In this document: positions 1 through 64,000 of the stretch, in pieces
Layout of the letters: every line of letters begins with the position of its first letter
How positions within the stretch are numbered: the stretch's first letter is position 1
Made by a program: the position numbers and the translations under genes
DNA from: Hormiphora californensis
Lineage: Eukaryota > Animalia > Ctenophora
DNA: 64,000 bases
Reading direction: 5' to 3'
Assembly (NCBI GenBank): GCA_020137815.1
Contig: CM035351.1
Span: forward strand, 9,548,001-9,612,000
Notes under the pieces: model-generated
Database searches by the model: none
What the model was told of the DNA's origin: nothing
What the model saw: the letters and a program-made list of their open reading frames with translations, nothing else

Positions 1-97
1 TGAAGATCTGGTATTCCGTTGTTCCTTGACTGGAGTTGTGTACTCCTCAGGTAGATCCCCATGAAACAATTCCTCGTGGGCAGTGAGAGAGGCCTGG

Positions 98-805
98 TCA
101 GCCACCCGTGTACCACAATGCAGGCAGGTCAGTGCGGGACAGTGCTTTACCACGAAACAGCTTGTTATTACTGGGAACTTTGTTTAGACTCCTCTCAAAT
201 GCACTACACCGGTACCTCCTAGCTGGGCCACTATTGCCACCTTTCCGTGTATCAGATGTTTGTCGCTTGCTCTTCTTATTCAACTGTTCCTCAGATTCAA
301 TAATAAACTTCTTGGGCCGGCCTCTCTTCCTTTTAGCTGATACTGACGAATCGGAGGAAGGGGCCGTTTCAAATGTAGCGTGACCATTGGTTGTCCCATT
401 TGGTAATTTCCCAGAAGATGTTGTCCCATTTGGTACTTTCCCAGAAGATGTTGTCCCGTTTGGTACTTTCCCAGAATCTGCGGGTACTGTCCCATTTGGT
501 ACCTTCCCAGAAGACCCATTTTTGCCAGCTGAGGAGGTGCTAGCTGTGCTACCATCCCCCTCATCCTCATTGATAAATAGATCACCCTCCTGAAGGAGGC
601 GATATAACGTCCTCCCGCTCTCTAAACTCTTGATAGATCGCCTCCAGTTTCGATGCCGACCCTTCCCAGCTAACCTCTCAAACTGGGCTAGAGTTACAGT
701 CCCATCTGAACAGGTTACACAGGGCTTCTTGGCGTGGAAGATATCGAGGTCAAGTTGTCCGGGGTGACCGTTGCAGATGATATCAAGAGTCGGAGCATTT
801 TTCAT
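98..805 (-). CDS. SAND-domain nuclear protein (with AT-hook-like motif); probably continues past the window start
   Basis: LDIICNGHPGQL...VTLAQFERLAGKGRHRNWRRSIK...TLYRLL matches the SAND fold (KDWK-type motif as RNWRRSI); KRKRGRPKK is AT-hook-like; ATG at 805 follows ctaac-pyrimidine-CAG; an open frame in bases 1-97 suggests a frameshift rather than a true stop at 98. Confidence 0.7.
   Translation of the reverse strand: MKNAPTLDIICNGHPGQLDLDIFHAKKPCVTCSDGTVTLAQFERLAGKGRHRNWRRSIKSLESGRTLYRLLQEGDLFINEDEGDGSTASTSSAGKNGSSGKVPNGTVPADSGKVPNGTTSSGKVPNGTTSSGKLPNGTTNGHATFETAPSSDSSVSAKRKRGRPKKFIIESEEQLNKKSKRQTSDTRKGGNSGPARRYRCSAFERSLNKVPSNNKLFRGKALSRTDLPALWYTGG
387..515. repeat. Coding 30-bp tandem repeat (SSGKVPNGTT-like x4) inside the SAND gene
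   Basis: Repeated gttgtcccatttggtactttcccagaagat units. Confidence 0.85.
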
Positions 806-1014
806 GCTGGAAAACAAGGTTAGAAATAACAGGGAGTTACACAGTTAGAGAGAATGATATCACGACACGGAGGTTTCTTGAAGAGAAAAAGTAAAGTAAA
901 AAACATATACACGATACGACGATGTTACGATAACTTATTTGTACAAATATGATAATCTAATTTACAAAAAACGGGGTGTGATATTAGCAACCAGCGCTTT
1001 ATGATCCGATCACA

Positions 1015-1588
1015 TCACACAGATACGTCATCTCTAATCTCCTGAGCTGTCTTGTACTCTGGTAAATCTGCACTTGATTTATCTTCCTAAAAACAGAGAA
1101 AGGATGATTAGTATTGTTACCTGGTCAATCGTCTAGATTATGATTTTAACAGAATCTTAGATCGAACTCAATAATGTGGAACACAGAATAAGCTGTGACC
1201 ATAACAACATACCAGCAGGAGATCAAGGTCTTCGACGGCCTTCCTTAGTCGGTTTCGGGCATCAGGTACCATAGCCTTGCTTTCATCAACAACCTCCCCC
1301 TGAAAATAAGATATACTGTTTCTCAATCCTCTCAAAACAACAACAGAAAAACAGGACATTAGGGTAGATCTCTAATATAGAGGAACAACAGGACATTAAC
1401 AGAGAGGAATTATATGATCTCTATATATCTCTCACCATTTTCTTGATATCATATGGATCCTTTCCCTCATCCTTCATTTGCTGAACCTTTAGCTCCCCAT
1501 CCACAACTTCCTTCTGATACATCTGGACCTCCTTGTTCAACCTCTTAACCACACCAGACTTGATTCTCAGCTGCTTTTTGGCGTCCAT
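1015..1588 (-). CDS. TBCA: Tubulin-folding cofactor A, 3 exons (~1588-1436, ~1300-1214, ~1086-1015)
   Basis: MDAKKQLRIKSGVVKRLNKEVQMYQKE...YDIKKM | GEVVDESKAMVPDARNRLRKAVEDL | EDKSSADLPEYKTAQEI* with GT-AG junctions. Confidence 0.92.
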
Positions 1589-1931
1589 AGCTAGATTCCT
1601 ACACAATACATAGGGATGTTTAGTGTGGGGAGGTGGGAGAGAAGGGCAGTGTAGACATGGAAACTAAAACTGAATAAAAAATTTCTGATAGTCAGCTGGT
1701 GAGGGCACGCCATATTTAACTAATCAGATTCACGATTATTATGTCATTGAATGTAAATATAAGTAGACACACGGCCTACTGCTGAAAGAGTAGTATTGCG
1801 GAACGAATTAAGAGGTTAAATAAATAGTTAAAACTAACAGATACATTCCTCAGTTTCACGCACTATCTCACACTCACTCGATCAAGATGAGCATCAGTCT
1901 CTATATCATAAAAATAACCATATTATCAGTT

Positions 1932-3119
1932 CTAGGACGACTCAATAATTTTAGGTTCAATCATCTGTCGAATGTTCAACTCGATCGTGTCGCCCTCCGA
2001 TCCAAGATCTTCAGGGTCTTCGACCATATCAAAGCGTCCATTGGTAGGAGCTATAACGCCCCTAAGAATACGGACAATAACGTTTTGAGAGGAGGGATCC
2101 AGTTCCAGGATTATACCCTCCTTGTATGCTGATATTACAGGACTATAACTTTCATTTAGGTCCAACATTTTGAATGCTAGTTTATCTTGAGGCTGGGGCA
2201 TTCCAACCAAATCTTTCAGCTTCGAATAGTCTATATCTTCATCAATAGACATTTTCTTTTCTTCTTCCTCCTCTTCTTCCTCTTCTTCCTCCTCCTCTCC
2301 CTCTTCCTCCCGAGAACTTTCTTCGGAGCTAGAGGGATCTGGTTTTCTCCTGATCTTTGGCGGAGGTTCCCCCTCTTCAAGTTCACCCTCACCTTCCTCT
2401 TCTTCACTTTCCTCCTCGCTCTCAGACTCCCTAACCTGACTCTTAACTACGGGAGCGGGGGCAGGTTTTTCAGTCTCTTCTTCATCCGATGAATCTGACG
2501 TCATAGAAGAATCACTAGAGTCACTCTGTTTGGTGATGGATAGAACCTTCTCTACCATGACCTTACTCTTTGACATTGAGTTGTTGACCATTTTCTGAAG
2601 CAGAGTCGAGGAGTTTGTCTTGAGGTCCGCCTCAACATAACTCAAGGTGGTTTTGGATGAGCTTGGGAGAGCAGTAACAACGGGAATTGATTCCGCACAC
2701 ACAGTCTCAGGGGCAGGTGGACGGGTATAAACCTTGCTACGATTTCTGTACTTATCCTTGCCGATAGGGGTAACATTCTTGTTAAACTTTTTGTGGACAG
2801 GGTTTTCTATTGTGATAGAGCACTGGGGTCGAGACTCCTGGACAGGAGCAATGTTCGTGACACAAAGGGGTGCAGATTTTATCCAAATATCATCTTCAGC
2901 CGAATCGATGATGCAGGTTGAGGTCCATTTTGGAGCGATGATTCCATTGATATAAACACACACCTGTTCCTCATTGATCTTCATCTTCGAAGCAATATCC
3001 CCTAACATCTTTCCAATGTTTGGAGTTATGATGGGGTCCATAAAGTACCATATCTTGGACTCTCTGTGGTATATTTCACGGTCGAAGTTAAGAACAATTC
3101 GTAATCCTGCTTTGGTCAT
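1932..3119 (-). CDS. COIL: Coilin (Cajal body scaffold), single exon
   Basis: N-terminal LRIVLNF..IWYF domain, acidic/Ser-rich centre, C-terminal Tudor-like DYSKLKDLVGMPQPQDKLAFKMLDLNESYSPVISAYKEG. Confidence 0.88.
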   Translation of the reverse strand: MTKAGLRIVLNFDREIYHRESKIWYFMDPIITPNIGKMLGDIASKMKINEEQVCVYINGIIAPKWTSTCIIDSAEDDIWIKSAPLCVTNIAPVQESRPQCSITIENPVHKKFNKNVTPIGKDKYRNRSKVYTRPPAPETVCAESIPVVTALPSSSKTTLSYVEADLKTNSSTLLQKMVNNSMSKSKVMVEKVLSITKQSDSSDSSMTSDSSDEEETEKPAPAPVVKSQVRESESEEESEEEEGEGELEEGEPPPKIRRKPDPSSSEESSREEEGEEEEEEEEEEEEEKKMSIDEDIDYSKLKDLVGMPQPQDKLAFKMLDLNESYSPVISAYKEGIILELDPSSQNVIVRILRGVIAPTNGRFDMVEDPEDLGSEGDTIELNIRQMIEPKIIESS

Positions 3120-4398
3120 AAGTCATAGAAACTACTAAAACAGAGGGGAGAAAGTAAGAAACCAAGGGGGAATTTCTGTGGCCGGAGTTTCGTTTTATGC
3201 CTTGGAAATCAGTACAGTAAACGGTCTACGGAACGTTGGCATACGTTGCAGGCCCCTTATAATATAACAATCGTTGCGGGGGTGCGCGCATGAGGGGGCT
3301 GCAGCGCATTCCAATACGGAACGCAGCTGTTTTTTTTTCTGCAGCTCGGCCGTAGTAGGGACCCTAATCTGATCCAGGCACGGATTTCACCCCCCTTTTT
3401 TATGATTGGAAATAGTTAATTAATTGTCCCTTAGTCATGTACATTACAAGAAATATACGCGTGCCTGGGTTAATTGGCCAATAAAAGCCAATTAAGTCTT
3501 AATTGCCAGTCAAACTACTTAAATGTCTCTTATTCTTGATTGAAGCATCGGATTTGAGTCTAGTAAAAAGCATAGTGTTCTAAATTACTCTGCAAACAAG
3601 ATACAGTAAAAAATTTGGATAAAATTGGTTCTAAATTAGGTTTTTTGAACATGGGCCAAATACCCGCCAAAACCAATAAATAGGGTACTTTTCCAATGCT
3701 GTCATCTTTTGACTTTCATCTGTACTTTTATACCGCGCGCACCAATATGTACCGTGCGCGGCAATCAGAACACCTTGTTCAAGGACAAAGGAAGGAGGTC
3801 TCATGGAAACAGCTGAAAAATGCGCTGACAAGTGCCATAACCATGTTAATGGATTTCTTCCTCATTTTACGACCATTTCCAAGTTCCAGTATTCCGATAT
3901 TAAACACAAAATGAAACATGTTTGTATACAGAGAGGGAAAGAGTAAGAGTAAGAGGGGAGAGAGTGAGAGAGAGAGAGAGAAAAAGAGGGATAATTACAA
4001 ACATGTTTCAATGATTCAACCACACTGTTCTTTGTAATTGTTTACCAAAAATTTAAACTGACATACATAATAAAATGGTACACAGTTCATTGTTCAAATA
4101 GACGAAAAATATCAGCAATTAATAACATCCACACAGGCATAATTATAAAACGGTCCGTTGTGATTAACTGTGTACCGTATAATCAGCTGATCAAACTGTT
4201 CACCCCACCCATGGTTTTATCTGGAAAAATATTTAATTTCCACGTCACTCTGGCGGTATTATAATTGTTCCTTGCTATTTCGGGGTCAACATTTGGAATG
4301 AGTACGGAAAACAATGAAAGTTCAATTATTTCAAACACTCATTCAAGGGCTTCGCCAACACAGGAATAGTCCCGCTATCACAGGCGACACCCAGAGTC

Positions 4399-4740
4399 CT
4401 ACACACAATGTATTACTCCACCGCTAATCACATAGCGTCCCTCAGGATGCGACCTTCTCAACTCACTCAATGTCTTTAATGTTCTCTTTCTCTCAACCCT
4501 CTGCTCTAGAGTCCGATTAGGCTCCAGAAACACCTTGGAGTAGGCCGTAGTAGTCTTGAGCTCCCTTGCCTTCCTCAGAAGAGAAATCAGAGTTTCCCTG
4601 GAGTTCAGAGAGACAACGACAGGTCTCACTTTTCCATCAGCAGCAGCACCCACTCTGGAACACTTGGAGATCACAGGCTTCTCGTTTAGAGAGTCCATAA
4701 CTCCGAAAGGGATCTTTGAGAAGCAGGATACACCTATCAT
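4399..4740 (-). mobile_element. Isolated LINE (CR1/L2-type) ORF1 C-terminal fragment
   Basis: SRVG...RPVVVSLNSRETLISLLRKARELK...KVFLEPNRTLEQRVERK is typical of LINE ORF1p RRM/CTD; no ORF2 follows. Confidence 0.65.
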
Positions 4741-4836
4741 TGCAGATATTTTACGCTTCCACCCAGGTATTCCGGCCGTTCCAACTGAGCGCCGTTCTGT
4801 GATGAGTTTTCCTGAAAGAATACAGTGGTGAGGGAG

Positions 4837-4839
<3 letters not shown>

Positions 4840-4929
<90 letters not shown>

Positions 4930-4935
4930 GAGAGA
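4840..4935. repeat. (AG)n microsatellite
   Basis: Direct observation; similar tracts at ~13850-13908, 56630-56705, 56899-56947 and 61618-61681. Confidence 0.95.
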
Positions 4936-5338
4936 GTGGATGGTGAGAGAGAAATAGAGATAGGGAGATACAGAGAGAAATACAGAGACAATAGGAGAGA
5001 ATCGAGATATAATATAATAATAACATAACGGCGAGGGAGATACAGAAAATTATTGTACATGACTGTACTGTTGAGGTTCACACAATAAATGCATGCACAT
5101 CATTTCCCTCTAATATATGTCAAACTTGTGATAGATATAGAGCTAGAGAAACACTCTAAGACAGACTATAGTGTAGGTCATGGGTATGCCATACCCATGA
5201 CCTACACCATACACCATACCCAGTATGGAGAAATATATCAAAGGGATGGAGAGATAGAGATGGAGAGATAGCGATGGAGATGGCCTTGCTCAAACCTCTT
5301 TCCTAGTAGGGGGGTTAGAACATAACAAGATGGAGATA

Positions 5339-5404
5339 CAGGGTGGGCCAGAAACATGGAGCCATTTTGAGATAACTAATGTGTCAATACAGTTCGCTCT
5401 CCGA
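5339..5404 (+). mobile_element. Truncated 5' end of the Tc1/mariner-type MITE seen in full at 31451-31730
   Basis: TA-cagggtgggccagaaacatggagccattttgagataactaatgtgtcaatacagttcgctctccga is nearly identical to 31451-31516. Confidence 0.8.
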
Positions 5405-6119
5405 AATAGAGCTAGAGATAGAGCAAGAGATAGAGAGAAGACATCTGATAGCGAACGACAGAGGGAGACAGATTGCTCTATCATAATCATCATACCTACA
5501 TGAATAGCATGTAATAAAGATAAACAGAAATGTAATAAATAACTGGGAAGAGAATAGAATAAATAACTGGGAAGAGAATGGAACTCGGGAGGGATTTGGG
5601 AAGGGACGATTTGACAACTAACCTTCTTGGTTATGGAGATGAGAGTGTAGTTCACGCGTCCAGTCCAGTTCTCTTTTCGGAAAATATCCCATCCACATAC
5701 TAGTTGGCCATCGTCTAATTGTAGTCGTTACTGCGGTGAAAACTAGATTCCCATGTTTATCATATCAGTTGGTACCTGGACGGGGCAAAGATTGTTTATA
5801 GACATGGTGATGTAACTAGCTAAAAAAATGGTGAACATGTATTAGACTGTTTATCGATCGTGATTCGATTAATTGGGGTTTCTTGCAACATTAGCTGGTA
5901 CAGAATTTAGTGGTAACAGTACCTCGTTTGTAATAATTCCCCGAGAGAAAAGAAGAACACTTTTCCTCTTTGTAGACATTACACATCCGACATCCGTACA
6001 CATCACTACTTTTGAGTTTTTCGTTTGCAGCATTAAACTATCAAATACTACCAGTTATAAATAAGAAATTTAGGGATTAAAGGATAATAAATAGAGGGGA
6101 TAGGTATAGTAACAAGGAG

Positions 6120-6670
6120 AAAGGGTTCAAAAGTAGGTACCTAGGAGAGACGATGTAGAATCAGGTACCAAAAAGGGGGATGCAAAAGGAGTTACCCAAA
6201 AGGGGGAGGATGTAGAAGCAGGTATGAAGGAGTAAGGGTAAAGAAGGCTGAAGGAGGTACCCAGGAGGGGGATGAAGAAGCAGGTACCATAAGGAGGAAG
6301 GGTGTGCATGAAAGTTGGGCCAAGAGAGAATACAGAAGGAAAGACCCAGTGCTGGGGTGCAGGAGGAGGTACCCAGGGTACGGATGGAAGGTGGTACTCT
6401 GAAAGGAGAGAGTGCAGGAAGAGGTAAACCGGGCCAAGGGAGAGAGCAGAAAGATATACCCAATGGCCACTACCCAGGAGCGAGGGAGAATGTAGAAGCA
6501 GGTACCACAGATGGCAAAAGGATGCACCAAAGACTCAGGACACAGGAAGGAGGATGTACAAACTGGTACAAAAGAGGGAGGGTGCAAAAAGGTGCCCAGG
6601 AGAGGTCAAACTCTAGAGGAAGTACAGAAGGGGGCTCCAAGGTGCCCAGTAGGAGGAAGAAGCTATGGCA
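6120..6670. repeat. Degenerate purine-rich tandem repeat (gatgtagaagcaggtacc-type units)
   Basis: Recurring gatgtagaa(g)caggtac / ggtaccc motifs at roughly 40-60 bp spacing. Confidence 0.55.
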
Positions 6671-6857
6671 GCGACTGCATAATGCTAAAGGAGAACCGAG
6701 AAACCCACGATCGAGGCAGTGGTCTGATGAGGGTCCTTCAGTAAATGTAAATGTAATATAATCATTTATATATACCACTTTATAGTGTAAAATAATGGAG
6801 CACGCACCAACAGCCTACGCTTGACATACTCTCTCACTTTCAAAAGTGGTACAGATA

Positions 6858-6967
6858 CAAAACACGAGCATAACAAAACACGAACATACAAACACGAACA
6901 TAAACACGAACATACAAAACACGAACATACAAAACACGAACATATACCACGAACATTCAAAACACGA
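6858..6967. repeat. Short tandem repeat (acaaaacacgaacat)n
   Basis: About 7 imperfect 13-16 bp copies. Confidence 0.8.
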
Positions 6968-7959
6968 TCATAACAGCTTTCAACAGGGGGGGGGGGGTTT
7001 CAACAAGAAAGCAGCCAAATTGTGGGAAGCGATAAATTAATAAGATTGCAATCAAATATGGCACAACTAAAACAGAAAGTAAAGAAATTAATAGAAATCA
7101 GAAGGAAATTGCCAGGAGCGTCCGGATCAGACGTACCAAAATCCACCAGAGTGGATTTGAGACATTTTTGGTTCGGCTCGGCTGTGGACGAACTTCTCGC
7201 TCAGAAAGAGCCGCGCACTTGCACGCGCAAATCTATTTACAAATTTCACTACTGCGCGCGAAATTAAGAAACCCTACTACCGGCCGGACCGCGTTTTATT
7301 TAGTTACGTCGGATCGCGAGATCTGGACGCGCGGCACGTAGTGGAAGCTCTTACGGTAATTCCCACGCACCGTGGGAACATTTCCCACGCCGCGCCCTGT
7401 TTTCCCACGCTTTGCTTTCACCCCACAAAGAATTATCGCGCGTGACGTCTAAAGTTTTGAGGATGCAGTTGTTAACAATTTGGGTAGCGCCGCGAGCATC
7501 AGAGCACAGCAGCAGCAGGTCACTGAGCATTTCGGTACTATCACACTGCACAGTGCACACACATGACACATTGCACCAATGGATTGCATCATTGGCGTTG
7601 GAACATCAATGAGGAACAGTTCGGTGGAAGGGAAACCAGGCCAAGAGTGCTGTCATGGCTGTAACCAGCCCCAGCGTCGTCTAATTACAACGATAAAGTA
7701 TGAAAGTTTTACCCTTCGCCGAAACATTCCTAATTGATATATTGGGTACAAAACGAATATTCTTTAATTAGATGGATTTATAACAAAATGAACGCAAAAT
7801 TCTAAGAAGACAGATCACAAACAATTGTTATCTTTCTGGACACTACTTATCGATCACAATATGAAATATTCTCAAAATGATAAAGAGTTTGGTTTTGTTC
7901 AAACCCTAGAACATGGTAAAAAGAGTTCGTGATATCCTAATCTAACGATAATTATAGTC

Positions 7960-10208
7960 CTATAAATCTCAATTTACAGCAGCATCTTGTAGGGAATGCG
8001 GACAGTGACACCTCCGTGTCTAACTTTAGTAGACGTGTCCGATGTCCGTACCGTAGTTAGTCGAATTCCGTTATATTATTATGGGATAACGGCTGATTCC
8101 AGGCATCGATCTTAGATACACATATCTTGTAGATGGGATAATATTAATCGTCTAGAGAGGGTGTTGTAACCAGCTGTACTCGGCAGAATCCTGGGAGGGG
8201 GAGGGAATGTTAGTCAAAAGTGCGTCCAGGACCATGCTCCTTTTATAATTTGGTTTATCGACTATTCAAAAAGACAACCGTCTCGCTGAGAAAGAGACAC
8301 AAATCATCTCTTCTGAGAAGGGATGATTTCAGCCTTCTCCGCTTCCTTCCTTATCTTAATGTGTCACATGGGGTGGGCCTCTATCAGAATCGATAATTTT
8401 GTACCTCTCATCTGGCCGGGATCCGAAGTGGCGGGGCAACTTTAATGTGGTTTGAATGGGAGCCTCTCTCATTATCTCTAGTGCTCGGTCGTGGGTACAG
8501 TTAGTCAGGACCTACAAGGAGAGCTGTTATTACATATCTAGGTATGTATGATTGTGTAAAAATTCCCTTTTATTTCCTCTCCTGAATTCTCCTCGACAAT
8601 GTTCTTAATTCTTATGTTACATTTGATCGCGGCGTGGTGAAGCAGGGTGGAACAAGACAATCAGGTTCAGTACTCACCAGCTACACTGAGCAGTGTATCC
8701 TTAGGGATAATCTCAGTCGCCACTGCAGGACTACTCAACACCCTGATACAGCCCTGGAGTGTGTCGCTACCTCCCTGAATGAAGAATGGTGATGCCAAGA
8801 GCCTGCCGAACTATTGTCACCGTCACTATTTGTTCGTAATGTAGAGTTTTACTGATCGTCAAACCTAGAGGAGGAACAGGGTTTAGAGAGATCTGCACTC
8901 GGTATCAGGGGAGTGTGAGCAGGTTGTTATGTTCTGAGTTCTGACCCTCCTAAAAATTTGTAAACACACACAACAAGAATCCCATTCAAAAGAAAAACTA
9001 TGAAACCGGGCACTAAACGCTGCTCCATCTCATCGCAACCCATCTCGCCATCTCGCCATCTCGCAACTCGCCAGCTCTCCATCGCGCATCAGCGCGCCAA
9101 TCCGCCACGCGCAGCGAAGCCCATCCGCAGCGCGCCAGCGCGCCAGAGCGCCAGCGCGACAGGCGCCAGGAGCCAGCGAGAAAGCGCGCCACAAGAAAGG
9201 CAAAGCCGCAGCGCGCAGCGCGCCAGCGCGACAGCGCGAAAGCGCGCCAGCGCGCACGCGCAAGCTCCCTCAGCGCTCCAGCGCCAAGCGCCAGAGCTTC
9301 CATCGCGCCAGCCAGCTCCAGCGAGCCAATCTCCATCTCTCCATCTATCCAACATCTCCATCTCTCAAGCGAACACGCTCCATCTCTCCATCTCATCATC
9401 CTCCATCTCTCCATCTCTCCATCTCTCCATCTCTCCATCTCTCCATCTCTCCATCTCTCCATCTCTCCATCTCTCCATCTCCTTCTCCATCTCCATCTCC
9501 ATCTCTATCTCTATTAATTCTCCCTCCCTACTCACGGCGGAGTAACTTTTCAGCTACTATAGTGTAACTTAGCCTACAGTGCAACAAGGTCGAACAAGGC
9601 AAGGCAGGGGGGGTGATTTGATCGATACTGGAACTGGTAAGAGATTATAGCAAGTAGCGACGTGTGATCTGAAACTTACTCATGAGTGGTAAGTGCACTG
9701 CTATCTCCATCCCCGATATTAAAGAGGATCTCCAGCTCTGCATCGGATGGGGGCACTGGACAAGAGTGGCGTTCATTACAGTTAGTCGGACCCTATTCTT
9801 GCATTGTCGTAGTATGCTGCCTGTTCGAATGATAGGCCACTAACGGGAACATCGTTTATTGCAGGGACAACGTCACCCGACCGGAGACGGCCATCTTGGT
9901 ATATTAGACCTGGGGGAAGAGGTGAGGTCAGTGAAGACTAGATCTGGTGAAGAAATGAAAATGAAAATGAACTTCAATATTTATATTAGAGTCATATAAG
10001 TGACTCGTCCCGCTCTCACACTACAGACATATACAAATAAGTCATATATATCCTACAAGGCTGAGAGGCTTAGAGCTTCAGCAGTTACCTAAAGCGGGAC
10101 CTAAAGAGAGGATCAGGACCTGGTGATGGGTATGTAATCAATAAACCTGGGTTTATATGTAGCGGGTCACCCGCTAGGGTGATTCGCTGCACCATATACT
10201 GCCCGACC
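7960..10208 (-). pseudogene. Degenerate multi-PDZ gene fragments with retained splice sites
   Basis: Manual translation: ~9909-9790 GLIYQDGRLRSGDVVPAINDVPVSGLSFEQAA; ~8785-8679 IQGGSDTLQGCIRVLSSPAVATEIIPKDTLLSVAG; both PDZ-like, with stops and frameshifts nearby. Confidence 0.6.
9020..9512. repeat. Low-complexity repeat: (CGCGCCAG)-like grading into (CCATCTCT)n
   Basis: Direct observation; the ORFs across it are low-complexity artefacts. Confidence 0.85.
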
Positions 10209-11668
10209 TGCGAAGCAGGGAGGGTGGTACATGGTGTAAAACCCTACCAAAGGGAGGGGTCCATTATTCATACTTTGTATAAGCAAGGATTTGTTGATTA
10301 TAAGTTTCCAGTGGAAAACCCCAACGGGGCACCTACCTATTCTATAATCTAGTGTGTGATCAGGTTACATAGTACCAATGGTACCGTACCATTCGATCTA
10401 GTCTCTCTGTAGGGCCGTATCTTCACAGTTAGGAATCTTTTCTTAACATTTTTGTAGATTCTCAGTGCTCCCTCGTGTCCGGGTGTCCGCGAGGCCAAAA
10501 AACCGGAGAAAGAAAAGAAAAATGGAAAAAAACAAAAAGAATGGTGCTCCAATGACCAATCCCAATTTACGATTATTATAGAGTACAGAAGGGCAATTCT
10601 TTATCTTGTGTTACCTGTTAGGAGGTGATCATCAGCAGCTACAGCCTGCAGACCTATTTGAATGTCTTTCTTTTATGTAGGGAAATGACGAATCAAAGAA
10701 GCTTTGTAAAAACTGAATCGAAGAAACGATAAATTTGAGAAATCCACGCGCAGTCCAGATGTTTTGTCAGCACTGTATATGCTTTCGGCGTGGGAAAAAT
10801 GCGCGCAGCGTGAGAATTTCCCACGCTCGTGGGAATTACCGTAAGAGCTTCCACTAACGGGGCGACGTCGCTCAGAGTTCGCGTGTTACAGCGTGTTACA
10901 GCGCGGCGCTTACACTTAAAATTGCAATTGAAATATTTTGCAAAATCTGAGTCGTGTTTTTTCTCTTCCCGAAACGGAACCAACCGGTTCCAAGTGAAAC
11001 ATTTGGGTGTTTTGAGTGTCACCAGTGCCCAGTGGTGTTAAAACCGTGAGTGGTGAGTCACCACTGGTGACTCACCAATCACGGTTTTTTAGGGTTAACG
11101 TAGGGTTAGGGCTAACGTAGGGTTGGGCTTTGAACTAGCCAAAACGGATGAGTGGCTTCAGGCTTGGTGGTTAGACGGTCTAATATTGCATGTGACCCTC
11201 AAATTATCTTGAAATCCAAGATTATGTTATCAGTTATGTAGGGTACTTTTTGGCAGTGCACACCTGTTTCAACCTCCAAGCGAGAAAAAACGAGCTATTT
11301 CCTTCGACCTTCCGTTTTATTGATTTTTAAGGCGTACCTAGTCTCATACCACACGTCGGCCCATTTTAGGTTTTTAAACACAAAACTTTCAGACACTAGT
11401 TTTGGTTACTTGCGAAAAGTTACGACTTGCCCCGATCACGGACAGTACCAACCAACCAACCGATCACGGACCACCACAGCTGTCATCTGGTGCTGCAATC
11501 TGTTGTTTTGTTCAAACCCATTACCCATTCGCGAAATGGGGTCTAGCTAGGCAAATCTAAAGCTGATCAATATGATATTATCACACGCTTGGGGTGCTAA
11601 CTTCTAAAAAAGCCGACTCTATTTCTTCTTTTTTTATACCCTCTATACACTCTCCCTTCTGAAATAGA

Positions 11669-13847
11669 ATGACACTATCCAAGTTCCTTCCCCGGACCTT
11701 TGCCCGACTGCAAAGTACCGCTGCTGCTGCTGCCTTCAACAGCAAGAACACCCCCATTAAACAGACACAGGTGGGAGATATGTCATTGCATTGTCTCATA
11801 TAAGACCGTCCTCTCCAAATAATCATTGTGTTAAATGATTGTTTCCTGTTTTCCAAAAACTGACAGATATTCTTTATATTCAGCTGTTTATCAACAACGA
11901 GTTTGTGGAGGCTAAGAGTGGAAATAGATTTGAAGTTATTAATCCCTCTAACGGTGACATTATTTGCGATGTTGCTGAAGCAGACAAGGTATTTAATAAT
12001 TTCCAGTTTCCTGTTCTGAAGGTGCCCAGCTGTTCTGAAGGTGCCCAGCTGTCATGGTCAAGCTATCTATAATTCTAATTTTTGAAATGTCCCCACTCTC
12101 TTTAAATTCCCTTTCCTCAGGCTGATGTTGATATTGCAGTGGCTGCTGCCAGATCTGCCTTTGAGATTGGCAGCCCATGGAGAACGATGGATGCTAGTCA
12201 CAGGGGACGCCTGCTCTACAAACTAGCTGATGCTATTGAGCGGGATATTGATTACATCTCCGTATGTGCTCTACCTTTTTTATATGTTGACTGTTTCCAG
12301 TTCTCTGGAATTGAGTTGAAAATGTGGAAATTCGTTATCTCTGAGCTGCTACAAAGACACCTGCAGCCCCTCCACTCTATGTCCGATCAAGTTTCACCCC
12401 TCTCCGCTAACAGCATTTCCTTCCTAGGCCTTGGAAACACTCGACAATGGAAAACCGTTCAGTGATTCTCGACATGTTGATGTTCCCCTTGTTATCAAAT
12501 GTCTCCGGTACTATGCTGGGTGGGCCGATAAAATCCACGGAAAAGTCATTCCCGCAGGTCAGAACAGACATCTTCCAATCATACAATTACTAGTGAACAA
12601 CTAATTTCCTATATATAACTGTACTAAACTTATTAGACGGTAGCACGCTGGTCTACACCCGACACGAGCCTGTAGGTGTAGTGGGAGGTATCATCCCCTG
12701 GAACTTCCCTCTCCTCATGTTCGCATGGAAGATCGCCCCAATGTTGGCATGTGGAAACACAGCTGTGATGAAGTGTGCAGAACAGACACCCCTCACTGCA
12801 CTTTACGTTGCTAAACTCGCTAAAGAGGTGTGTTTCGCCACAGGGCCCCATTCACACTATCTCATCCCCCTCACAATATAGACCTACATGGTGCTGTGAT
12901 AAATGGTGTTGTGTTGTGACTTGAGACAAATGTTTCCTACTTCATTGGTAGAGTTATTGTCTACATATTCTTGAGAGGTCTTTGTTGTACCACATCAAGA
13001 TGTAGGCCTCGGGACCACCGCTCAATATTGTTCTTATTATTCCAGAGAACTTTCATAAGTCTGTGTAAACAATAAATGTTTGTTTAAACCGCAATTCTTA
13101 CCGCACTCCTGGCACGCCTCACTAGTTGAACGGAATAAAATGCATGTGAACTGACTAACGAGATGTATAACATTATCATTACTTTTTACTTGTTTTGGTA
13201 AAATAATTTTCATCTACCCCATATGGCATATCAGTATTCAGTACTCAGTAGTCAGTAAGGAAGTATCCAATCTCATTAGATACCCCTCAAATACTGGATC
13301 TACATACCAGCTCAAAAAGTTATCTTGCAACATCCCCTAACATCTCCCTCACAGCTCATTGTCCTAACACCACCCCCCCCCTTCATACCAGGTTGGATTC
13401 CCCGATGGAGTTATCAACATTCTCTCTGGATTTGGAAACACCGCTGGTGGGGCCATGTCTCACCACATGGATATTGACAAGATCGGATTCACTGGATCTA
13501 CAGAGGTTTGTTTACTTTGACATGATAACAACTCTTTCACCAGATTACAATAATAATAATAAAGAGGTATTTTGTTTACTTTAGGGGGTTTCTGAAAAAC
13601 TTTCGAGATAATTCGGTGTTTTTGTATGAAATGGCTCCTTTTATTTTTGCTTTTCTCGACTCTTTCAAGTTTCATGCAAATCAAATTAGCTTTCCGCTTT
13701 TCTTATTCATTTTATACAATTTCGGCCTGACTGCCGCCTAACAGCATGAGTGAAGTTAATTAGATACTGTGAGAAAGAGAGTGTATGACGAGCCGGAAAA
13801 GAGACGGGGTGGTGGCCGGTATATATTCATGTGAACCTGGCTCTCCT

Positions 13848-13909
<62 letters not shown>

Positions 13910-16900
13910 GACTTTCTCTATAACGAGACTGCTCGATACAAGCTATCTAATTATCCCAGATCAAGATATATCTTCCTACTAACTCATTCCTTCCAATAGG
14001 TTGGTAAGATAATCCAGCAGGCCTCTGGACAAAGCAACCTGAAGCGGGTCACTCTGGAGTTGGGTGGAAAATCTCCCAACATTGTCTTTGATGATTGCGA
14101 CTGTGAGTTAAACAGATATCATTTATTGTGTTAGAAATATGTAGTAATTGATTATATAACAAAGCCGAAGAGAATATAATACCTATAGAATGCGGGGTAA
14201 GACATATCTAATACCTTGGAAACTACAACTGACTAATTGATTCCTATTATTCCCAGTGAAACAGGCTGTGGGTGCCTCTCATATGGGCCTGTTCTTCAAT
14301 GTGGGTCAATGCTGCTGCGCTGGATCAAGGCTCTACGTTCAAGGTAATAATATCTAGATTAGTGGCAAATCATCTTCCACAAAGCGAACTAAAAGTAATA
14401 TCTGAGACCTAACACCCCTCTATTACACAGAGGGAATATACGAGAAGTTTGTTGGAGAGATGGTGAAACAAGCTGAGGCCCGAGTACTGGGCGATCCCTT
14501 TGACCCCAAAACAAACCACGGTGCCCAGATTGATGCCACACAACTCAACAAGATTATTGGACTAGTCGATTCAGGGGTGAAACAGGGCGCCTCACTACAG
14601 TGCGGGGGTGGACAACATGGAGACAAGGGATTCTATATGCAGCCCACTGTATTTGCTGATGTTAAAGATGATATGGATATCTCCACACAGGAGGTAGGTT
14701 GGGAAATATGATTGTGATTCAATCGTAACATTTAGAAACTATTTGAGAGAGAAGTTGTCGGTATTTGGCCCGAGTCCAAGAATCGCGGTGAAGGAAGCGA
14801 GAGGTAGTTGACAGCTAGAGAAGGAGTGGAGAAAGTTGTAATATTGCTCACTTCTGCCACAAAATCGAGTCATTAGGAAGAGAGAGACAGGTTCAATTTC
14901 ATGGATTGTTCCGCGGAATTTGATATTTAGAGCTGGCGCGGCCGCCCAACACATCTCACAGGGGGTCTACCGATAATAGCGCGCACCTGTCTCGCGGGAA
15001 GATGGGACTGGTCGGAGGAACCAGGAAACTGCATGATACAATTACACGCAAGTTTTAGGTCTGCAGTGTTAACTGCATATTCTGGAATATTCTAGTGCAT
15101 ATCCTGCTGTAACACAGATGTAGGGCACATTGTAGAGGCCATAACATAGCATTCAATGCCTGTGAATTGTCATTCGACAGATTTATGTTAGATATTAAGG
15201 GTACACCTGGCGTTTTTCATCATCGAGTGCCCAACCAAATGACTTCACCAGGGTCATACAAAATGGACCTCAAATATGCAATTTTAGCCCTAAAGTCGAA
15301 TTCATATTTTTGCTACAGCCTATTTTCAAAGTGGCGTTTTCTCAAATTTTGTCCTCAGGACCACTTTTTTTGAGATAGAAACATTAAATTCTTGGAATTT
15401 GAAGAGAATATAAAGGTGAATAAGCTCAAAGAAGGATTTTTGAAACGGAGCTTATTTCTGGCCATGAGAACGGTTTACTTTTTTGCGTCTTTGACACGCT
15501 GGCTGAGAATGTTCCCATGCTTCATTAGAGATGAAAATCTGGAAATAGTTGCTCAAAACGATTATCTATGTGGCCCAAAAATTTTGGAAATTTTCCGCCA
15601 AAGATGTGGTGTACAGAGCTTGTTTTGTGAAACCCGTCTTTTTGAAAAAAAGGGAAAATCCCTGTATCTCAAAAACGGATGATTGTAGAGACCTGCGACC
15701 AAGCTTAATCTATTCAGAAGGTCCGATTTTGGGGGGGTCTTCTGAGAAACATTTTGCTCCTACTCCAACCGTTTTTGCTGTAATTGCAAAAAACCAATTC
15801 TATGAAAAGGGGGAACAACTCTATTCCAGTAGCCTGCTTCGTGCTGATTTCCCCCTTACTTGCTGATACCTTTTTTGTAATTACAGCAAAAACGGTTGGA
15901 GTAGGAGCAAAATGTCTCTTAGAAGACCCCCCCCCCCCCCAAATCGGACCTTCTGAATCGATTAAGCTTGGTTGCAGGTCTCTACAATCATCCGTTTTTG
16001 AGATACAGGGATTTTCCCTTTTTTTCAAAAAGACGGGTTTCACAAAACAAGCTCTGTACACCACATCTTTGGCGGAAAATTTCCAAAATTTTTGGGCCAC
16101 ATAGATAATCGTTTTGAGCAACTATTTCCAGATTTTCATCTCTAATGAAGCATGGGAACATTCTCAGCCAGCGTGTCAAAGACGCAAAAAAGTAAACCGT
16201 TCTCATGGCCAGAAATAAGCTCCGTTTCAAAAATCCTTCTTTGAGCTTATTCACCTTTATATTCTCTTCAAATTCCAAGAATTTAATGTTTCTATCTCAA
16301 AAAAAGTGGTCCTGAGGTCAAAAATTCCGACAAAATTTGAGAAAACGCCACTTTGAAAATAGGCTGTAGCAAAAATATGAATTCGACTTTAGGGCTAAAA
16401 TTGCATATTTGAGGTCCATTTTGTATGACCTAAACCCTGGTGAAGTCATTTGGTTGGGCACTCGATGATGAAAAACGCCAGGTGTACCCTTAAGACACAT
16501 CATATCACCCCCCTCTCTGCAGATATTTGGACCAGTTATGCAGATCAGTTCGTTCAAGACTGTGGATGAAGTGATAGAGAGGGCTAACAATACTAACTAT
16601 GGGCTTGCTGCTGGTGTATTCACTAAGAATGTTGACAAGATGTACCAAGTTAGCAGCGCCCTAAAGGCAGGACATGTGTGGGGAAATACATACAACGTTC
16701 TGGTTACCCAGGTAACCACCCTCTCATCTCGATATTAATAACGTGGTTACCCTCCCTCTCTGTATCAGTACAATAGAGAGATGGGGAACACCTTTACTGA
16801 AAGAGGGTGTGATATTATCACTGATAATGATACTGAACATGACCCAACTCCCCTTACTCAACAGCAACTCTCTGTTTCAGTCTCCATTTGGTGGGTACAA

Positions 16901-16997
16901 GGAGTCTGGATTTGGACGTGATCTAGGAGAGTACGCCCTGAGCAGCTATACTGAGGTGAAGTGCGTTACCATGGCTGTACCCCAGAAAAACTCTTAA
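11669..16997 (+). CDS. ALDH2: Mitochondrial aldehyde dehydrogenase (ALDH1/2 family), ~11 exons
   Basis: Transit-peptide-like [16 protein letters not shown]; LFINNEFV; IIPWNFP; FTGSTEVG; LELGGKSP; catalytic [12 protein letters not shown]; EIFGPV; [12 protein letters not shown]...QKNS*. Confidence 0.93.
15199..16489. mobile_element. Foldback non-autonomous DNA transposon with ~600-bp inverted arms and TTAA flanks (Kolobok- or Harbinger-type ends), in an ALDH intron
   Basis: TTAA|GGGTACACCTGG...CCAGGTGTACCC|TTAA; arms ~15199-15793 and ~15871-16489; mirror ORFs 15392..15682(+) and 15988..16278(-) are identical. Confidence 0.9.
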
Positions 16998-17674
16998 AGG
17001 ATTCACTTGTGTGTTGAGAAGAACTGAACTAAATAATTAACATAACAACCTTTTACGCGCCCATTTACCCTCTAATTGAATCCCACTTCTGTACATGTTT
17101 TGATTTTTGTCGATTGTTTGGACATTTTTTAAGCATTATACTTTTAGTCGCCAACTTTTAGAAGTTGTGTTTTACTTTACAAGATGTACCATGAGATAAA
17201 GATGATCACATAACATATCATGCAGTGTTGCTATGTGACCCTCAGATTATCTTGAAATCCAAGAATATGTTATGTCATGGTACATTTGAGTTTGAAAAAG
17301 GCATAATTAACAAATCGGTAAAATCCAATAAAATCGAAACAACAGAGACTCTGATAAAAATCCACTCTTCTTCCCTGGAGTTCTATCCCGTATCCGTTTT
17401 CACCCGGAGATTTATCCGTCAATCTGGAGAGGGATGTGGTCAGTAACAAATCTGGACAAGAGGACGGGTGAATGTACGTGCGCGCTCTAAGGACTGTCTC
17501 CGCGCGGTATGGTGCTAGTTGTCATTGCGCAACTTGTAATTTTGTCCCGGAGGTGAGACATCATAACAGCCCACACACACATGAAGTCACATGTCATACT
17601 GTGTGTACTGTGTTAGTGAATAACATTGGTATACCTGATTTAATAGGCGTGTGTGTGGTGTTGCCTCAATACTG

Positions 17675-20600
17675 TCATCCATTATCTTTCTCATCTGTAG
17701 AAATAAGATACGGTAAAATCATGAATCGAAAGTAACAAACAGAGAGTCAGAAGCAAAATAAAAGAAAACACTACTGACTACACCAAATTAATTAATAAAG
17801 ATGAAAACAGCAGAAAACTATTACCTTTTTGTTTTTCCGTCTTCTCTTTCTTTATTCTTTTCTGTTGCAGTTTGGCCTCAATCTTCGCCAGCTCTTTTTC
17901 CATGGCTTTCCTTTTTTCATCATCAACTTTTTGTTTCTTCTGTTCTTCTTTCAACCTCTTCTTCTCTTCTATCTTCTCCTCTATCTCATTCAACAATTCC
18001 TCTTTACTCAGCTCCTTCTTCTTTTTATTAACCCACTCGTCTGTCTGAGAAGTCTTCCTCCGTTTGCTATCCCGACCCTTTTTGCTCTTTTTGCTCTTCT
18101 TTGAGGGTGATCTATCACCCTTTTTCCGCTTAGAACTACTACGTTCTGAATGTTTCCGGGAACGGGATTTTTCCTTTTTTCGGCGTTTACTTGTCGACCG
18201 AGAACGGGACTTTCGTCGAACCTTCGATGATCTGCTACGGGATCGTGTTGGTGATCGTTTCCGGCTTCGGGAACGCTCTTTTGTTGGTGAACGTTCCTCT
18301 CGAGTTGGTGAACGGGATTTCGTCCGCTTCTCCTTTGATTTAGAACGGGATTTCATCCGCTTCTCCTTTGATTTAGAACGGGATTTCATCCGCTTCTCCT
18401 TGGATCTAGAACGGGATTTCGTCCGCTTCTCCTTGGATCTAGAACGGGATTTCTCCTTAGTTCTTGATCGCTTGTGACTCGTTTCACGTACCTTCTCTTT
18501 CTCTGCCGAGGGAGACCGGGATTTTGCCTGTTTCTCCTTTGATTTAGAACGGGATTTTGTTCGCATTTCCCTTGTCCGGGAACGGGATCTCTCAACGGTT
18601 GGGGATCTCTCTCGCTTGCTGCTTCGTTCTCGGGATTTCTCCTTCTTTGGTGATTTCTCCTTAGATTTGGATACGGAGCGTTCTTTCGTTTTTGACCTCC
18701 GGAACTCTTCAGGGGTATGTGACCGAGGATTCTCTCTTGTTCTAGATCTTGTCTTTCTATCTTTAGTATGTGATTTCCCTCGACTCCTAGACCGGCTTCT
18801 CCTCCTAGCGTCACGAGATCTGGACCGTCTTCTTTCTTTAGATTTAGACCGTTTTCTATCCCGAGACCTAGAAGTAGACCTCTTTCGAGATCTGCTGTCT
18901 ACAGAGGATGATCTCCTACGGGAAGGGTAAGACGTGCTCCTAGATCGGTGTCTCCGTTTACTCCTCTTCCTGCTGCGAGACCTGCTCCGAGACCTGCTGC
19001 GAGACCTACTGCCCCTTCTTGAGGATGAGCGATTCAGAGCGGGGTGGAGGAGTGGGTTCCTTTACCGGTGGGGTTGGGCTGTGGTTTCCATCTAGATCGT
19101 ACCTAGGAAAAAAGGGGGTCAAATATCATCGACTACCCAACTTATGATATTGATAATGAACTAATAATAATATTACCAGCCCATAACTAACCTTCCGACG
19201 TCCTCCTCCTCATCCTCAAAGTGCTGTACAAGGGGCTGCCCCTTAGTCTCACTATCCACACTCTCGAACATCACTATCTTGGTGAGCTGGTTCTGGGGTC
19301 TCAGTACGGTCCCCCAGTGGTGTTCCCTGTGGCTCTGGTGTCCCCACTGCAGTAGCTCCCCTCCATGTATACTGGTGTCTGGGGTTTTAGTTGAAGTCAG
19401 AGTTAGATCCTCCTCCTCCTCCATCTCCACTTGGGGCTGTTGATCGATCTGCTCTGTTGGATGCTGCTCCTCCTGTAAACAATATAGGTTAGAGAACATG
19501 ATGTGTTTCAAGATAATTGTAAATAATGTCAGTTTGTCTGTACAGCACACTACAGAAGCATTATCATGTGATATAAGCATGAGACCCTGTGTGCTATTAA
19601 TAGTATTGAGTGCTACTGACAATATAGAAGTTGCTGTCTTTGTGTGTCTGTACTGTACACTCAAAAACACACGAGGCTGAGAGCACTCAGTAGAGCTACC
19701 TCAACTGATAAATACACACACCAACATCCTCTACCACATGTGAAGGATCTAACCACAACACTCATTACTCACCTCTACTCCTTCCTCTTCTCCCTCGCTG
19801 TCATTCAAGGCACTCCTCCTCTGTACAGCTGGTGTTGCTCTCATCTTGATGGGTGCTACATTCAACTTCACACGACTCTTTCTACACTCCTGGAGTAGAG
19901 TTTAAAATGAATATCCCCTGATATTGTGAAAGTTCCCAGAGATCAAGCAGAAAAAGGGAAACTCTGGTCCTATTCAGCTGAAACACTTGCCATGACACTG
20001 ACCTGTATCAGAAACTGGTAGTAATCGTGGTTGGGATTTCCTGGGATAACAAATGAAAATCGAGGATCCTTCTTTTGAAGGACTTTCCTCTCGAAGGAGT
20101 CCCCGTTTTTGACGACGTACTCCGCCAGTTTGGTGATGATGGACTTGGTTTCAGGGTCGGGGGAAGGTGGCCTATCACACGTGTCTACCTCACTGTAGTC
20201 CTCTGTTAGGGGAACTCTGGGGAGAGGAATGATGGTGTGTTGTAGATCTAACGGACAAATAGAGAACACTTGGCCGGGAGAGAGAACTTTTGACTAATAT
20301 GTAATTTACGGACAATTGAGAACTAAATCCCAGCTCCCTCTGCACTTACTCCTCTTCAGGGGGTGGAGGGGGAGGAAGAGTGGGGAGGGTGAATCCATCA
20401 TATCCAGTAGGGGGTACAAGTAGTTGGGGGTAACCAGGAGCAGGGGGAGGGAGGGCCACAAACCCTGCCATTATTAGGTACTGAATCGTTTCTGAAAGAG
20501 GGCAATTGGAAATGTTTTCACAGGGGTGATTGGAACAACTTGATACAAATTGAAACATTGAAACTAATTGATTCCTAACCTGGGCTAGTTCCGACTGGTA

Positions 20601-22026
20601 CTGTAATTGGTTTGCTCATTCCGCTCAGCATGCGCTTCAAGTTGGGCTCCATGTGATTATAGCTCCCTTCCTCCTCCTTCTCCTCCTCGCTCTCACTGTC
20701 ACTAGCAGCACCGTATGCAGAGAGTGCCGCCAGACCCCCTCCTCCATCACCCCCATTAGTGGTAGGGGCTGGTGGAGGTGGTGGGATGAGGCCGTTATTG
20801 TTGAAGTTCTGTGCTGCATAACCCTGTTGTACAGCCTCTCTGTTAAATGGTGGTTCAGGGGGGAGGAGGTGCTACCACTGGCTGGACCACAATGGGCTGT
20901 TGTTGTACAGGTGGTGGTGGTGGTGGTTTTGGTTTAGCCTCCGATTTCACGACAATAACTTTGCACTTTATAGCGCTAAGTACGTGCTTATAAAACGGAT
21001 TCAACTCATTTCCAGGTTCCAGAAATTGAAACTGTGGATTGTCCTTCTGTTTGGTCCGAATTACAATCTCAGTTTGGAGGTTGGAGGTACTGAGAAAAGC
21101 AGCTGCTTTCTCAATTATCTTGTAGTGCTTCTGTGTCTGAGGCTGAAAGAGATAACATGTCGTTAGCTAACTGGAGAACAATCACAAACTAGTTATTATT
21201 ATATTGAGTGTAACATGGGGATTGGGGTGGGTGGCTTATAAAGATGCACTTACTGCGAGCATCCCATCAGGTAGAGCTAGCTCCTTTGCTGGTACATACA
21301 CATCATCCTCCGAGGCAACTACTGGTAACGAAACTGAAATAATTGAAATTAGAAATCTTGCAAAACATAACATGACATACATGACATCCTATAATTAACC
21401 GACACGTGTTAACTTACCCTGTGCTTTTCCGTAGCTAAAATTAACTTGTTCATACGATCCACCCGATCCCTTGCTGCTTTTAAACCTCTTCTCTTCTTCC
21501 TCTGAGGGGGGGGGGGGGTTAACATGTCATTAACCAGTGTACTATTTTATTTGAAACGTGTCACAACAATTATAGTCCGACTTGTCACATAACAGAGAAA
21601 TGTGAAGAATACAACGTATTTCTCTTACCAAGATAAGCCTCAAATTCTAGTTCATCGATAGTGAGGAACATGTAACGTTCCTTATCAAGTTCTACAGCTA
21701 GTTTGTGCTCAGTGACTATCAACATCTGTTTCATTCTTTCGTAGTCCGAAATCGGCCTCACTGTACAGGTGGCCTCGACATCGTACCTAGGGAGAAAGAT
21801 AGTAGAAACAGAAAACAGATCTACGACATGGGGGGTGGGTCTAGACTGCAGCATACACGACATGAAATTGTGTAGTTGTTTTCACTTACCGATCAATCAT
21901 GTTGGTGGTGTCTCCCATCCACGGTATAAGTGTAACCCCCTCCTTGACACTGATGAAGTTCTCCGGGTCATCGAAGAGAGTGCAGCCGGAGGCGTTAACT
22001 TGTAGTTCATAATTTTCAGATGACAT
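17675..22026 (-). CDS. SFSWAP: Splicing factor SWAP (suppressor of white-apricot) homologue
   Basis: DRY_EERY domain ELQVNASGCTLFDD...LIPWMGDTTNMIDR|YD...DKERY; SURP module KLAEYVVKNGDSFERKVLQKKDPRFSF...YYQF; long RS domain 17830-19020; last coding exon inferred. Confidence 0.85.
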
Positions 22027-22770
22027 AATGTAACATCACATGTGACACCTGGGCAAGGCAGGGTGACGGCTCTCATGAGAAATTGGAATAATGATCTTGA
22101 ATCTTTCAGTCTATTTCTTCTTTCTGGGGCTTGGTTTCTTCGGGTTGAAGCGGGCTTCTGAGTAAGACACAGGTAGACCTCCTTTTTACGGAGAGTCTAG
22201 AAATTATACAAGACACATGTTCAATATCTCTTATTCTCACAACACTTTAAAACATTTTCTCCCTCAACAAACAACTCTGAAACTCCATCGTAGGCGAAAC
22301 TCCGTTTTTAGGAAGCGGTTTCCACTGTTCGTAACTTGTAACAGAACAATCCATGCCTGGGAAAAGGATGTTAGACACTTGAAATAACATTTTTTACGTA
22401 AAATGATGGTCTAAGGATAGAATTTTGTAGGGTTTTTGTGGGCGAAAAGAGTGAAACGCTATCAGAAATTTAAACACAAAAGTGAAAAGTTTCGTGAATC
22501 TCGTTTTGGTTGGTAAATTTCTCAATTTATTTTCCTGCAGCGTCAACTGCAATATATTCGCGCGTTACGTTTTTTTTTGCGCGCGATGCATCGTATGTTC
22601 ATCGAAAAAGTCTTATGAAAAAGTTTGGAATGAAACAAAATATTCGCCTGATTTTTTTCAGTGCTTTTTTTACGTCCACAAAAACGTTCTGACCTCTGCA
22701 CCAAAGGAGATATCCTTATTTGATTGCTATTTTACCATCAAAGCAAATCACCGGAATCTCAGAGTTAACC

Positions 22771-25700
22771 ATGGCTGCATCGAAACCAGTACAAATCCAG
22801 GCTATCCAGACCAATGCGTTCAGCAAGCATGAAATCTTTACCAAACTGATCAGTGCGGGCACTGCAGCCTGTGTCGCTGAGGCCATCACTTTGCCCATGG
22901 ATTGCGCTAAGATCAAGCTTCAGGTAAATAGGACTTTCTGCTTAAAAAGTGGGTTATTTCACTGCAGGAGTTTAAACATACTTCCCTTAGGTGGAAGGAG
23001 GCACGCTCTTCAGCACTGTGAGGACGATTGCTATGAATGACGGAGCTAAGGGTTTCTTCCGAGGTCTGATCCCCGGACTCCACCGTCAACTAGGATTCTG
23101 TACCATCCGCCTGGGTCTCTATGACACGACAAAGGCCTTTTACATTGAGGTGTGCCTCTCATATTTTGTAGCAATAGATAAAGGGTTGCCGACGGGTGTG
23201 TAACCCATTCTTTTTAGAACACCTCACTGAATGAGGGATTGCCGTTGAGGTTTGCTGCAGGAATATCAACAGCAGTGGCGGCTGTGTGCTGTGCTCAACC
23301 TACCGAGGTAATTTCTAGAAAATGCAGTCACGAACCAATTAACCACTTATCACGTTGACTCTAATATTTACGACCAATTAATTAACCTCGTTATCTCAGC
23401 TCCGTTATTACTTCTTTTTCGGACCTGTTAACAGATGCGTGTTGTATACAAACGTAATGCAGTGTAATGCACAATACAATTACACACACCTGTGAGAGCA
23501 CGGTGTATTTAAAACTCTGATCGTTCTGACCATTCTTTCTTTGCAGGTAGTAAAGATAAGGATGCAAGCTGCAAAGGCAGGAACAGCTCGATATGCCGGA
23601 ACTATGGCTGCCTACTACAACATCGCTGTGACAGAGGGTGCCAGGGGGCTCTGGTCTGGTCTGGGACCTAGTATTGTCAGGTATATAATACTGTTTGTCT
23701 GTTTGAACGTCTGTTTGTGTGTCTGTAGTTCTGTTATACACCTCTCAGTGTATTACTGCAGCACTTTTGAGGATTCTTTCTTCTCTCAAGCTCAATTTTT
23801 GTAACGGTGGTATGAGGGGTGAAACTCAATATTTGAAACAAGTTTGTGTGTGATAAACGAATTACCGAGTTTATTCTTCCTTGACCACAGTGACCCTATC
23901 CTCTGTAGTCTGTACATCGAGAGGGGTAACTGATATGTACAAAACTGCAATGTATACTGCGATATTAATGCTCGCATGTCTCTCCCCCTCTCTCTCACAC
24001 ACATCCCCAGCTCTACTTTTATTATAGCCAAACCCGGATGTAACTCACCCAATTCACGATTAGTACATTGATACTAAAGAAAGTGTCTAAACTTGCAATG
24101 TCTGTCTGTCGTCTGAGTGTCCAGTGTGTTCGAGAACTGAGTACAGTAGTCACTAGATTAGACGAGAGTTTCTGTGGAGCTGCATGAGTTGACATGCATG
24201 TCATGAGAAGAAGTCACACAGTCCATCTCACACAGTCCATCTCACACCTACCTGATACTCACTGTGTAGTTTACACTCTTTTCACTTCATCCCCACTTCA
24301 TAGATCACAACTGTGTGCTAATTACAGTTACGTAATTAATCGTTACATCTTGATCGTTACATCTTGATCCGAGATGATCAATGATCCTGTGTTCTCACTA
24401 TATTCTGTCTGGTTTACACAGATTACTGCAAAATGCAGCATTGCAGTCATGAATTTCTGTCCGTGACGTTTTAGATAAATTCATTGCACCATTATTAGGC
24501 CACAAGATTATCTTTTTATCACGAAAATTTAATGAATGATGCAAAAAATACCTCCTCCCACCTCCTCATATGCTGTTTTTCAGAATTCTCTGTGTCGCTG
24601 CCTGTAATTCAATATTCCCCCACGGCTATCACTCATTAGTCTCACTTTGCGTCACGAGGAAAAGAGATAAAACCCCGGAAGGGTCACTTCAAATGAGATT
24701 TATACTTCCTACATTCCTTCCACAATATATTATATCGCTATCAATGTTTATATAACCTCCAGGCATATTGTTTTTTAAACTCCTCCAGTCTCCTCAATGT
24801 CCTACCAAATAACATAATTCCTTTCCCTCCCTCCCCAGACTACATATATTTTCCCAAATCCCAACAACATCACTCCCTCCCTAATATCACCTCCCCCTCT
24901 AAACATCACCCTCTCTAAAAAATTCTTCCTCGCCAACAACATCACTCCCTCCCTAATATCACCTCCCCCTCTAAACAACATCTCCCCTCCCCAACACCAA
25001 CTCACCCTCTAAACATCATCTCCCCCTCTAAACATCACCTCCCCCTCCCTAATATCACCTCCCCCTCTAAACAACATCTCCCCTCCCCAACACCAACTCA
25101 CCCTCTAAACATCATCTCCCCCTCTAAACATCACCTCCCCCTCCCTAATATCACCTCCCCCTCTAAACACCATCACCCCCTCCCCAACACCAACTCACCC
25201 TCTAAACAACATCTCCCCCTCCCCAGGTTGTCCATCTGTAACATTGGAGAAGTTGTCACGTACGACTCTGTGAAACAAGCCATGTTGAAACGCCACCTAA
25301 TGCGAGATGCCTTCCCCCTCCATGTGTTTGCTGCTGTGTGTGCTGGGTTCGTTACCACTACCCTCACCTCTCCCGTGGACGTAGTGAAGACCACCTACGT
25401 GAACAGTGCCCCCGGAACATATAGTGGAGCTGTTGGATGTGCCAGAGATCTTGCTAGGACAGGCGGCTTCAAGGTCTTTTATAAAGGGTGAGTGTTTATA
25501 CACGCAGTCTGAACCAGACAAATCTGCAGCTCATATGATCACGCAGATTGGATTAGGTGCTCTATATTTGTATTATATTCTGAATTGTGAATTGCATTTC
25601 GTGGGAACCTAATGAGATCATGAAAACTATATTATATTGGAGGTTTGCCAGAGATCGGTGCTAGCTGGTATACCATGGTACAACACACGTAATGTTGTTT

Positions 25701-26097
25701 CATCACTCTATTGTGACGTTAGATAACTCATGCAGTGTTGTTATTGTTTTATTGTTATAATCATCTCAAGATACAATAAATTAATTGTGCCCCATTAAAC
25801 TTAACTGTGCCCCACCCAACAGAATAATGCACACACTCTATCATGAGATGTGCGGGGGCTCATGAGGCACATATGGAGGACACACCCCATTCTTTAAAAT
25901 AAATTATACTACGTAATCATTCAAAGTTAACAATTAATAGCATCAACATAGTATATACAGGTTTTATTATATAGCTAATCCCCCCCTCCCCAAGGTGCGT
26001 ACCAAGTTTTTTGAGGATTACTGGGTGGAATTTGATCATGTTCATCTCCTACGAGCAGCTCAGAAAGATTGTCTCAAAACAACTCAGCGCCTACTAA
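22771..26097 (+). CDS. Mitochondrial uncoupling protein (SLC25, UCP2/3-like), 6 exons
   Basis: [27 protein letters not shown]; [21 protein letters not shown]; [13 protein letters not shown]; SPVDVVKT; [26 protein letters not shown]: three carrier repeats with UCP signatures. Confidence 0.88.
24860..25225. repeat. C-rich intronic minisatellite (aacatcacctccccctct variants)
   Basis: Direct observation; ends at the acceptor of a UCP exon. Confidence 0.85.
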
Positions 26098-27669
26098 CTT
26101 GGACAAGGAATATGGAAATCCTTTTGGGGAAAATTAAAAACTTTTTATAGAGAAAACTGATAAATTTTTACTCTCTATTGCTCAGAGACAGAAAAACTGT
26201 TGTGTATCTTTTATTGGAAATAGGTTTGAACGAATGTGTAGAAAGATTTTTGTTGTAAGAGGTTGTGAGAGGTTGGTCTGGGTTTAGCTGCCCTATAAAT
26301 TTTTACATGCCCATTGGGGTTTAGTGGTGTGTGATGGATGTGTGTGATGGATGTGTGGCAAATGTGACGGGGTGTTACATGTACTGTTTGAGACAGAGAA
26401 ATCATTTTTAACTTTAAGTTTTACTGTTTGAAATATGTTTAATATAGACATAATGAGACTGTTGAGATTTGTTTTAGAGACTTGGTGAGACTGTGTTTGC
26501 TTAGGTTATCCTGCAACCCTTAAATGAACAATGTTTTTCTTTTTGCAAGTTTATTCAGGAGCAGTGCAACATAAACAATTGTATGGATATCCCTGCATAA
26601 CCCTCTGGTACAGGTGGGTTTGAAAGAATCTAAGAATATACATGCGTATAATACATCATACATGTTGACTGTTGAACTGACAGCCTGCAAAGCCAGGATT
26701 GAGCAGTAGGGTGAGATCACAACTACAAGACGTTGGCAATCATAATATGAACTCTGATTCTGAAACTGATCTTCCAGTTCCACATAATATGAAGCTAACT
26801 CATAAACTATTGGATATCATCCAAAAGTCTCTCTCACTCTTTTCCCTTCAAGCGGCACTACAGCTGCAGACAGCTTCTTATTGAATTTCTCAAGCGATAG
26901 GTATGAAACCTTGAAAACGGTATTGGCCTTGGGCTGACAGAAAGAGTATGTACATATCAGGGTAAATTTAGCTCACTTTGTCAAATGTCATGTGGCAAAG
27001 ATCAGGTTGGGCGCTACAGTGGTAGTACAAGTTCTGGTGGGAGGTTTCTTCGGTAAACGAAAATTGAATTTACAGGGGAGGGGGTCTCGGGACTCAATAA
27101 CCACGCTTTTATTCCATAATCAGACTCCCTCTGATTCCCTCAAGAAAATGTTGTAATTATTAATTTGCTCTTACATCAATGTCACAAGCACCACTGTTCA
27201 TCAAATGCGGGTGTGGCCTGTGTGTGTTGGGTGAAACTGCACATGTGTTTATAACACTGATCCTTCATGACCCACCTCGCTATGTTTTGTTTGTAACGCG
27301 CGGTACCAGACTTGTGATAGTGTGCGCGCTGAAACCTCGACCATGTGACAACACCAGGCGATGGTGTGATCTTGTCAGCGTGGTCAGTGGACGTCGTATC
27401 AGGTGATTAAAATAGACTATGATTGAGCCAGAGATAGACCTAAAGTAATCTTAAAAACTTGATAAGATTCCTAGATGCGTTCAATAAAAATTCATTTAAT
27501 TTTAACTGAAATCCCGTCTGGCAAGTTTCACTTTAGTTTACTCCCCAGGTGGTGAAATTTGGAAGCATGAAGCGCGTAATTTATTTGCGCGCTACTGCTG
27601 CGCGCACATAATATTAGTTTTTATTTTATTTCGGGAGTTGAGTTTTTTCATCACGTTTTTTTGCCCAAA

Positions 27670-27895
27670 AATTGAAAAGCGTTGAAAAGCGCTGCCTTAT
27701 CCCGCGCTGCGCGTGGCGCAGAACTATCGGGGGCCAGCAACGTTTGCCAATGAAAAGCGCTGCCTTATCCCGGGGGCCAGCAACGTTTGCCAAGCCCGAA
27801 CCAACCTTGAAAATTGAAAAGCGTTTCCTTATCCCAGATCCCCCTATCGGGGGCCAGCGGCGTTTGCCAACCTTGAAAAGCGCTGTCTTATCCTA
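27670..27895. repeat. Composite short direct repeats (gaaaagcgctgccttatccc / ctatcgggggccagcaacgtttgccaa)
   Basis: 3-4 imperfect copies of each block. Confidence 0.65.
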
Positions 27896-29142
27896 ATGGC
27901 TTATTTACAATATGCCCAGCATATGCCAAAAACGACCTCCAAAAGCGAGAATAATGAGCAGTTATCCCGATTGTTGAGATCCGTAAAAAGTTCGAAGGCC
28001 TCCAGTCTCCAGAAGACACGCAGCTCAGAATGCTCACCACAGCATGGGATGCCAGTACCCATCATACAAGACACCCCGGCATTACACATGATACTGGGTA
28101 TCTTACGCATGATATCAGGGTGTCTCCTGCTATTGGTTGCTGTTTTCTTATGATGTGTTTCTCCTGTGTGTCTCCTGGAGGCCTTTGAACTTTATACTGG
28201 TCGAAATAGTGCAAGTGGGCTTTGTTACAAAATGCCCAAAATTAAGCATTTTGTACCACCGTCCCACCATTTCTCTACCAATCTTGAATCTGCTCAATCT
28301 TGATGGAAGCTCAGCGCTCACCCCTGGGTGAAATAGGCGACGATCCTCACATGCATTTTAGTCGGGTTATCACCAGAGTTTAAACGATCTCTAGCGACCC
28401 TTCAAACCACCAGGAGACACACCAGGTTTACAACTAGTAGACCGTGCCCTGGTTTACGGTATATAAGTCCTATGTTATATTGAATACGAGTATACCCCCT
28501 GGACGGACCCTGATTGACCAGCAATGCCTCCCGGTCTTTTGATCCCTTTGGGAATTCGAGTGTTCCATAACTTTGCCCAAGGAATAGTTTTGAGACAGTG
28601 GTGACTGGTGCTCCGTCGTATTGGCTGCCCACATAAAGCGTTGTCTAAGAAGCGGTTTTTGACGTCTAAGACGCAGTACGCTGACATTGAATACTTTTTC
28701 AAGGGTCTTGGGCCCCGTCGTGGGCGGCGCTGTGCGTGTGGCCAATATGACACAGCACCATGATATTTCCAAATACATCTGTGTTATAATTTGGGATACA
28801 CTACTGATATGACATAAATACTGACTTGCTCATTTCAATTTTATTATTCTGGCTGCTTAACAAAATATAGCTGGTTTTGTTATGTTCTAACCCTCCTTTA
28901 CATTTGTAAATGCAGTACACGGAATAGGTCGGTATACAAATACCCTAGACTGTGTTTCGCGGGCGGGGCACGCAAAACAGAGTCTAGCTAGGCAAAGCTG
29001 GTTGTGATCATAGCAACCGGGCCCCGAAAGTTCATAATTTCGCATGTTTTTTGTGACCACGGCTATCCACCAAACTTTTGAGGAGGGATGTTGTCTTGGA
29101 TTGTTACTCGGTTTTATACCGTTTTAGGGAGGGCAAAGGGAG

Positions 29143-32100
29143 ATGTCAGCTGTTGGGAGCGTTATATTGGATGAGATCCCATCAACTTCTCGTGACAGCC
29201 AGCCAGGTATACTAGTTATTAGTTATACTAAAACATGTTACATAGAACTCTTTTCAGAGCCTCTCGAATTAAACCGCGTTATTGTTATTGTCATGTTTTC
29301 AGAGTTGGTGTTCGAGCGAGATAAGATCGCTGAAAGTGCGGGAAGCAGTGATTTGAAGAATTTAGATGTCCAAGTTTATGATCAATCTATTTTGGAACGG
29401 GCCGTCACCGAACAGGTAGGCAGTTTAATTAGCAGCTGTGTTCAACTGGCAAAACACTGTAGTACGAACAGGACACGATTTAGTTAGATAAACTGTTCCC
29501 CTCGTTTAGTAACCAACTGTTCCCCTCGTTTAGTAACTAACTGTTCCCCTCATTTAGTAACTAACTGTTCCCCTCGTTTAGTAACTAACTGTTCCCCTCG
29601 TTTAGTAACTAACTGTTCCCCTCGTTTAGTAACTAACTGTTCCCCTCGTTCAGTAACTAACTGTTCCCCTCGTTTAGTAACTAACTGTTCCCCTCGTTTA
29701 GTAACCAACTGTTCCCCTCGTTCAGTAACTAACTGTTCCCCCCGTTTAGTAACTAACTGTTCCCCCCGTTTAGTAACTAACTGTTCCCCTCGTTTAGTAA
29801 CCAACTGTTCCCCTCGTTCAGTAACTAACTGTTCCCCCCGTTTAGTAACTAACTGTTCCCCCTTGTTTTAGGCTGAAGCGGCAATAGCTCGAGCAGAGAA
29901 GCATCAAAAGATTCGATTCCTAAGGGAAGATATCAGCAAAGTTAGGATGGAGTTTACAAAGTTAAAGGAAAAGATTGGTGCTCTGAGCTATAAACTAGAA
30001 AGTTATAGAGACTATGGAACTCGCAACATCTATTATGAAGGTAGGTTAGCCCCATTGTAGTATGCTTTATGGGGAAGTTTAGTTTTCTCCTTCCGGCGAC
30101 CGACAAAATGAGAGAAGGGTTCTAAACTTTCTCACTCATTATGCGGCTAATAAACAATTAACCGATACTTATTCTCCATTATTATACAAGTTGCTGTGTT
30201 TAGAGACGTTGAAAGAGAAGAAAGAGCTGCAAGACAAGTTACCTCGCGTTATAAAACAACGTCGCTACTTGGAACACGAGTTAGAGAAACTAGAGGGATC
30301 TTCTTACCATGCCCCTCCCAACCTTCACTATCCTGACGAGATAGGACCAGTTGGAACAAGAACAACCGCCCCTCCCTCCAGATACTCTGTTCCTAAACCA
30401 ACTCCTAAACCCCGCCGTCCTCCCACTCCTCCCAGAATCATCAAGTAACTAACGGGGTTTAACATTTGTAGCGCGCCGCGTCCCTCTTCTGTAAGAAGTG
30501 GATAGTGTCAGCGTGGGTTACGTTTGTGTGTTTGTTCGTTAGCGGATTTTCCGACTGTGGTCACCATTCCGCCCCTTTTTACAGAGAGGATCAGGGATTT
30601 CTCCAGTCCCTATCGAAGGGGAAGGAATCTAAGGAAGACAAGATGAAGTTTCAGTCAGCACTGTACCGGGATCCCTTTGAAGCAAAGTACGCGGAATACA
30701 TCAAGGAACGTTAGTATATCAACTAGTAGTTCTATCTATAGATAGTTCTGTCTACAGCTAGTCGTTATGGTATTAGTAACTAACTGTTATCCAACTTCCC
30801 AGAGCTGAGAGAGAAGGGTTCAGAGAAACTGTTAGAATACCATGATCCTGACCACGGTTCTGACACTGAGTTTGAGGATCCTGATATGGATATTATAGAG
30901 GAACACACTGCTAAAAGGGCTACAGAGGAGATAGACTCTGAGGATGAAACTACCCAGCCTGCTACAGGTTAGTAGTGTGTTGTTGTGTGTTGCCACAGTG
31001 TGATTATTAGCAACTCTTACAGAAGGGGAGCCACCCAGTCAGGCGGGTAAGAGACGGAAACTAGAAACAACGAAAGATGATGGGGATCGAGCTGCCTACC
31101 AACTACGGTTATCCCAACTAACTAACACTCCACCTCGACTCCGCTGTATTAAAGGTAACCCTGATACGCTCATACACAATAATCCTCCTTGTTCTAACTT
31201 GTAGTTGCTAGTTCCCTCCTCCTTGTTCAAACTTCTAGTTGCAAGTTCATCCATGTTGCCCCTCTCTATCAGGAGATTTGAAGATGGAGCAGGGGACGTG
31301 GCGTAGGTTATACCGCTACCAACAAGCTGGGGTTAAGTGGCTATGGGAGTTACACAAACAGCAGTGTGGGGGTATTCTAGGAGACGAGATGGGACTGGGC
31401 AAGACCATTCAAATAGTCACATTTCTACAGGCGCTTGTTGTGAGTATATACAGGGTGGTTCAGAAACATGGAGCCACTTTGAGATAACTAAAGTGTCAAT
31501 ACAGTTCGCTCTCCGATGTACAGTGTAATTAAACACGTATTTTCACGGTCTATTGACTAGAAAAGGTGTCCCCTGAGGATTGAGATCGACAGAGAGTCAC
31601 TCTTGCATAAAAATTATCAGCCTGTCAACTGACAGGGTAACACGTTGAAATTTTGATCCGTACAATAGAGAGAGGATTGTATTTTTCCAACTTTTATCTC
31701 CAAGTGGCTCCATGTTTCTGAACCACCCTGTACTATATAATATCTGTTAGTTACCGTTGATTATCTGTTAATTAATGCATGTCCAGTGTCAGATAATTAA
31801 TAACTAACCCCCTATACAGGACTCAAATCAAGGAGTGCCGTGTCATAACCGGGGGAAGTTAGGACCAGTTCTAATAGTCTGTCCAACCACTGTGATGTAT
31901 CAATGGGTGAAGGAGTTTCACACCTGGGCACCCCACTTCAGGGTAGGCGAATCCTTCACAACTCAGGGTCCTACACTGGGTCAGACAGGAAGAAGCTGAT
32001 ACACACAGTTGCCACGGGTAACTGGTGGGATACTAGTGACGTCATACTCTGGTATCAGGATATACAGGGAATATCTCCAGAGGTACACATGGGATTATGT

Positions 32101-33899
32101 GATACTGGATGAAGGACACAAGATCCGCAACCCCCACTCTGACTATCACAGGCACTTGTAAAGGAGTATGACTACATGTCATAGAATTATATTATCTGGT
32201 AGTCCCCATCCAGAACAATCTCCAGGAGCTGTGGAGTCTCTTTGATTTTGTGTTTCCTGGAAAGCTAGGGGATCTCCAGGTATTTCTAGAGGAGTTCTCA
32301 GTACCCATAACACAGGGTGGGTATAGTAACGCTACCAAGATACAGGTCCAGACTGCATACAAGTGTGCCTGTGTGTTAAGAGAAACTATTGGCCCCTACC
32401 TGCTGAGAAGACTAAAGGCTGATGTGAAGATTAACCTGCCAAGCAAGAACGAACAAGTATTGTTCTGTAAACTGACACCCCTTCAGGAAGAATTCTATAC
32501 AAAGTTCCTCCGCTCAGAACAAGTTGGTAAAGATCCTGACCCACTCAACCCACTCTTTCGTGGGGCTGAATTTCCTCAAAAAGATATGTAATCACCCAGA
32601 TATATACACAGGGGACCCTTCAGCCAGGATGGCCATGCAGGGGACTATCTCTGAAGTGGGGGAGACAGAGTATGGGGCTGTTGAGAGGTCTGGGAAGATG
32701 AAGGTGTTAGCTGAACTCCTCAAAGTTTGGAAGAAGCAGGGACACAGAGTGCTCCTCTTCACCCAAAGCCGCAAGATGCTGGCTATCTTTGTGAGGCATG
32801 TAGAGGGGTGCGGGTACAATTATCTGAAGATGGATGGAGGGACTGCTATAGGCAGCAGACAGGGTTTAATAAGTCGGTTCAATGGGGATGAGAGCTATTT
32901 TGTGTTCCTACTGACCACTAAAGTGGGTGGTCTGGGAGTCAACCTGACAGGTGCAGATCGCGTGGTAATATATGACCCAGATTGGAACCCATCCACAGAT
33001 GTACAGGCCAGGGAGCGGTGCTGGAGGATAGGACAAACAAAGAATGTTACTATCTACCGACTACTGACATCTGGTACAGTGGAGGAAAAAATGTACCAAA
33101 GACAGATCTTCAAGACCTACCTGACTAACAAGATTCTAAAGGATCCTAAACAGTCTCGGTTCTTTAAAAACAATCAGCTACTAGATCTGTTTACCTATAC
33201 CCCTGGTCACAAGTCCCTCTCCACAGAGACAGGGTCTATCTTCGCTCATAGAAACGTAGAGATCACGAAGAAGGAGGTGAAGGAGAGAGTGAAGAAACTG
33301 AAGACTGGGAAGGTGAGTGTTGAGGGGGAGGAGCCTGTCTGATCAGGTGGTGGGTGTCACTGAGTACAAACCACCCTGTCACCCAGATTGACACCACAGA
33401 AGATGATCATGACACCTTCACCCTGGCCAAGATATTCACCTTCAGCTAATGTGCACAGTGCCCTCCAGCATGATACTATAGTGGGGGACACCCACCAGGA
33501 CATCTCTCTGATAGAGGAGGAGGCGGCCAAGGTGGCTAGTCAGGCCGCTAAAGCCCTCATAGAGAGTAGGAACAAGATGAGGAAGGAGGGGAAGGTGGCA
33601 CGGTTTGGGAATGAGGGCTCAGCCAGTCTACTAAAGAGGATCAGGGAGAGAACTGGGAAAGAGGCAGCTCTGTCCCGAGGAGAAGAAGAAGAAGAATGTA
33701 TCCCTGAATTTCTAAACTGAGAGATTTCATCATCTCTAAGAAAGGTGTCGTCACTACCAACCAGGTTATTGATGAGTTCCAGGACAAGATCAGTGTGCCG
33801 GACAATGCCGTCTTTAAGTCCCTTCTTATGGAACTGTGTGTGTTCAAGAGAGAGAACAAGATAGGGAAATGGTATCTTCGAGAGAAGTTCCAATCTTAG
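29143..33899 (+). CDS. ERCC6: Cockayne syndrome B / ERCC6 SNF2 ATPase (several apparent frameshifts)
   Basis: [17 protein letters not shown]-terminus; [32 protein letters not shown]; [10 protein letters not shown]; [25 protein letters not shown]; [12 protein letters not shown]; [26 protein letters not shown]; C-terminal winged-helix-like FKSLLMELC...WYLREKF*. Confidence 0.92.
29490..29862. repeat. 24-bp intronic minisatellite (aactgttcccctcgtttagtaact), ~15 copies
   Basis: Direct observation; produces the spurious VTKRGEQL-repeat ORF. Confidence 0.95.
31451..31730. mobile_element. Tc1/mariner-type MITE (280 bp) in an ERCC6 intron
   Basis: TIRs CAGGGTGGTTCAGAAACATGGAGCCACTT / AAGTGGCTCCATGTTTCTGAACCACCCTG with TA on both sides. 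Confidence 0.9.
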
Positions 33900-34181
33900 C
33901 TCTACCAAACAGTTTTTAATCGTAGTTTTAATTGTTTTATAATCTCTAGATGAGTGTGACCCTATGTATTACTAACAAATTCTCTACTTTGCTTTTTAAA
34001 CAGCAGTTATTCTCTTCTGATGTAAATTATTATTTTTACAATTCGTTGCAGACATTATCTTTCACCCCTAACCCCCCACTCCCCACTCTACCCGTTTTCC
34101 ATCTCCCCACCACAAGTCTATGCCCCTCTGATCCCACACTCCCTTCTAAATCTCCCTCCCCACTATATAGGTCTATGGGCG

Positions 34182-36302
34182 ATGTCTGTAACTCCAGTGA
34201 TACCAAGAATGAAGGCCCCAACTTCGACTCTGCATTTGCGGAGGCAGGAACAGCTCAAGAAGAGTTGTGCAGTACAGTCCCTAGCAGATGTTAGTATGAC
34301 GTCAGCAAAGTGGGAGGTCCGGCAGCAGCTCCAGGACAGATACAGGGCTATGTTGTTGGATAATCTAGAGCTGAGTATAAAGAGAGGTGTGGAGCTGGAC
34401 ATGTGGAGATACACGTGTTATAATATTAATCAGTGTCATGCAGGCTCATCTCTCTAAAGGTGTGGGTGGAATGTACCGGGCCTTCCTCAACTCTAGCACT
34501 GGGTTCTTCTCCCAGTTGTTGAGGGAGCTTATGTGATGTTCACCACAGGAGGATCACAGCTATGCCCCGGTCCCGGTATCTAGGGTTGGTAGATGGGGCA
34601 CATGATAGTAACTGCATGTAGAGGATCACTTCAAGTATATCTGTCACTTCTGTCTAGTGAAGTTGGGTGATATTGCCCGGTATAGTGGAGACAGTGAGTG
34701 TTCCAGGGCTTTCTATATCCAGGCTATCCAGGTGAAACCTCTCAACGGACAACCCTATAACCAGCTGGCTATACTGAGCTCCAACGAGAAGAGTGCCGTA
34801 GAGACCCTCTATCTACATGTTAGGAGTGTAGCTCTCAGCTTCCCATTCCCCGCTGGACAGGCTAATCTGAGCAACTGGCTACTGAAGTGTATCTCTGACA
34901 CAAAGACAGGACGGCAGGACACCCTTCAGAGTAACTTCCTTTATATTGTGTTCCGGGTATTGAACGAGAGAGAACCCATGACACTCCCTGATCTGTGTGC
35001 TGACTTCCTAGAGGCGGTCAAGTCCAGGATTGAGGTAGTTTCCCCACCCTGTACTGAGCTGTTTGTGAAACTGTGCACCATTCTAATGTATGTGTACAAT
35101 CAGTGTGCTGGTAAGGGTAACGACTACAGTCGGGCTGTGTATGGGCTGCTGTTTGAGTTCATGTCAGTGTTAGTATCTGTAATGGAGGAGGCCCCCTCCA
35201 CTGCCCCTAAACTCCTGCCCACTCTGACACTGCTGTCCCACTGGGTCCCCCTGGTCTACCAGAGAGATATGGATGAACTAGTGCCGGTGGGTCTCTGGTC
35301 CGATCTAAACAGCTATGTGCGGGCCCAGCCTCGTGAGGGAGAGGAGTGGGAGGCCAGGGCGGTTACTGAGGAGGAGGAACTTAGGGCCTTTGAGCCCCTC
35401 AGGATGGTACTAAATCACCTTGGTAGCCGGGACAAGAATGCAGGGTCAGGTGTCAGGGTGTGTAGGTTGAGAAAGTTGCTGCACTGGGCAGCAGTGAAGG
35501 GTATAGTGTCTACATGAACAGGAGCTGGTGATGGGCGCTACAAAGTCTCTCACACTAGACACTACCACACAGTTTGGTAAACCCTAATCTACCCATCTCC
35601 CCCATGTATCTTCCTTATCAAATGGTACCGGGTGGCCCCATCCCTGCACCATACCCAATGAACCCTGAGACGGCAGCCCCCTCCACCCTCCTTCAGAATG
35701 AACCCTGACTCCCCCTTTGTAGCCCCGGAACCACGGCGTGCCTCCTTCATGAGGCAGTTCCCCTCTGTCATGTACCACACCCCGGAGGCGGTGGGTCTAC
35801 AGGGTGTTCCCCACGACACGCCCCAGGAGCAACCTGACTACCAGAACTTCCTGCCTCCCATCCTATGTGCACTCCAAGTTCATGAGTAATGGTAAACAAG
35901 TTCATGGAGCCTGTAGAGCAACCCAGAATGATGGCCACACATCTACCTGATCAGAGGAACATGTACCGACCCAACCCTCCACCCCACCCCGTCTTCTCTC
36001 CAGCTATGCAACTACCAACTGGTGCTCGTAACACCCAACCAGCAGCCTCTCACTTTGCCAGGAACTTCCCCGTGACAGCGGCTGGAGAGCAGTTCCCAAA
36101 TCTGATGGATAACGGAGTCCCTAAACCTGTGAAGGGTAAGGATGAGGATCTCTTTGTGAGCTCAGCCTCCCCCTTCTCCCTGGGTGCAACCCCCTGGACT
36201 AGTACCTCCGGGCCTATAGCTAGAGATCTGGACATCTGGCCTCTAACGGCAGAGGATCACGACTTGTCATCTCTTCACCAACTACTAAACGGTAAAAAGT
36301 GA
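34182..36302 (+). CDS. SMG7: Nonsense-mediated decay factor SMG7 (Est1/14-3-3-like), apparently intronless, frameshifted in this sequence
   Basis: WEVRQQLQDRYRAMLLDNLE...VELDMW; CLVKLGDIARY...PLNGQPYNQLAIL; SFPFPAGQANL; EEEELRAFEPL; Pro-rich tail without a PIN domain; an alternative ATG lies at 34175. Confidence 0.85.
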
Positions 36303-36725
36303 GGGGACCTGAGAGTAGTGTCTTCAGAAGTTCAAATACAAGTAGAAGGAGCGTGACCTCATTGCGGGAAAGAAAAGACTAATGGGGTGCCCCTTTTAGC
36401 CTGAGAGATGATAGAAGAAAGAATGAGAGAGAGATTGACGGACTGTGTAGTAAGATAGAGAGATGAAGGAAGATAGAGAGGAAGAGAGAGAGAGAATGTT
36501 GTGTAATGAAAAAGTGGGCTTTTTATCACAATCTCAGTTTTAAACGTTCATCATTCTTAAATGATTTTTACACATTTTGCTATGTGCAAAATACTATTGG
36601 AGTGATATGTAATTGCCCTTGTGTGAGACGTGTCCAAGTGACTTCTTACTAAATCAACCTGTGTATATCTCTCCCATTACCTTCCCATCCCTCTTCGTTC
36701 TAACCCAGTATACCTCTATCTAGCC

Positions 36726-38033
36726 ATGTTGTGTTTGAGACATCTCCAAAGAGGAACCAAGGAGTTAGCAGGGGGCAGTACAAGGCTCCTCTCATTACTC
36801 AAACCAACACTAAAGGAGAAGGTCAACAATGCTCTTCTACCCGCTGTGAGTGTTGTAGACGAAGTAGTGTGACAAAGAACAGTTTATTTTGAGTGGTGGA
36901 CAAATAACAGTTGGTAGAATAACTGAATTGTAACACCCCCCCCCCCCCACCCCAGATTTATATGAAGAAGCATAACAAGCTCCCCTCTGAATTGGAGGAC
37001 AGGCTGATGTTACGACAACAGTTCGCACGGAACACAATGGGTGAATCTCTGCTCAACTCAATCCAGACGAGCATGCTGAGGACTGACTATGTGAGGACAC
37101 TTCACCTGCCTGATACACTGGGTAGCTATGTGACTATGTTGTCTCTACACAGCTACCCCATCCTAGTGAGACTCAAGCTGTTCTCTGCTGACGAGGTAGG
37201 GGGAGGTGGTTTGTTGTGTGGATCAAGGGAGAGAGAGGTGTTGTGTGGCTCACACTGGTTCTGTAGTTGTTGTTGTGATATTGCTCTGATAGTAGGGGAT
37301 GGTTCATTCTAAATTATCCCCATTTTACAGGTACGGACTCTTCGTAAATCAATTCTGGTAACTAAAATGTTTGAGGATCTGAAGATCAGACTAAGAAGGA
37401 ACAGAATGGATATGTACACTAATAGGAAGGCCCAAAACAACTACAATCAAACTCAACAAACCACCTACATGAGATTAGAGGAGGGACTCCTTTCTGGTGA
37501 TGGCAAGGTGCACACCTAATAAAACGCCGTATATCTGATACAGCCACTTACTTTAAAACTTATTGTAATACCCCATAACATGTTCCAGGAGTTAGCCGGT
37601 GCGATAGCTAGAGTGCTGTACAGACAGACAGAGGGAGGGGAGTGCACTATGCAGCAGTTACATTTAGTATCTGAGTGGCTAATGGAGACACTAGATGTTC
37701 TACACTCATACTCAAATGTAGGTGCCCAATGATGATGATATAATGATCCCATTATCTCGACCACCCCATTGTTACACTATTTGAATAATGACCCCCCTGT
37801 GATCTCATGATCCCCCTATAACTCCCCTATATTATAAACTAACCCCACACTCTGTTCAGGAGGAGTTTACAGAGCTGTGTGTGTTTGGGGACGGGTTCTC
37901 ATTCCCCTACCTGGGACACCTTCGACCCGAGAAACCTGACAAACTGTACACTCTAGAGGATGTAGAGGAACATGGGTTCCCAGAGCACCTCAAGGGTATT
38001 GCAATAACGGTGGGAGAGGAGGACAAGTTGTGA
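36726..38033 (+). CDS. UQCC1: Ubiquinol-cytochrome c reductase assembly factor 1 (Cbp3 family), ~5 exons
   Basis: Mitochondrial-type N-terminus MLCLRHLQRG; LPDTLGSYVTMLSLHSYPILVRL; MFEDLKIRL; LEEGLLSGDGK|ELAGAIAR resembles Cbp3 YDEG..SDD..LA.A.WR. Confidence 0.72.
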
Positions 38034-38345
38034 GGAGATACATGTGAACTGTCATTTGTTTGGAGAAGTAACGCAAAGATAAATCAAATTCCGTGGCCCC
38101 TTTCTGTGACCCTCTCCTATGTTTTGTGCGTTTTGTATTGTTTTGTTACTTCATCTTTTGGACATCCTTGATTTTTAATCGTCTCCTTCTCCCTCCAAGG
38201 ACTCTCCTCCCCCAGTTACTATCCCTCCCTCTCTCCCTACTAAAACTTAATCCTCTCCCCCTACTAAACAACTAACCCTCCCCCTACTAAAACTAACCCC
38301 CTCCCTCCCTACTAAAACTAACCCTCCCTCCCACTTCTAGCCAGT

Positions 38346-38771
38346 ATGACATCCCCAGCACCCACCAAGGAACAGCAGGAGTTCATCAGGAAACTTCAGA
38401 CTGAGAGGGAGAAGCTCCAAGTGTTGTCTAAAGAATACCAGAAGTTCATCACAACACGACAACAGTTTGATGCTCAGCTAAACGAGAACGAGCTGGTTCT
38501 GAGCGAGTTCGGCAGGCTGAAGGATAATAGTGAGGTATTTAAACTGGTGGGACCCCTCCTGGTAAAACAAGAGGTACCAGAGGCAGTCAGCACGGTGAAG
38601 AAGAGGATCAACTTTATTAAGGGGGAGCTGGAGAGGTGTGATAAGAATATTACAGGAAGTGAAGAGAAGCAGGCCCGCTCCAGAGACGCCCTTGCTAAGA
38701 TACAGCAGCAGTACCAAGCTAAGATGCAGGCTGCTGCGGCTGCTGCTGGGGGCGCTCCTCCTAGGAGCTGA
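38346..38771 (+). CDS. PFDN6: Prefoldin subunit 6, single exon
   Basis: RQQFDAQLNENELVLSEF...VFKLVGPLLVKQE..EAVSTVKKRINFIKGEL. Confidence 0.93.
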   Translation: MTSPAPTKEQQEFIRKLQTEREKLQVLSKEYQKFITTRQQFDAQLNENELVLSEFGRLKDNSEVFKLVGPLLVKQEVPEAVSTVKKRINFIKGELERCDKNITGSEEKQARSRDALAKIQQQYQAKMQAAAAAAGGAPPRS

Positions 38772-38917
38772 GGGGACTGTCAGTGACTCAATTTTTCTTC
38801 TTTATTTGTGTAAAAGAGAAAGGGGAGAGAGAAGCTTGTATTTGTATAGACCACCCACTTCTCTCATCTTCCTTTTTGATAAGAATATTGGACAATATTT
38901 AATTTGTTTACAACTGG

Positions 38918-40045
38918 TTACAATTCATCCTTGGCATATATACTGCCCACTATACTGTCCCTCACGTGGTCTATATTCCTCTGCCACTCTGTATAGCTGA
39001 CCCTTGTATTGCCATCACTATCCAGCTTACTAAACACCTCGTCACTCTGTAGTCTGGTGTTGAGTCGTCTGTTCTCCATTAACCAGTACCCCAGCTCCCT
39101 AGTGCTCAGTACCCCGTCCCTGTCTGTATCATGTAGCCCCAATAAGTTGGTAGAGCCATGTACTTTCTCACCTGTCAAGAGAAAGGGGGTGTGATGAACA
39201 GAGGGTCGGTGTTGGTGGGGATATTTCAGGGGCCCTAACTAGTTATATATACCTTGTGAGAACTTAGCACAGTCCTCTATTGATACCCCATATCGTGTAC
39301 CGAGCAGCTCATACACAGACACTGTCCCGTCCCCATCCTCATCGTACCTATAGTAGTCACAGTTACACGACACACATTCCCTGGAAGCCTCTGTCAGAAA
39401 ATTGGCCTCATTTTTATTAAATAAGAACCCGCGAGAATTGTGGTTGGCCCTGTGCCCTGGGGTTGGCCTGACAGGGAAGCCTCTAACTACCTACGTTTCA
39501 ATAGTTTCCTGTACTAGAACACCCCTCATATGTTGGTATAGGTCAGGGTGTGCAAACGCCACAAACTCCTTGAATTCTATCACATCTCCCCCTGCTGCCT
39601 TCCACCTCCTGACACTGTTTCGAATACTAGACTCAACTATCCGATCCACAGTAGGAGCATCTGATGAGGCGGGTCTATTGTGGTAGATAGAGTGGCAAAT
39701 GGGTCCAAATGTACTACCAAATGTATGAGTCACATACTCATCCCATGATACTTTTTGGTCCCTGGTGGGAGAGAATTGGGTTTGTGGTGGGTCGACTTCA
39801 TAACCTGGTCCCAAGGCTCAAAAAGATTGGCCATCACACGCTCACTTGTTCTTGTCAAACATTGAAAATAGCTCCATTGCAGTTTTCCTGGCAAACTCAA
39901 TGTCATGGTATATGAACCACGCTCCCAGTTCAGAGTCTGTCAGAACTCGGTCATCATTTGAGTCGATATCATCAAACACTCGCCGTATCTTGGTGGATGT
40001 TTGGCAGTATATTGGCAATAGGAGAACAACCAAGAGAAGCAACAT
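38918..40045 (-). CDS. CREC-family (calumenin/reticulocalbin-like) ER EF-hand protein
   Basis: Signal peptide MLLLLVVLLLPIYCQ; multiple EF-hands (DSNDDRVLTDSEL, DQKVSWDEY, EFKEFVAFAHPD, DTDRDGVLSTREL, DSDGNTRVSYTEW); ends in KDEL*; internal junctions and frameshifts uncertain. Confidence 0.8.
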
Positions 40046-40444
40046 AGTGTGTGTAGTGATAGGGAGAGAGACACTGTGTGTGTGAGAGAGAGAGAGAGGT
40101 ACACAGTGGTCCATGAGGTACCCCGTGACGTATTATGTTTGAACGAGGGGCGCTTGTCAGAACACATGGACACAATTCTGAAGACCGCAAGTGAGGACAT
40201 GCGTGCAGCAAATGCTGAAATTCTGTGCTTCCATTACAACAAATGCGCGCGGTGCTCGCCCCTCAACGATGAATGTATGTTTCGTTTCCCTTCTCTCCGG
40301 GGTTCCCACCATTTAATTGCCAAGTCATCCAGCCAGTCCTCCGCAGAGCGCTCGCTGGTAAATAGTGACAAACACGATCAAATTTGTTATTGTAAAACTG
40401 TAAAAATATATGATAATGATTGATAATAATTGATAATTAATTAA

Positions 40445-41651
40445 TTTTATCACTGCGCTGGCAAGCGCAAAGGTGGCCCCATCCCCTCCCCCCTAAAACT
40501 TTTCCCGAAAAAGTGGGCCCGCTTGCCAACAGCGTAGATATAACAATTTTGAAGTTTTAGCCCATTTTGGCACTTTTCGACCCCTCCTAACTCCGGAACC
40601 AGATGAGCTAGGAGGCTGAAATTTGGTACTAAGAAGCTTCACATAGACCTCTACTGACGGTAAAAATTTCAAGTAGCTAACTCATTCAGGTCGCAAGTTA
40701 TGACACCACCCCCAAAACAGAAAATTCAGTGTGGCGATAGGTATATATATAGATATATATAATATATATAGATATATATATAGATATATATATATAGACG
40801 CTTCACTGTGTAACACTTGTAGCCCGAACCATGCTAGCTAGAGACTTGAACCGAGTTTTATCCGTTAGCAAATCGTTCGGGGCATGCATTAGTTAAGGTT
40901 TCGAGTGAAAATGTCCACTATGACGGGCGTAATGACGTCACAAAGTGACGTCATTGAAAAATCTCAAACCAAATATTTTAAAACGCCTCTAGCACCCTCA
41001 AGACATTTTCCAATTCCTGATTTGACTTAAAATCGTTAGTGGCAAATTGTCTGAACTTTCAGATACTATATTGAAAATTTTTCTAACTTGTCATTTTCAG
41101 ACCTTAAAACGCGTCGGAACTCAAAAATTTGATGTTAAAATCCACATAAAAACTCACATTTCGTGCAATAACTTCAGTTCTTGACTACCATGGCCTTTAA
41201 AACTTTACACACGTTTAGTGCTTCATTGGCCAAATAGTCTGTCATAATTTTTTTACGTCGACGTGACGTCACATGTGACGTCACGACGTCAAAACGACGT
41301 CGAATTTTGAAAATTTCGTCAAATCAGTTTCCTACAACCCAGGATACATTTGAATTACATTTGAACACTTTAGTTGACAATTAGCTTAGTTGTTTGAGGT
41401 CATAAATGACCTCAAACGACCAAAAAAGAATACAAATTTAGAGCAAAAACTAATTGAAATTAGTTCGCCAGAAAGGTGGCCCATTTTGAACTTAATCCTT
41501 CATTTCCGTCACCTTTGAGTTGAGGCTTCAAAGACATTGAGGCATCCGTAAACTTTTCCGCCTTCAACTCAAAGGTGACGGAAATGAAGGATTAAGTTCA
41601 AAATGGGCCACCTTTCTGGCGAACTAATTTCAATTAGTTTTTGCTCTAAAT
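40445..41651. mobile_element. Putative non-autonomous element (Helentron/HINE-like or MITE) with terminal hairpins and an (AT)n tract
   Basis: Starts in a T-run; local inverted repeat tggcaagcg/cgcttgcca; AAAGGTGGCCC at ~40469 and ~41472 with its inverse at ~41605; AT microsatellite 40742-40796; 88-bp-arm hairpin 41436-41651. Confidence 0.45.
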
Positions 41652-41771
41652 AAATGTTAAAATCATTATAAATTTGTAAAAAAGCAACCTGTGATTAAAA
41701 GCTGATTAGTGAAGGGAGGTCGGCTAATATCGGCCTTAAAGTTAGATTAACTGATTAAAAATAGTCCATTT

Positions 41772-43145
41772 TTAAGAAGAATGTTTCTCTAAAAACTGTT
41801 TCACGGCCTCAAGCCTAATGTGTTTGCCAATTCGCATCTCTGACAAAACTCTAACACACGACTTAGCATCTTTCACCGTTATCTCCTTCAACCTCTTATC
41901 GACCCTTCCTTCTAGTAGATGTTTAACTCTTAGATGTTTAACTCTTAAAAAAGATAAATACAATAATTTAAAAGCATAAGCATGAGATAACTCTCCAAAC
42001 CACACTCTCGCTGGCTGTAAAGTTGCCTCTAAACAACTAATTGCTAACGACAAATCTCCTTCATTTTCTGCTGCACTGGCTAGCAAGGACATTAACAGTA
42101 TTAGGTAACCATTGTCAACGTGGTAAATGTTCTTAATGGCAGTGACTACATCATATAACTCTTTATCTCTCAATCGACTCAATCGAGTGAGGGACATAGC
42201 GTCTTCAAAATAGGCAGATATGGGGGCAAGTAATTCATCTCTATTTATGGGTTGACCACACTCTTCACACTCTGTAAAACACATATAAACATAATCATTG
42301 CAGTTGGGGTTGGGACAGTTATAAGATGCTGTCAAGTTGATTCCAAATTTACACATCCGACAGTCACAGGTGAAGTGAAATGATTGAAGAAGAAACTTCT
42401 TTCGGTCAGGTGTATTTGGCCAGTATATTGGGTTGGGCCCATAATTGTGGAACACCTCCTCCCCTTTCCCAATGCTCTTAATGGCCACCATAGTCAACCG
42501 AGTCCCTTCATAATAAATCTTTGTGTTAGGTAAACAGGAGTGGTTGAACATCGTTAAGAAAGCGTACATTCCCCTGCCGATATGAGTCTCTTCCTCGGAC
42601 ACCTCAACCAAATCCTCAGTATTGCAGGGCAGGGTAGAGGCGACATGTTGGACTACATGTTCAATCTGAGATAGTTTATATCGAGTGTTTTTACCTTCCT
42701 GCTTGTCTGCTACAGCAAGTACAATCTTCTGGATATCGTCCTCTGAGATGGACTTCTGGGCAACAGGAGGCACGTTTAAAGCTGCCACAGCGTCAAATCC
42801 CCGCAGAAAGTTCTGGTCGTCCTCATCCCTATAAGGATCCCTCTGCCTCTCTTTAAACCCCTCTATAGTATACTCCAGGTCCTCCAGACAATACATCACT
42901 GTTTTGTAGCACAGGTTAGCCAGGTAGTTTTCCGATATCATCTCAGGTGCAGGACAGGATCCGCAGGTCCAGTTTCCCTCACCAGGTTCTAAACAGGTAT
43001 TGCAGTGGGCTGGAGTTTTGCTGACTACAGATACAGGGTACTCGGCGATGAGATGAGAACCGGCCATAATATTGCCCACAGATACAACATGTCTTCCTTT
43101 CTCTGGAGTGTATACAACACGCAGACAGGGTAGTATAAATCCCAT
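41772..43145 (-). CDS. SMYD-family SET-domain lysine methyltransferase (truncated MYND), single exon
   Basis: PEKGRHVVS; GRGMYAFLTMFNHSCLPN; IGKGEEVFHNYG; post-SET FTCDCRMC; TPR-like C-terminus. Confidence 0.88.
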   Translation of the reverse strand: MGFILPCLRVVYTPEKGRHVVSVGNIMAGSHLIAEYPVSVVSKTPAHCNTCLEPGEGNWTCGSCPAPEMISENYLANLCYKTVMYCLEDLEYTIEGFKERQRDPYRDEDDQNFLRGFDAVAALNVPPVAQKSISEDDIQKIVLAVADKQEGKNTRYKLSQIEHVVQHVASTLPCNTEDLVEVSEEETHIGRGMYAFLTMFNHSCLPNTKIYYEGTRLTMVAIKSIGKGEEVFHNYGPNPIYWPNTPDRKKFLLQSFHFTCDCRMCKFGINLTASYNCPNPNCNDYVYMCFTECEECGQPINRDELLAPISAYFEDAMSLTRLSRLRDKELYDVVTAIKNIYHVDNGYLILLMSLLASAAENEGDLSLAISCLEATLQPARVWFGELSHAYAFKLLYLSFLRVKHLRVKHLLEGRVDKRLKEITVKDAKSCVRVLSEMRIGKHIRLEAVKQFLEKHSS

Positions 43146-43932
43146 AGCCTAAACAGAGGAAATGGGTTAGTGGGAGGGAGAGGGTTTATGGGAGCAAGAG
43201 GGAGGGATGGAGATTGGAGAGAGAGGAAGGGCAGACGTAAACACCCGAGCTCTCCATTCAAATTATAATAAGGCAATTGAAATTGCACCATAATTAGACA
43301 AGGGATTGTGCGAGATATTTATTGAGTTTCATCCGGAAAACCTGAAAATCAGCTGCGACCCGACGGTAAACTATCAATAATAACGCTACATCAGCTTTGT
43401 TCAATCAGTGCAGCATGTCTTGGGGGCAATCAAGATAGGAAAAACTAAAGCACTCAAAAGTTATAAGTCTAGAAAATGCCCCTAGTGGACATTTACAACT
43501 TTAAAAAGAAATTCTTTTCATTTTTACCCGCTAGTAAGGTGTGACATTATTTATAGTCGAGCTGTAGTGTGTAGTATCATGAGTTGGATACACTTCCTTA
43601 AACTTCACCCAATTAACGCACTAATTGAGTGGTCTCATATATATTCGAAACCAGGTCTGATTACCCGGAAATCCTATCTCGTCTCTGAGACTAGATATTC
43701 CGGGTCAGGTAATACACAATCCCTGACTAATTATGGCCCAATTAACTTCTCTATAAAGATGCAGAGAGCTCGGGGTTTTCACAGTTGTTACCTCCTGCAC
43801 ATTCCTCCCATAATATATTCAAATGAATTAAATTCCAGCAACGTATACCTAGAGTCGCCTGATACTGTCTGACCAATGAGAATGAACAATGAGAATGAAC
43901 AATTAAAAATATCCTTTAAAAAAATTCAAAAG

Positions 43933-45195
43933 TTAGTTAGATTCCAAAAATGCGTTCACTGCCTCAAGATCCTTATGTCTAGTTATTTGCAATTCTGAAA
44001 ACAACTGGACGCACAATTTCCCATCGTTCACTATTGCTTCTCTCAAATTCTCATCAAGTTTTCCATTACTTTCTAGCCGTTTAATACGCAGGACAGTCAA
44101 TCTTAACAATTTAATAGCAGTAGTGTATGATAACTGTCCACACCAGTGTTTCAAGATCTGTACAGCCCGCTCCATACACTCAATAGCTAAATCTAACTGT
44201 CCATCCCTCTCAGCTGCATTAGAGCACCGGTTCATAATGAACCCTAATTCTACATTGTCTGGGTGGTAAACATATCCCGCCATGGATACTGCATCTCTTA
44301 ATCGTCTCCCACCTAATATGGGCAGGTGGGGGGAATGTAGAATGTCAAGACGTGCACACATCCCTCTCATATCTACAGGGACATCACAGTTTCTACAGTG
44401 TCCGGTGTTTGGGTCGAATGGGCCACTGCATGAGGGACATTTAAATGATATTGTTAAATCAGTTTCACTGCTACACACACTGCACTGACAGGCGAAGTCG
44501 TATTGTCGAGATAATGCCGCCCTCCTCTCCTCAGTAGACAATAGGATTGGGTCAGGTCCATAGTTGTGGAACACCTCCTGACCAGTGTAGATGGTATCTG
44601 TGGTAACCATGGTAACCTCCCCATCTCCCTTGAAGTAGACTCTTGTGTTGGGTTTACAGGAGTGGTTGAATAGTGCTAGAGAGGTATAGATGCCACTACC
44701 AATACGACCCTCCTTTAACTCACCATCCCCATCCACCCCCATCTCTGTAATCCCCTGTACATTACAACATAGCACTGAGAACACATGCCTCACAATGTGC
44801 TCCACCTCCTCACTACCAATATCATGTTTAACAGACTCAACAACAACCCTAACATCCTCCTTCTGTACCTCAATATCACGAGGGTACAGAGACGCTATAC
44901 CCTTAAACCCACCAACAAATCCTTTTGAGCATGGAATCCTCTGACACTCTTTGAATCGTTCAAACGAATACTCTGGATCTGCTAGTACACGGAGAACTGT
45001 CCTGTAACACAAGTTAACAAGAGACTTCCCAGAAATAGGTAGAGAGGGAGAGGGGGGTCGTAGAGCGGGGGACTTGCTGATACCTGAGTAGGGGGCCTCT
45101 GATAGGATGGGGGTGTTGGGTGGTATTTTTGAGAGGGCTACAACATGCCGCCCCTTCTGAACTGTATATCTGACATCCAGTGAGGGCGATATCAT
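43933..45195 (-). CDS. SMYD-family SET-domain lysine methyltransferase (MYND absent), single exon; paralogue of the neighbour
   Basis: QKGRHVVA; GSGIYTSLALFNHSCKPN; GQEVFHNYG; FACQCSVC; start placed at ATG 45195 after a CAG acceptor (ORF track start 45207). Confidence 0.88.
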   Translation of the reverse strand: MISPSLDVRYTVQKGRHVVALSKIPPNTPILSEAPYSGISKSPALRPPSPSLPISGKSLVNLCYRTVLRVLADPEYSFERFKECQRIPCSKGFVGGFKGIASLYPRDIEVQKEDVRVVVESVKHDIGSEEVEHIVRHVFSVLCCNVQGITEMGVDGDGELKEGRIGSGIYTSLALFNHSCKPNTRVYFKGDGEVTMVTTDTIYTGQEVFHNYGPDPILLSTEERRAALSRQYDFACQCSVCSSETDLTISFKCPSCSGPFDPNTGHCRNCDVPVDMRGMCARLDILHSPHLPILGGRRLRDAVSMAGYVYHPDNVELGFIMNRCSNAAERDGQLDLAIECMERAVQILKHWCGQLSYTTAIKLLRLTVLRIKRLESNGKLDENLREAIVNDGKLCVQLFSELQITRHKDLEAVNAFLESN

Positions 45196-45640
45196 ACCTG
45201 GGAACATAATGATTAGAATAGTGGGTGGGTGTGGGTGGACAAGGAATATAGATCAATTAAAAAGTAATTGGTAGACGAATTTCATTAAATTAATAATGTC
45301 CAGATATTTACAAATAATAATAATAATACTCAAACTTATATCCTGCCCATATTCTACAGGGACAGCAGAGCTTTACAGATGCTGCCACTGAAAGAAACTC
45401 AGAGCAGTTAACTAACACTTGACCCAATTTAATAGACTACTAAAAAACGGTGGAAAATCCAAATTATCCGGCTCACATATGTGGGAAAACAGATTAGGCT
45501 CATAACAGACATAATTAGAAAAAAAAACTCGAAAAAGGCCACAGGTTAATTGTCACCACTGTCACTTGATTTTGTCTCCCAAACTTCTCAAATAATAGTA
45601 TCTCTTACTGAGTCAATGTCTCTTTGTAGTTTCACACAGT

Positions 45641-46126
45641 TCAATACGCATCCTCTGCTCTTCCAAACTTGAATATAATGGTGGCCAGGAAGATACACAG
45701 GTTCTGGATAAAGAACCCAGTACCGGGGTAGGAGGGTTGCTTCTTCTTATAAACATAGTCACCAAACAGTATGAAACTAGCACCAATCAGACTAGCAAAA
45801 ACACAGAGAAACCCAAACACCATCCATATCCGTGTACCTGCAGTTCCTAGTGCACCTGGTACATAGGCATCACCTCTCAGTTGGGAGTTAGATACAGCAT
45901 TAACCATGAAGAGGCCGATAGTACCAAACACACCGCAGGACCAGTATGCTGGATTATAGTTGTGGGAGTCAATAGCACCAACATCAATAGCTATCCACCA
46001 GCCAATAGCAAAGAGACATCCTGCTACTATTGATGATATGACATTCCTGTTTTCTGATAGCCATTCTGTGTCAACACATCTTCCCAGTATTCCCTCGCAG
46101 TTGGTATTGTCTAAACACCCGCTCAT
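45641..46126 (-). CDS. TMEM50: TMEM50 (Vps68-like) membrane protein, single exon
   Basis: MSGCLDN...RNVISSIVAGCLFAIGWWIAID...GLFMVNAVSNSQLRGD...QNLCIFLATIIFKFGRAED. Confidence 0.92.
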   Translation of the reverse strand: MSGCLDNTNCEGILGRCVDTEWLSENRNVISSIVAGCLFAIGWWIAIDVGAIDSHNYNPAYWSCGVFGTIGLFMVNAVSNSQLRGDAYVPGALGTAGTRIWMVFGFLCVFASLIGASFILFGDYVYKKKQPSYPGTGFFIQNLCIFLATIIFKFGRAEDAY

Positions 46127-46344
46127 CGCCTAGATAACGGGGGAGAGTGAGGGGGTATTATAATGAGAGGGGGATAATGGCATGGATAATTAGGGAGTTA
46201 CATGTTTAGGGGGATTGGAGCGATAGTTAGGGGAGGGGGGCAAGGTTGAATAAAACGATAAAACTTTTCAAATTGGTAAAAGTTAACAACTGGTGTGTTT
46301 TACAAAGAAAAATATCATTACAAAAACAGAAAAATAAATATGCT

Positions 46345-47716
46345 TCAAAATATCTTCAGCTTCTTTTTATCTGAACGGAATTTTAGCTCATTTTCAACTG
46401 TCCTCTGTTTTCCCAAGAGTTTCTCGAGACTCTCCTTCTCTTCTCTCAACTTCACTCTCAAATGACTACAATAAGCCTCGTCTGTCCTTCTTCTCCCTAG
46501 AGCCAAGTTGAGATTCTTTATACGCTGTTTGCACTTGGAAATGTCCTGATCCAAACTCACACTCTTTACTCTCACACTCTTATCACACACCTTTCTAATA
46601 GGTTTCTTGTTCTTCCCCTTCTCCCTATCACCACCCTTATCCCTGTTCCTAGTGATAGCATCCAGTGTTGTAAACATAGAGGCTGCCTTCTGAATCTTAG
46701 CATTTGCAGTCTCTGTTTTCTCCTTCATTTTCCTCTCCAAGATAGCATTCAGTTTGTACACTGTTCTGATTAGTTTCCGCTCCCTAAGCTCCCTGACTCT
46801 ATCCAGGGAGGCCCCAATGGGTATGATATCAATCTCTACAGGGTCTATCTTGCCCGTCCCGTGTCTTCCTAGACCCTCCCCAAACCTGTACCCCATTTTC
46901 ACCATCATGCGAGACCCAAATGAGTTGGTGTGTTCCTCCCAACCTCCGAAGTTTAGCTTCTGTTCAGGTGCAGGTATGGGTACAAATGTAGCTCCTACAT
47001 CATCCCCATCATCACTGTTGATCTCCTGAGTACCGGTCAGCGGGTAAACCTCATCATAACCCAGATCCATCTCCCTCCCCGATCCATCCAACTTGGCAGT
47101 TATATTACCCCCTCCAACCCCTGTAACTGTCCCAGGACTCCACAACCCAATCTCTGAGTTCTTACACAGGCACCTCCTGCCCGCCACGAACCCGTCAAAG
47201 TTGGGTTCCCGATAATCTCTCAGTTCTGAGATAGTAGTCTTGTGTCCATGGGAGTATCTGCAGGGATCATAGGTGCAGGTGGAGTTGAGGAACTGGTTAC
47301 AAGGCACCATATCCTGTGAGGTAGGGGTCAGGAAAAGAAGGGTCACCTCTGCAGCACTGTCAGGATCATCAGGCATGTCGACAGAGAGGACAACACAGTT
47401 GTGCTGTTCTAGAGATCCCCAACTGGACTGATACATTATGGAACATTTCATTCCAATAAACGATTCCAAACCTTCCTCCTCTGTATCTTCTTCAACTATC
47501 TTCCTCCTCCTGCTGCTGTGTACTGTCATTCAGCTTTCTTAGCAGTTCATTCTTTTTCAGATTCATCAGTTCATTTTCTGTTAGTGATATGATCTCCTTA
47601 AGGTCTGTCTCTAGAGACTTGAGGTCGGAATTAGAGGGGTCTGCAGAGATAGCATCTTGTACTTGAGATAGCTGAGTGAGGTAAGTGGATAGAGTCACCT
47701 CCACCTCTTCAGACAT
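46345..47716 (-). CDS. ZGPAT: Zinc finger CCCH and G-patch domain protein (frameshift near 47510 joins two ORFs)
   Basis: LSTYLTQLSQVQDAI...DLKEIISLT N-terminus; MVPCNQFLNSTCTYDPCRYSHG CCCH; Tudor-like region; WEEHTNSFGSRMMVKMGYRFGEGLG G-patch; ends KKLKIF. Confidence 0.9.
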
Positions 47717-47877
47717 ACCTGATATGAGAGAGAGGGAGAGTTAGGTGATAATTGGGGAGGGGCTTGGGAAGCTAAGGGAAGGGCTGCAGTAAAAGACAGT
47801 TGTTTTTTCTGAAAGGAAAATAAAACGTTAAGAAAGTTCAATAATTTAGATAAAAAGTCCCTTGTCAGTCCCTGTCT

Positions 47878-50800
47878 CTATTCTGAATAAGCGGATATCA
47901 CTTTCTTGGCCAGGCTTGATAGGTCGTTATATTTGGCGGCTAAGGTCAGATGACAGTACCTCCTCCAGAGCAGTGTTGGTGGACCCAGGGAGGGAGGGAG
48001 GGGTAACTTCCACCTTGGTAGATACCACGTGGAGCCTCTGACTCAGCTTGATGCACTCTCGGACATGGTGGGGACTGGGGTTATCAGCAGCAAGAAGGGT
48101 TGAGAGAAGGGAACCAACTGTAGTGAGAATCTTCTCTGAGTTAGATAGCACCTTAGGCGTCTGCGAAAGATAGGATCCTCTGTAGTAGTGATATAGCCTG
48201 CATCTTGGCAAAGAGTGTGATGTCAGAAGAGAGGTGTGACGTCACGTGTGACGTCACATCACCCCTCACATCTGGGAACCTCTCGATGACCTGGAAAATA
48301 ACGTTCTTGTCCGATTTAGTGTTCTTGTTACTCAACAGATCCTGCAGAATCACCTGAAACACACCGAACACATCATCTGATTTTGTAGGTATCTTCCCTG
48401 TGTTGGATTTCCTTTTCTTCTTCTTAGGCTCTGGGTTGCTGAGATGTTTCTTACAGAGAAGGAAGAGAGTCTGAGTTGCCAGCTGCTGGATCTTTTTACT
48501 AGGACACTTCAACACAACCTTCTGCAGTTCCGGGATGACAGACTTCTTGGCCTCTGAGAAATCAACTGTCAGCTTCTCACTCTTGATAGCAAAGAGACCT
48601 TTGAAAATAGCCAGTATCCGGTCGTGAATAGGGCCCTCTGAGAGGGAGGGTTTCCCGGCGAGCCGCAATAGTGTAGGAACTACTGTCATGGTAGATGGTG
48701 TAAAGCCAACATCCTCTAATAAGATCTCAACAAAGTCTAGAATCTTCACTTGGAACTGGACCATCTTCACCTTCTTTACAGCCTTCTCTTTCTTAAACGC
48801 CTTCTCGTCCTTTCTAAACTGGATAAGAGTAGAGAGAGCTGGACCAAGTCGTTCATCCTCTTTCTTCAATTCCTCTTCATCTGCATCCCCTATTTCAATA
48901 TCTTCAGATTCACCATCATCAATCGGATCGACAACCATCTCCTCTTCATCATCCAGATCTTCTTCACTGTCCTCTTCTTCATCTTCTTCATCTTCATCAT
49001 CTTCACTATCTTCACTATCTTCATCATCCTCGTCTTCAGAAGCGATATCGTTTTCACTCTCTTCCCCCTCCTCTTCCTCTTCATCATCTTCCTCCTCTTC
49101 CTCTTCTTCCTCAGTTCCAGCACTGCTGAGAGCATCCATTATCAGTTGAATAGTTTCAGCGTCCAGCCCCTTACAGATAACTCTAAAGAGGGAGCTTGCA
49201 ATCTTTCTGAGTAGGGCTGATTCATAGGATAGAATACTGATGAGGAGGTCTACAAAGACACCCCTCCAGTTCTCATCACTCTTGGTTTTCTGTTTCTCGT
49301 AACACTGATGTACATCATTGAGGATAGCATTAGCGTGACTCTGCTCTTCAAATAGTAACATGCCTGTGTGCAGGAAGAGCAGTTCAAATGCCCAGTCCTC
49401 CTCAGTCCTCTGCTCCAGTGCCTTTCCCTCCACCTCGTCTATCACAGACCAGAGAACTCTCCATTCATTCTCCTGAGTGATATCCACCAGCAGAGAGAGG
49501 CTGTCTGAAGTGACGAGGGAGATGGAACTACTGAGAAGATGGTAGACCCAATACCTCCCATCCTCAGCCAATCCAACACGAGGACTAGAAGGGACATTTG
49601 ACAGAATCTTCAGACAAGTGTTGAACTTTGAGCGACACAGTTCTAAAGATTCCTTGGAAAGGGCAGGCTCTGGCACACTGACAAGAGGGAAGTCTGGCAG
49701 CGTCGATTTCACCTCGAAGAAGGACAGGACAAAGAGGAACTTGGTGACCTCGAACACGACCTTAGCTTGTGCTTGTCGAAGTACCTGTACCATCCATGTC
49801 AAACAGTCGCTTCGCAACTCTGCTGCTACTTTGTCTTCCTCCCCGGGCTGGCAGAGAATCTCCTGAAGTGGAGCACAGAACTTCTCACACTCCTCCGAGG
49901 GAACTGATGAAAATGCAGCAGTGAGAATCTGGTTGAAACAGGAGGCACGTCGTGGTTTCAGAGCCAGTATACCTTTCACCAGTGATAATTTGTTTTCTGT
50001 TGAGGTAAAACTGCAAACTCGCATTTTGATTTCGCTGGTGAGGAACCTGACACTCTCTGGTGACTGAGTGTGGGATTTCCCTAAAACTTCTGCCATGTGT
50101 TTTACCACGAATCCCTCAACCTTTTCTTCCCCTGTAGTCTTCACCAGATGAGACACGGTGAACATTACAGTGTTCTTGTTGTCTCCAGAGGGGACTACGT
50201 TAAAGAACACTTTAGCAGCTTTTTTCAAACTAAAATGTTTAGACTTCTGTAACGCACCCAGAATTGTATCGAGCTGGGGTCGAATTCTTTCTTCGCATAC
50301 CAACTTCTGCAGAACTCCATTGATTTTCTCGTAGTTTTGAGGGTGATGAAGGTGGGAGAAGTTCCAGTGCTTTTTAACCAACTTGCTGACTAGAGCTGTA
50401 TCCCTTAAATCGAAATAGGAGATGAGAGCAAGACGTTCTGTAGTACATCCAGGCCAGCCAAGTTTTAACTCCTCACTAAACAAGGGGAGAACTTTACTAA
50501 GATCTTCCACTGCATCCAGTACTTCAATAAGGACTTTGTACACAGTGTCTTTAATGGTGAGTTTTTGTTTCAGCAGGATTGATAACATCTCTGATATGAC
50601 TTGAGATTGCAGTTCGGAGCTAACTAGCCGGCCAGATTTTAGTAGCGCAGCTGTACAGAAGACATAGCCCGCATAAAGATCTCTCACTTCTTTATGTGAA
50701 ACATGTCCGCTGGGCAGGCAGTTCTCTCTGCAGTACTGCATAACATCTTCTGTTTTTAATGATTCGTGTTCACGGAGAAGGGATGTGAGGGCAACAGCAA

Positions 50801-50972
50801 AACCGCTTCTTGCTTGCTTTCTGTTGGAGGGAAGGCCTTTAACAAGCCGTTTCCAGGTGTAATCGAGTTGTTTGTCTTCTAGAGATCTGCCCATCAAGGT
50901 CTCGACACCAGCAACACAGCTATCTCGTCCCTCTGCGAGGTCAAAGAATACCTGCATCAAATCTCCTGACAT
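47878..50972 (-). CDS. MYBBP1A: Myb-binding protein 1A / Pol5-like nucleolar protein, apparently intronless; 3' end frameshifted
   Basis: FFDLAE...YTWKRLVKGLPSNRKQARSGFAVALTSLL; W..VFVDLLISILS; long acidic tract; FQVKILDFVEI; a frame change near 48160 (and ~47940) extends the reading to a TAG at ~47878. Confidence 0.85.
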
Positions 50973-51912
50973 TTTCCTAGGGGATATTAATGTAAGTGGA
51001 AGAAAAGAATTGATTTTAGAATAATACTACAAAAACACAGTATGCCTAGGGCAAGTTGAACAAAGACTAAACACAACACTCGAAAGTGGAAACCTCGACT
51101 GCTGAATGCTGATGCGAATGATAATAACGTAAAAAAGTTCTAAGGACGCCTGTCGCCTACGTCAGGTTGCGTGATGTAAGAGGCAGTTTTGCTGACCCTT
51201 GTATGCACCATATGACATGAATTGATCAAGTTTAGAGTTGCACTCGTGATGCGAGCTGTTACTGGTCAGGTCACGACTCAGGTGGTGCAAACTAAAACTT
51301 TTTCAGGCGTCGTATCTCCATTTATTGAAGAGATATATTGTTCTTGGATGCGTTAGAAAGCTCTTATTGAGTACGTTCTAACGCAGACGAGACCAAATGT
51401 CATCATCGCCCAGTGATAGGTCTGAAATTCGCAAATAGGTAACCAGGGACCAAAAAATCGCACTTCAAAAAACACTTCCGAGAAATTTTTACAGATCGAG
51501 AACCGCGACGGAAAACGTTAAAATCTGGGTGCCTTTCATTGCTAACAATTCGTAGTTTTAGCGCGCGCGCGACGGGTTAGGGCTATCCGTAAGGGTCTGG
51601 TTAGGGTTTGATTTAGGGTTATCGGTTAGGGCTATCGATTCTCTAACAGATACCGTTTAGTTTACTCAAATTGGCCATGTGGTTGCGTGGCTATAGCCGT
51701 TTGAAAAAAGTCGGTCTAAGTGTACTCTTTTGGTAGCGCGCACCTGTAAACAGGCTGCAAGACACCCAGATTATAATCGCGCCCAACCGCGACCGGGTGC
51801 GCGTCAGTTCAATTTGTTAGAGTTTGCGCTGCCAAAACGTTGTAAATGTAATTGTAAAATTTATTATTTGTAGGTCATGTTAGCTGTTTAATACGTTTTC
51901 AAGTTACCCAAA
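50973..51912. promoter_or_regulatory. Probable bidirectional promoter region (MYBBP1A / RBBP5) with CpG/GCGC motifs and TTAGGG-like repeats
   Basis: Head-to-head genes 940 bp apart; gcgcgcgcgcg at ~51561; gggttaggg-type motifs at 51574-51632. Confidence 0.55.
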
Positions 51913-53469
51913 ATGAATTTGGAACTCCTTGAATCGTTCGGAACGACCTACCCCGACGATGCTGACGGTTTTCTTGAGAGTGGGAGCATGACACTGACAT
52001 GTGCCTTCAATCGTCATGGTTCTCTCCTTGCAGCCGGTTCAAATGATGGTTGTATTGTTATTTTCGACATAATTACACGTGGTATAGCCCGGAATTTTCA
52101 AGCCCATGTTCACCCAGTGTGTTCACTGAGTTGGAGTAGAAATGGGTTCAAGCTCCTTAGTGGGAGTATGGACTGGACAATTAGTGTATGGGAGGTATTG
52201 AAAGGGGAATGCCTCTACAGATACCGCTTTCCCTCGCCCATTTTGAGAGTACAATTCCACCCAATCCTACCCGACGTGTTCCTCGTCTGTCCAATGAAAC
52301 TCCGGCCCGTTCTCCTAAAGATTGGAGGGGAGCAGAAACACATAACTTTTGATGAAGAGGGTGGTGAACAGAACATTTTTGCATCTTTTGATCGTCTGGG
52401 GAAGCGCATATTCACTGGCAACAGTAGAGGGAAGGTCCTTGTTTTTGAAGCAGATACTCTAAACCTCCTTACTTCATTTCAAGTAACCACTGGGTCCAGT
52501 ACAACAACTGGTATTAAAAGTATAGAATTCGCCCGGAAAGGCAGCAATTTCTTGGTTAATTCCTCCGATAGAGTGATAAGAGTGTATGATGGTGATCTGG
52601 TGAAGCCGACCGATGGAAAACCACAACAAGTGGAACCTGTTCAGAAACTACAAGATCTAGTAAACAGGACGCAGTGGAAGAAGTGTTGTTTTAGCGGCGA
52701 TGCAGAGTTTATCTGTGCAGGATCCTCCCGGCAACACGACCTTTATATTTGGGACATGACACACGGTAATCTGGTAAAGATCCTTCATGGTCAGAAGGGA
52801 GAACATCTTCTGGATGCTGTGTGGCACCCCAATCGCCCTCTCATTGCTTCAGTTGCTAATGGCATTATATCTGTGTGGGCCCAGACCCACGCGGAGAACT
52901 GGTCGGCTTACGCGCCTAATTTCAAAGAACTAGACGAGAACGAGGAATATGAGGAGAGGGAGAGTGAGTTTGATGTTGAGGACGAGGACAAGAGTGTTGA
53001 GGATGCTGGAGAGGAGATGGAGGATATAGCAGAGGTGGATGTTGTGACATGTGAACCAATCAGGGCCTACCTAGACAGCGATATAGAGGAGGAGGAAGAT
53101 GTGCTAACATTCATACCAGTCACTCCTGATGTGAAGGATCCTGAGGATGGGTACTGGGCCATGACTGACGAGGAGTTGGCTAACTTAGAGAAGATGAAGA
53201 GAGACGAGGAGAGGAGGGAGAAGACTATGAAAGAGAAGATAAAGATAGTTGATGTGCCATATGAAGGACACGAGATACCTGATGTGCCCCCTGAACCCAC
53301 CACTAAGAAACAGGATATAAAGGCGCCCAAGGCACCCAAGACGCTCCAACCAAAACCTCCTAAGGAACAATTACCTCCACCCCCCATTGAGAAAGAGTTG
53401 AATATACCAGATATTGATAAAGAATCGAACATTTTTACAGAGGACAAAATGCACTGTGACGACTCCTGA
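51913..53469 (+). CDS. RBBP5: Retinoblastoma-binding protein 5 (COMPASS/MLL WD40 subunit), single exon
   Basis: MNLELLESFGTTYP; WD40 repeats; QKLQDLVNRTQWKKCCFSGD; ENWSAYAPNFKELDENEEYEERESEFD. Confidence 0.96.
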   Translation: MNLELLESFGTTYPDDADGFLESGSMTLTCAFNRHGSLLAAGSNDGCIVIFDIITRGIARNFQAHVHPVCSLSWSRNGFKLLSGSMDWTISVWEVLKGECLYRYRFPSPILRVQFHPILPDVFLVCPMKLRPVLLKIGGEQKHITFDEEGGEQNIFASFDRLGKRIFTGNSRGKVLVFEADTLNLLTSFQVTTGSSTTTGIKSIEFARKGSNFLVNSSDRVIRVYDGDLVKPTDGKPQQVEPVQKLQDLVNRTQWKKCCFSGDAEFICAGSSRQHDLYIWDMTHGNLVKILHGQKGEHLLDAVWHPNRPLIASVANGIISVWAQTHAENWSAYAPNFKELDENEEYEERESEFDVEDEDKSVEDAGEEMEDIAEVDVVTCEPIRAYLDSDIEEEEDVLTFIPVTPDVKDPEDGYWAMTDEELANLEKMKRDEERREKTMKEKIKIVDVPYEGHEIPDVPPEPTTKKQDIKAPKAPKTLQPKPPKEQLPPPPIEKELNIPDIDKESNIFTEDKMHCDDS

Positions 53470-53601
53470 TATAGTGTCATTATTTATTGATTATTTTATT
53501 GTATTTTACATATATTTTCCATGCCTTCATCCCCGCGTGTGTTCATCTTTTATGTGTGCGTATAAACATCTGATCCAGCTCTCTCTGTAGAACCATGTGA
53601 T

Positions 53602-56600
53602 ATGACAAAACGGAAGCTGGCAGGAGAGGAGACACCTATCAGTGAGACACCTTCTGTCTCACCCGCACCACTTTTTAGGTAAAATATCATTATCACCCGC
53701 CACACACTCGATACCCTTCACGTTTTAACAATTCCTATTTTCACAGTCCGGGACTAACTGAGCGCCAGCAGATCGCTCTGGTTATGAAGTTATCTGGGGA
53801 GTCCCAGGGGGCAGCAGCTGTAGTAGGAGAGAGTGTAGTGACCACCCCAGCAGTCACACCCCCTCCTCCCACCACACCCCGACCTAACAAAGTGAGTTTA
53901 CAAGTGAAATGTATCAGGGACAGTTTCTAATACTTCCCCCTTAGATCAACAAGTTGAACAAACACGGGGAGTCGCCTCTGCAGAAGGCTGCAATAAAGGG
54001 AGACTTGAAGCAAGTGAAGTTTCTAATTAAGCAAGGTGCAGAGGTGAACACAAGAGATCATGCAGGGTGGTCCCCTCTCCATGAGGCGGCCTGTAAGGGA
54101 CATATAGATGTGTGTAGGACACTACTAAAGAGTGGGGCACAAGTTAACGTAGCGGGATACTGTAATGAGACCCCACTACACGATGCTGCTATTAACGGCC
54201 ATCCAAAGGTAACAAGTAGTCTTCTTCAACTAACTACCTACCCAAGAAACTACCTGCCGATTGGTGTTTTATGAAGGAGCACACTATATCACACCCACTA
54301 TCAGGTTGTTAGTTTATTGCTACAGAGTGGTGCAGACCCATTATTACGGAACCAGAGTGGGAAACTAGCAGTAGAGGTTACTGAACACCCCCTTATCAAG
54401 GCAATGTTGACTGCTGCAATCAATAGAGATGCTGGTAACGGTGACCCACTACAGATCTACAATGAAGAGGTAACTATCAGGGCTGTGCAGTGTGCAATGT
54501 GCATACCTCGTATTATAGTAATTAGTAACCCCCTCCCTCCCCCATAGGAGAATATGGATATATCCCTGCCTGGTCCCACAGACGATGCCTCCCCTTTGGT
54601 ACCAACCCCTTCCCAACATAGGACTATTAGTGTCTCTAAACAACTGTTTAAATCTCCTAAAGCAGACCCAGGTTAGTAAATACCACTTCAGATCCTTCAC
54701 CCCCTCTACTGACCAGTAGTTAACAGTTGGCCACCCTCCAGGCTCATCAGGGAAAGAGGAGGAGGAGGAGGAGGAAGGTGGGGAGGACACAATCACACCA
54801 GGAATCCCTGAACAACCCTCCTTACCAACTACAGAGTTGAAATCACCAGAGCCCCCGATAAAACAGGAGCAAGTGGAAGTGAAACCTGAACCTGAAGAGA
54901 TAGAACCTGTAGAGCCTGAGGAGGAGGAGAGGGCAGGGTACTACAAGTTTAGCCACCTCCTGCCTGATACAGTGTGTTCAACATCTCTCACTGAGAATGG
55001 CCCCTTTACCCTTTATATAGGGCGGAACAAGAGGCCTGTAAAGAGGGCCCCCATGTCCGAATCTCGATCTCCCCCGACTACCCGTAGTAGGACGGGAGGT
55101 AAACCAGTGGATAACAGTGCTTCAGAGGAATTGAAATGTCTTAACGAGGGGTTAGTGTATAAATGTGTGTGTTTCTAGTGTGTGTACACTGTACACTGTT
55201 GAGTGTGTATACACAGTTACACATTCTCTCTCTCCCTGTACACTTAACACTGTATACACAGTTACACATTTTCTCTCCCTGTACACTGTATACACAGTTA
55301 CACATTTTCTCTCTCCATGTACACTGTATACACAGTTACACATTCTCTCCCTCCCTGTACACTGTATACACAGTTACACATTCTCTCCCTGTACACTGTA
55401 TACACAGTTACACATTCTCTCCCTGTACACTGTATACACAGTTACACATTCTCTCTCTCCCTGTACACTGTATACACAGTTACACATTCTCTCTCTCCCT
55501 GTACACTGTATACACAGTTACACATTCTCTCCCTGTACACTGTATACACAGTTACACATTCTCTCTCTCCCTGTACACTGTACCTTATTACCTCTATATA
55601 ACGGAACCTTCTATTAGCGTACCTTTAATTAACGTACCTTTAATTAACGAAAATCAGTTTGGGCGAGCAAATTCTAACAAAAGGCACAAAATTAACGATA
55701 CCTAAAATTAACGAAATTTTTACCGATTTCGTTAATTAGAGGTTCCGTTAAATAGAGGTAATAAGGTATACACAGTTACACATTCTCTCCCTGTACACTG
55801 TATACACAGTTACACATTCTCTCTCTCTCCAGGCGGTATCTGCTAAAGTCTGCCGTTGTTACGCCACGGAAGAAGTGGTTACACCAACACGCCTACAAGA
55901 AGCGGCACCTGGGTGACATCTATGAGCTACAGAGGAGGGGAACCCCATCAGAACCAGATCTCCCCTCATGGATAACTGAATCTATGTTATACACCAAGAA
56001 ATATCTCCTACAAAACTCAGTATGTAGCGCGCGGTGCGTTCATAATGTGAGAAGTTGTCCTCGCCCCTATGCGGTCAGTGCGCGGCGTACCCTATCGTGG
56101 GAATTTCCTTTCATCTCACTCTCCAGTTCCACTGTCTGACCAGTACCACCCCCTCTCTTGTCAGGTTGTAGGGAAGCTAGACGAGGAGACGGATAACAAG
56201 TACCTTGACCACATACCCAATGTGATGCGTGTTCAATACGATAAGATGCAGAATGAGAATCAGGTTCTGCGATATAAACACACAGCGGATAAAGAACGGC
56301 TCCTTCTACAACACGAACAGTCAATGTTACGGGTCCGCCGCCAATCCCTCATGCGTCACCCCACCCCCAGTGCCTGTTCTGTACTAGTACAGCACCACAG
56401 TATAGAGTTCGCTAAGCGACTACAGACCGTCAACTATGACATAAACAATGAACAATTGCTCCTAATTCGAGGGGAGAAAGTGATGAATAGTTTCGATGAA
56501 TTAGCAGGTAGTTTATACCAGCGACATAAACAGGAAGCCGATACAACCTTCTCCTCGCATCGCTTCAAGTGGATGAATACCATCCATCAGTACGGGCTAT

Positions 56601-56626
56601 ACGATATGCCAATATTAGGTGAGTCA

Positions 56627-56709
<83 letters not shown>

Positions 56710-56848
56710 CACACAGCAAACACCTGTTGTAATCTCGTCAGGTAACCTGAGTCTGTGGGTGGAAAGGATTGAGGTGTCAAAGTTAAAACCCGCTGTGGAA
56801 TACTATGATGAGAATCAGGAGAGGGACGGGGATGAGACTTCTAGATAG
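53602..56848 (+). CDS. ANKRD11/ANKRD12-like ankyrin-repeat chromatin cofactor (compact form), multi-exon
   Basis: LTERQQIALVM motif; ankyrin repeats GESPLQKAA / GWSPLHEAA / ETPLHDAA; C-terminal DKERLLLQHEQSMLRV...PSACSVL and QRHKQEA motifs. Confidence 0.8.
55190..55830. repeat. ~34-38-bp intronic minisatellite (ctgtacactgtatacacagttacacattctctcc)
   Basis: About 12 copies, interrupted by a MITE. Confidence 0.92.
55583..55766. mobile_element. 184-bp MITE with TA target-site duplication (Tc1/mariner/pogo-type) inserted in the minisatellite
   Basis: TIRs CCTTATTACCTCTATATAACGGAACC / GGTTCCGTTAAATAGAGGTAATAAGG; flanking TA; neighbouring repeat units show the empty site. Confidence 0.88.
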
Positions 56849-56895
56849 TTGGAGGACTGAGTTACGTAGTGATCAGTTAATTTGTAGTGAGAATT

Positions 56896-56952
<57 letters not shown>

Positions 56953-57139
56953 CAGAATATAATTGTTTATGTGTGAGTGTATTATAGCTTGTGCCATGTT
57001 TTGAAGTCTTTTAGTAAACTGCTACCGAAATATGCGGCTAATATGCGTGTCTTCACTTATATGTCCTCTCTACCACTTTTAGATCCTTTTGTCTAAGCCG
57101 TCTCACAGGCTTTCTACACATGTTACATTCTCCCTAGCT

Positions 57140-60100
57140 ATGGAATTAGTTGATATTGTGACGTGTATTGCAGACCCGCTGATGCTTGAAGAGGGTGTGT
57201 TCAAGATCTGGCTAAATGGGTACACAGGTAACATATCTCTCTTTATTACCCCGGGAAGGGGGGTTACAGGTCCCCTTACCTTCCTCTAACCCAAACTATC
57301 CCGTGCAGCCGAACAAGCTGTTGAGATCAGGTTCCAGCGTGATATGAGCTGTGCTGGCGTGTCACGTGATATAGTGACACTAGACACCAAGGACCAGTAC
57401 CAGACCTTTGAGATGTTGGAGAACTTGTTTAGGAAACCTCCCCTGTTGGCTGTTTCACCCATAGTCAACATGCCCCGTATAACTGATACCTTGCTGCAAC
57501 AGTGAGTGTACGTTACCACACACGTGATCAAGGTATCAGACACATGACCCCCCTCTCTGTTATACAGGTACTATACACTAGATGAAGAAGTAGCTAGGGA
57601 GTTAGTAGGGAGAGGGAGGAAGATGACGGCAAGATTTAGAAAGGACTTGGATGGCATTTCTGAGAAAACTGGAATACCCCTAAGAAGCTGTCTGAGGCAG
57701 TATGATAATATCAGACGTATCTATAAGGTACAGTTATACAGATCTCAAACTGGGGGAACATGCTGTGAAATAGTTCAACACTCCATTGTTGTAGGATACC
57801 TAGAGAAAGAGTGCTACTGTTTTGCTGCTGTGTAGTTCAGCCCCCCTCCCCCATTTTAATGCAGGATGTGGACGAGAAAGAGGGGAAGTTAATATCAAAC
57901 ATTCAGCGGCACTATGGCCTAACTGGGAGGCTGTGTCAGCAATACGCCGCCATTATATATATCTTGGATAATCGACTAGAGGTGTCTACTAGAAAGTGAG
58001 TGAAAAGTAGAAATCATAAAATTGGAATAACATATATCTCATATCATATATGTTTTACACACACACATTTTACACACACTTGAACAGGGGTGGTTCACAA
58101 TCCCTCTTTGAAACTCTAGAAACGTCACTACCACCAGGGTTTACTAGATGTAGGTTTCTCGGCCAGTTTCATGTTAACAGTTTTGTGTTCTATTTCCAGC
58201 TCCAGCTTGACCTTGTAATCAGCGTTGCCAGGTAGAACCTCACTCCCGTCCTGCCTGGGGGCCTTGCTTTCATCCGCTAATTCACTAGTATCTACCCTGG
58301 GTAGTTGGGACCAGACAATTCTATTGCCACAACCAACCCTTTTTTCCTTTTCCGTTTTCTTCATATTCACTGTCGTATGGTCGATACGCTCTATCGTTAG
58401 ACCAGATGCCAGGTTCCATTTGAATCGGAATCTCCCAACTCTAGTATAATCTTGATGTCTCACGTCAGCAGAAAGAGATGGATAGCCCCCATCTTTGTTG
58501 CCACAAACTGTGGCTCCATCACATCCTTCCACCTTTATCCACACTTCTCCACATTGGTTACACTTTCTTGCATCAACTTCACTCTTCTGGGCGAGCTTGT
58601 CGGTCATCTTCCTAATCTCAAACATGATAACTCGCATTCTATTGGCCAGCATTGCACAATGACCTGCCTCTGTGTTCTTATTCGGACCTATCAAGGTATA
58701 ACCTAATTCATCGCAAAAGTCAGACTGTATTCGAGCGAGTTCTCCAGCCATCCAAGTTTGGAAAGAGAACAGCAAGTCAGTAAGATCCTTTCCTTGGTAG
58801 TTTGGTAGGATGCTGTCAAAACGTTCCTTCATCTCTAGGAACGTGTCCACTCTGCGGTTGATGGCTTTTATTGCCCGTCTGTCTCGGGGAGAAATACGGA
58901 ATATCTTCAGGAATTTGTCTCCGTCTATCTGGAAGTCTATTGGTTTAGTGGATTCACTAACATTTCTCAAGTTGTCCAGTAACTTCTGCTTGTCTTCCTG
59001 CTTGCTGGTAACCACTACATCGTCAATCATACAGTTGTCACGGATTATATTCTTGAGTTGCTCGCAGGTATAGTCAACAGTGTCCATATGGGTCACTAGA
59101 ACACCCACTAACTCCTCTGGCAACTCATATAGCTTCTCACTGTACTGGTTTATCTTATCCACTACAGTGTCCATCCTAGTTTCCGCCTTAACAATTATAA
59201 ACATCTTGGAAACAGGAGCGAAGTTGATTGCCCCAGCAACCCACTGGTTCTGATCAAATGGATCCTTCAGTGCATTGCAACCAGGTGTGTCCGCTATCAT
59301 CATTGAACCGTCAAAACTCCAGAACACCTCGCTCGTAGTCGTACAACTAAACATGCTGTCTCCGCTTCTTCCTGTCTGTTCTGCTAGCTTCTCAACAATT
59401 GTAGACTTTCCTGTCCCCACATCGCCAATCATCACAATAAAGGGTATCTTCTTCTCCATCATACCCGTAAACCGTAGAAACTTCGTCCATAGACTAATAC
59501 TTAAACCTAGCACCATGTTTGCTAAAATGTTTGTTATTTATGATAACATTGTGTTTTGACATACCGCCTAGAACCCATACTCAAAACACCTAGGCTTAGA
59601 CCGAACAGGGTCATATAAGGTTGACAATACACGGCCTATCATCAGAACGAGAAGCAAGAATACTTATATTAGTTATGGGTGGGAAAATACACCTTATACA
59701 GAAGTTGCACAGATTATTATACGCATCGAAGCAAAATTCGACAAAACACTGTCACATTATGTTTTTAGAAGAAAGATAGCGTTGTATTTGAGTTTCTTCT
59801 CTTCTTTATCTCTCTCTCTCTCTCTAGCTCTCTCCCTCTCTCTCCCTCCTTATCTCTATCTTCTATTACTCTTCTTCAATACTACAGAAGAGCTGTAACT
59901 CGGCTCTAGTAAAAGCTGCTGTGGCTGAATCCTGCAACTAGTGCATATTTTTTAACTGCGAAACTTACTCAGCCAATGGGCAAGGTCTGAAGTGCTGGAT
60001 TTCAAGCACTACCCTTCCCTTACCCCACACCCAGGTTACCTAAGTTGAGTTACGATATGTTGGTACGGTGTGTGCTAGCGATCATGCAGGAATGGTGTTC

Positions 60101-60898
60101 CCCATTGGGGGATTCTACCACTGACATGGATATAGACAGGTAGTAACACCCATGTATGTAGTAACACCCTCTCTCATCATGTTGGTAGTAATTAGTAACA
60201 CACAGGTTACAGGTAGTAACACACATCTCATCAGTCATCACCCACCCTTTTGAGGTGAAATCACTAACACATCCACATCCCTGTGTAGACACTTTCTAAA
60301 GGAGTTACACAGTTTGAGGGACCGGGTACCAGATACACTCCTGAGCAGTTTCGTAGCATGCAGTGCCGAGGCAATTAAAAACAACCCTGAGAACCCTAAA
60401 AATACAGGTTTGTCCCATCACACAATATATTGAGGCCCTACATTCCTTATTACCCCTACCTCCTCTCAGTTCTGGAGAGTAAGAGGTTGGTACACCGTCT
60501 CCTATCCCTGGGGTACTCCCTGGTTCACACTAAGAACCTGACAGACCTGTTCCTGGACCTGGAGGAGGAGATATTGGAACCCTGGTTCTCTGCAGGCCTC
60601 ACCATCACCAACCTAGATGCAATGATAACCGTTATTATGGGCAACTTTGTTAACGTCCTTACCAACAACGGGTAAGTAGTGGGGGGGGGGGGGTTGTAAC
60701 AGGGTTCAGCAGTAACCAGCACTGGGTATCAGGTGGTGTGTGTGTGTGGTTGTATATCAATATAGTTGACTACTAGGGTGGCACTCATCACAACATAACA
60801 CCTTATCTCCTTTTCACAGGTTCTCCTCAGCAGTACCGGTGTTTAGTAGGTACCTAAAAGCCACGACATGCTGTTTACTCTACATGGGTAACAGATGA
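57140..60898 (+). CDS. FIBP: FGF1 intracellular binding protein, ~8 exons
   Basis: LEEGVFKIWLNGYT; DTKDQYQTFEMLE; YYTLDEEVARELVG...KDLDGISEKTGIPLRSCLRQYDNIRRIYK; KNLTDLFLDLEEEILEPW; last exon ...YMGNR*. Confidence 0.88.
58128..59516 (-). CDS. Intronless P-loop GTPase (AIG1/TRAFAC-like G domain) with helical region and Cys-rich RING2/Rcat-like C-terminus, nested in a FIBP intron
   Basis: G1 IVMIGDVGTGKST, G2 SCT, G3 IADTPG, G4-like LVTHMD; C-terminal RKCNQCGEVWIKVEGCDGATVCG...GCG; 462-aa uninterrupted ORF. Confidence 0.8.
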   Translation of the reverse strand: MVLGLSISLWTKFLRFTGMMEKKIPFIVMIGDVGTGKSTIVEKLAEQTGRSGDSMFSCTTTSEVFWSFDGSMMIADTPGCNALKDPFDQNQWVAGAINFAPVSKMFIIVKAETRMDTVVDKINQYSEKLYELPEELVGVLVTHMDTVDYTCEQLKNIIRDNCMIDDVVVTSKQEDKQKLLDNLRNVSESTKPIDFQIDGDKFLKIFRISPRDRRAIKAINRRVDTFLEMKERFDSILPNYQGKDLTDLLFSFQTWMAGELARIQSDFCDELGYTLIGPNKNTEAGHCAMLANRMRVIMFEIRKMTDKLAQKSEVDARKCNQCGEVWIKVEGCDGATVCGNKDGGYPSLSADVRHQDYTRVGRFRFKWNLASGLTIERIDHTTVNMKKTEKEKRVGCGNRIVWSQLPRVDTSELADESKAPRQDGSEVLPGNADYKVKLELEIEHKTVNMKLAEKPTSSKPWW

Positions 60899-61344
60899 GA
60901 GACTGCCAGTCAGCCCCTTGAAATAGTGCTGCTTGTGTGTTACCTACAACTTGTGGGCGACGTTCTGCCCATTTGGAAATCTGTTCGTGTTGGATGAAAA
61001 GAGAGAGACGACATATATTTGTCTACCTGTGAGACTCTCGTTGTGCTCATTTCCGTGTTTTACACACAGTACATGATGTGTACATGTATATTGTACATGT
61101 GTACATGTGTATTGTACCTTTGTTGTTGTACAACGTGATCCGCATATATTACTATCCTGTACCCTCCCACCTACTGCATTTAGTACTCCTCCTCTCCCTC
61201 CCCACCCTTCATTCCCACACACACACTAGCTGATGCTGATGATGGGTTATGGCTAGTAAACAATACAACAAGATCAATGAACTGCTGGAACGGGCCAGAA
61301 TCGAGGGAGACTGGGGCAACGTTAGTCAGGTAACACATGTCACT

Positions 61345-61614
61345 ATCAATCAATCAAAAATCAATCAAAACACCGCTCGGTGGCGGGGTGCCTCTTTATT
61401 ACTGGGCAAATATCATTAATAATCATAATGTATATAATATCAATTAAGATACATTATAAAATAGATTTGTGAACACGACACTATAAGGGGATGAATGGTA
61501 TCACGTGGCATATTTTTGGCAGTGTTTAGGTTGAAAGATAACATAGCAGGACGCGATATATTGAGAGATAGGAAGATAGGGAGTGAGAGAGAGATCAGTG
61601 GGAGAGCAAGAGGG

Positions 61615-61683
<69 letters not shown>

Positions 61684-64000
61684 CGAGCGATGATGCGATA
61701 TGGCTAGTGGCAGTTAGGTCATTTAATTTGTTGTAGTATAAAGTTTGTTTCTTCCCATGAATTTGGGTTAGTTTCGTTTTTTTGGGATTGTAGTTTTAGC
61801 AACATTTTGGTGATCCCTTTTTTAAAGGGGTCATAGAATCTATCGCATATGTGCTTCTTTTTATTATTTGTTGTTGCAGTGTCATTGTCGCATAGATCAT
61901 ACAGAAGATTGTAAAGCCTGGGTCCAATATGTGCGATTTGATAATTAGAGCGTGTCAGTCGAAAGTGTGGAGCATTAAATATCTTTTTTGTCTCGTGCCT
62001 GGTTGCGTAGGGTGCTGCCCCCTGTGACTTAAGTTCGAAAAACGCGGATATTTTTGGGGGTGCAACACCGAGGCGTACTTTGTGCAACTGGCCTAAAATT
62101 GACTTAGCGATAAGGTTTGGTAGGGCAAGGAGGGAGCATTCTTCAAAAATGGGCTTGGTATGGCTAGGGAGCTCTCCTGTCGCTTTATCATAGTATATTA
62201 TAGTCTTTCCAGACCCCATAGCTCTAATAGCCTTCTTTTGGGCGGCGAACAAGGAGGCCAATCGGTTTATTGGAATAGTTCCCCATGCCGATGCACAGTA
62301 GATCAGATGCGACTCGACAAAACTACAATATATATTTTTTAGAGGTTTAGGTGGTAGTATTTTCCTTAACTTGTATAAAAGGCCTGCGTTACGCGATATT
62401 TTGGAAGTGAGCGCCATTACGTGTGTACTCCAGTTTAAGTTGGCGTCGATTATGACACCCAGGAATCTGGCCTCCTGTTTAAGCTGAACTAAAGTGTCAT
62501 TTAAGGACACTGCTATTTTAGAGCTCTTTTGTTTTGTGTTGTTATTGAACACGAGGAGGTTTGTTTTCTCTATGTTTAGTTTTAAGCCATTTTTAGAGAC
62601 CCATGCCTGGACAGCTCGGAGTGCACGGTTGCATTTCTGCTCAAGCTCACTGTGGGTTTCAGCTGTGATTAGAAGATTCGAGTCGTCAGCGAAGATAAAA
62701 AACTCAGCGAGGTCGGTTGATAGTGGTAGGTCGTTAATATAAATTAAGAAAAGAGTCGGGCCTAATACTGACCCTTGTGGCACACCATGTGAGATGAGCT
62801 CCTTTTCAGAACAAAGATTGTTTACATGGACGTATTGACTTCTTTCTATTAAGTAAGATCGGAACCAGTCTAAATTTTTCCCTCTAATACCGTAGTGCTC
62901 TAGTTTAGTCAGGAGGATCTCATGATCCACCATATCGAACGCTTTGCTAAAGTCTAATAGAAGTAGAGCTGCTACTTGTTTACGTTCGAGGGCCCTAATT
63001 ATGTTATATTGTGCGTCCAGTATGGCATGCTCGCAGGAGTGAGCGCCCCTGAAGCCATACTGGGAGGCAAAGAGTATGTTGTGAGTTTTTAAATGGCTAA
63101 CGAGTCGAGATTGCATCACTTTCTCATAGAGTTTTGAAAAAGCAGAAAGTAATGAAATTGGACGGTAGTTTTTTATGTCCGATTTAGACCCCCCTTTGTG
63201 CAACGGCACAATTTTTGCTATCTTTAGTTCATTAGGTACTAGTCCTTGTTCCAGTGATTTTGTAATTGCAAAACTTAAAATTCCGGACATTACATGACCT
63301 ACTGATTTCAATGGCTTTATAGATATGTCCGAGGTTGCCTTGTCTTTTAGACCCCTTATTAGGGCTGCTACTTCACTTGCTGGTACAACAGCAGATGGCA
63401 TACTTTCTTGGCAACGGTTGTTGTTTGGAATTGGATTTCCTTGACCAATATGCTCAGCAGCATTCAGCTTTATTTTATTCTTTAATTCTTGAGCAATATT
63501 TTTAAAGTAGTCATTGAACGAATTTGCTATATCACGGTTGTTGCTAAACTTTTGACCTTTGTATTCTAACTTACCAATATTAGCCCTACTTTTCGGTTTG
63601 CGATTTAATAGATCGTTTATCATTGCCCACTGTTTCTTGCTATTCGAGACATGCTCTTCGAAGTATGAGGTGTAAAATTTCTTTTTCGCGATTATGGTGT
63701 GTTTACGGACAAATTTTTTCATCTTTAGGTATTTAACTTCGTTTTCTATAATAGGGTTTTTAATGAATTTTCGGTAAAGAGAGTTTTTACGGGCGCAGGC
63801 GCATTTGAGCCAATCAAGAAGCCAGGGGCATGACTTGCGTCGCGATCTATTTTTACTTGCCTTGCGCTTTAGTAGCGGAAAATGTTTATTGTAAATTTCC
63901 TGATATTTTTCAGATATAGTATGTAGAATATTATCAGCATTTTCTAGATTTAAGATGTAGCTCCAGTCGGTAGATTCTATTTCTTGTCTGAATGTTTCCA
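61345..64000 (-). mobile_element. CR1/L2/Crack-clade non-LTR retrotransposon, 3' part (5' end lies beyond the window)
   Basis: RT ORF followed by a 3' UTR with AATAAA, a small GC stem-loop and a (TTGA)n tail at ~61345-61400. Confidence 0.88.
61719..64000 (-). CDS. LINE ORF2 reverse transcriptase (frame open upstream of the annotated ATG at 63722)
   Basis: NYRPISLL, QYGFR, LDFSKAFD, GVPQGSVLGPTLFLIYIND, FADD, RFLGV; upstream in-frame PWLLDWLK. Confidence 0.93.
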   Translation of the reverse strand, partial: ETFRQEIESTDWSYILNLENADNILHTISEKYQEIYNKHFPLLKRKASKNRSRRKSCPWLLDWLKCACARKNSLYRKFIKNPIIENEVKYLKMKKFVRKHTIIAKKKFYTSYFEEHVSNSKKQWAMINDLLNRKPKSRANIGKLEYKGQKFSNNRDIANSFNDYFKNIAQELKNKIKLNAAEHIGQGNPIPNNNRCQESMPSAVVPASEVAALIRGLKDKATSDISIKPLKSVGHVMSGILSFAITKSLEQGLVPNELKIAKIVPLHKGGSKSDIKNYRPISLLSAFSKLYEKVMQSRLVSHLKTHNILFASQYGFRGAHSCEHAILDAQYNIIRALERKQVAALLLLDFSKAFDMVDHEILLTKLEHYGIRGKNLDWFRSYLIERSQYVHVNNLCSEKELISHGVPQGSVLGPTLFLIYINDLPLSTDLAEFFIFADDSNLLITAETHSELEQKCNRALRAVQAWVSKNGLKLNIEKTNLLVFNNNTKQKSSKIAVSLNDTLVQLKQEARFLGVIIDANLNWSTHVMALTSKISRNAGLLYKLRKILPPKPLKNIYCSFVESHLIYCASAWGTIPINRLASLFAAQKKAIRAMGSGKTIIYYDKATGELPSHTKPIFEECSLLALPNLIAKSILGQLHKVRLGVAPPKISAFFELKSQGAAPYATRHETKKIFNAPHFRLTRSNYQIAHIGPRLYNLLYDLCDNDTATTNNKKKHICDRFYDPFKKGITKMLLKLQSQKNETNPNSWEETNFILQQIK

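What the first reader, a model, noticed from the sequence alone, without database searches (positions are those of the whole stretch)
98..60898. Window-wide signature of operon-like gene clusters resolved by spliced-leader trans-splicing
Seen: almost every gene has a pyrimidine tract plus AG, often with a CTAAC branch point, just before its ATG. Examples are SAND ttctaaccttgttttccAG-c-ATG, TBCA tctAG-ct-ATG, ALDH tAG-a-ATG, UQCC1 tctAG-cc-ATG, PFDN6 ttctAG-ccagt-ATG, SMYDs tttAG-gct-ATG and cccAG-gt-ATG, TMEM50 tctAG-gcg-ATG, ZGPAT atcAG-gt-ATG, MYBBP1A cctAG-gaaa-ATG and FIBP cctAG-ct-ATG. Co-directional neighbours are mostly only ~130-430 bp apart, little room for a 3' UTR, promoter, 5' exon and intron. 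CpG/GCGC-rich patches appear at cluster heads (~3280, ~28960, ~51560) but not in these gaps. Established: nematode and tunicate operons have this layout, and SL trans-splicing occurs in several animal lineages including ctenophores. Inference: these runs are polycistronic units in a lineage where operons are poorly described.
Basis: partly seen in the sequence, partly recalled or inferred. Interest (0 to 1): 0.9.

Follow-up and report, generated by a model that had tools for sequence, protein, structure and literature searches.

The report
Comb jelly leader-spliced gene clusters
In a comb jelly genome, housekeeping genes sit head to tail only a few hundred bases apart and RNA shows one shared leader from elsewhere spliced on just before the start codon of three of them, so these runs are likely operons, an arrangement known from worms and sea squirts that our literature searches did not find reported for comb jellies.

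Summary
The window is Pleurobrachia-type ctenophore DNA (99% to P. bachei proteins). Acceptors before start codons are real: 15 of 21 genes versus 8.7% of 1959 other ATGs. RNA contigs from two studies carry one non-templated leader, identical to the published Hormiphora spliced leader, at TBCA, PFDN6 and SMYD-a (3 of 14 starts laid). Trans-splicing is therefore shown here, but was already known for ctenophores. Operons are inferred: 11 of 14 same-strand gaps are 132-445 nt; upstream RNA cover ends 104-120 nt before the next acceptor at 3 of 4 junctions; CpG marks cluster heads, not gaps; RBBP5-ANKRD-FIBP appear adjacent in Mnemiopsis too; and one outside contig runs leader-RPS27a-spacer-RPL13-A run. 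No contig bridges two window genes and promoters were not mapped. The scan noted similar layouts in other animals, none a ctenophore. Verdict: likely SL-resolved operons (0.72) in a phylum where ten searches found none reported.

The parts
98..3136 (-). Cluster A: coilin (ATG 3119, stop 1932) > TBCA (ATG 1588, stop 1028) > SAND-domain gene (ATG 805, stop 98); gaps 343 and 222 nt
   Evidence: Pfam; coordinates and gaps; RNA
1599..1600 (-). TBCA trans-splice acceptor, leader joined here (shown)
   Evidence: X3 record 11, 439-nt contig with both introns removed and a 23-nt leader loose behind 1600
1601..1720 (-). 120 nt without RNA cover between coilin 3' cover and the TBCA acceptor; U-rich tract then C-rich tract (candidate intercistronic region)
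   Evidence: contig ends are only a weak hint of RNA ends
809..922 (-). 114 nt without RNA cover between the TBCA mRNA contig and the SAND acceptor (AG 808-807, predicted); U-rich tract, CTAAC, pyrimidine tract
3170..3500 (.). CpG/GCGC-rich head region of cluster A (candidate promoter, inferred)
   Evidence: no RNA cover beyond 3267 in 4 of 4 runs
11300..11667 (+). ALDH head region and predicted acceptor (AG 11666-11667); ALDH is a single gene, not part of a run
22357..22743 (.). CpG-rich region between divergent SURP-domain (SFSWAP-like) and mitochondrial-carrier genes, a predicted acceptor at each end
29126..38771 (+). Cluster D: ERCC6-like helicase (ATG 29143) > SMG5/6/7-like (34175) > UQCC1 (36726) > PFDN6 (38346); gaps 275, 423, 312 nt
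36618..36721 (+). 104 nt between the end of an SMG-like CDS-plus-3'UTR contig and the predicted UQCC1 acceptor (AG 36722-36723)
   Evidence: X2 record 9, 35988-36617
38339..38340 (+). PFDN6 trans-splice acceptor, leader joined here (shown in two studies)
   Evidence: loose ends before 38339 in X3 (19 nt) and X4 (23 nt)
41772..50978 (-). Cluster E: MYBBP1A (ATG 50972) > ZGPAT (47716) > TMEM50 (46126) > SMYD-b (45195) > SMYD-a (43145); gaps 210, 218, 445 and 787 nt (the 210 assumes a frameshift near the MYBBP1A 3' end)
43149..43150 (-). SMYD-a trans-splice acceptor, leader joined here (shown)
   Evidence: X4 loose end behind 43150, 21 nt, reverse complement of the same leader
50979..51871 (.). 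CpG/GCGC-rich region between the divergent heads of clusters E and F (candidate bidirectional promoter, inferred; partly dispersed repeat)
   Evidence: differing loose ends at 51784 in X2 and X4
51872..61329 (+). Cluster F: RBBP5 (ATG 51913) > ankyrin-repeat gene (53602) > FIBP (57140) > a further gene (ATG about 61249; TTC7-like label recalled, no Pfam hit); gaps 132, 291, 350 nt
   Evidence: order apparently kept in Mnemiopsis

Best explanation
A shared spliced leader is joined to an unpaired splice acceptor a few bases before the start codon of TBCA, PFDN6 and SMYD-a, and the tight same-strand runs of genes are likely transcribed from one CpG-rich promoter at the head of each run as a polycistronic precursor that 3'-end cleavage and leader trans-splicing would cut into single capped mRNAs. 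Shown: acceptor-like sites before most starts; the leader at three of them; its absence from the window; its identity with the published Hormiphora leader; short gaps; CpG enrichment at heads. Inferred: that the other predicted acceptors are also trans-spliced; that head regions are the promoters (two of them bidirectional); that each upstream mRNA is cleaved about 105-120 nt before the next acceptor, behind a variant poly(A) signal and ahead of a U-rich tract, the remaining capless RNA being rescued by the leader's cap; that one leader type serves first and downstream genes alike, as in tunicates, Hydra and chaetognaths. Genes behind long gaps (SMYD-a 787 nt, calumenin-like 1726, ERCC6-like 3045) may have their own promoters.
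For: Leader at 3 of 14 gene starts inside the laid regions, 4 loose-end rows, runs of two studies; not in window at up to 3 mismatches; equals the last 25 nt of the leader in PMC8527503 (passages). The same leader heads 113 of 121 public contigs, with 112 different sequences behind it and the first ATG a median 11 nt away. Two tandem copies 778 nt apart with a GT donor, three stems and a U-run look like the SL RNA gene (L087/L088; fold z -3.8). 11 of 14 gaps 132-445 nt, 14 of 19 neighbours on the same strand (p 0.03), good donors in only 2 of 11 short gaps. Upstream RNA cover reaches 114, 120 and 104 nt from the next acceptor at 3 of 4 junctions, 245 at the fourth. CpG 15.4 per 300 nt at heads, 5.3 in short gaps. 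Mnemiopsis RBBP5 and ANKRD have consecutive locus tags on one contig and a gene model 99.7% identical to Mnemiopsis ANKRD fuses it to FIBP, although Hormiphora-Mnemiopsis colinear blocks reach only four genes. Contig L050 runs leader > ubiquitin-RPS27a > 155-nt unspliced spacer (AATAAA at the stop, U-rich tract, acceptor 119 nt after the stop scoring 3.5 against a threshold of 3.3) > RPL13 > 3' run of ten A.
Against: No contig among the pieces shown bridges two window genes (one search hid 22 of 46 loose-end rows and 65 of its piece rows). 11 of 14 laid starts show no leader (mostly no cover shown) and 7 of 21 starts were never laid; no head gene was seen with a leader. Contigs cannot show where an RNA ends, so the 104-120 nt figures are hints. 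L050 is 1 of 80 long loci, from another locus and an unnamed species, and these assemblies do contain chimeras (L048). None of the 11 short gaps has AATAAA, so 3'-end formation there rests on variant signals. The TBCA-SAND gap is CpG-rich (o/e 1.45) and could hold a promoter; CpG patches also lie in repeats, and low CpG may only reflect methylation history. Tight spacing alone slows rearrangement, so kept gene order does not prove co-transcription; strand and spacing in Mnemiopsis were not seen for RBBP5-ANKRD.
Confidence: 0.72

Rival explanations
1. Every gene has its own promoter, lying in the gap or inside the upstream gene's last exon, and makes a short outron that the leader replaces; the clustering is mere genome compaction.
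For: Leader addition also serves single genes in tunicates, Hydra and chaetognaths (PMC7986045 section 3); ALDH, a lone gene, has the same acceptor; no bridging contig in the window; one short gap is CpG-rich; SMYD-a, one of three leader-proven genes, follows a 787-nt gap with AATAAA.
Against: Only 104-120 nt lie between upstream RNA cover and the acceptor at three junctions, much of it branch point and pyrimidine tract; 10 of 11 downstream genes have at most 8 CpG in -350..-50 while all 8 head genes have 10 or more; L050 holds two whole genes between a leader and an A run.
Confidence: 0.22
2. The acceptors close ordinary cis-spliced 5'-UTR introns whose first exon lies in the gap or further upstream.
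For: Cis introns of 50-110 nt would fit the gaps; acceptor and branch motifs are the same as in cis introns; 18 of 21 starts have no direct RNA evidence.
Against: At all three starts where a contig crossed the acceptor the upstream letters are the shared leader, which is not in the window; the four joints listed are all internal introns; strong donors in only 2 of 11 short gaps.
Confidence: 0.04
3. The pattern is chance or reader selection: YAG near an ATG is common in pyrimidine-rich DNA.
For: 19.7% of 1959 other ATGs have YAG within 6 nt; only 3 of the 10 unquoted genes do.
Against: Matrix scores separate starts from background at p about 1e-9 (rank test) and RNA confirms three sites.
Confidence: 0.02

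Closest known systems
Spliced-leader trans-splicing of ctenophores (Hormiphora californensis, PMC8527503, passages read; Derelle et al. 2010 seen only as cited there, text not held)
   Same: Identical leader 3' end; joined at AG close to the start codon; widespread (56% of Iso-Seq reads in Hormiphora; 113 of 121 contigs here have it at their 5' end).
   Different: That paper uses neither 'operon' nor 'polycistron' (0 occurrences); it does not map acceptors, intergenic gaps or promoters. Its supplements could not be seen.
Operons resolved by a non-specialised leader: Oikopleura dioica, Ciona intestinalis, Schistosoma (PMC7986045, passages and section 3), Hydra RFC140-flp (PMC3273482, passages), chaetognath Paraspadella gotoi (PMC12460157, passages)
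   Same: Tight same-strand runs of unrelated housekeeping genes, acceptor just before the downstream ATG, same leader on many mRNAs, T-rich tract in the spacer (Hydra).
   Different: Spacers here look like 100-120 nt after the upstream 3' end, longer than Ciona (median 1 nt) and Oikopleura (about 30 nt); stop-to-ATG gaps often exceed the 250-nt rule used for P. gotoi (which counts between gene models); downstream acceptors are unusually C-rich (median above cis introns, p 4e-4). No reporter test exists, unlike Hydra.
C. elegans SL2-type operons (PMC7986045, passages)
   Same: Intercistronic distance near 100 nt with a U-rich element; housekeeping content.
   Different: No evidence for a dedicated downstream leader: the same 19-23 nt were seen on all three genes; first genes were not seen with a leader, so specialisation is neither shown nor excluded.

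Membership tests
SL trans-splicing | One non-templated leader joined at an unpaired AG on unrelated mRNAs | tested here: met
   TBCA, PFDN6, SMYD-a; absent from window; 113 of 121 public contigs
SL trans-splicing | Leader supplied by a separate SL RNA gene with GT donor, stem-loops and Sm-type site | tested here: inconclusive
   L087/L088 tandem copies fit, but they come from another sample of unnamed species, the U-run is not a textbook Sm site (pattern search empty) and Rfam has no matching family
SL trans-splicing | Hypermethylated cap on the leader | not testable with these tools
   needs cap immunoprecipitation
SL-resolved eukaryotic operon | Closely spaced same-strand genes | tested here: met
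   11 of 14 gaps 132-445 nt
SL-resolved eukaryotic operon | Downstream genes receive the leader | tested here: met
   TBCA (343-nt gap) and PFDN6 (312-nt gap): 2 of the 8 short-gap downstream starts inside the laid regions
SL-resolved eukaryotic operon | Polycistronic precursor RNA | tested here: inconclusive
   none bridging window genes; one two-gene contig L050 elsewhere, 1 of 80 long loci
SL-resolved eukaryotic operon | Single promoter at the head, none in the gaps | not testable with these tools
   only a CpG proxy, which favours it with one exception
Nematode SL2-type operon | Dedicated leader for downstream genes | tested here: inconclusive
   same leader on all three genes seen; no head gene seen with a leader
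Nematode SL2-type operon | About 100 nt from poly(A) site to acceptor with a U-rich element | tested here: inconclusive
   cover ends 104, 114, 120 nt before the acceptor, 245 at a fourth; U-rich tract clear in two; contigs do not prove RNA ends
Ciona / SL1-type operon without intercistronic DNA | Poly(A) site coincides with the acceptor | tested here: not met
   no upstream contig reaches the acceptor at 4 of 4 junctions with cover; absence of cover is weak, but the long C-rich tracts fit a true spacer
Cis-spliced 5'-UTR intron | Upstream exon encoded in cis with a paired donor | tested here: not met
   3 of 3 junctions seen carry the trans leader

The most novel reading that the evidence does not exclude
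Ctenophores run a large share of their housekeeping genes as leader-resolved operons with a spacer of about 110 nt and CpG-rich, often bidirectional, head promoters, and some of these operons (RBBP5-ANKRD-FIBP) predate the split of cydippid and lobate comb jellies and resist the gene-order shuffling typical of the phylum; operons would then be a basic feature of the lineage proposed as sister to all other animals.
Probability: 0.5. Interest if true: 0.75.

Novelty: new member of a known kind. Interest (0 to 1): 0.58.

Why it matters
[quoted passage not shown] Most subscription papers, including Derelle et al. 2010, are not held, so this is not proof of absence from print. If true it adds a phylum near the root of animals to the list in which trans-splicing has led to operons, bears on whether that link is a repeated consequence of genome compaction, changes how ctenophore promoters, chromatin marks and single-cell co-expression are read, explains fused or falsely extended gene models (P0163 fuses ANKRD and FIBP; the P. 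bachei RBBP5 model P0023 carries 101 residues that its orthologues lack), and offers a short spacer for two-gene reporters. It is directly testable with existing long-read and chromatin data. It is not a new mechanism.

Tried and rejected
No whole genome is held for the window, so no genome-wide gap statistics or search for the window's own SL RNA genes. Derelle 2010 was not held; Hormiphora supplements could not be read. Rfam found nothing in the window and nothing credible in six leader loci. None of the 121 leader-bearing contigs is a window gene; only transposon remnants at 4411-4701 and 9777-9956 matched. Of 80 long leader loci 8 had two sense ORFs of 70 aa or more: four are frameshifted single genes (L008, L031, L041, L076), two have a doubtful 3' ORF (L002, L030), one looks chimeric (L048; its second and third ORFs recalled as bacterial-type ribosomal proteins) and one is the two-gene L050. 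No leader was seen for SAND (one 60-nt piece only) or coilin (contig stops at 3122); lack of cover is not counted as evidence. A k-mer screen for a head-specific motif gave only weak candidates. Poly(A) hexamers do not separate terminal from internal genes cleanly: AATAAA/ATTAAA in 5 of 8 terminal regions of 450 nt and in 1 of 11 short gaps. Bacterial promoter scans, structure prediction and complex prediction were not relevant and were not run. Earlier-finding look-ups by place returned nothing.
Full report
Organism and gene map. No genome is held for the window. PFDN6 and RBBP5 match Pleurobrachia bachei records at 99% and, for RBBP5, a cluster holding Bolinopsis microptera and Mnemiopsis leidyi at about 80%, so this is a pleurobrachiid ctenophore. 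I mapped 21 protein genes by hand from the sequence; Pfam supports the domain of 19, UQCC1 is supported through a homologue and the last gene (TTC7-like) is a recalled label with an uncertain ATG. The genes form four runs: coilin>TBCA>SAND (-), ERCC6>SMG5/6/7>UQCC1>PFDN6 (+), MYBBP1A>ZGPAT>TMEM50>SMYD-b>SMYD-a (-) and RBBP5>ANKRD>FIBP>last gene (+), plus ALDH, SFSWAP, UCP, calumenin and a gene nested in a FIBP intron. Several reading frames carry single-base shifts; RNA lacks one base at 34428 and at 35894, so these are probably assembly indels.

The observation. All 11 quoted motifs are in place. Fifty-two cis introns were mapped (50-2039 nt, median 110) and 51 used to train acceptor and donor matrices. 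Eleven of 14 same-strand gaps are 132-445 nt; the rest are 787, 1726 and 3045. CTAAC is no commoner than in cis introns (5 of 21 against 11 of 51). Head genes carry more CpG upstream than downstream genes (10-23 against 3-11 in 300 nt, p 2e-4, with shared DNA in two divergent pairs), but the TBCA-SAND gap is an exception and 23 of 56 other non-coding tiles are as CpG-rich.

RNA evidence for trans-splicing. Marine RNA runs hold part of the window; four of the eight listed were laid, as contigs mostly 95-99% like the window. On 34001-54000 (11 starts) three of the 24 loose ends shown (22 more hidden) are one A/T-rich leader, ending exactly at the AG of PFDN6 in X3 and X4 (two studies) and at the AG of SMYD-a on the other strand in X4. 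The leader is not in the window and equals the last 25 nt of the leader printed for Hormiphora californensis, found there on 56% of full-length reads (PMC8527503, passages). L087 and L088 are tandem copies with leader, GT donor and three stems (z -3.8), a candidate SL RNA gene from an unnamed species. Trans-splicing at these acceptors is shown for three genes and likely for most others. It is known for the phylum.

Are the runs operons? For: (a) RNA from the upstream gene reaches 114 nt (TBCA to SAND), 120 nt (coilin to TBCA) and 104 nt (SMG to UQCC1) from the next acceptor, 245 nt at a fourth junction where the contig ends in adapter. In the first two a variant hexamer lies shortly before the end of cover and a U-rich tract after it, as expected of a poly(A) site; this is inference, since contigs do not show RNA ends. 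(b) What remains is largely branch point and an unusually C-rich pyrimidine tract (downstream above head and cis acceptors, p 0.002 and 4e-4). (c) CpG sits at heads, and heads of ALDH and ERCC6 share an exact 15-mer (0 of 100 shuffles); ctenophore promoters are reported to carry a CpG-containing GC-rich motif (PMC12221973, passages), which I did not match to these patches. (d) Mnemiopsis RBBP5 and ANKRD are consecutive locus tags on one contig, the Bolinopsis pair share a contig, and a model 99.7% identical to Mnemiopsis ANKRD continues into FIBP, whereas Hormiphora and Mnemiopsis share blocks of at most four genes. (e) Contig L050 reads leader, ubiquitin-RPS27a, a 155-nt unspliced spacer with AATAAA, U-rich tract and an acceptor 119 nt after the stop, RPL13, and a terminal run of A; both ORFs have GC3 within the range of 58 leader-headed ORFs. 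That is the shape of a dicistronic precursor with the same spacer length as in the window.

Against: no contig shown bridges two window genes; 11 of 14 laid starts gave no leader and no head gene was seen with one; L050 is one of 80 long loci, from another locus and an unnamed species, and could be an assembly of overlapping or chimeric reads (L048 is a chimera); none of the 11 short gaps has AATAAA; CpG is only a proxy for promoters and repeats contribute to at least two head regions; close spacing itself preserves order. Internal promoters with short outrons remain possible for some or all genes, most plausibly SAND and SMYD-a.

Comparison and novelty. It works like the single-leader operons of tunicates, Hydra and chaetognaths, with a spacer length nearer C. 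elegans (PMC7986045 passages and section 3, PMC3273482 passages, PMC12460157 passages). Membership in 'SL trans-splicing' is met; membership in 'operon' is met for spacing and downstream leader, inconclusive for the precursor and untestable here for the promoter. PMC7986045 says operons have not been reported in ctenophores (2021); ten searches found no later report, but the library lacks most subscription papers, Derelle et al. 2010 could not be read and the Hormiphora supplements, which may bear on leader loci, could not be seen. PMC4664967, PMC13498776, PMC10282587 and PMC10081198 were checked by passages and add nothing on ctenophore operons. Earlier scan notes describe like layouts in other animals and viruses, none a ctenophore; they are unchecked and did not change my reading.

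Verdict. Observation partly confirmed; trans-splicing shown; operons likely (0.72). A new member of a known kind, in a phylum of unusual evolutionary interest, and directly testable with existing data: interest 0.58.

Noticed in passing
L050:1-1339: One contig holds leader, complete ubiquitin-RPS27a (32-493), a 155-nt unspliced spacer, complete RPL13 (649-1299) and a terminal A run: candidate ribosomal-protein operon precursor.
   Followed up: partly
L087:281-408 and L088: Two tandem copies, 778 nt apart on one contig, of leader plus GT donor, three stems and a U-run: candidate ctenophore SL RNA gene with no Rfam family.
   Followed up: partly
L028, L039, L042, L064, L071, L081, L015: The leader heads long ORFs that look like retroelement ORF1 (weak zinc-knuckle hits only; L015 and L071 match the remnant at window 4411-4701), several with flanking DNA upstream of the leader. 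Trans-spliced retroelement RNAs copied back into the genome might account for part of the hundreds of leader loci reported in ctenophore genomes (inference).
   Followed up: partly
window 11541-11555 and 28982-28996: Exact 15-nt motif shared by the ALDH and ERCC6 head regions, 112-131 nt before the acceptor; a 7-nt core occurs three times in the window, each in a head region (third at the MYBBP1A head). Candidate promoter element or shared repeat remnant.
   Followed up: partly
window 11090-11130 and 51570-51640: Degenerate TTAGGG-like repeats in two head regions (seen by eye).
   Followed up: no
window 58128-59516 (-): Intronless GTPase-like gene (MMR_HSR1 hit) nested antisense in the fourth FIBP intron, with its own weak acceptor 5 nt before the ATG; nested genes are reported as common in Hormiphora.
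   Followed up: partly
window-wide: About half of the genes (SAND, coilin, SMG-like, PFDN6, both SMYDs, TMEM50, ZGPAT, MYBBP1A, RBBP5, nested gene) show no coding introns in my hand mapping, and ERCC6 none in its 3' half; most lie in the tight runs.
   Followed up: no
window 34428, 35894, about 47530, about 48160-48240, 32160-33720: Single-base frameshifts in SMG-like, ZGPAT, MYBBP1A and ERCC6-like genes; two are absent from RNA contigs, so probably assembly errors.
   Followed up: partly
window 15252-16430, 41436-41651, 7339-7410 with 10788-10856: Long inverted repeats (401-nt arms at 98% in an ALDH intron; 88-nt perfect arms; ends of a 3.5-kb element), probably DNA transposons or fold-back elements; 61900-64000 looks like a LINE reverse-transcriptase remnant by eye.
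   Followed up: no
P0023, P0163: Public gene models distorted at such sites: P. bachei RBBP5 with 101 extra N-terminal residues absent from orthologues; a three-gene fusion ANKRD-FIBP-transferrin.
   Followed up: partly
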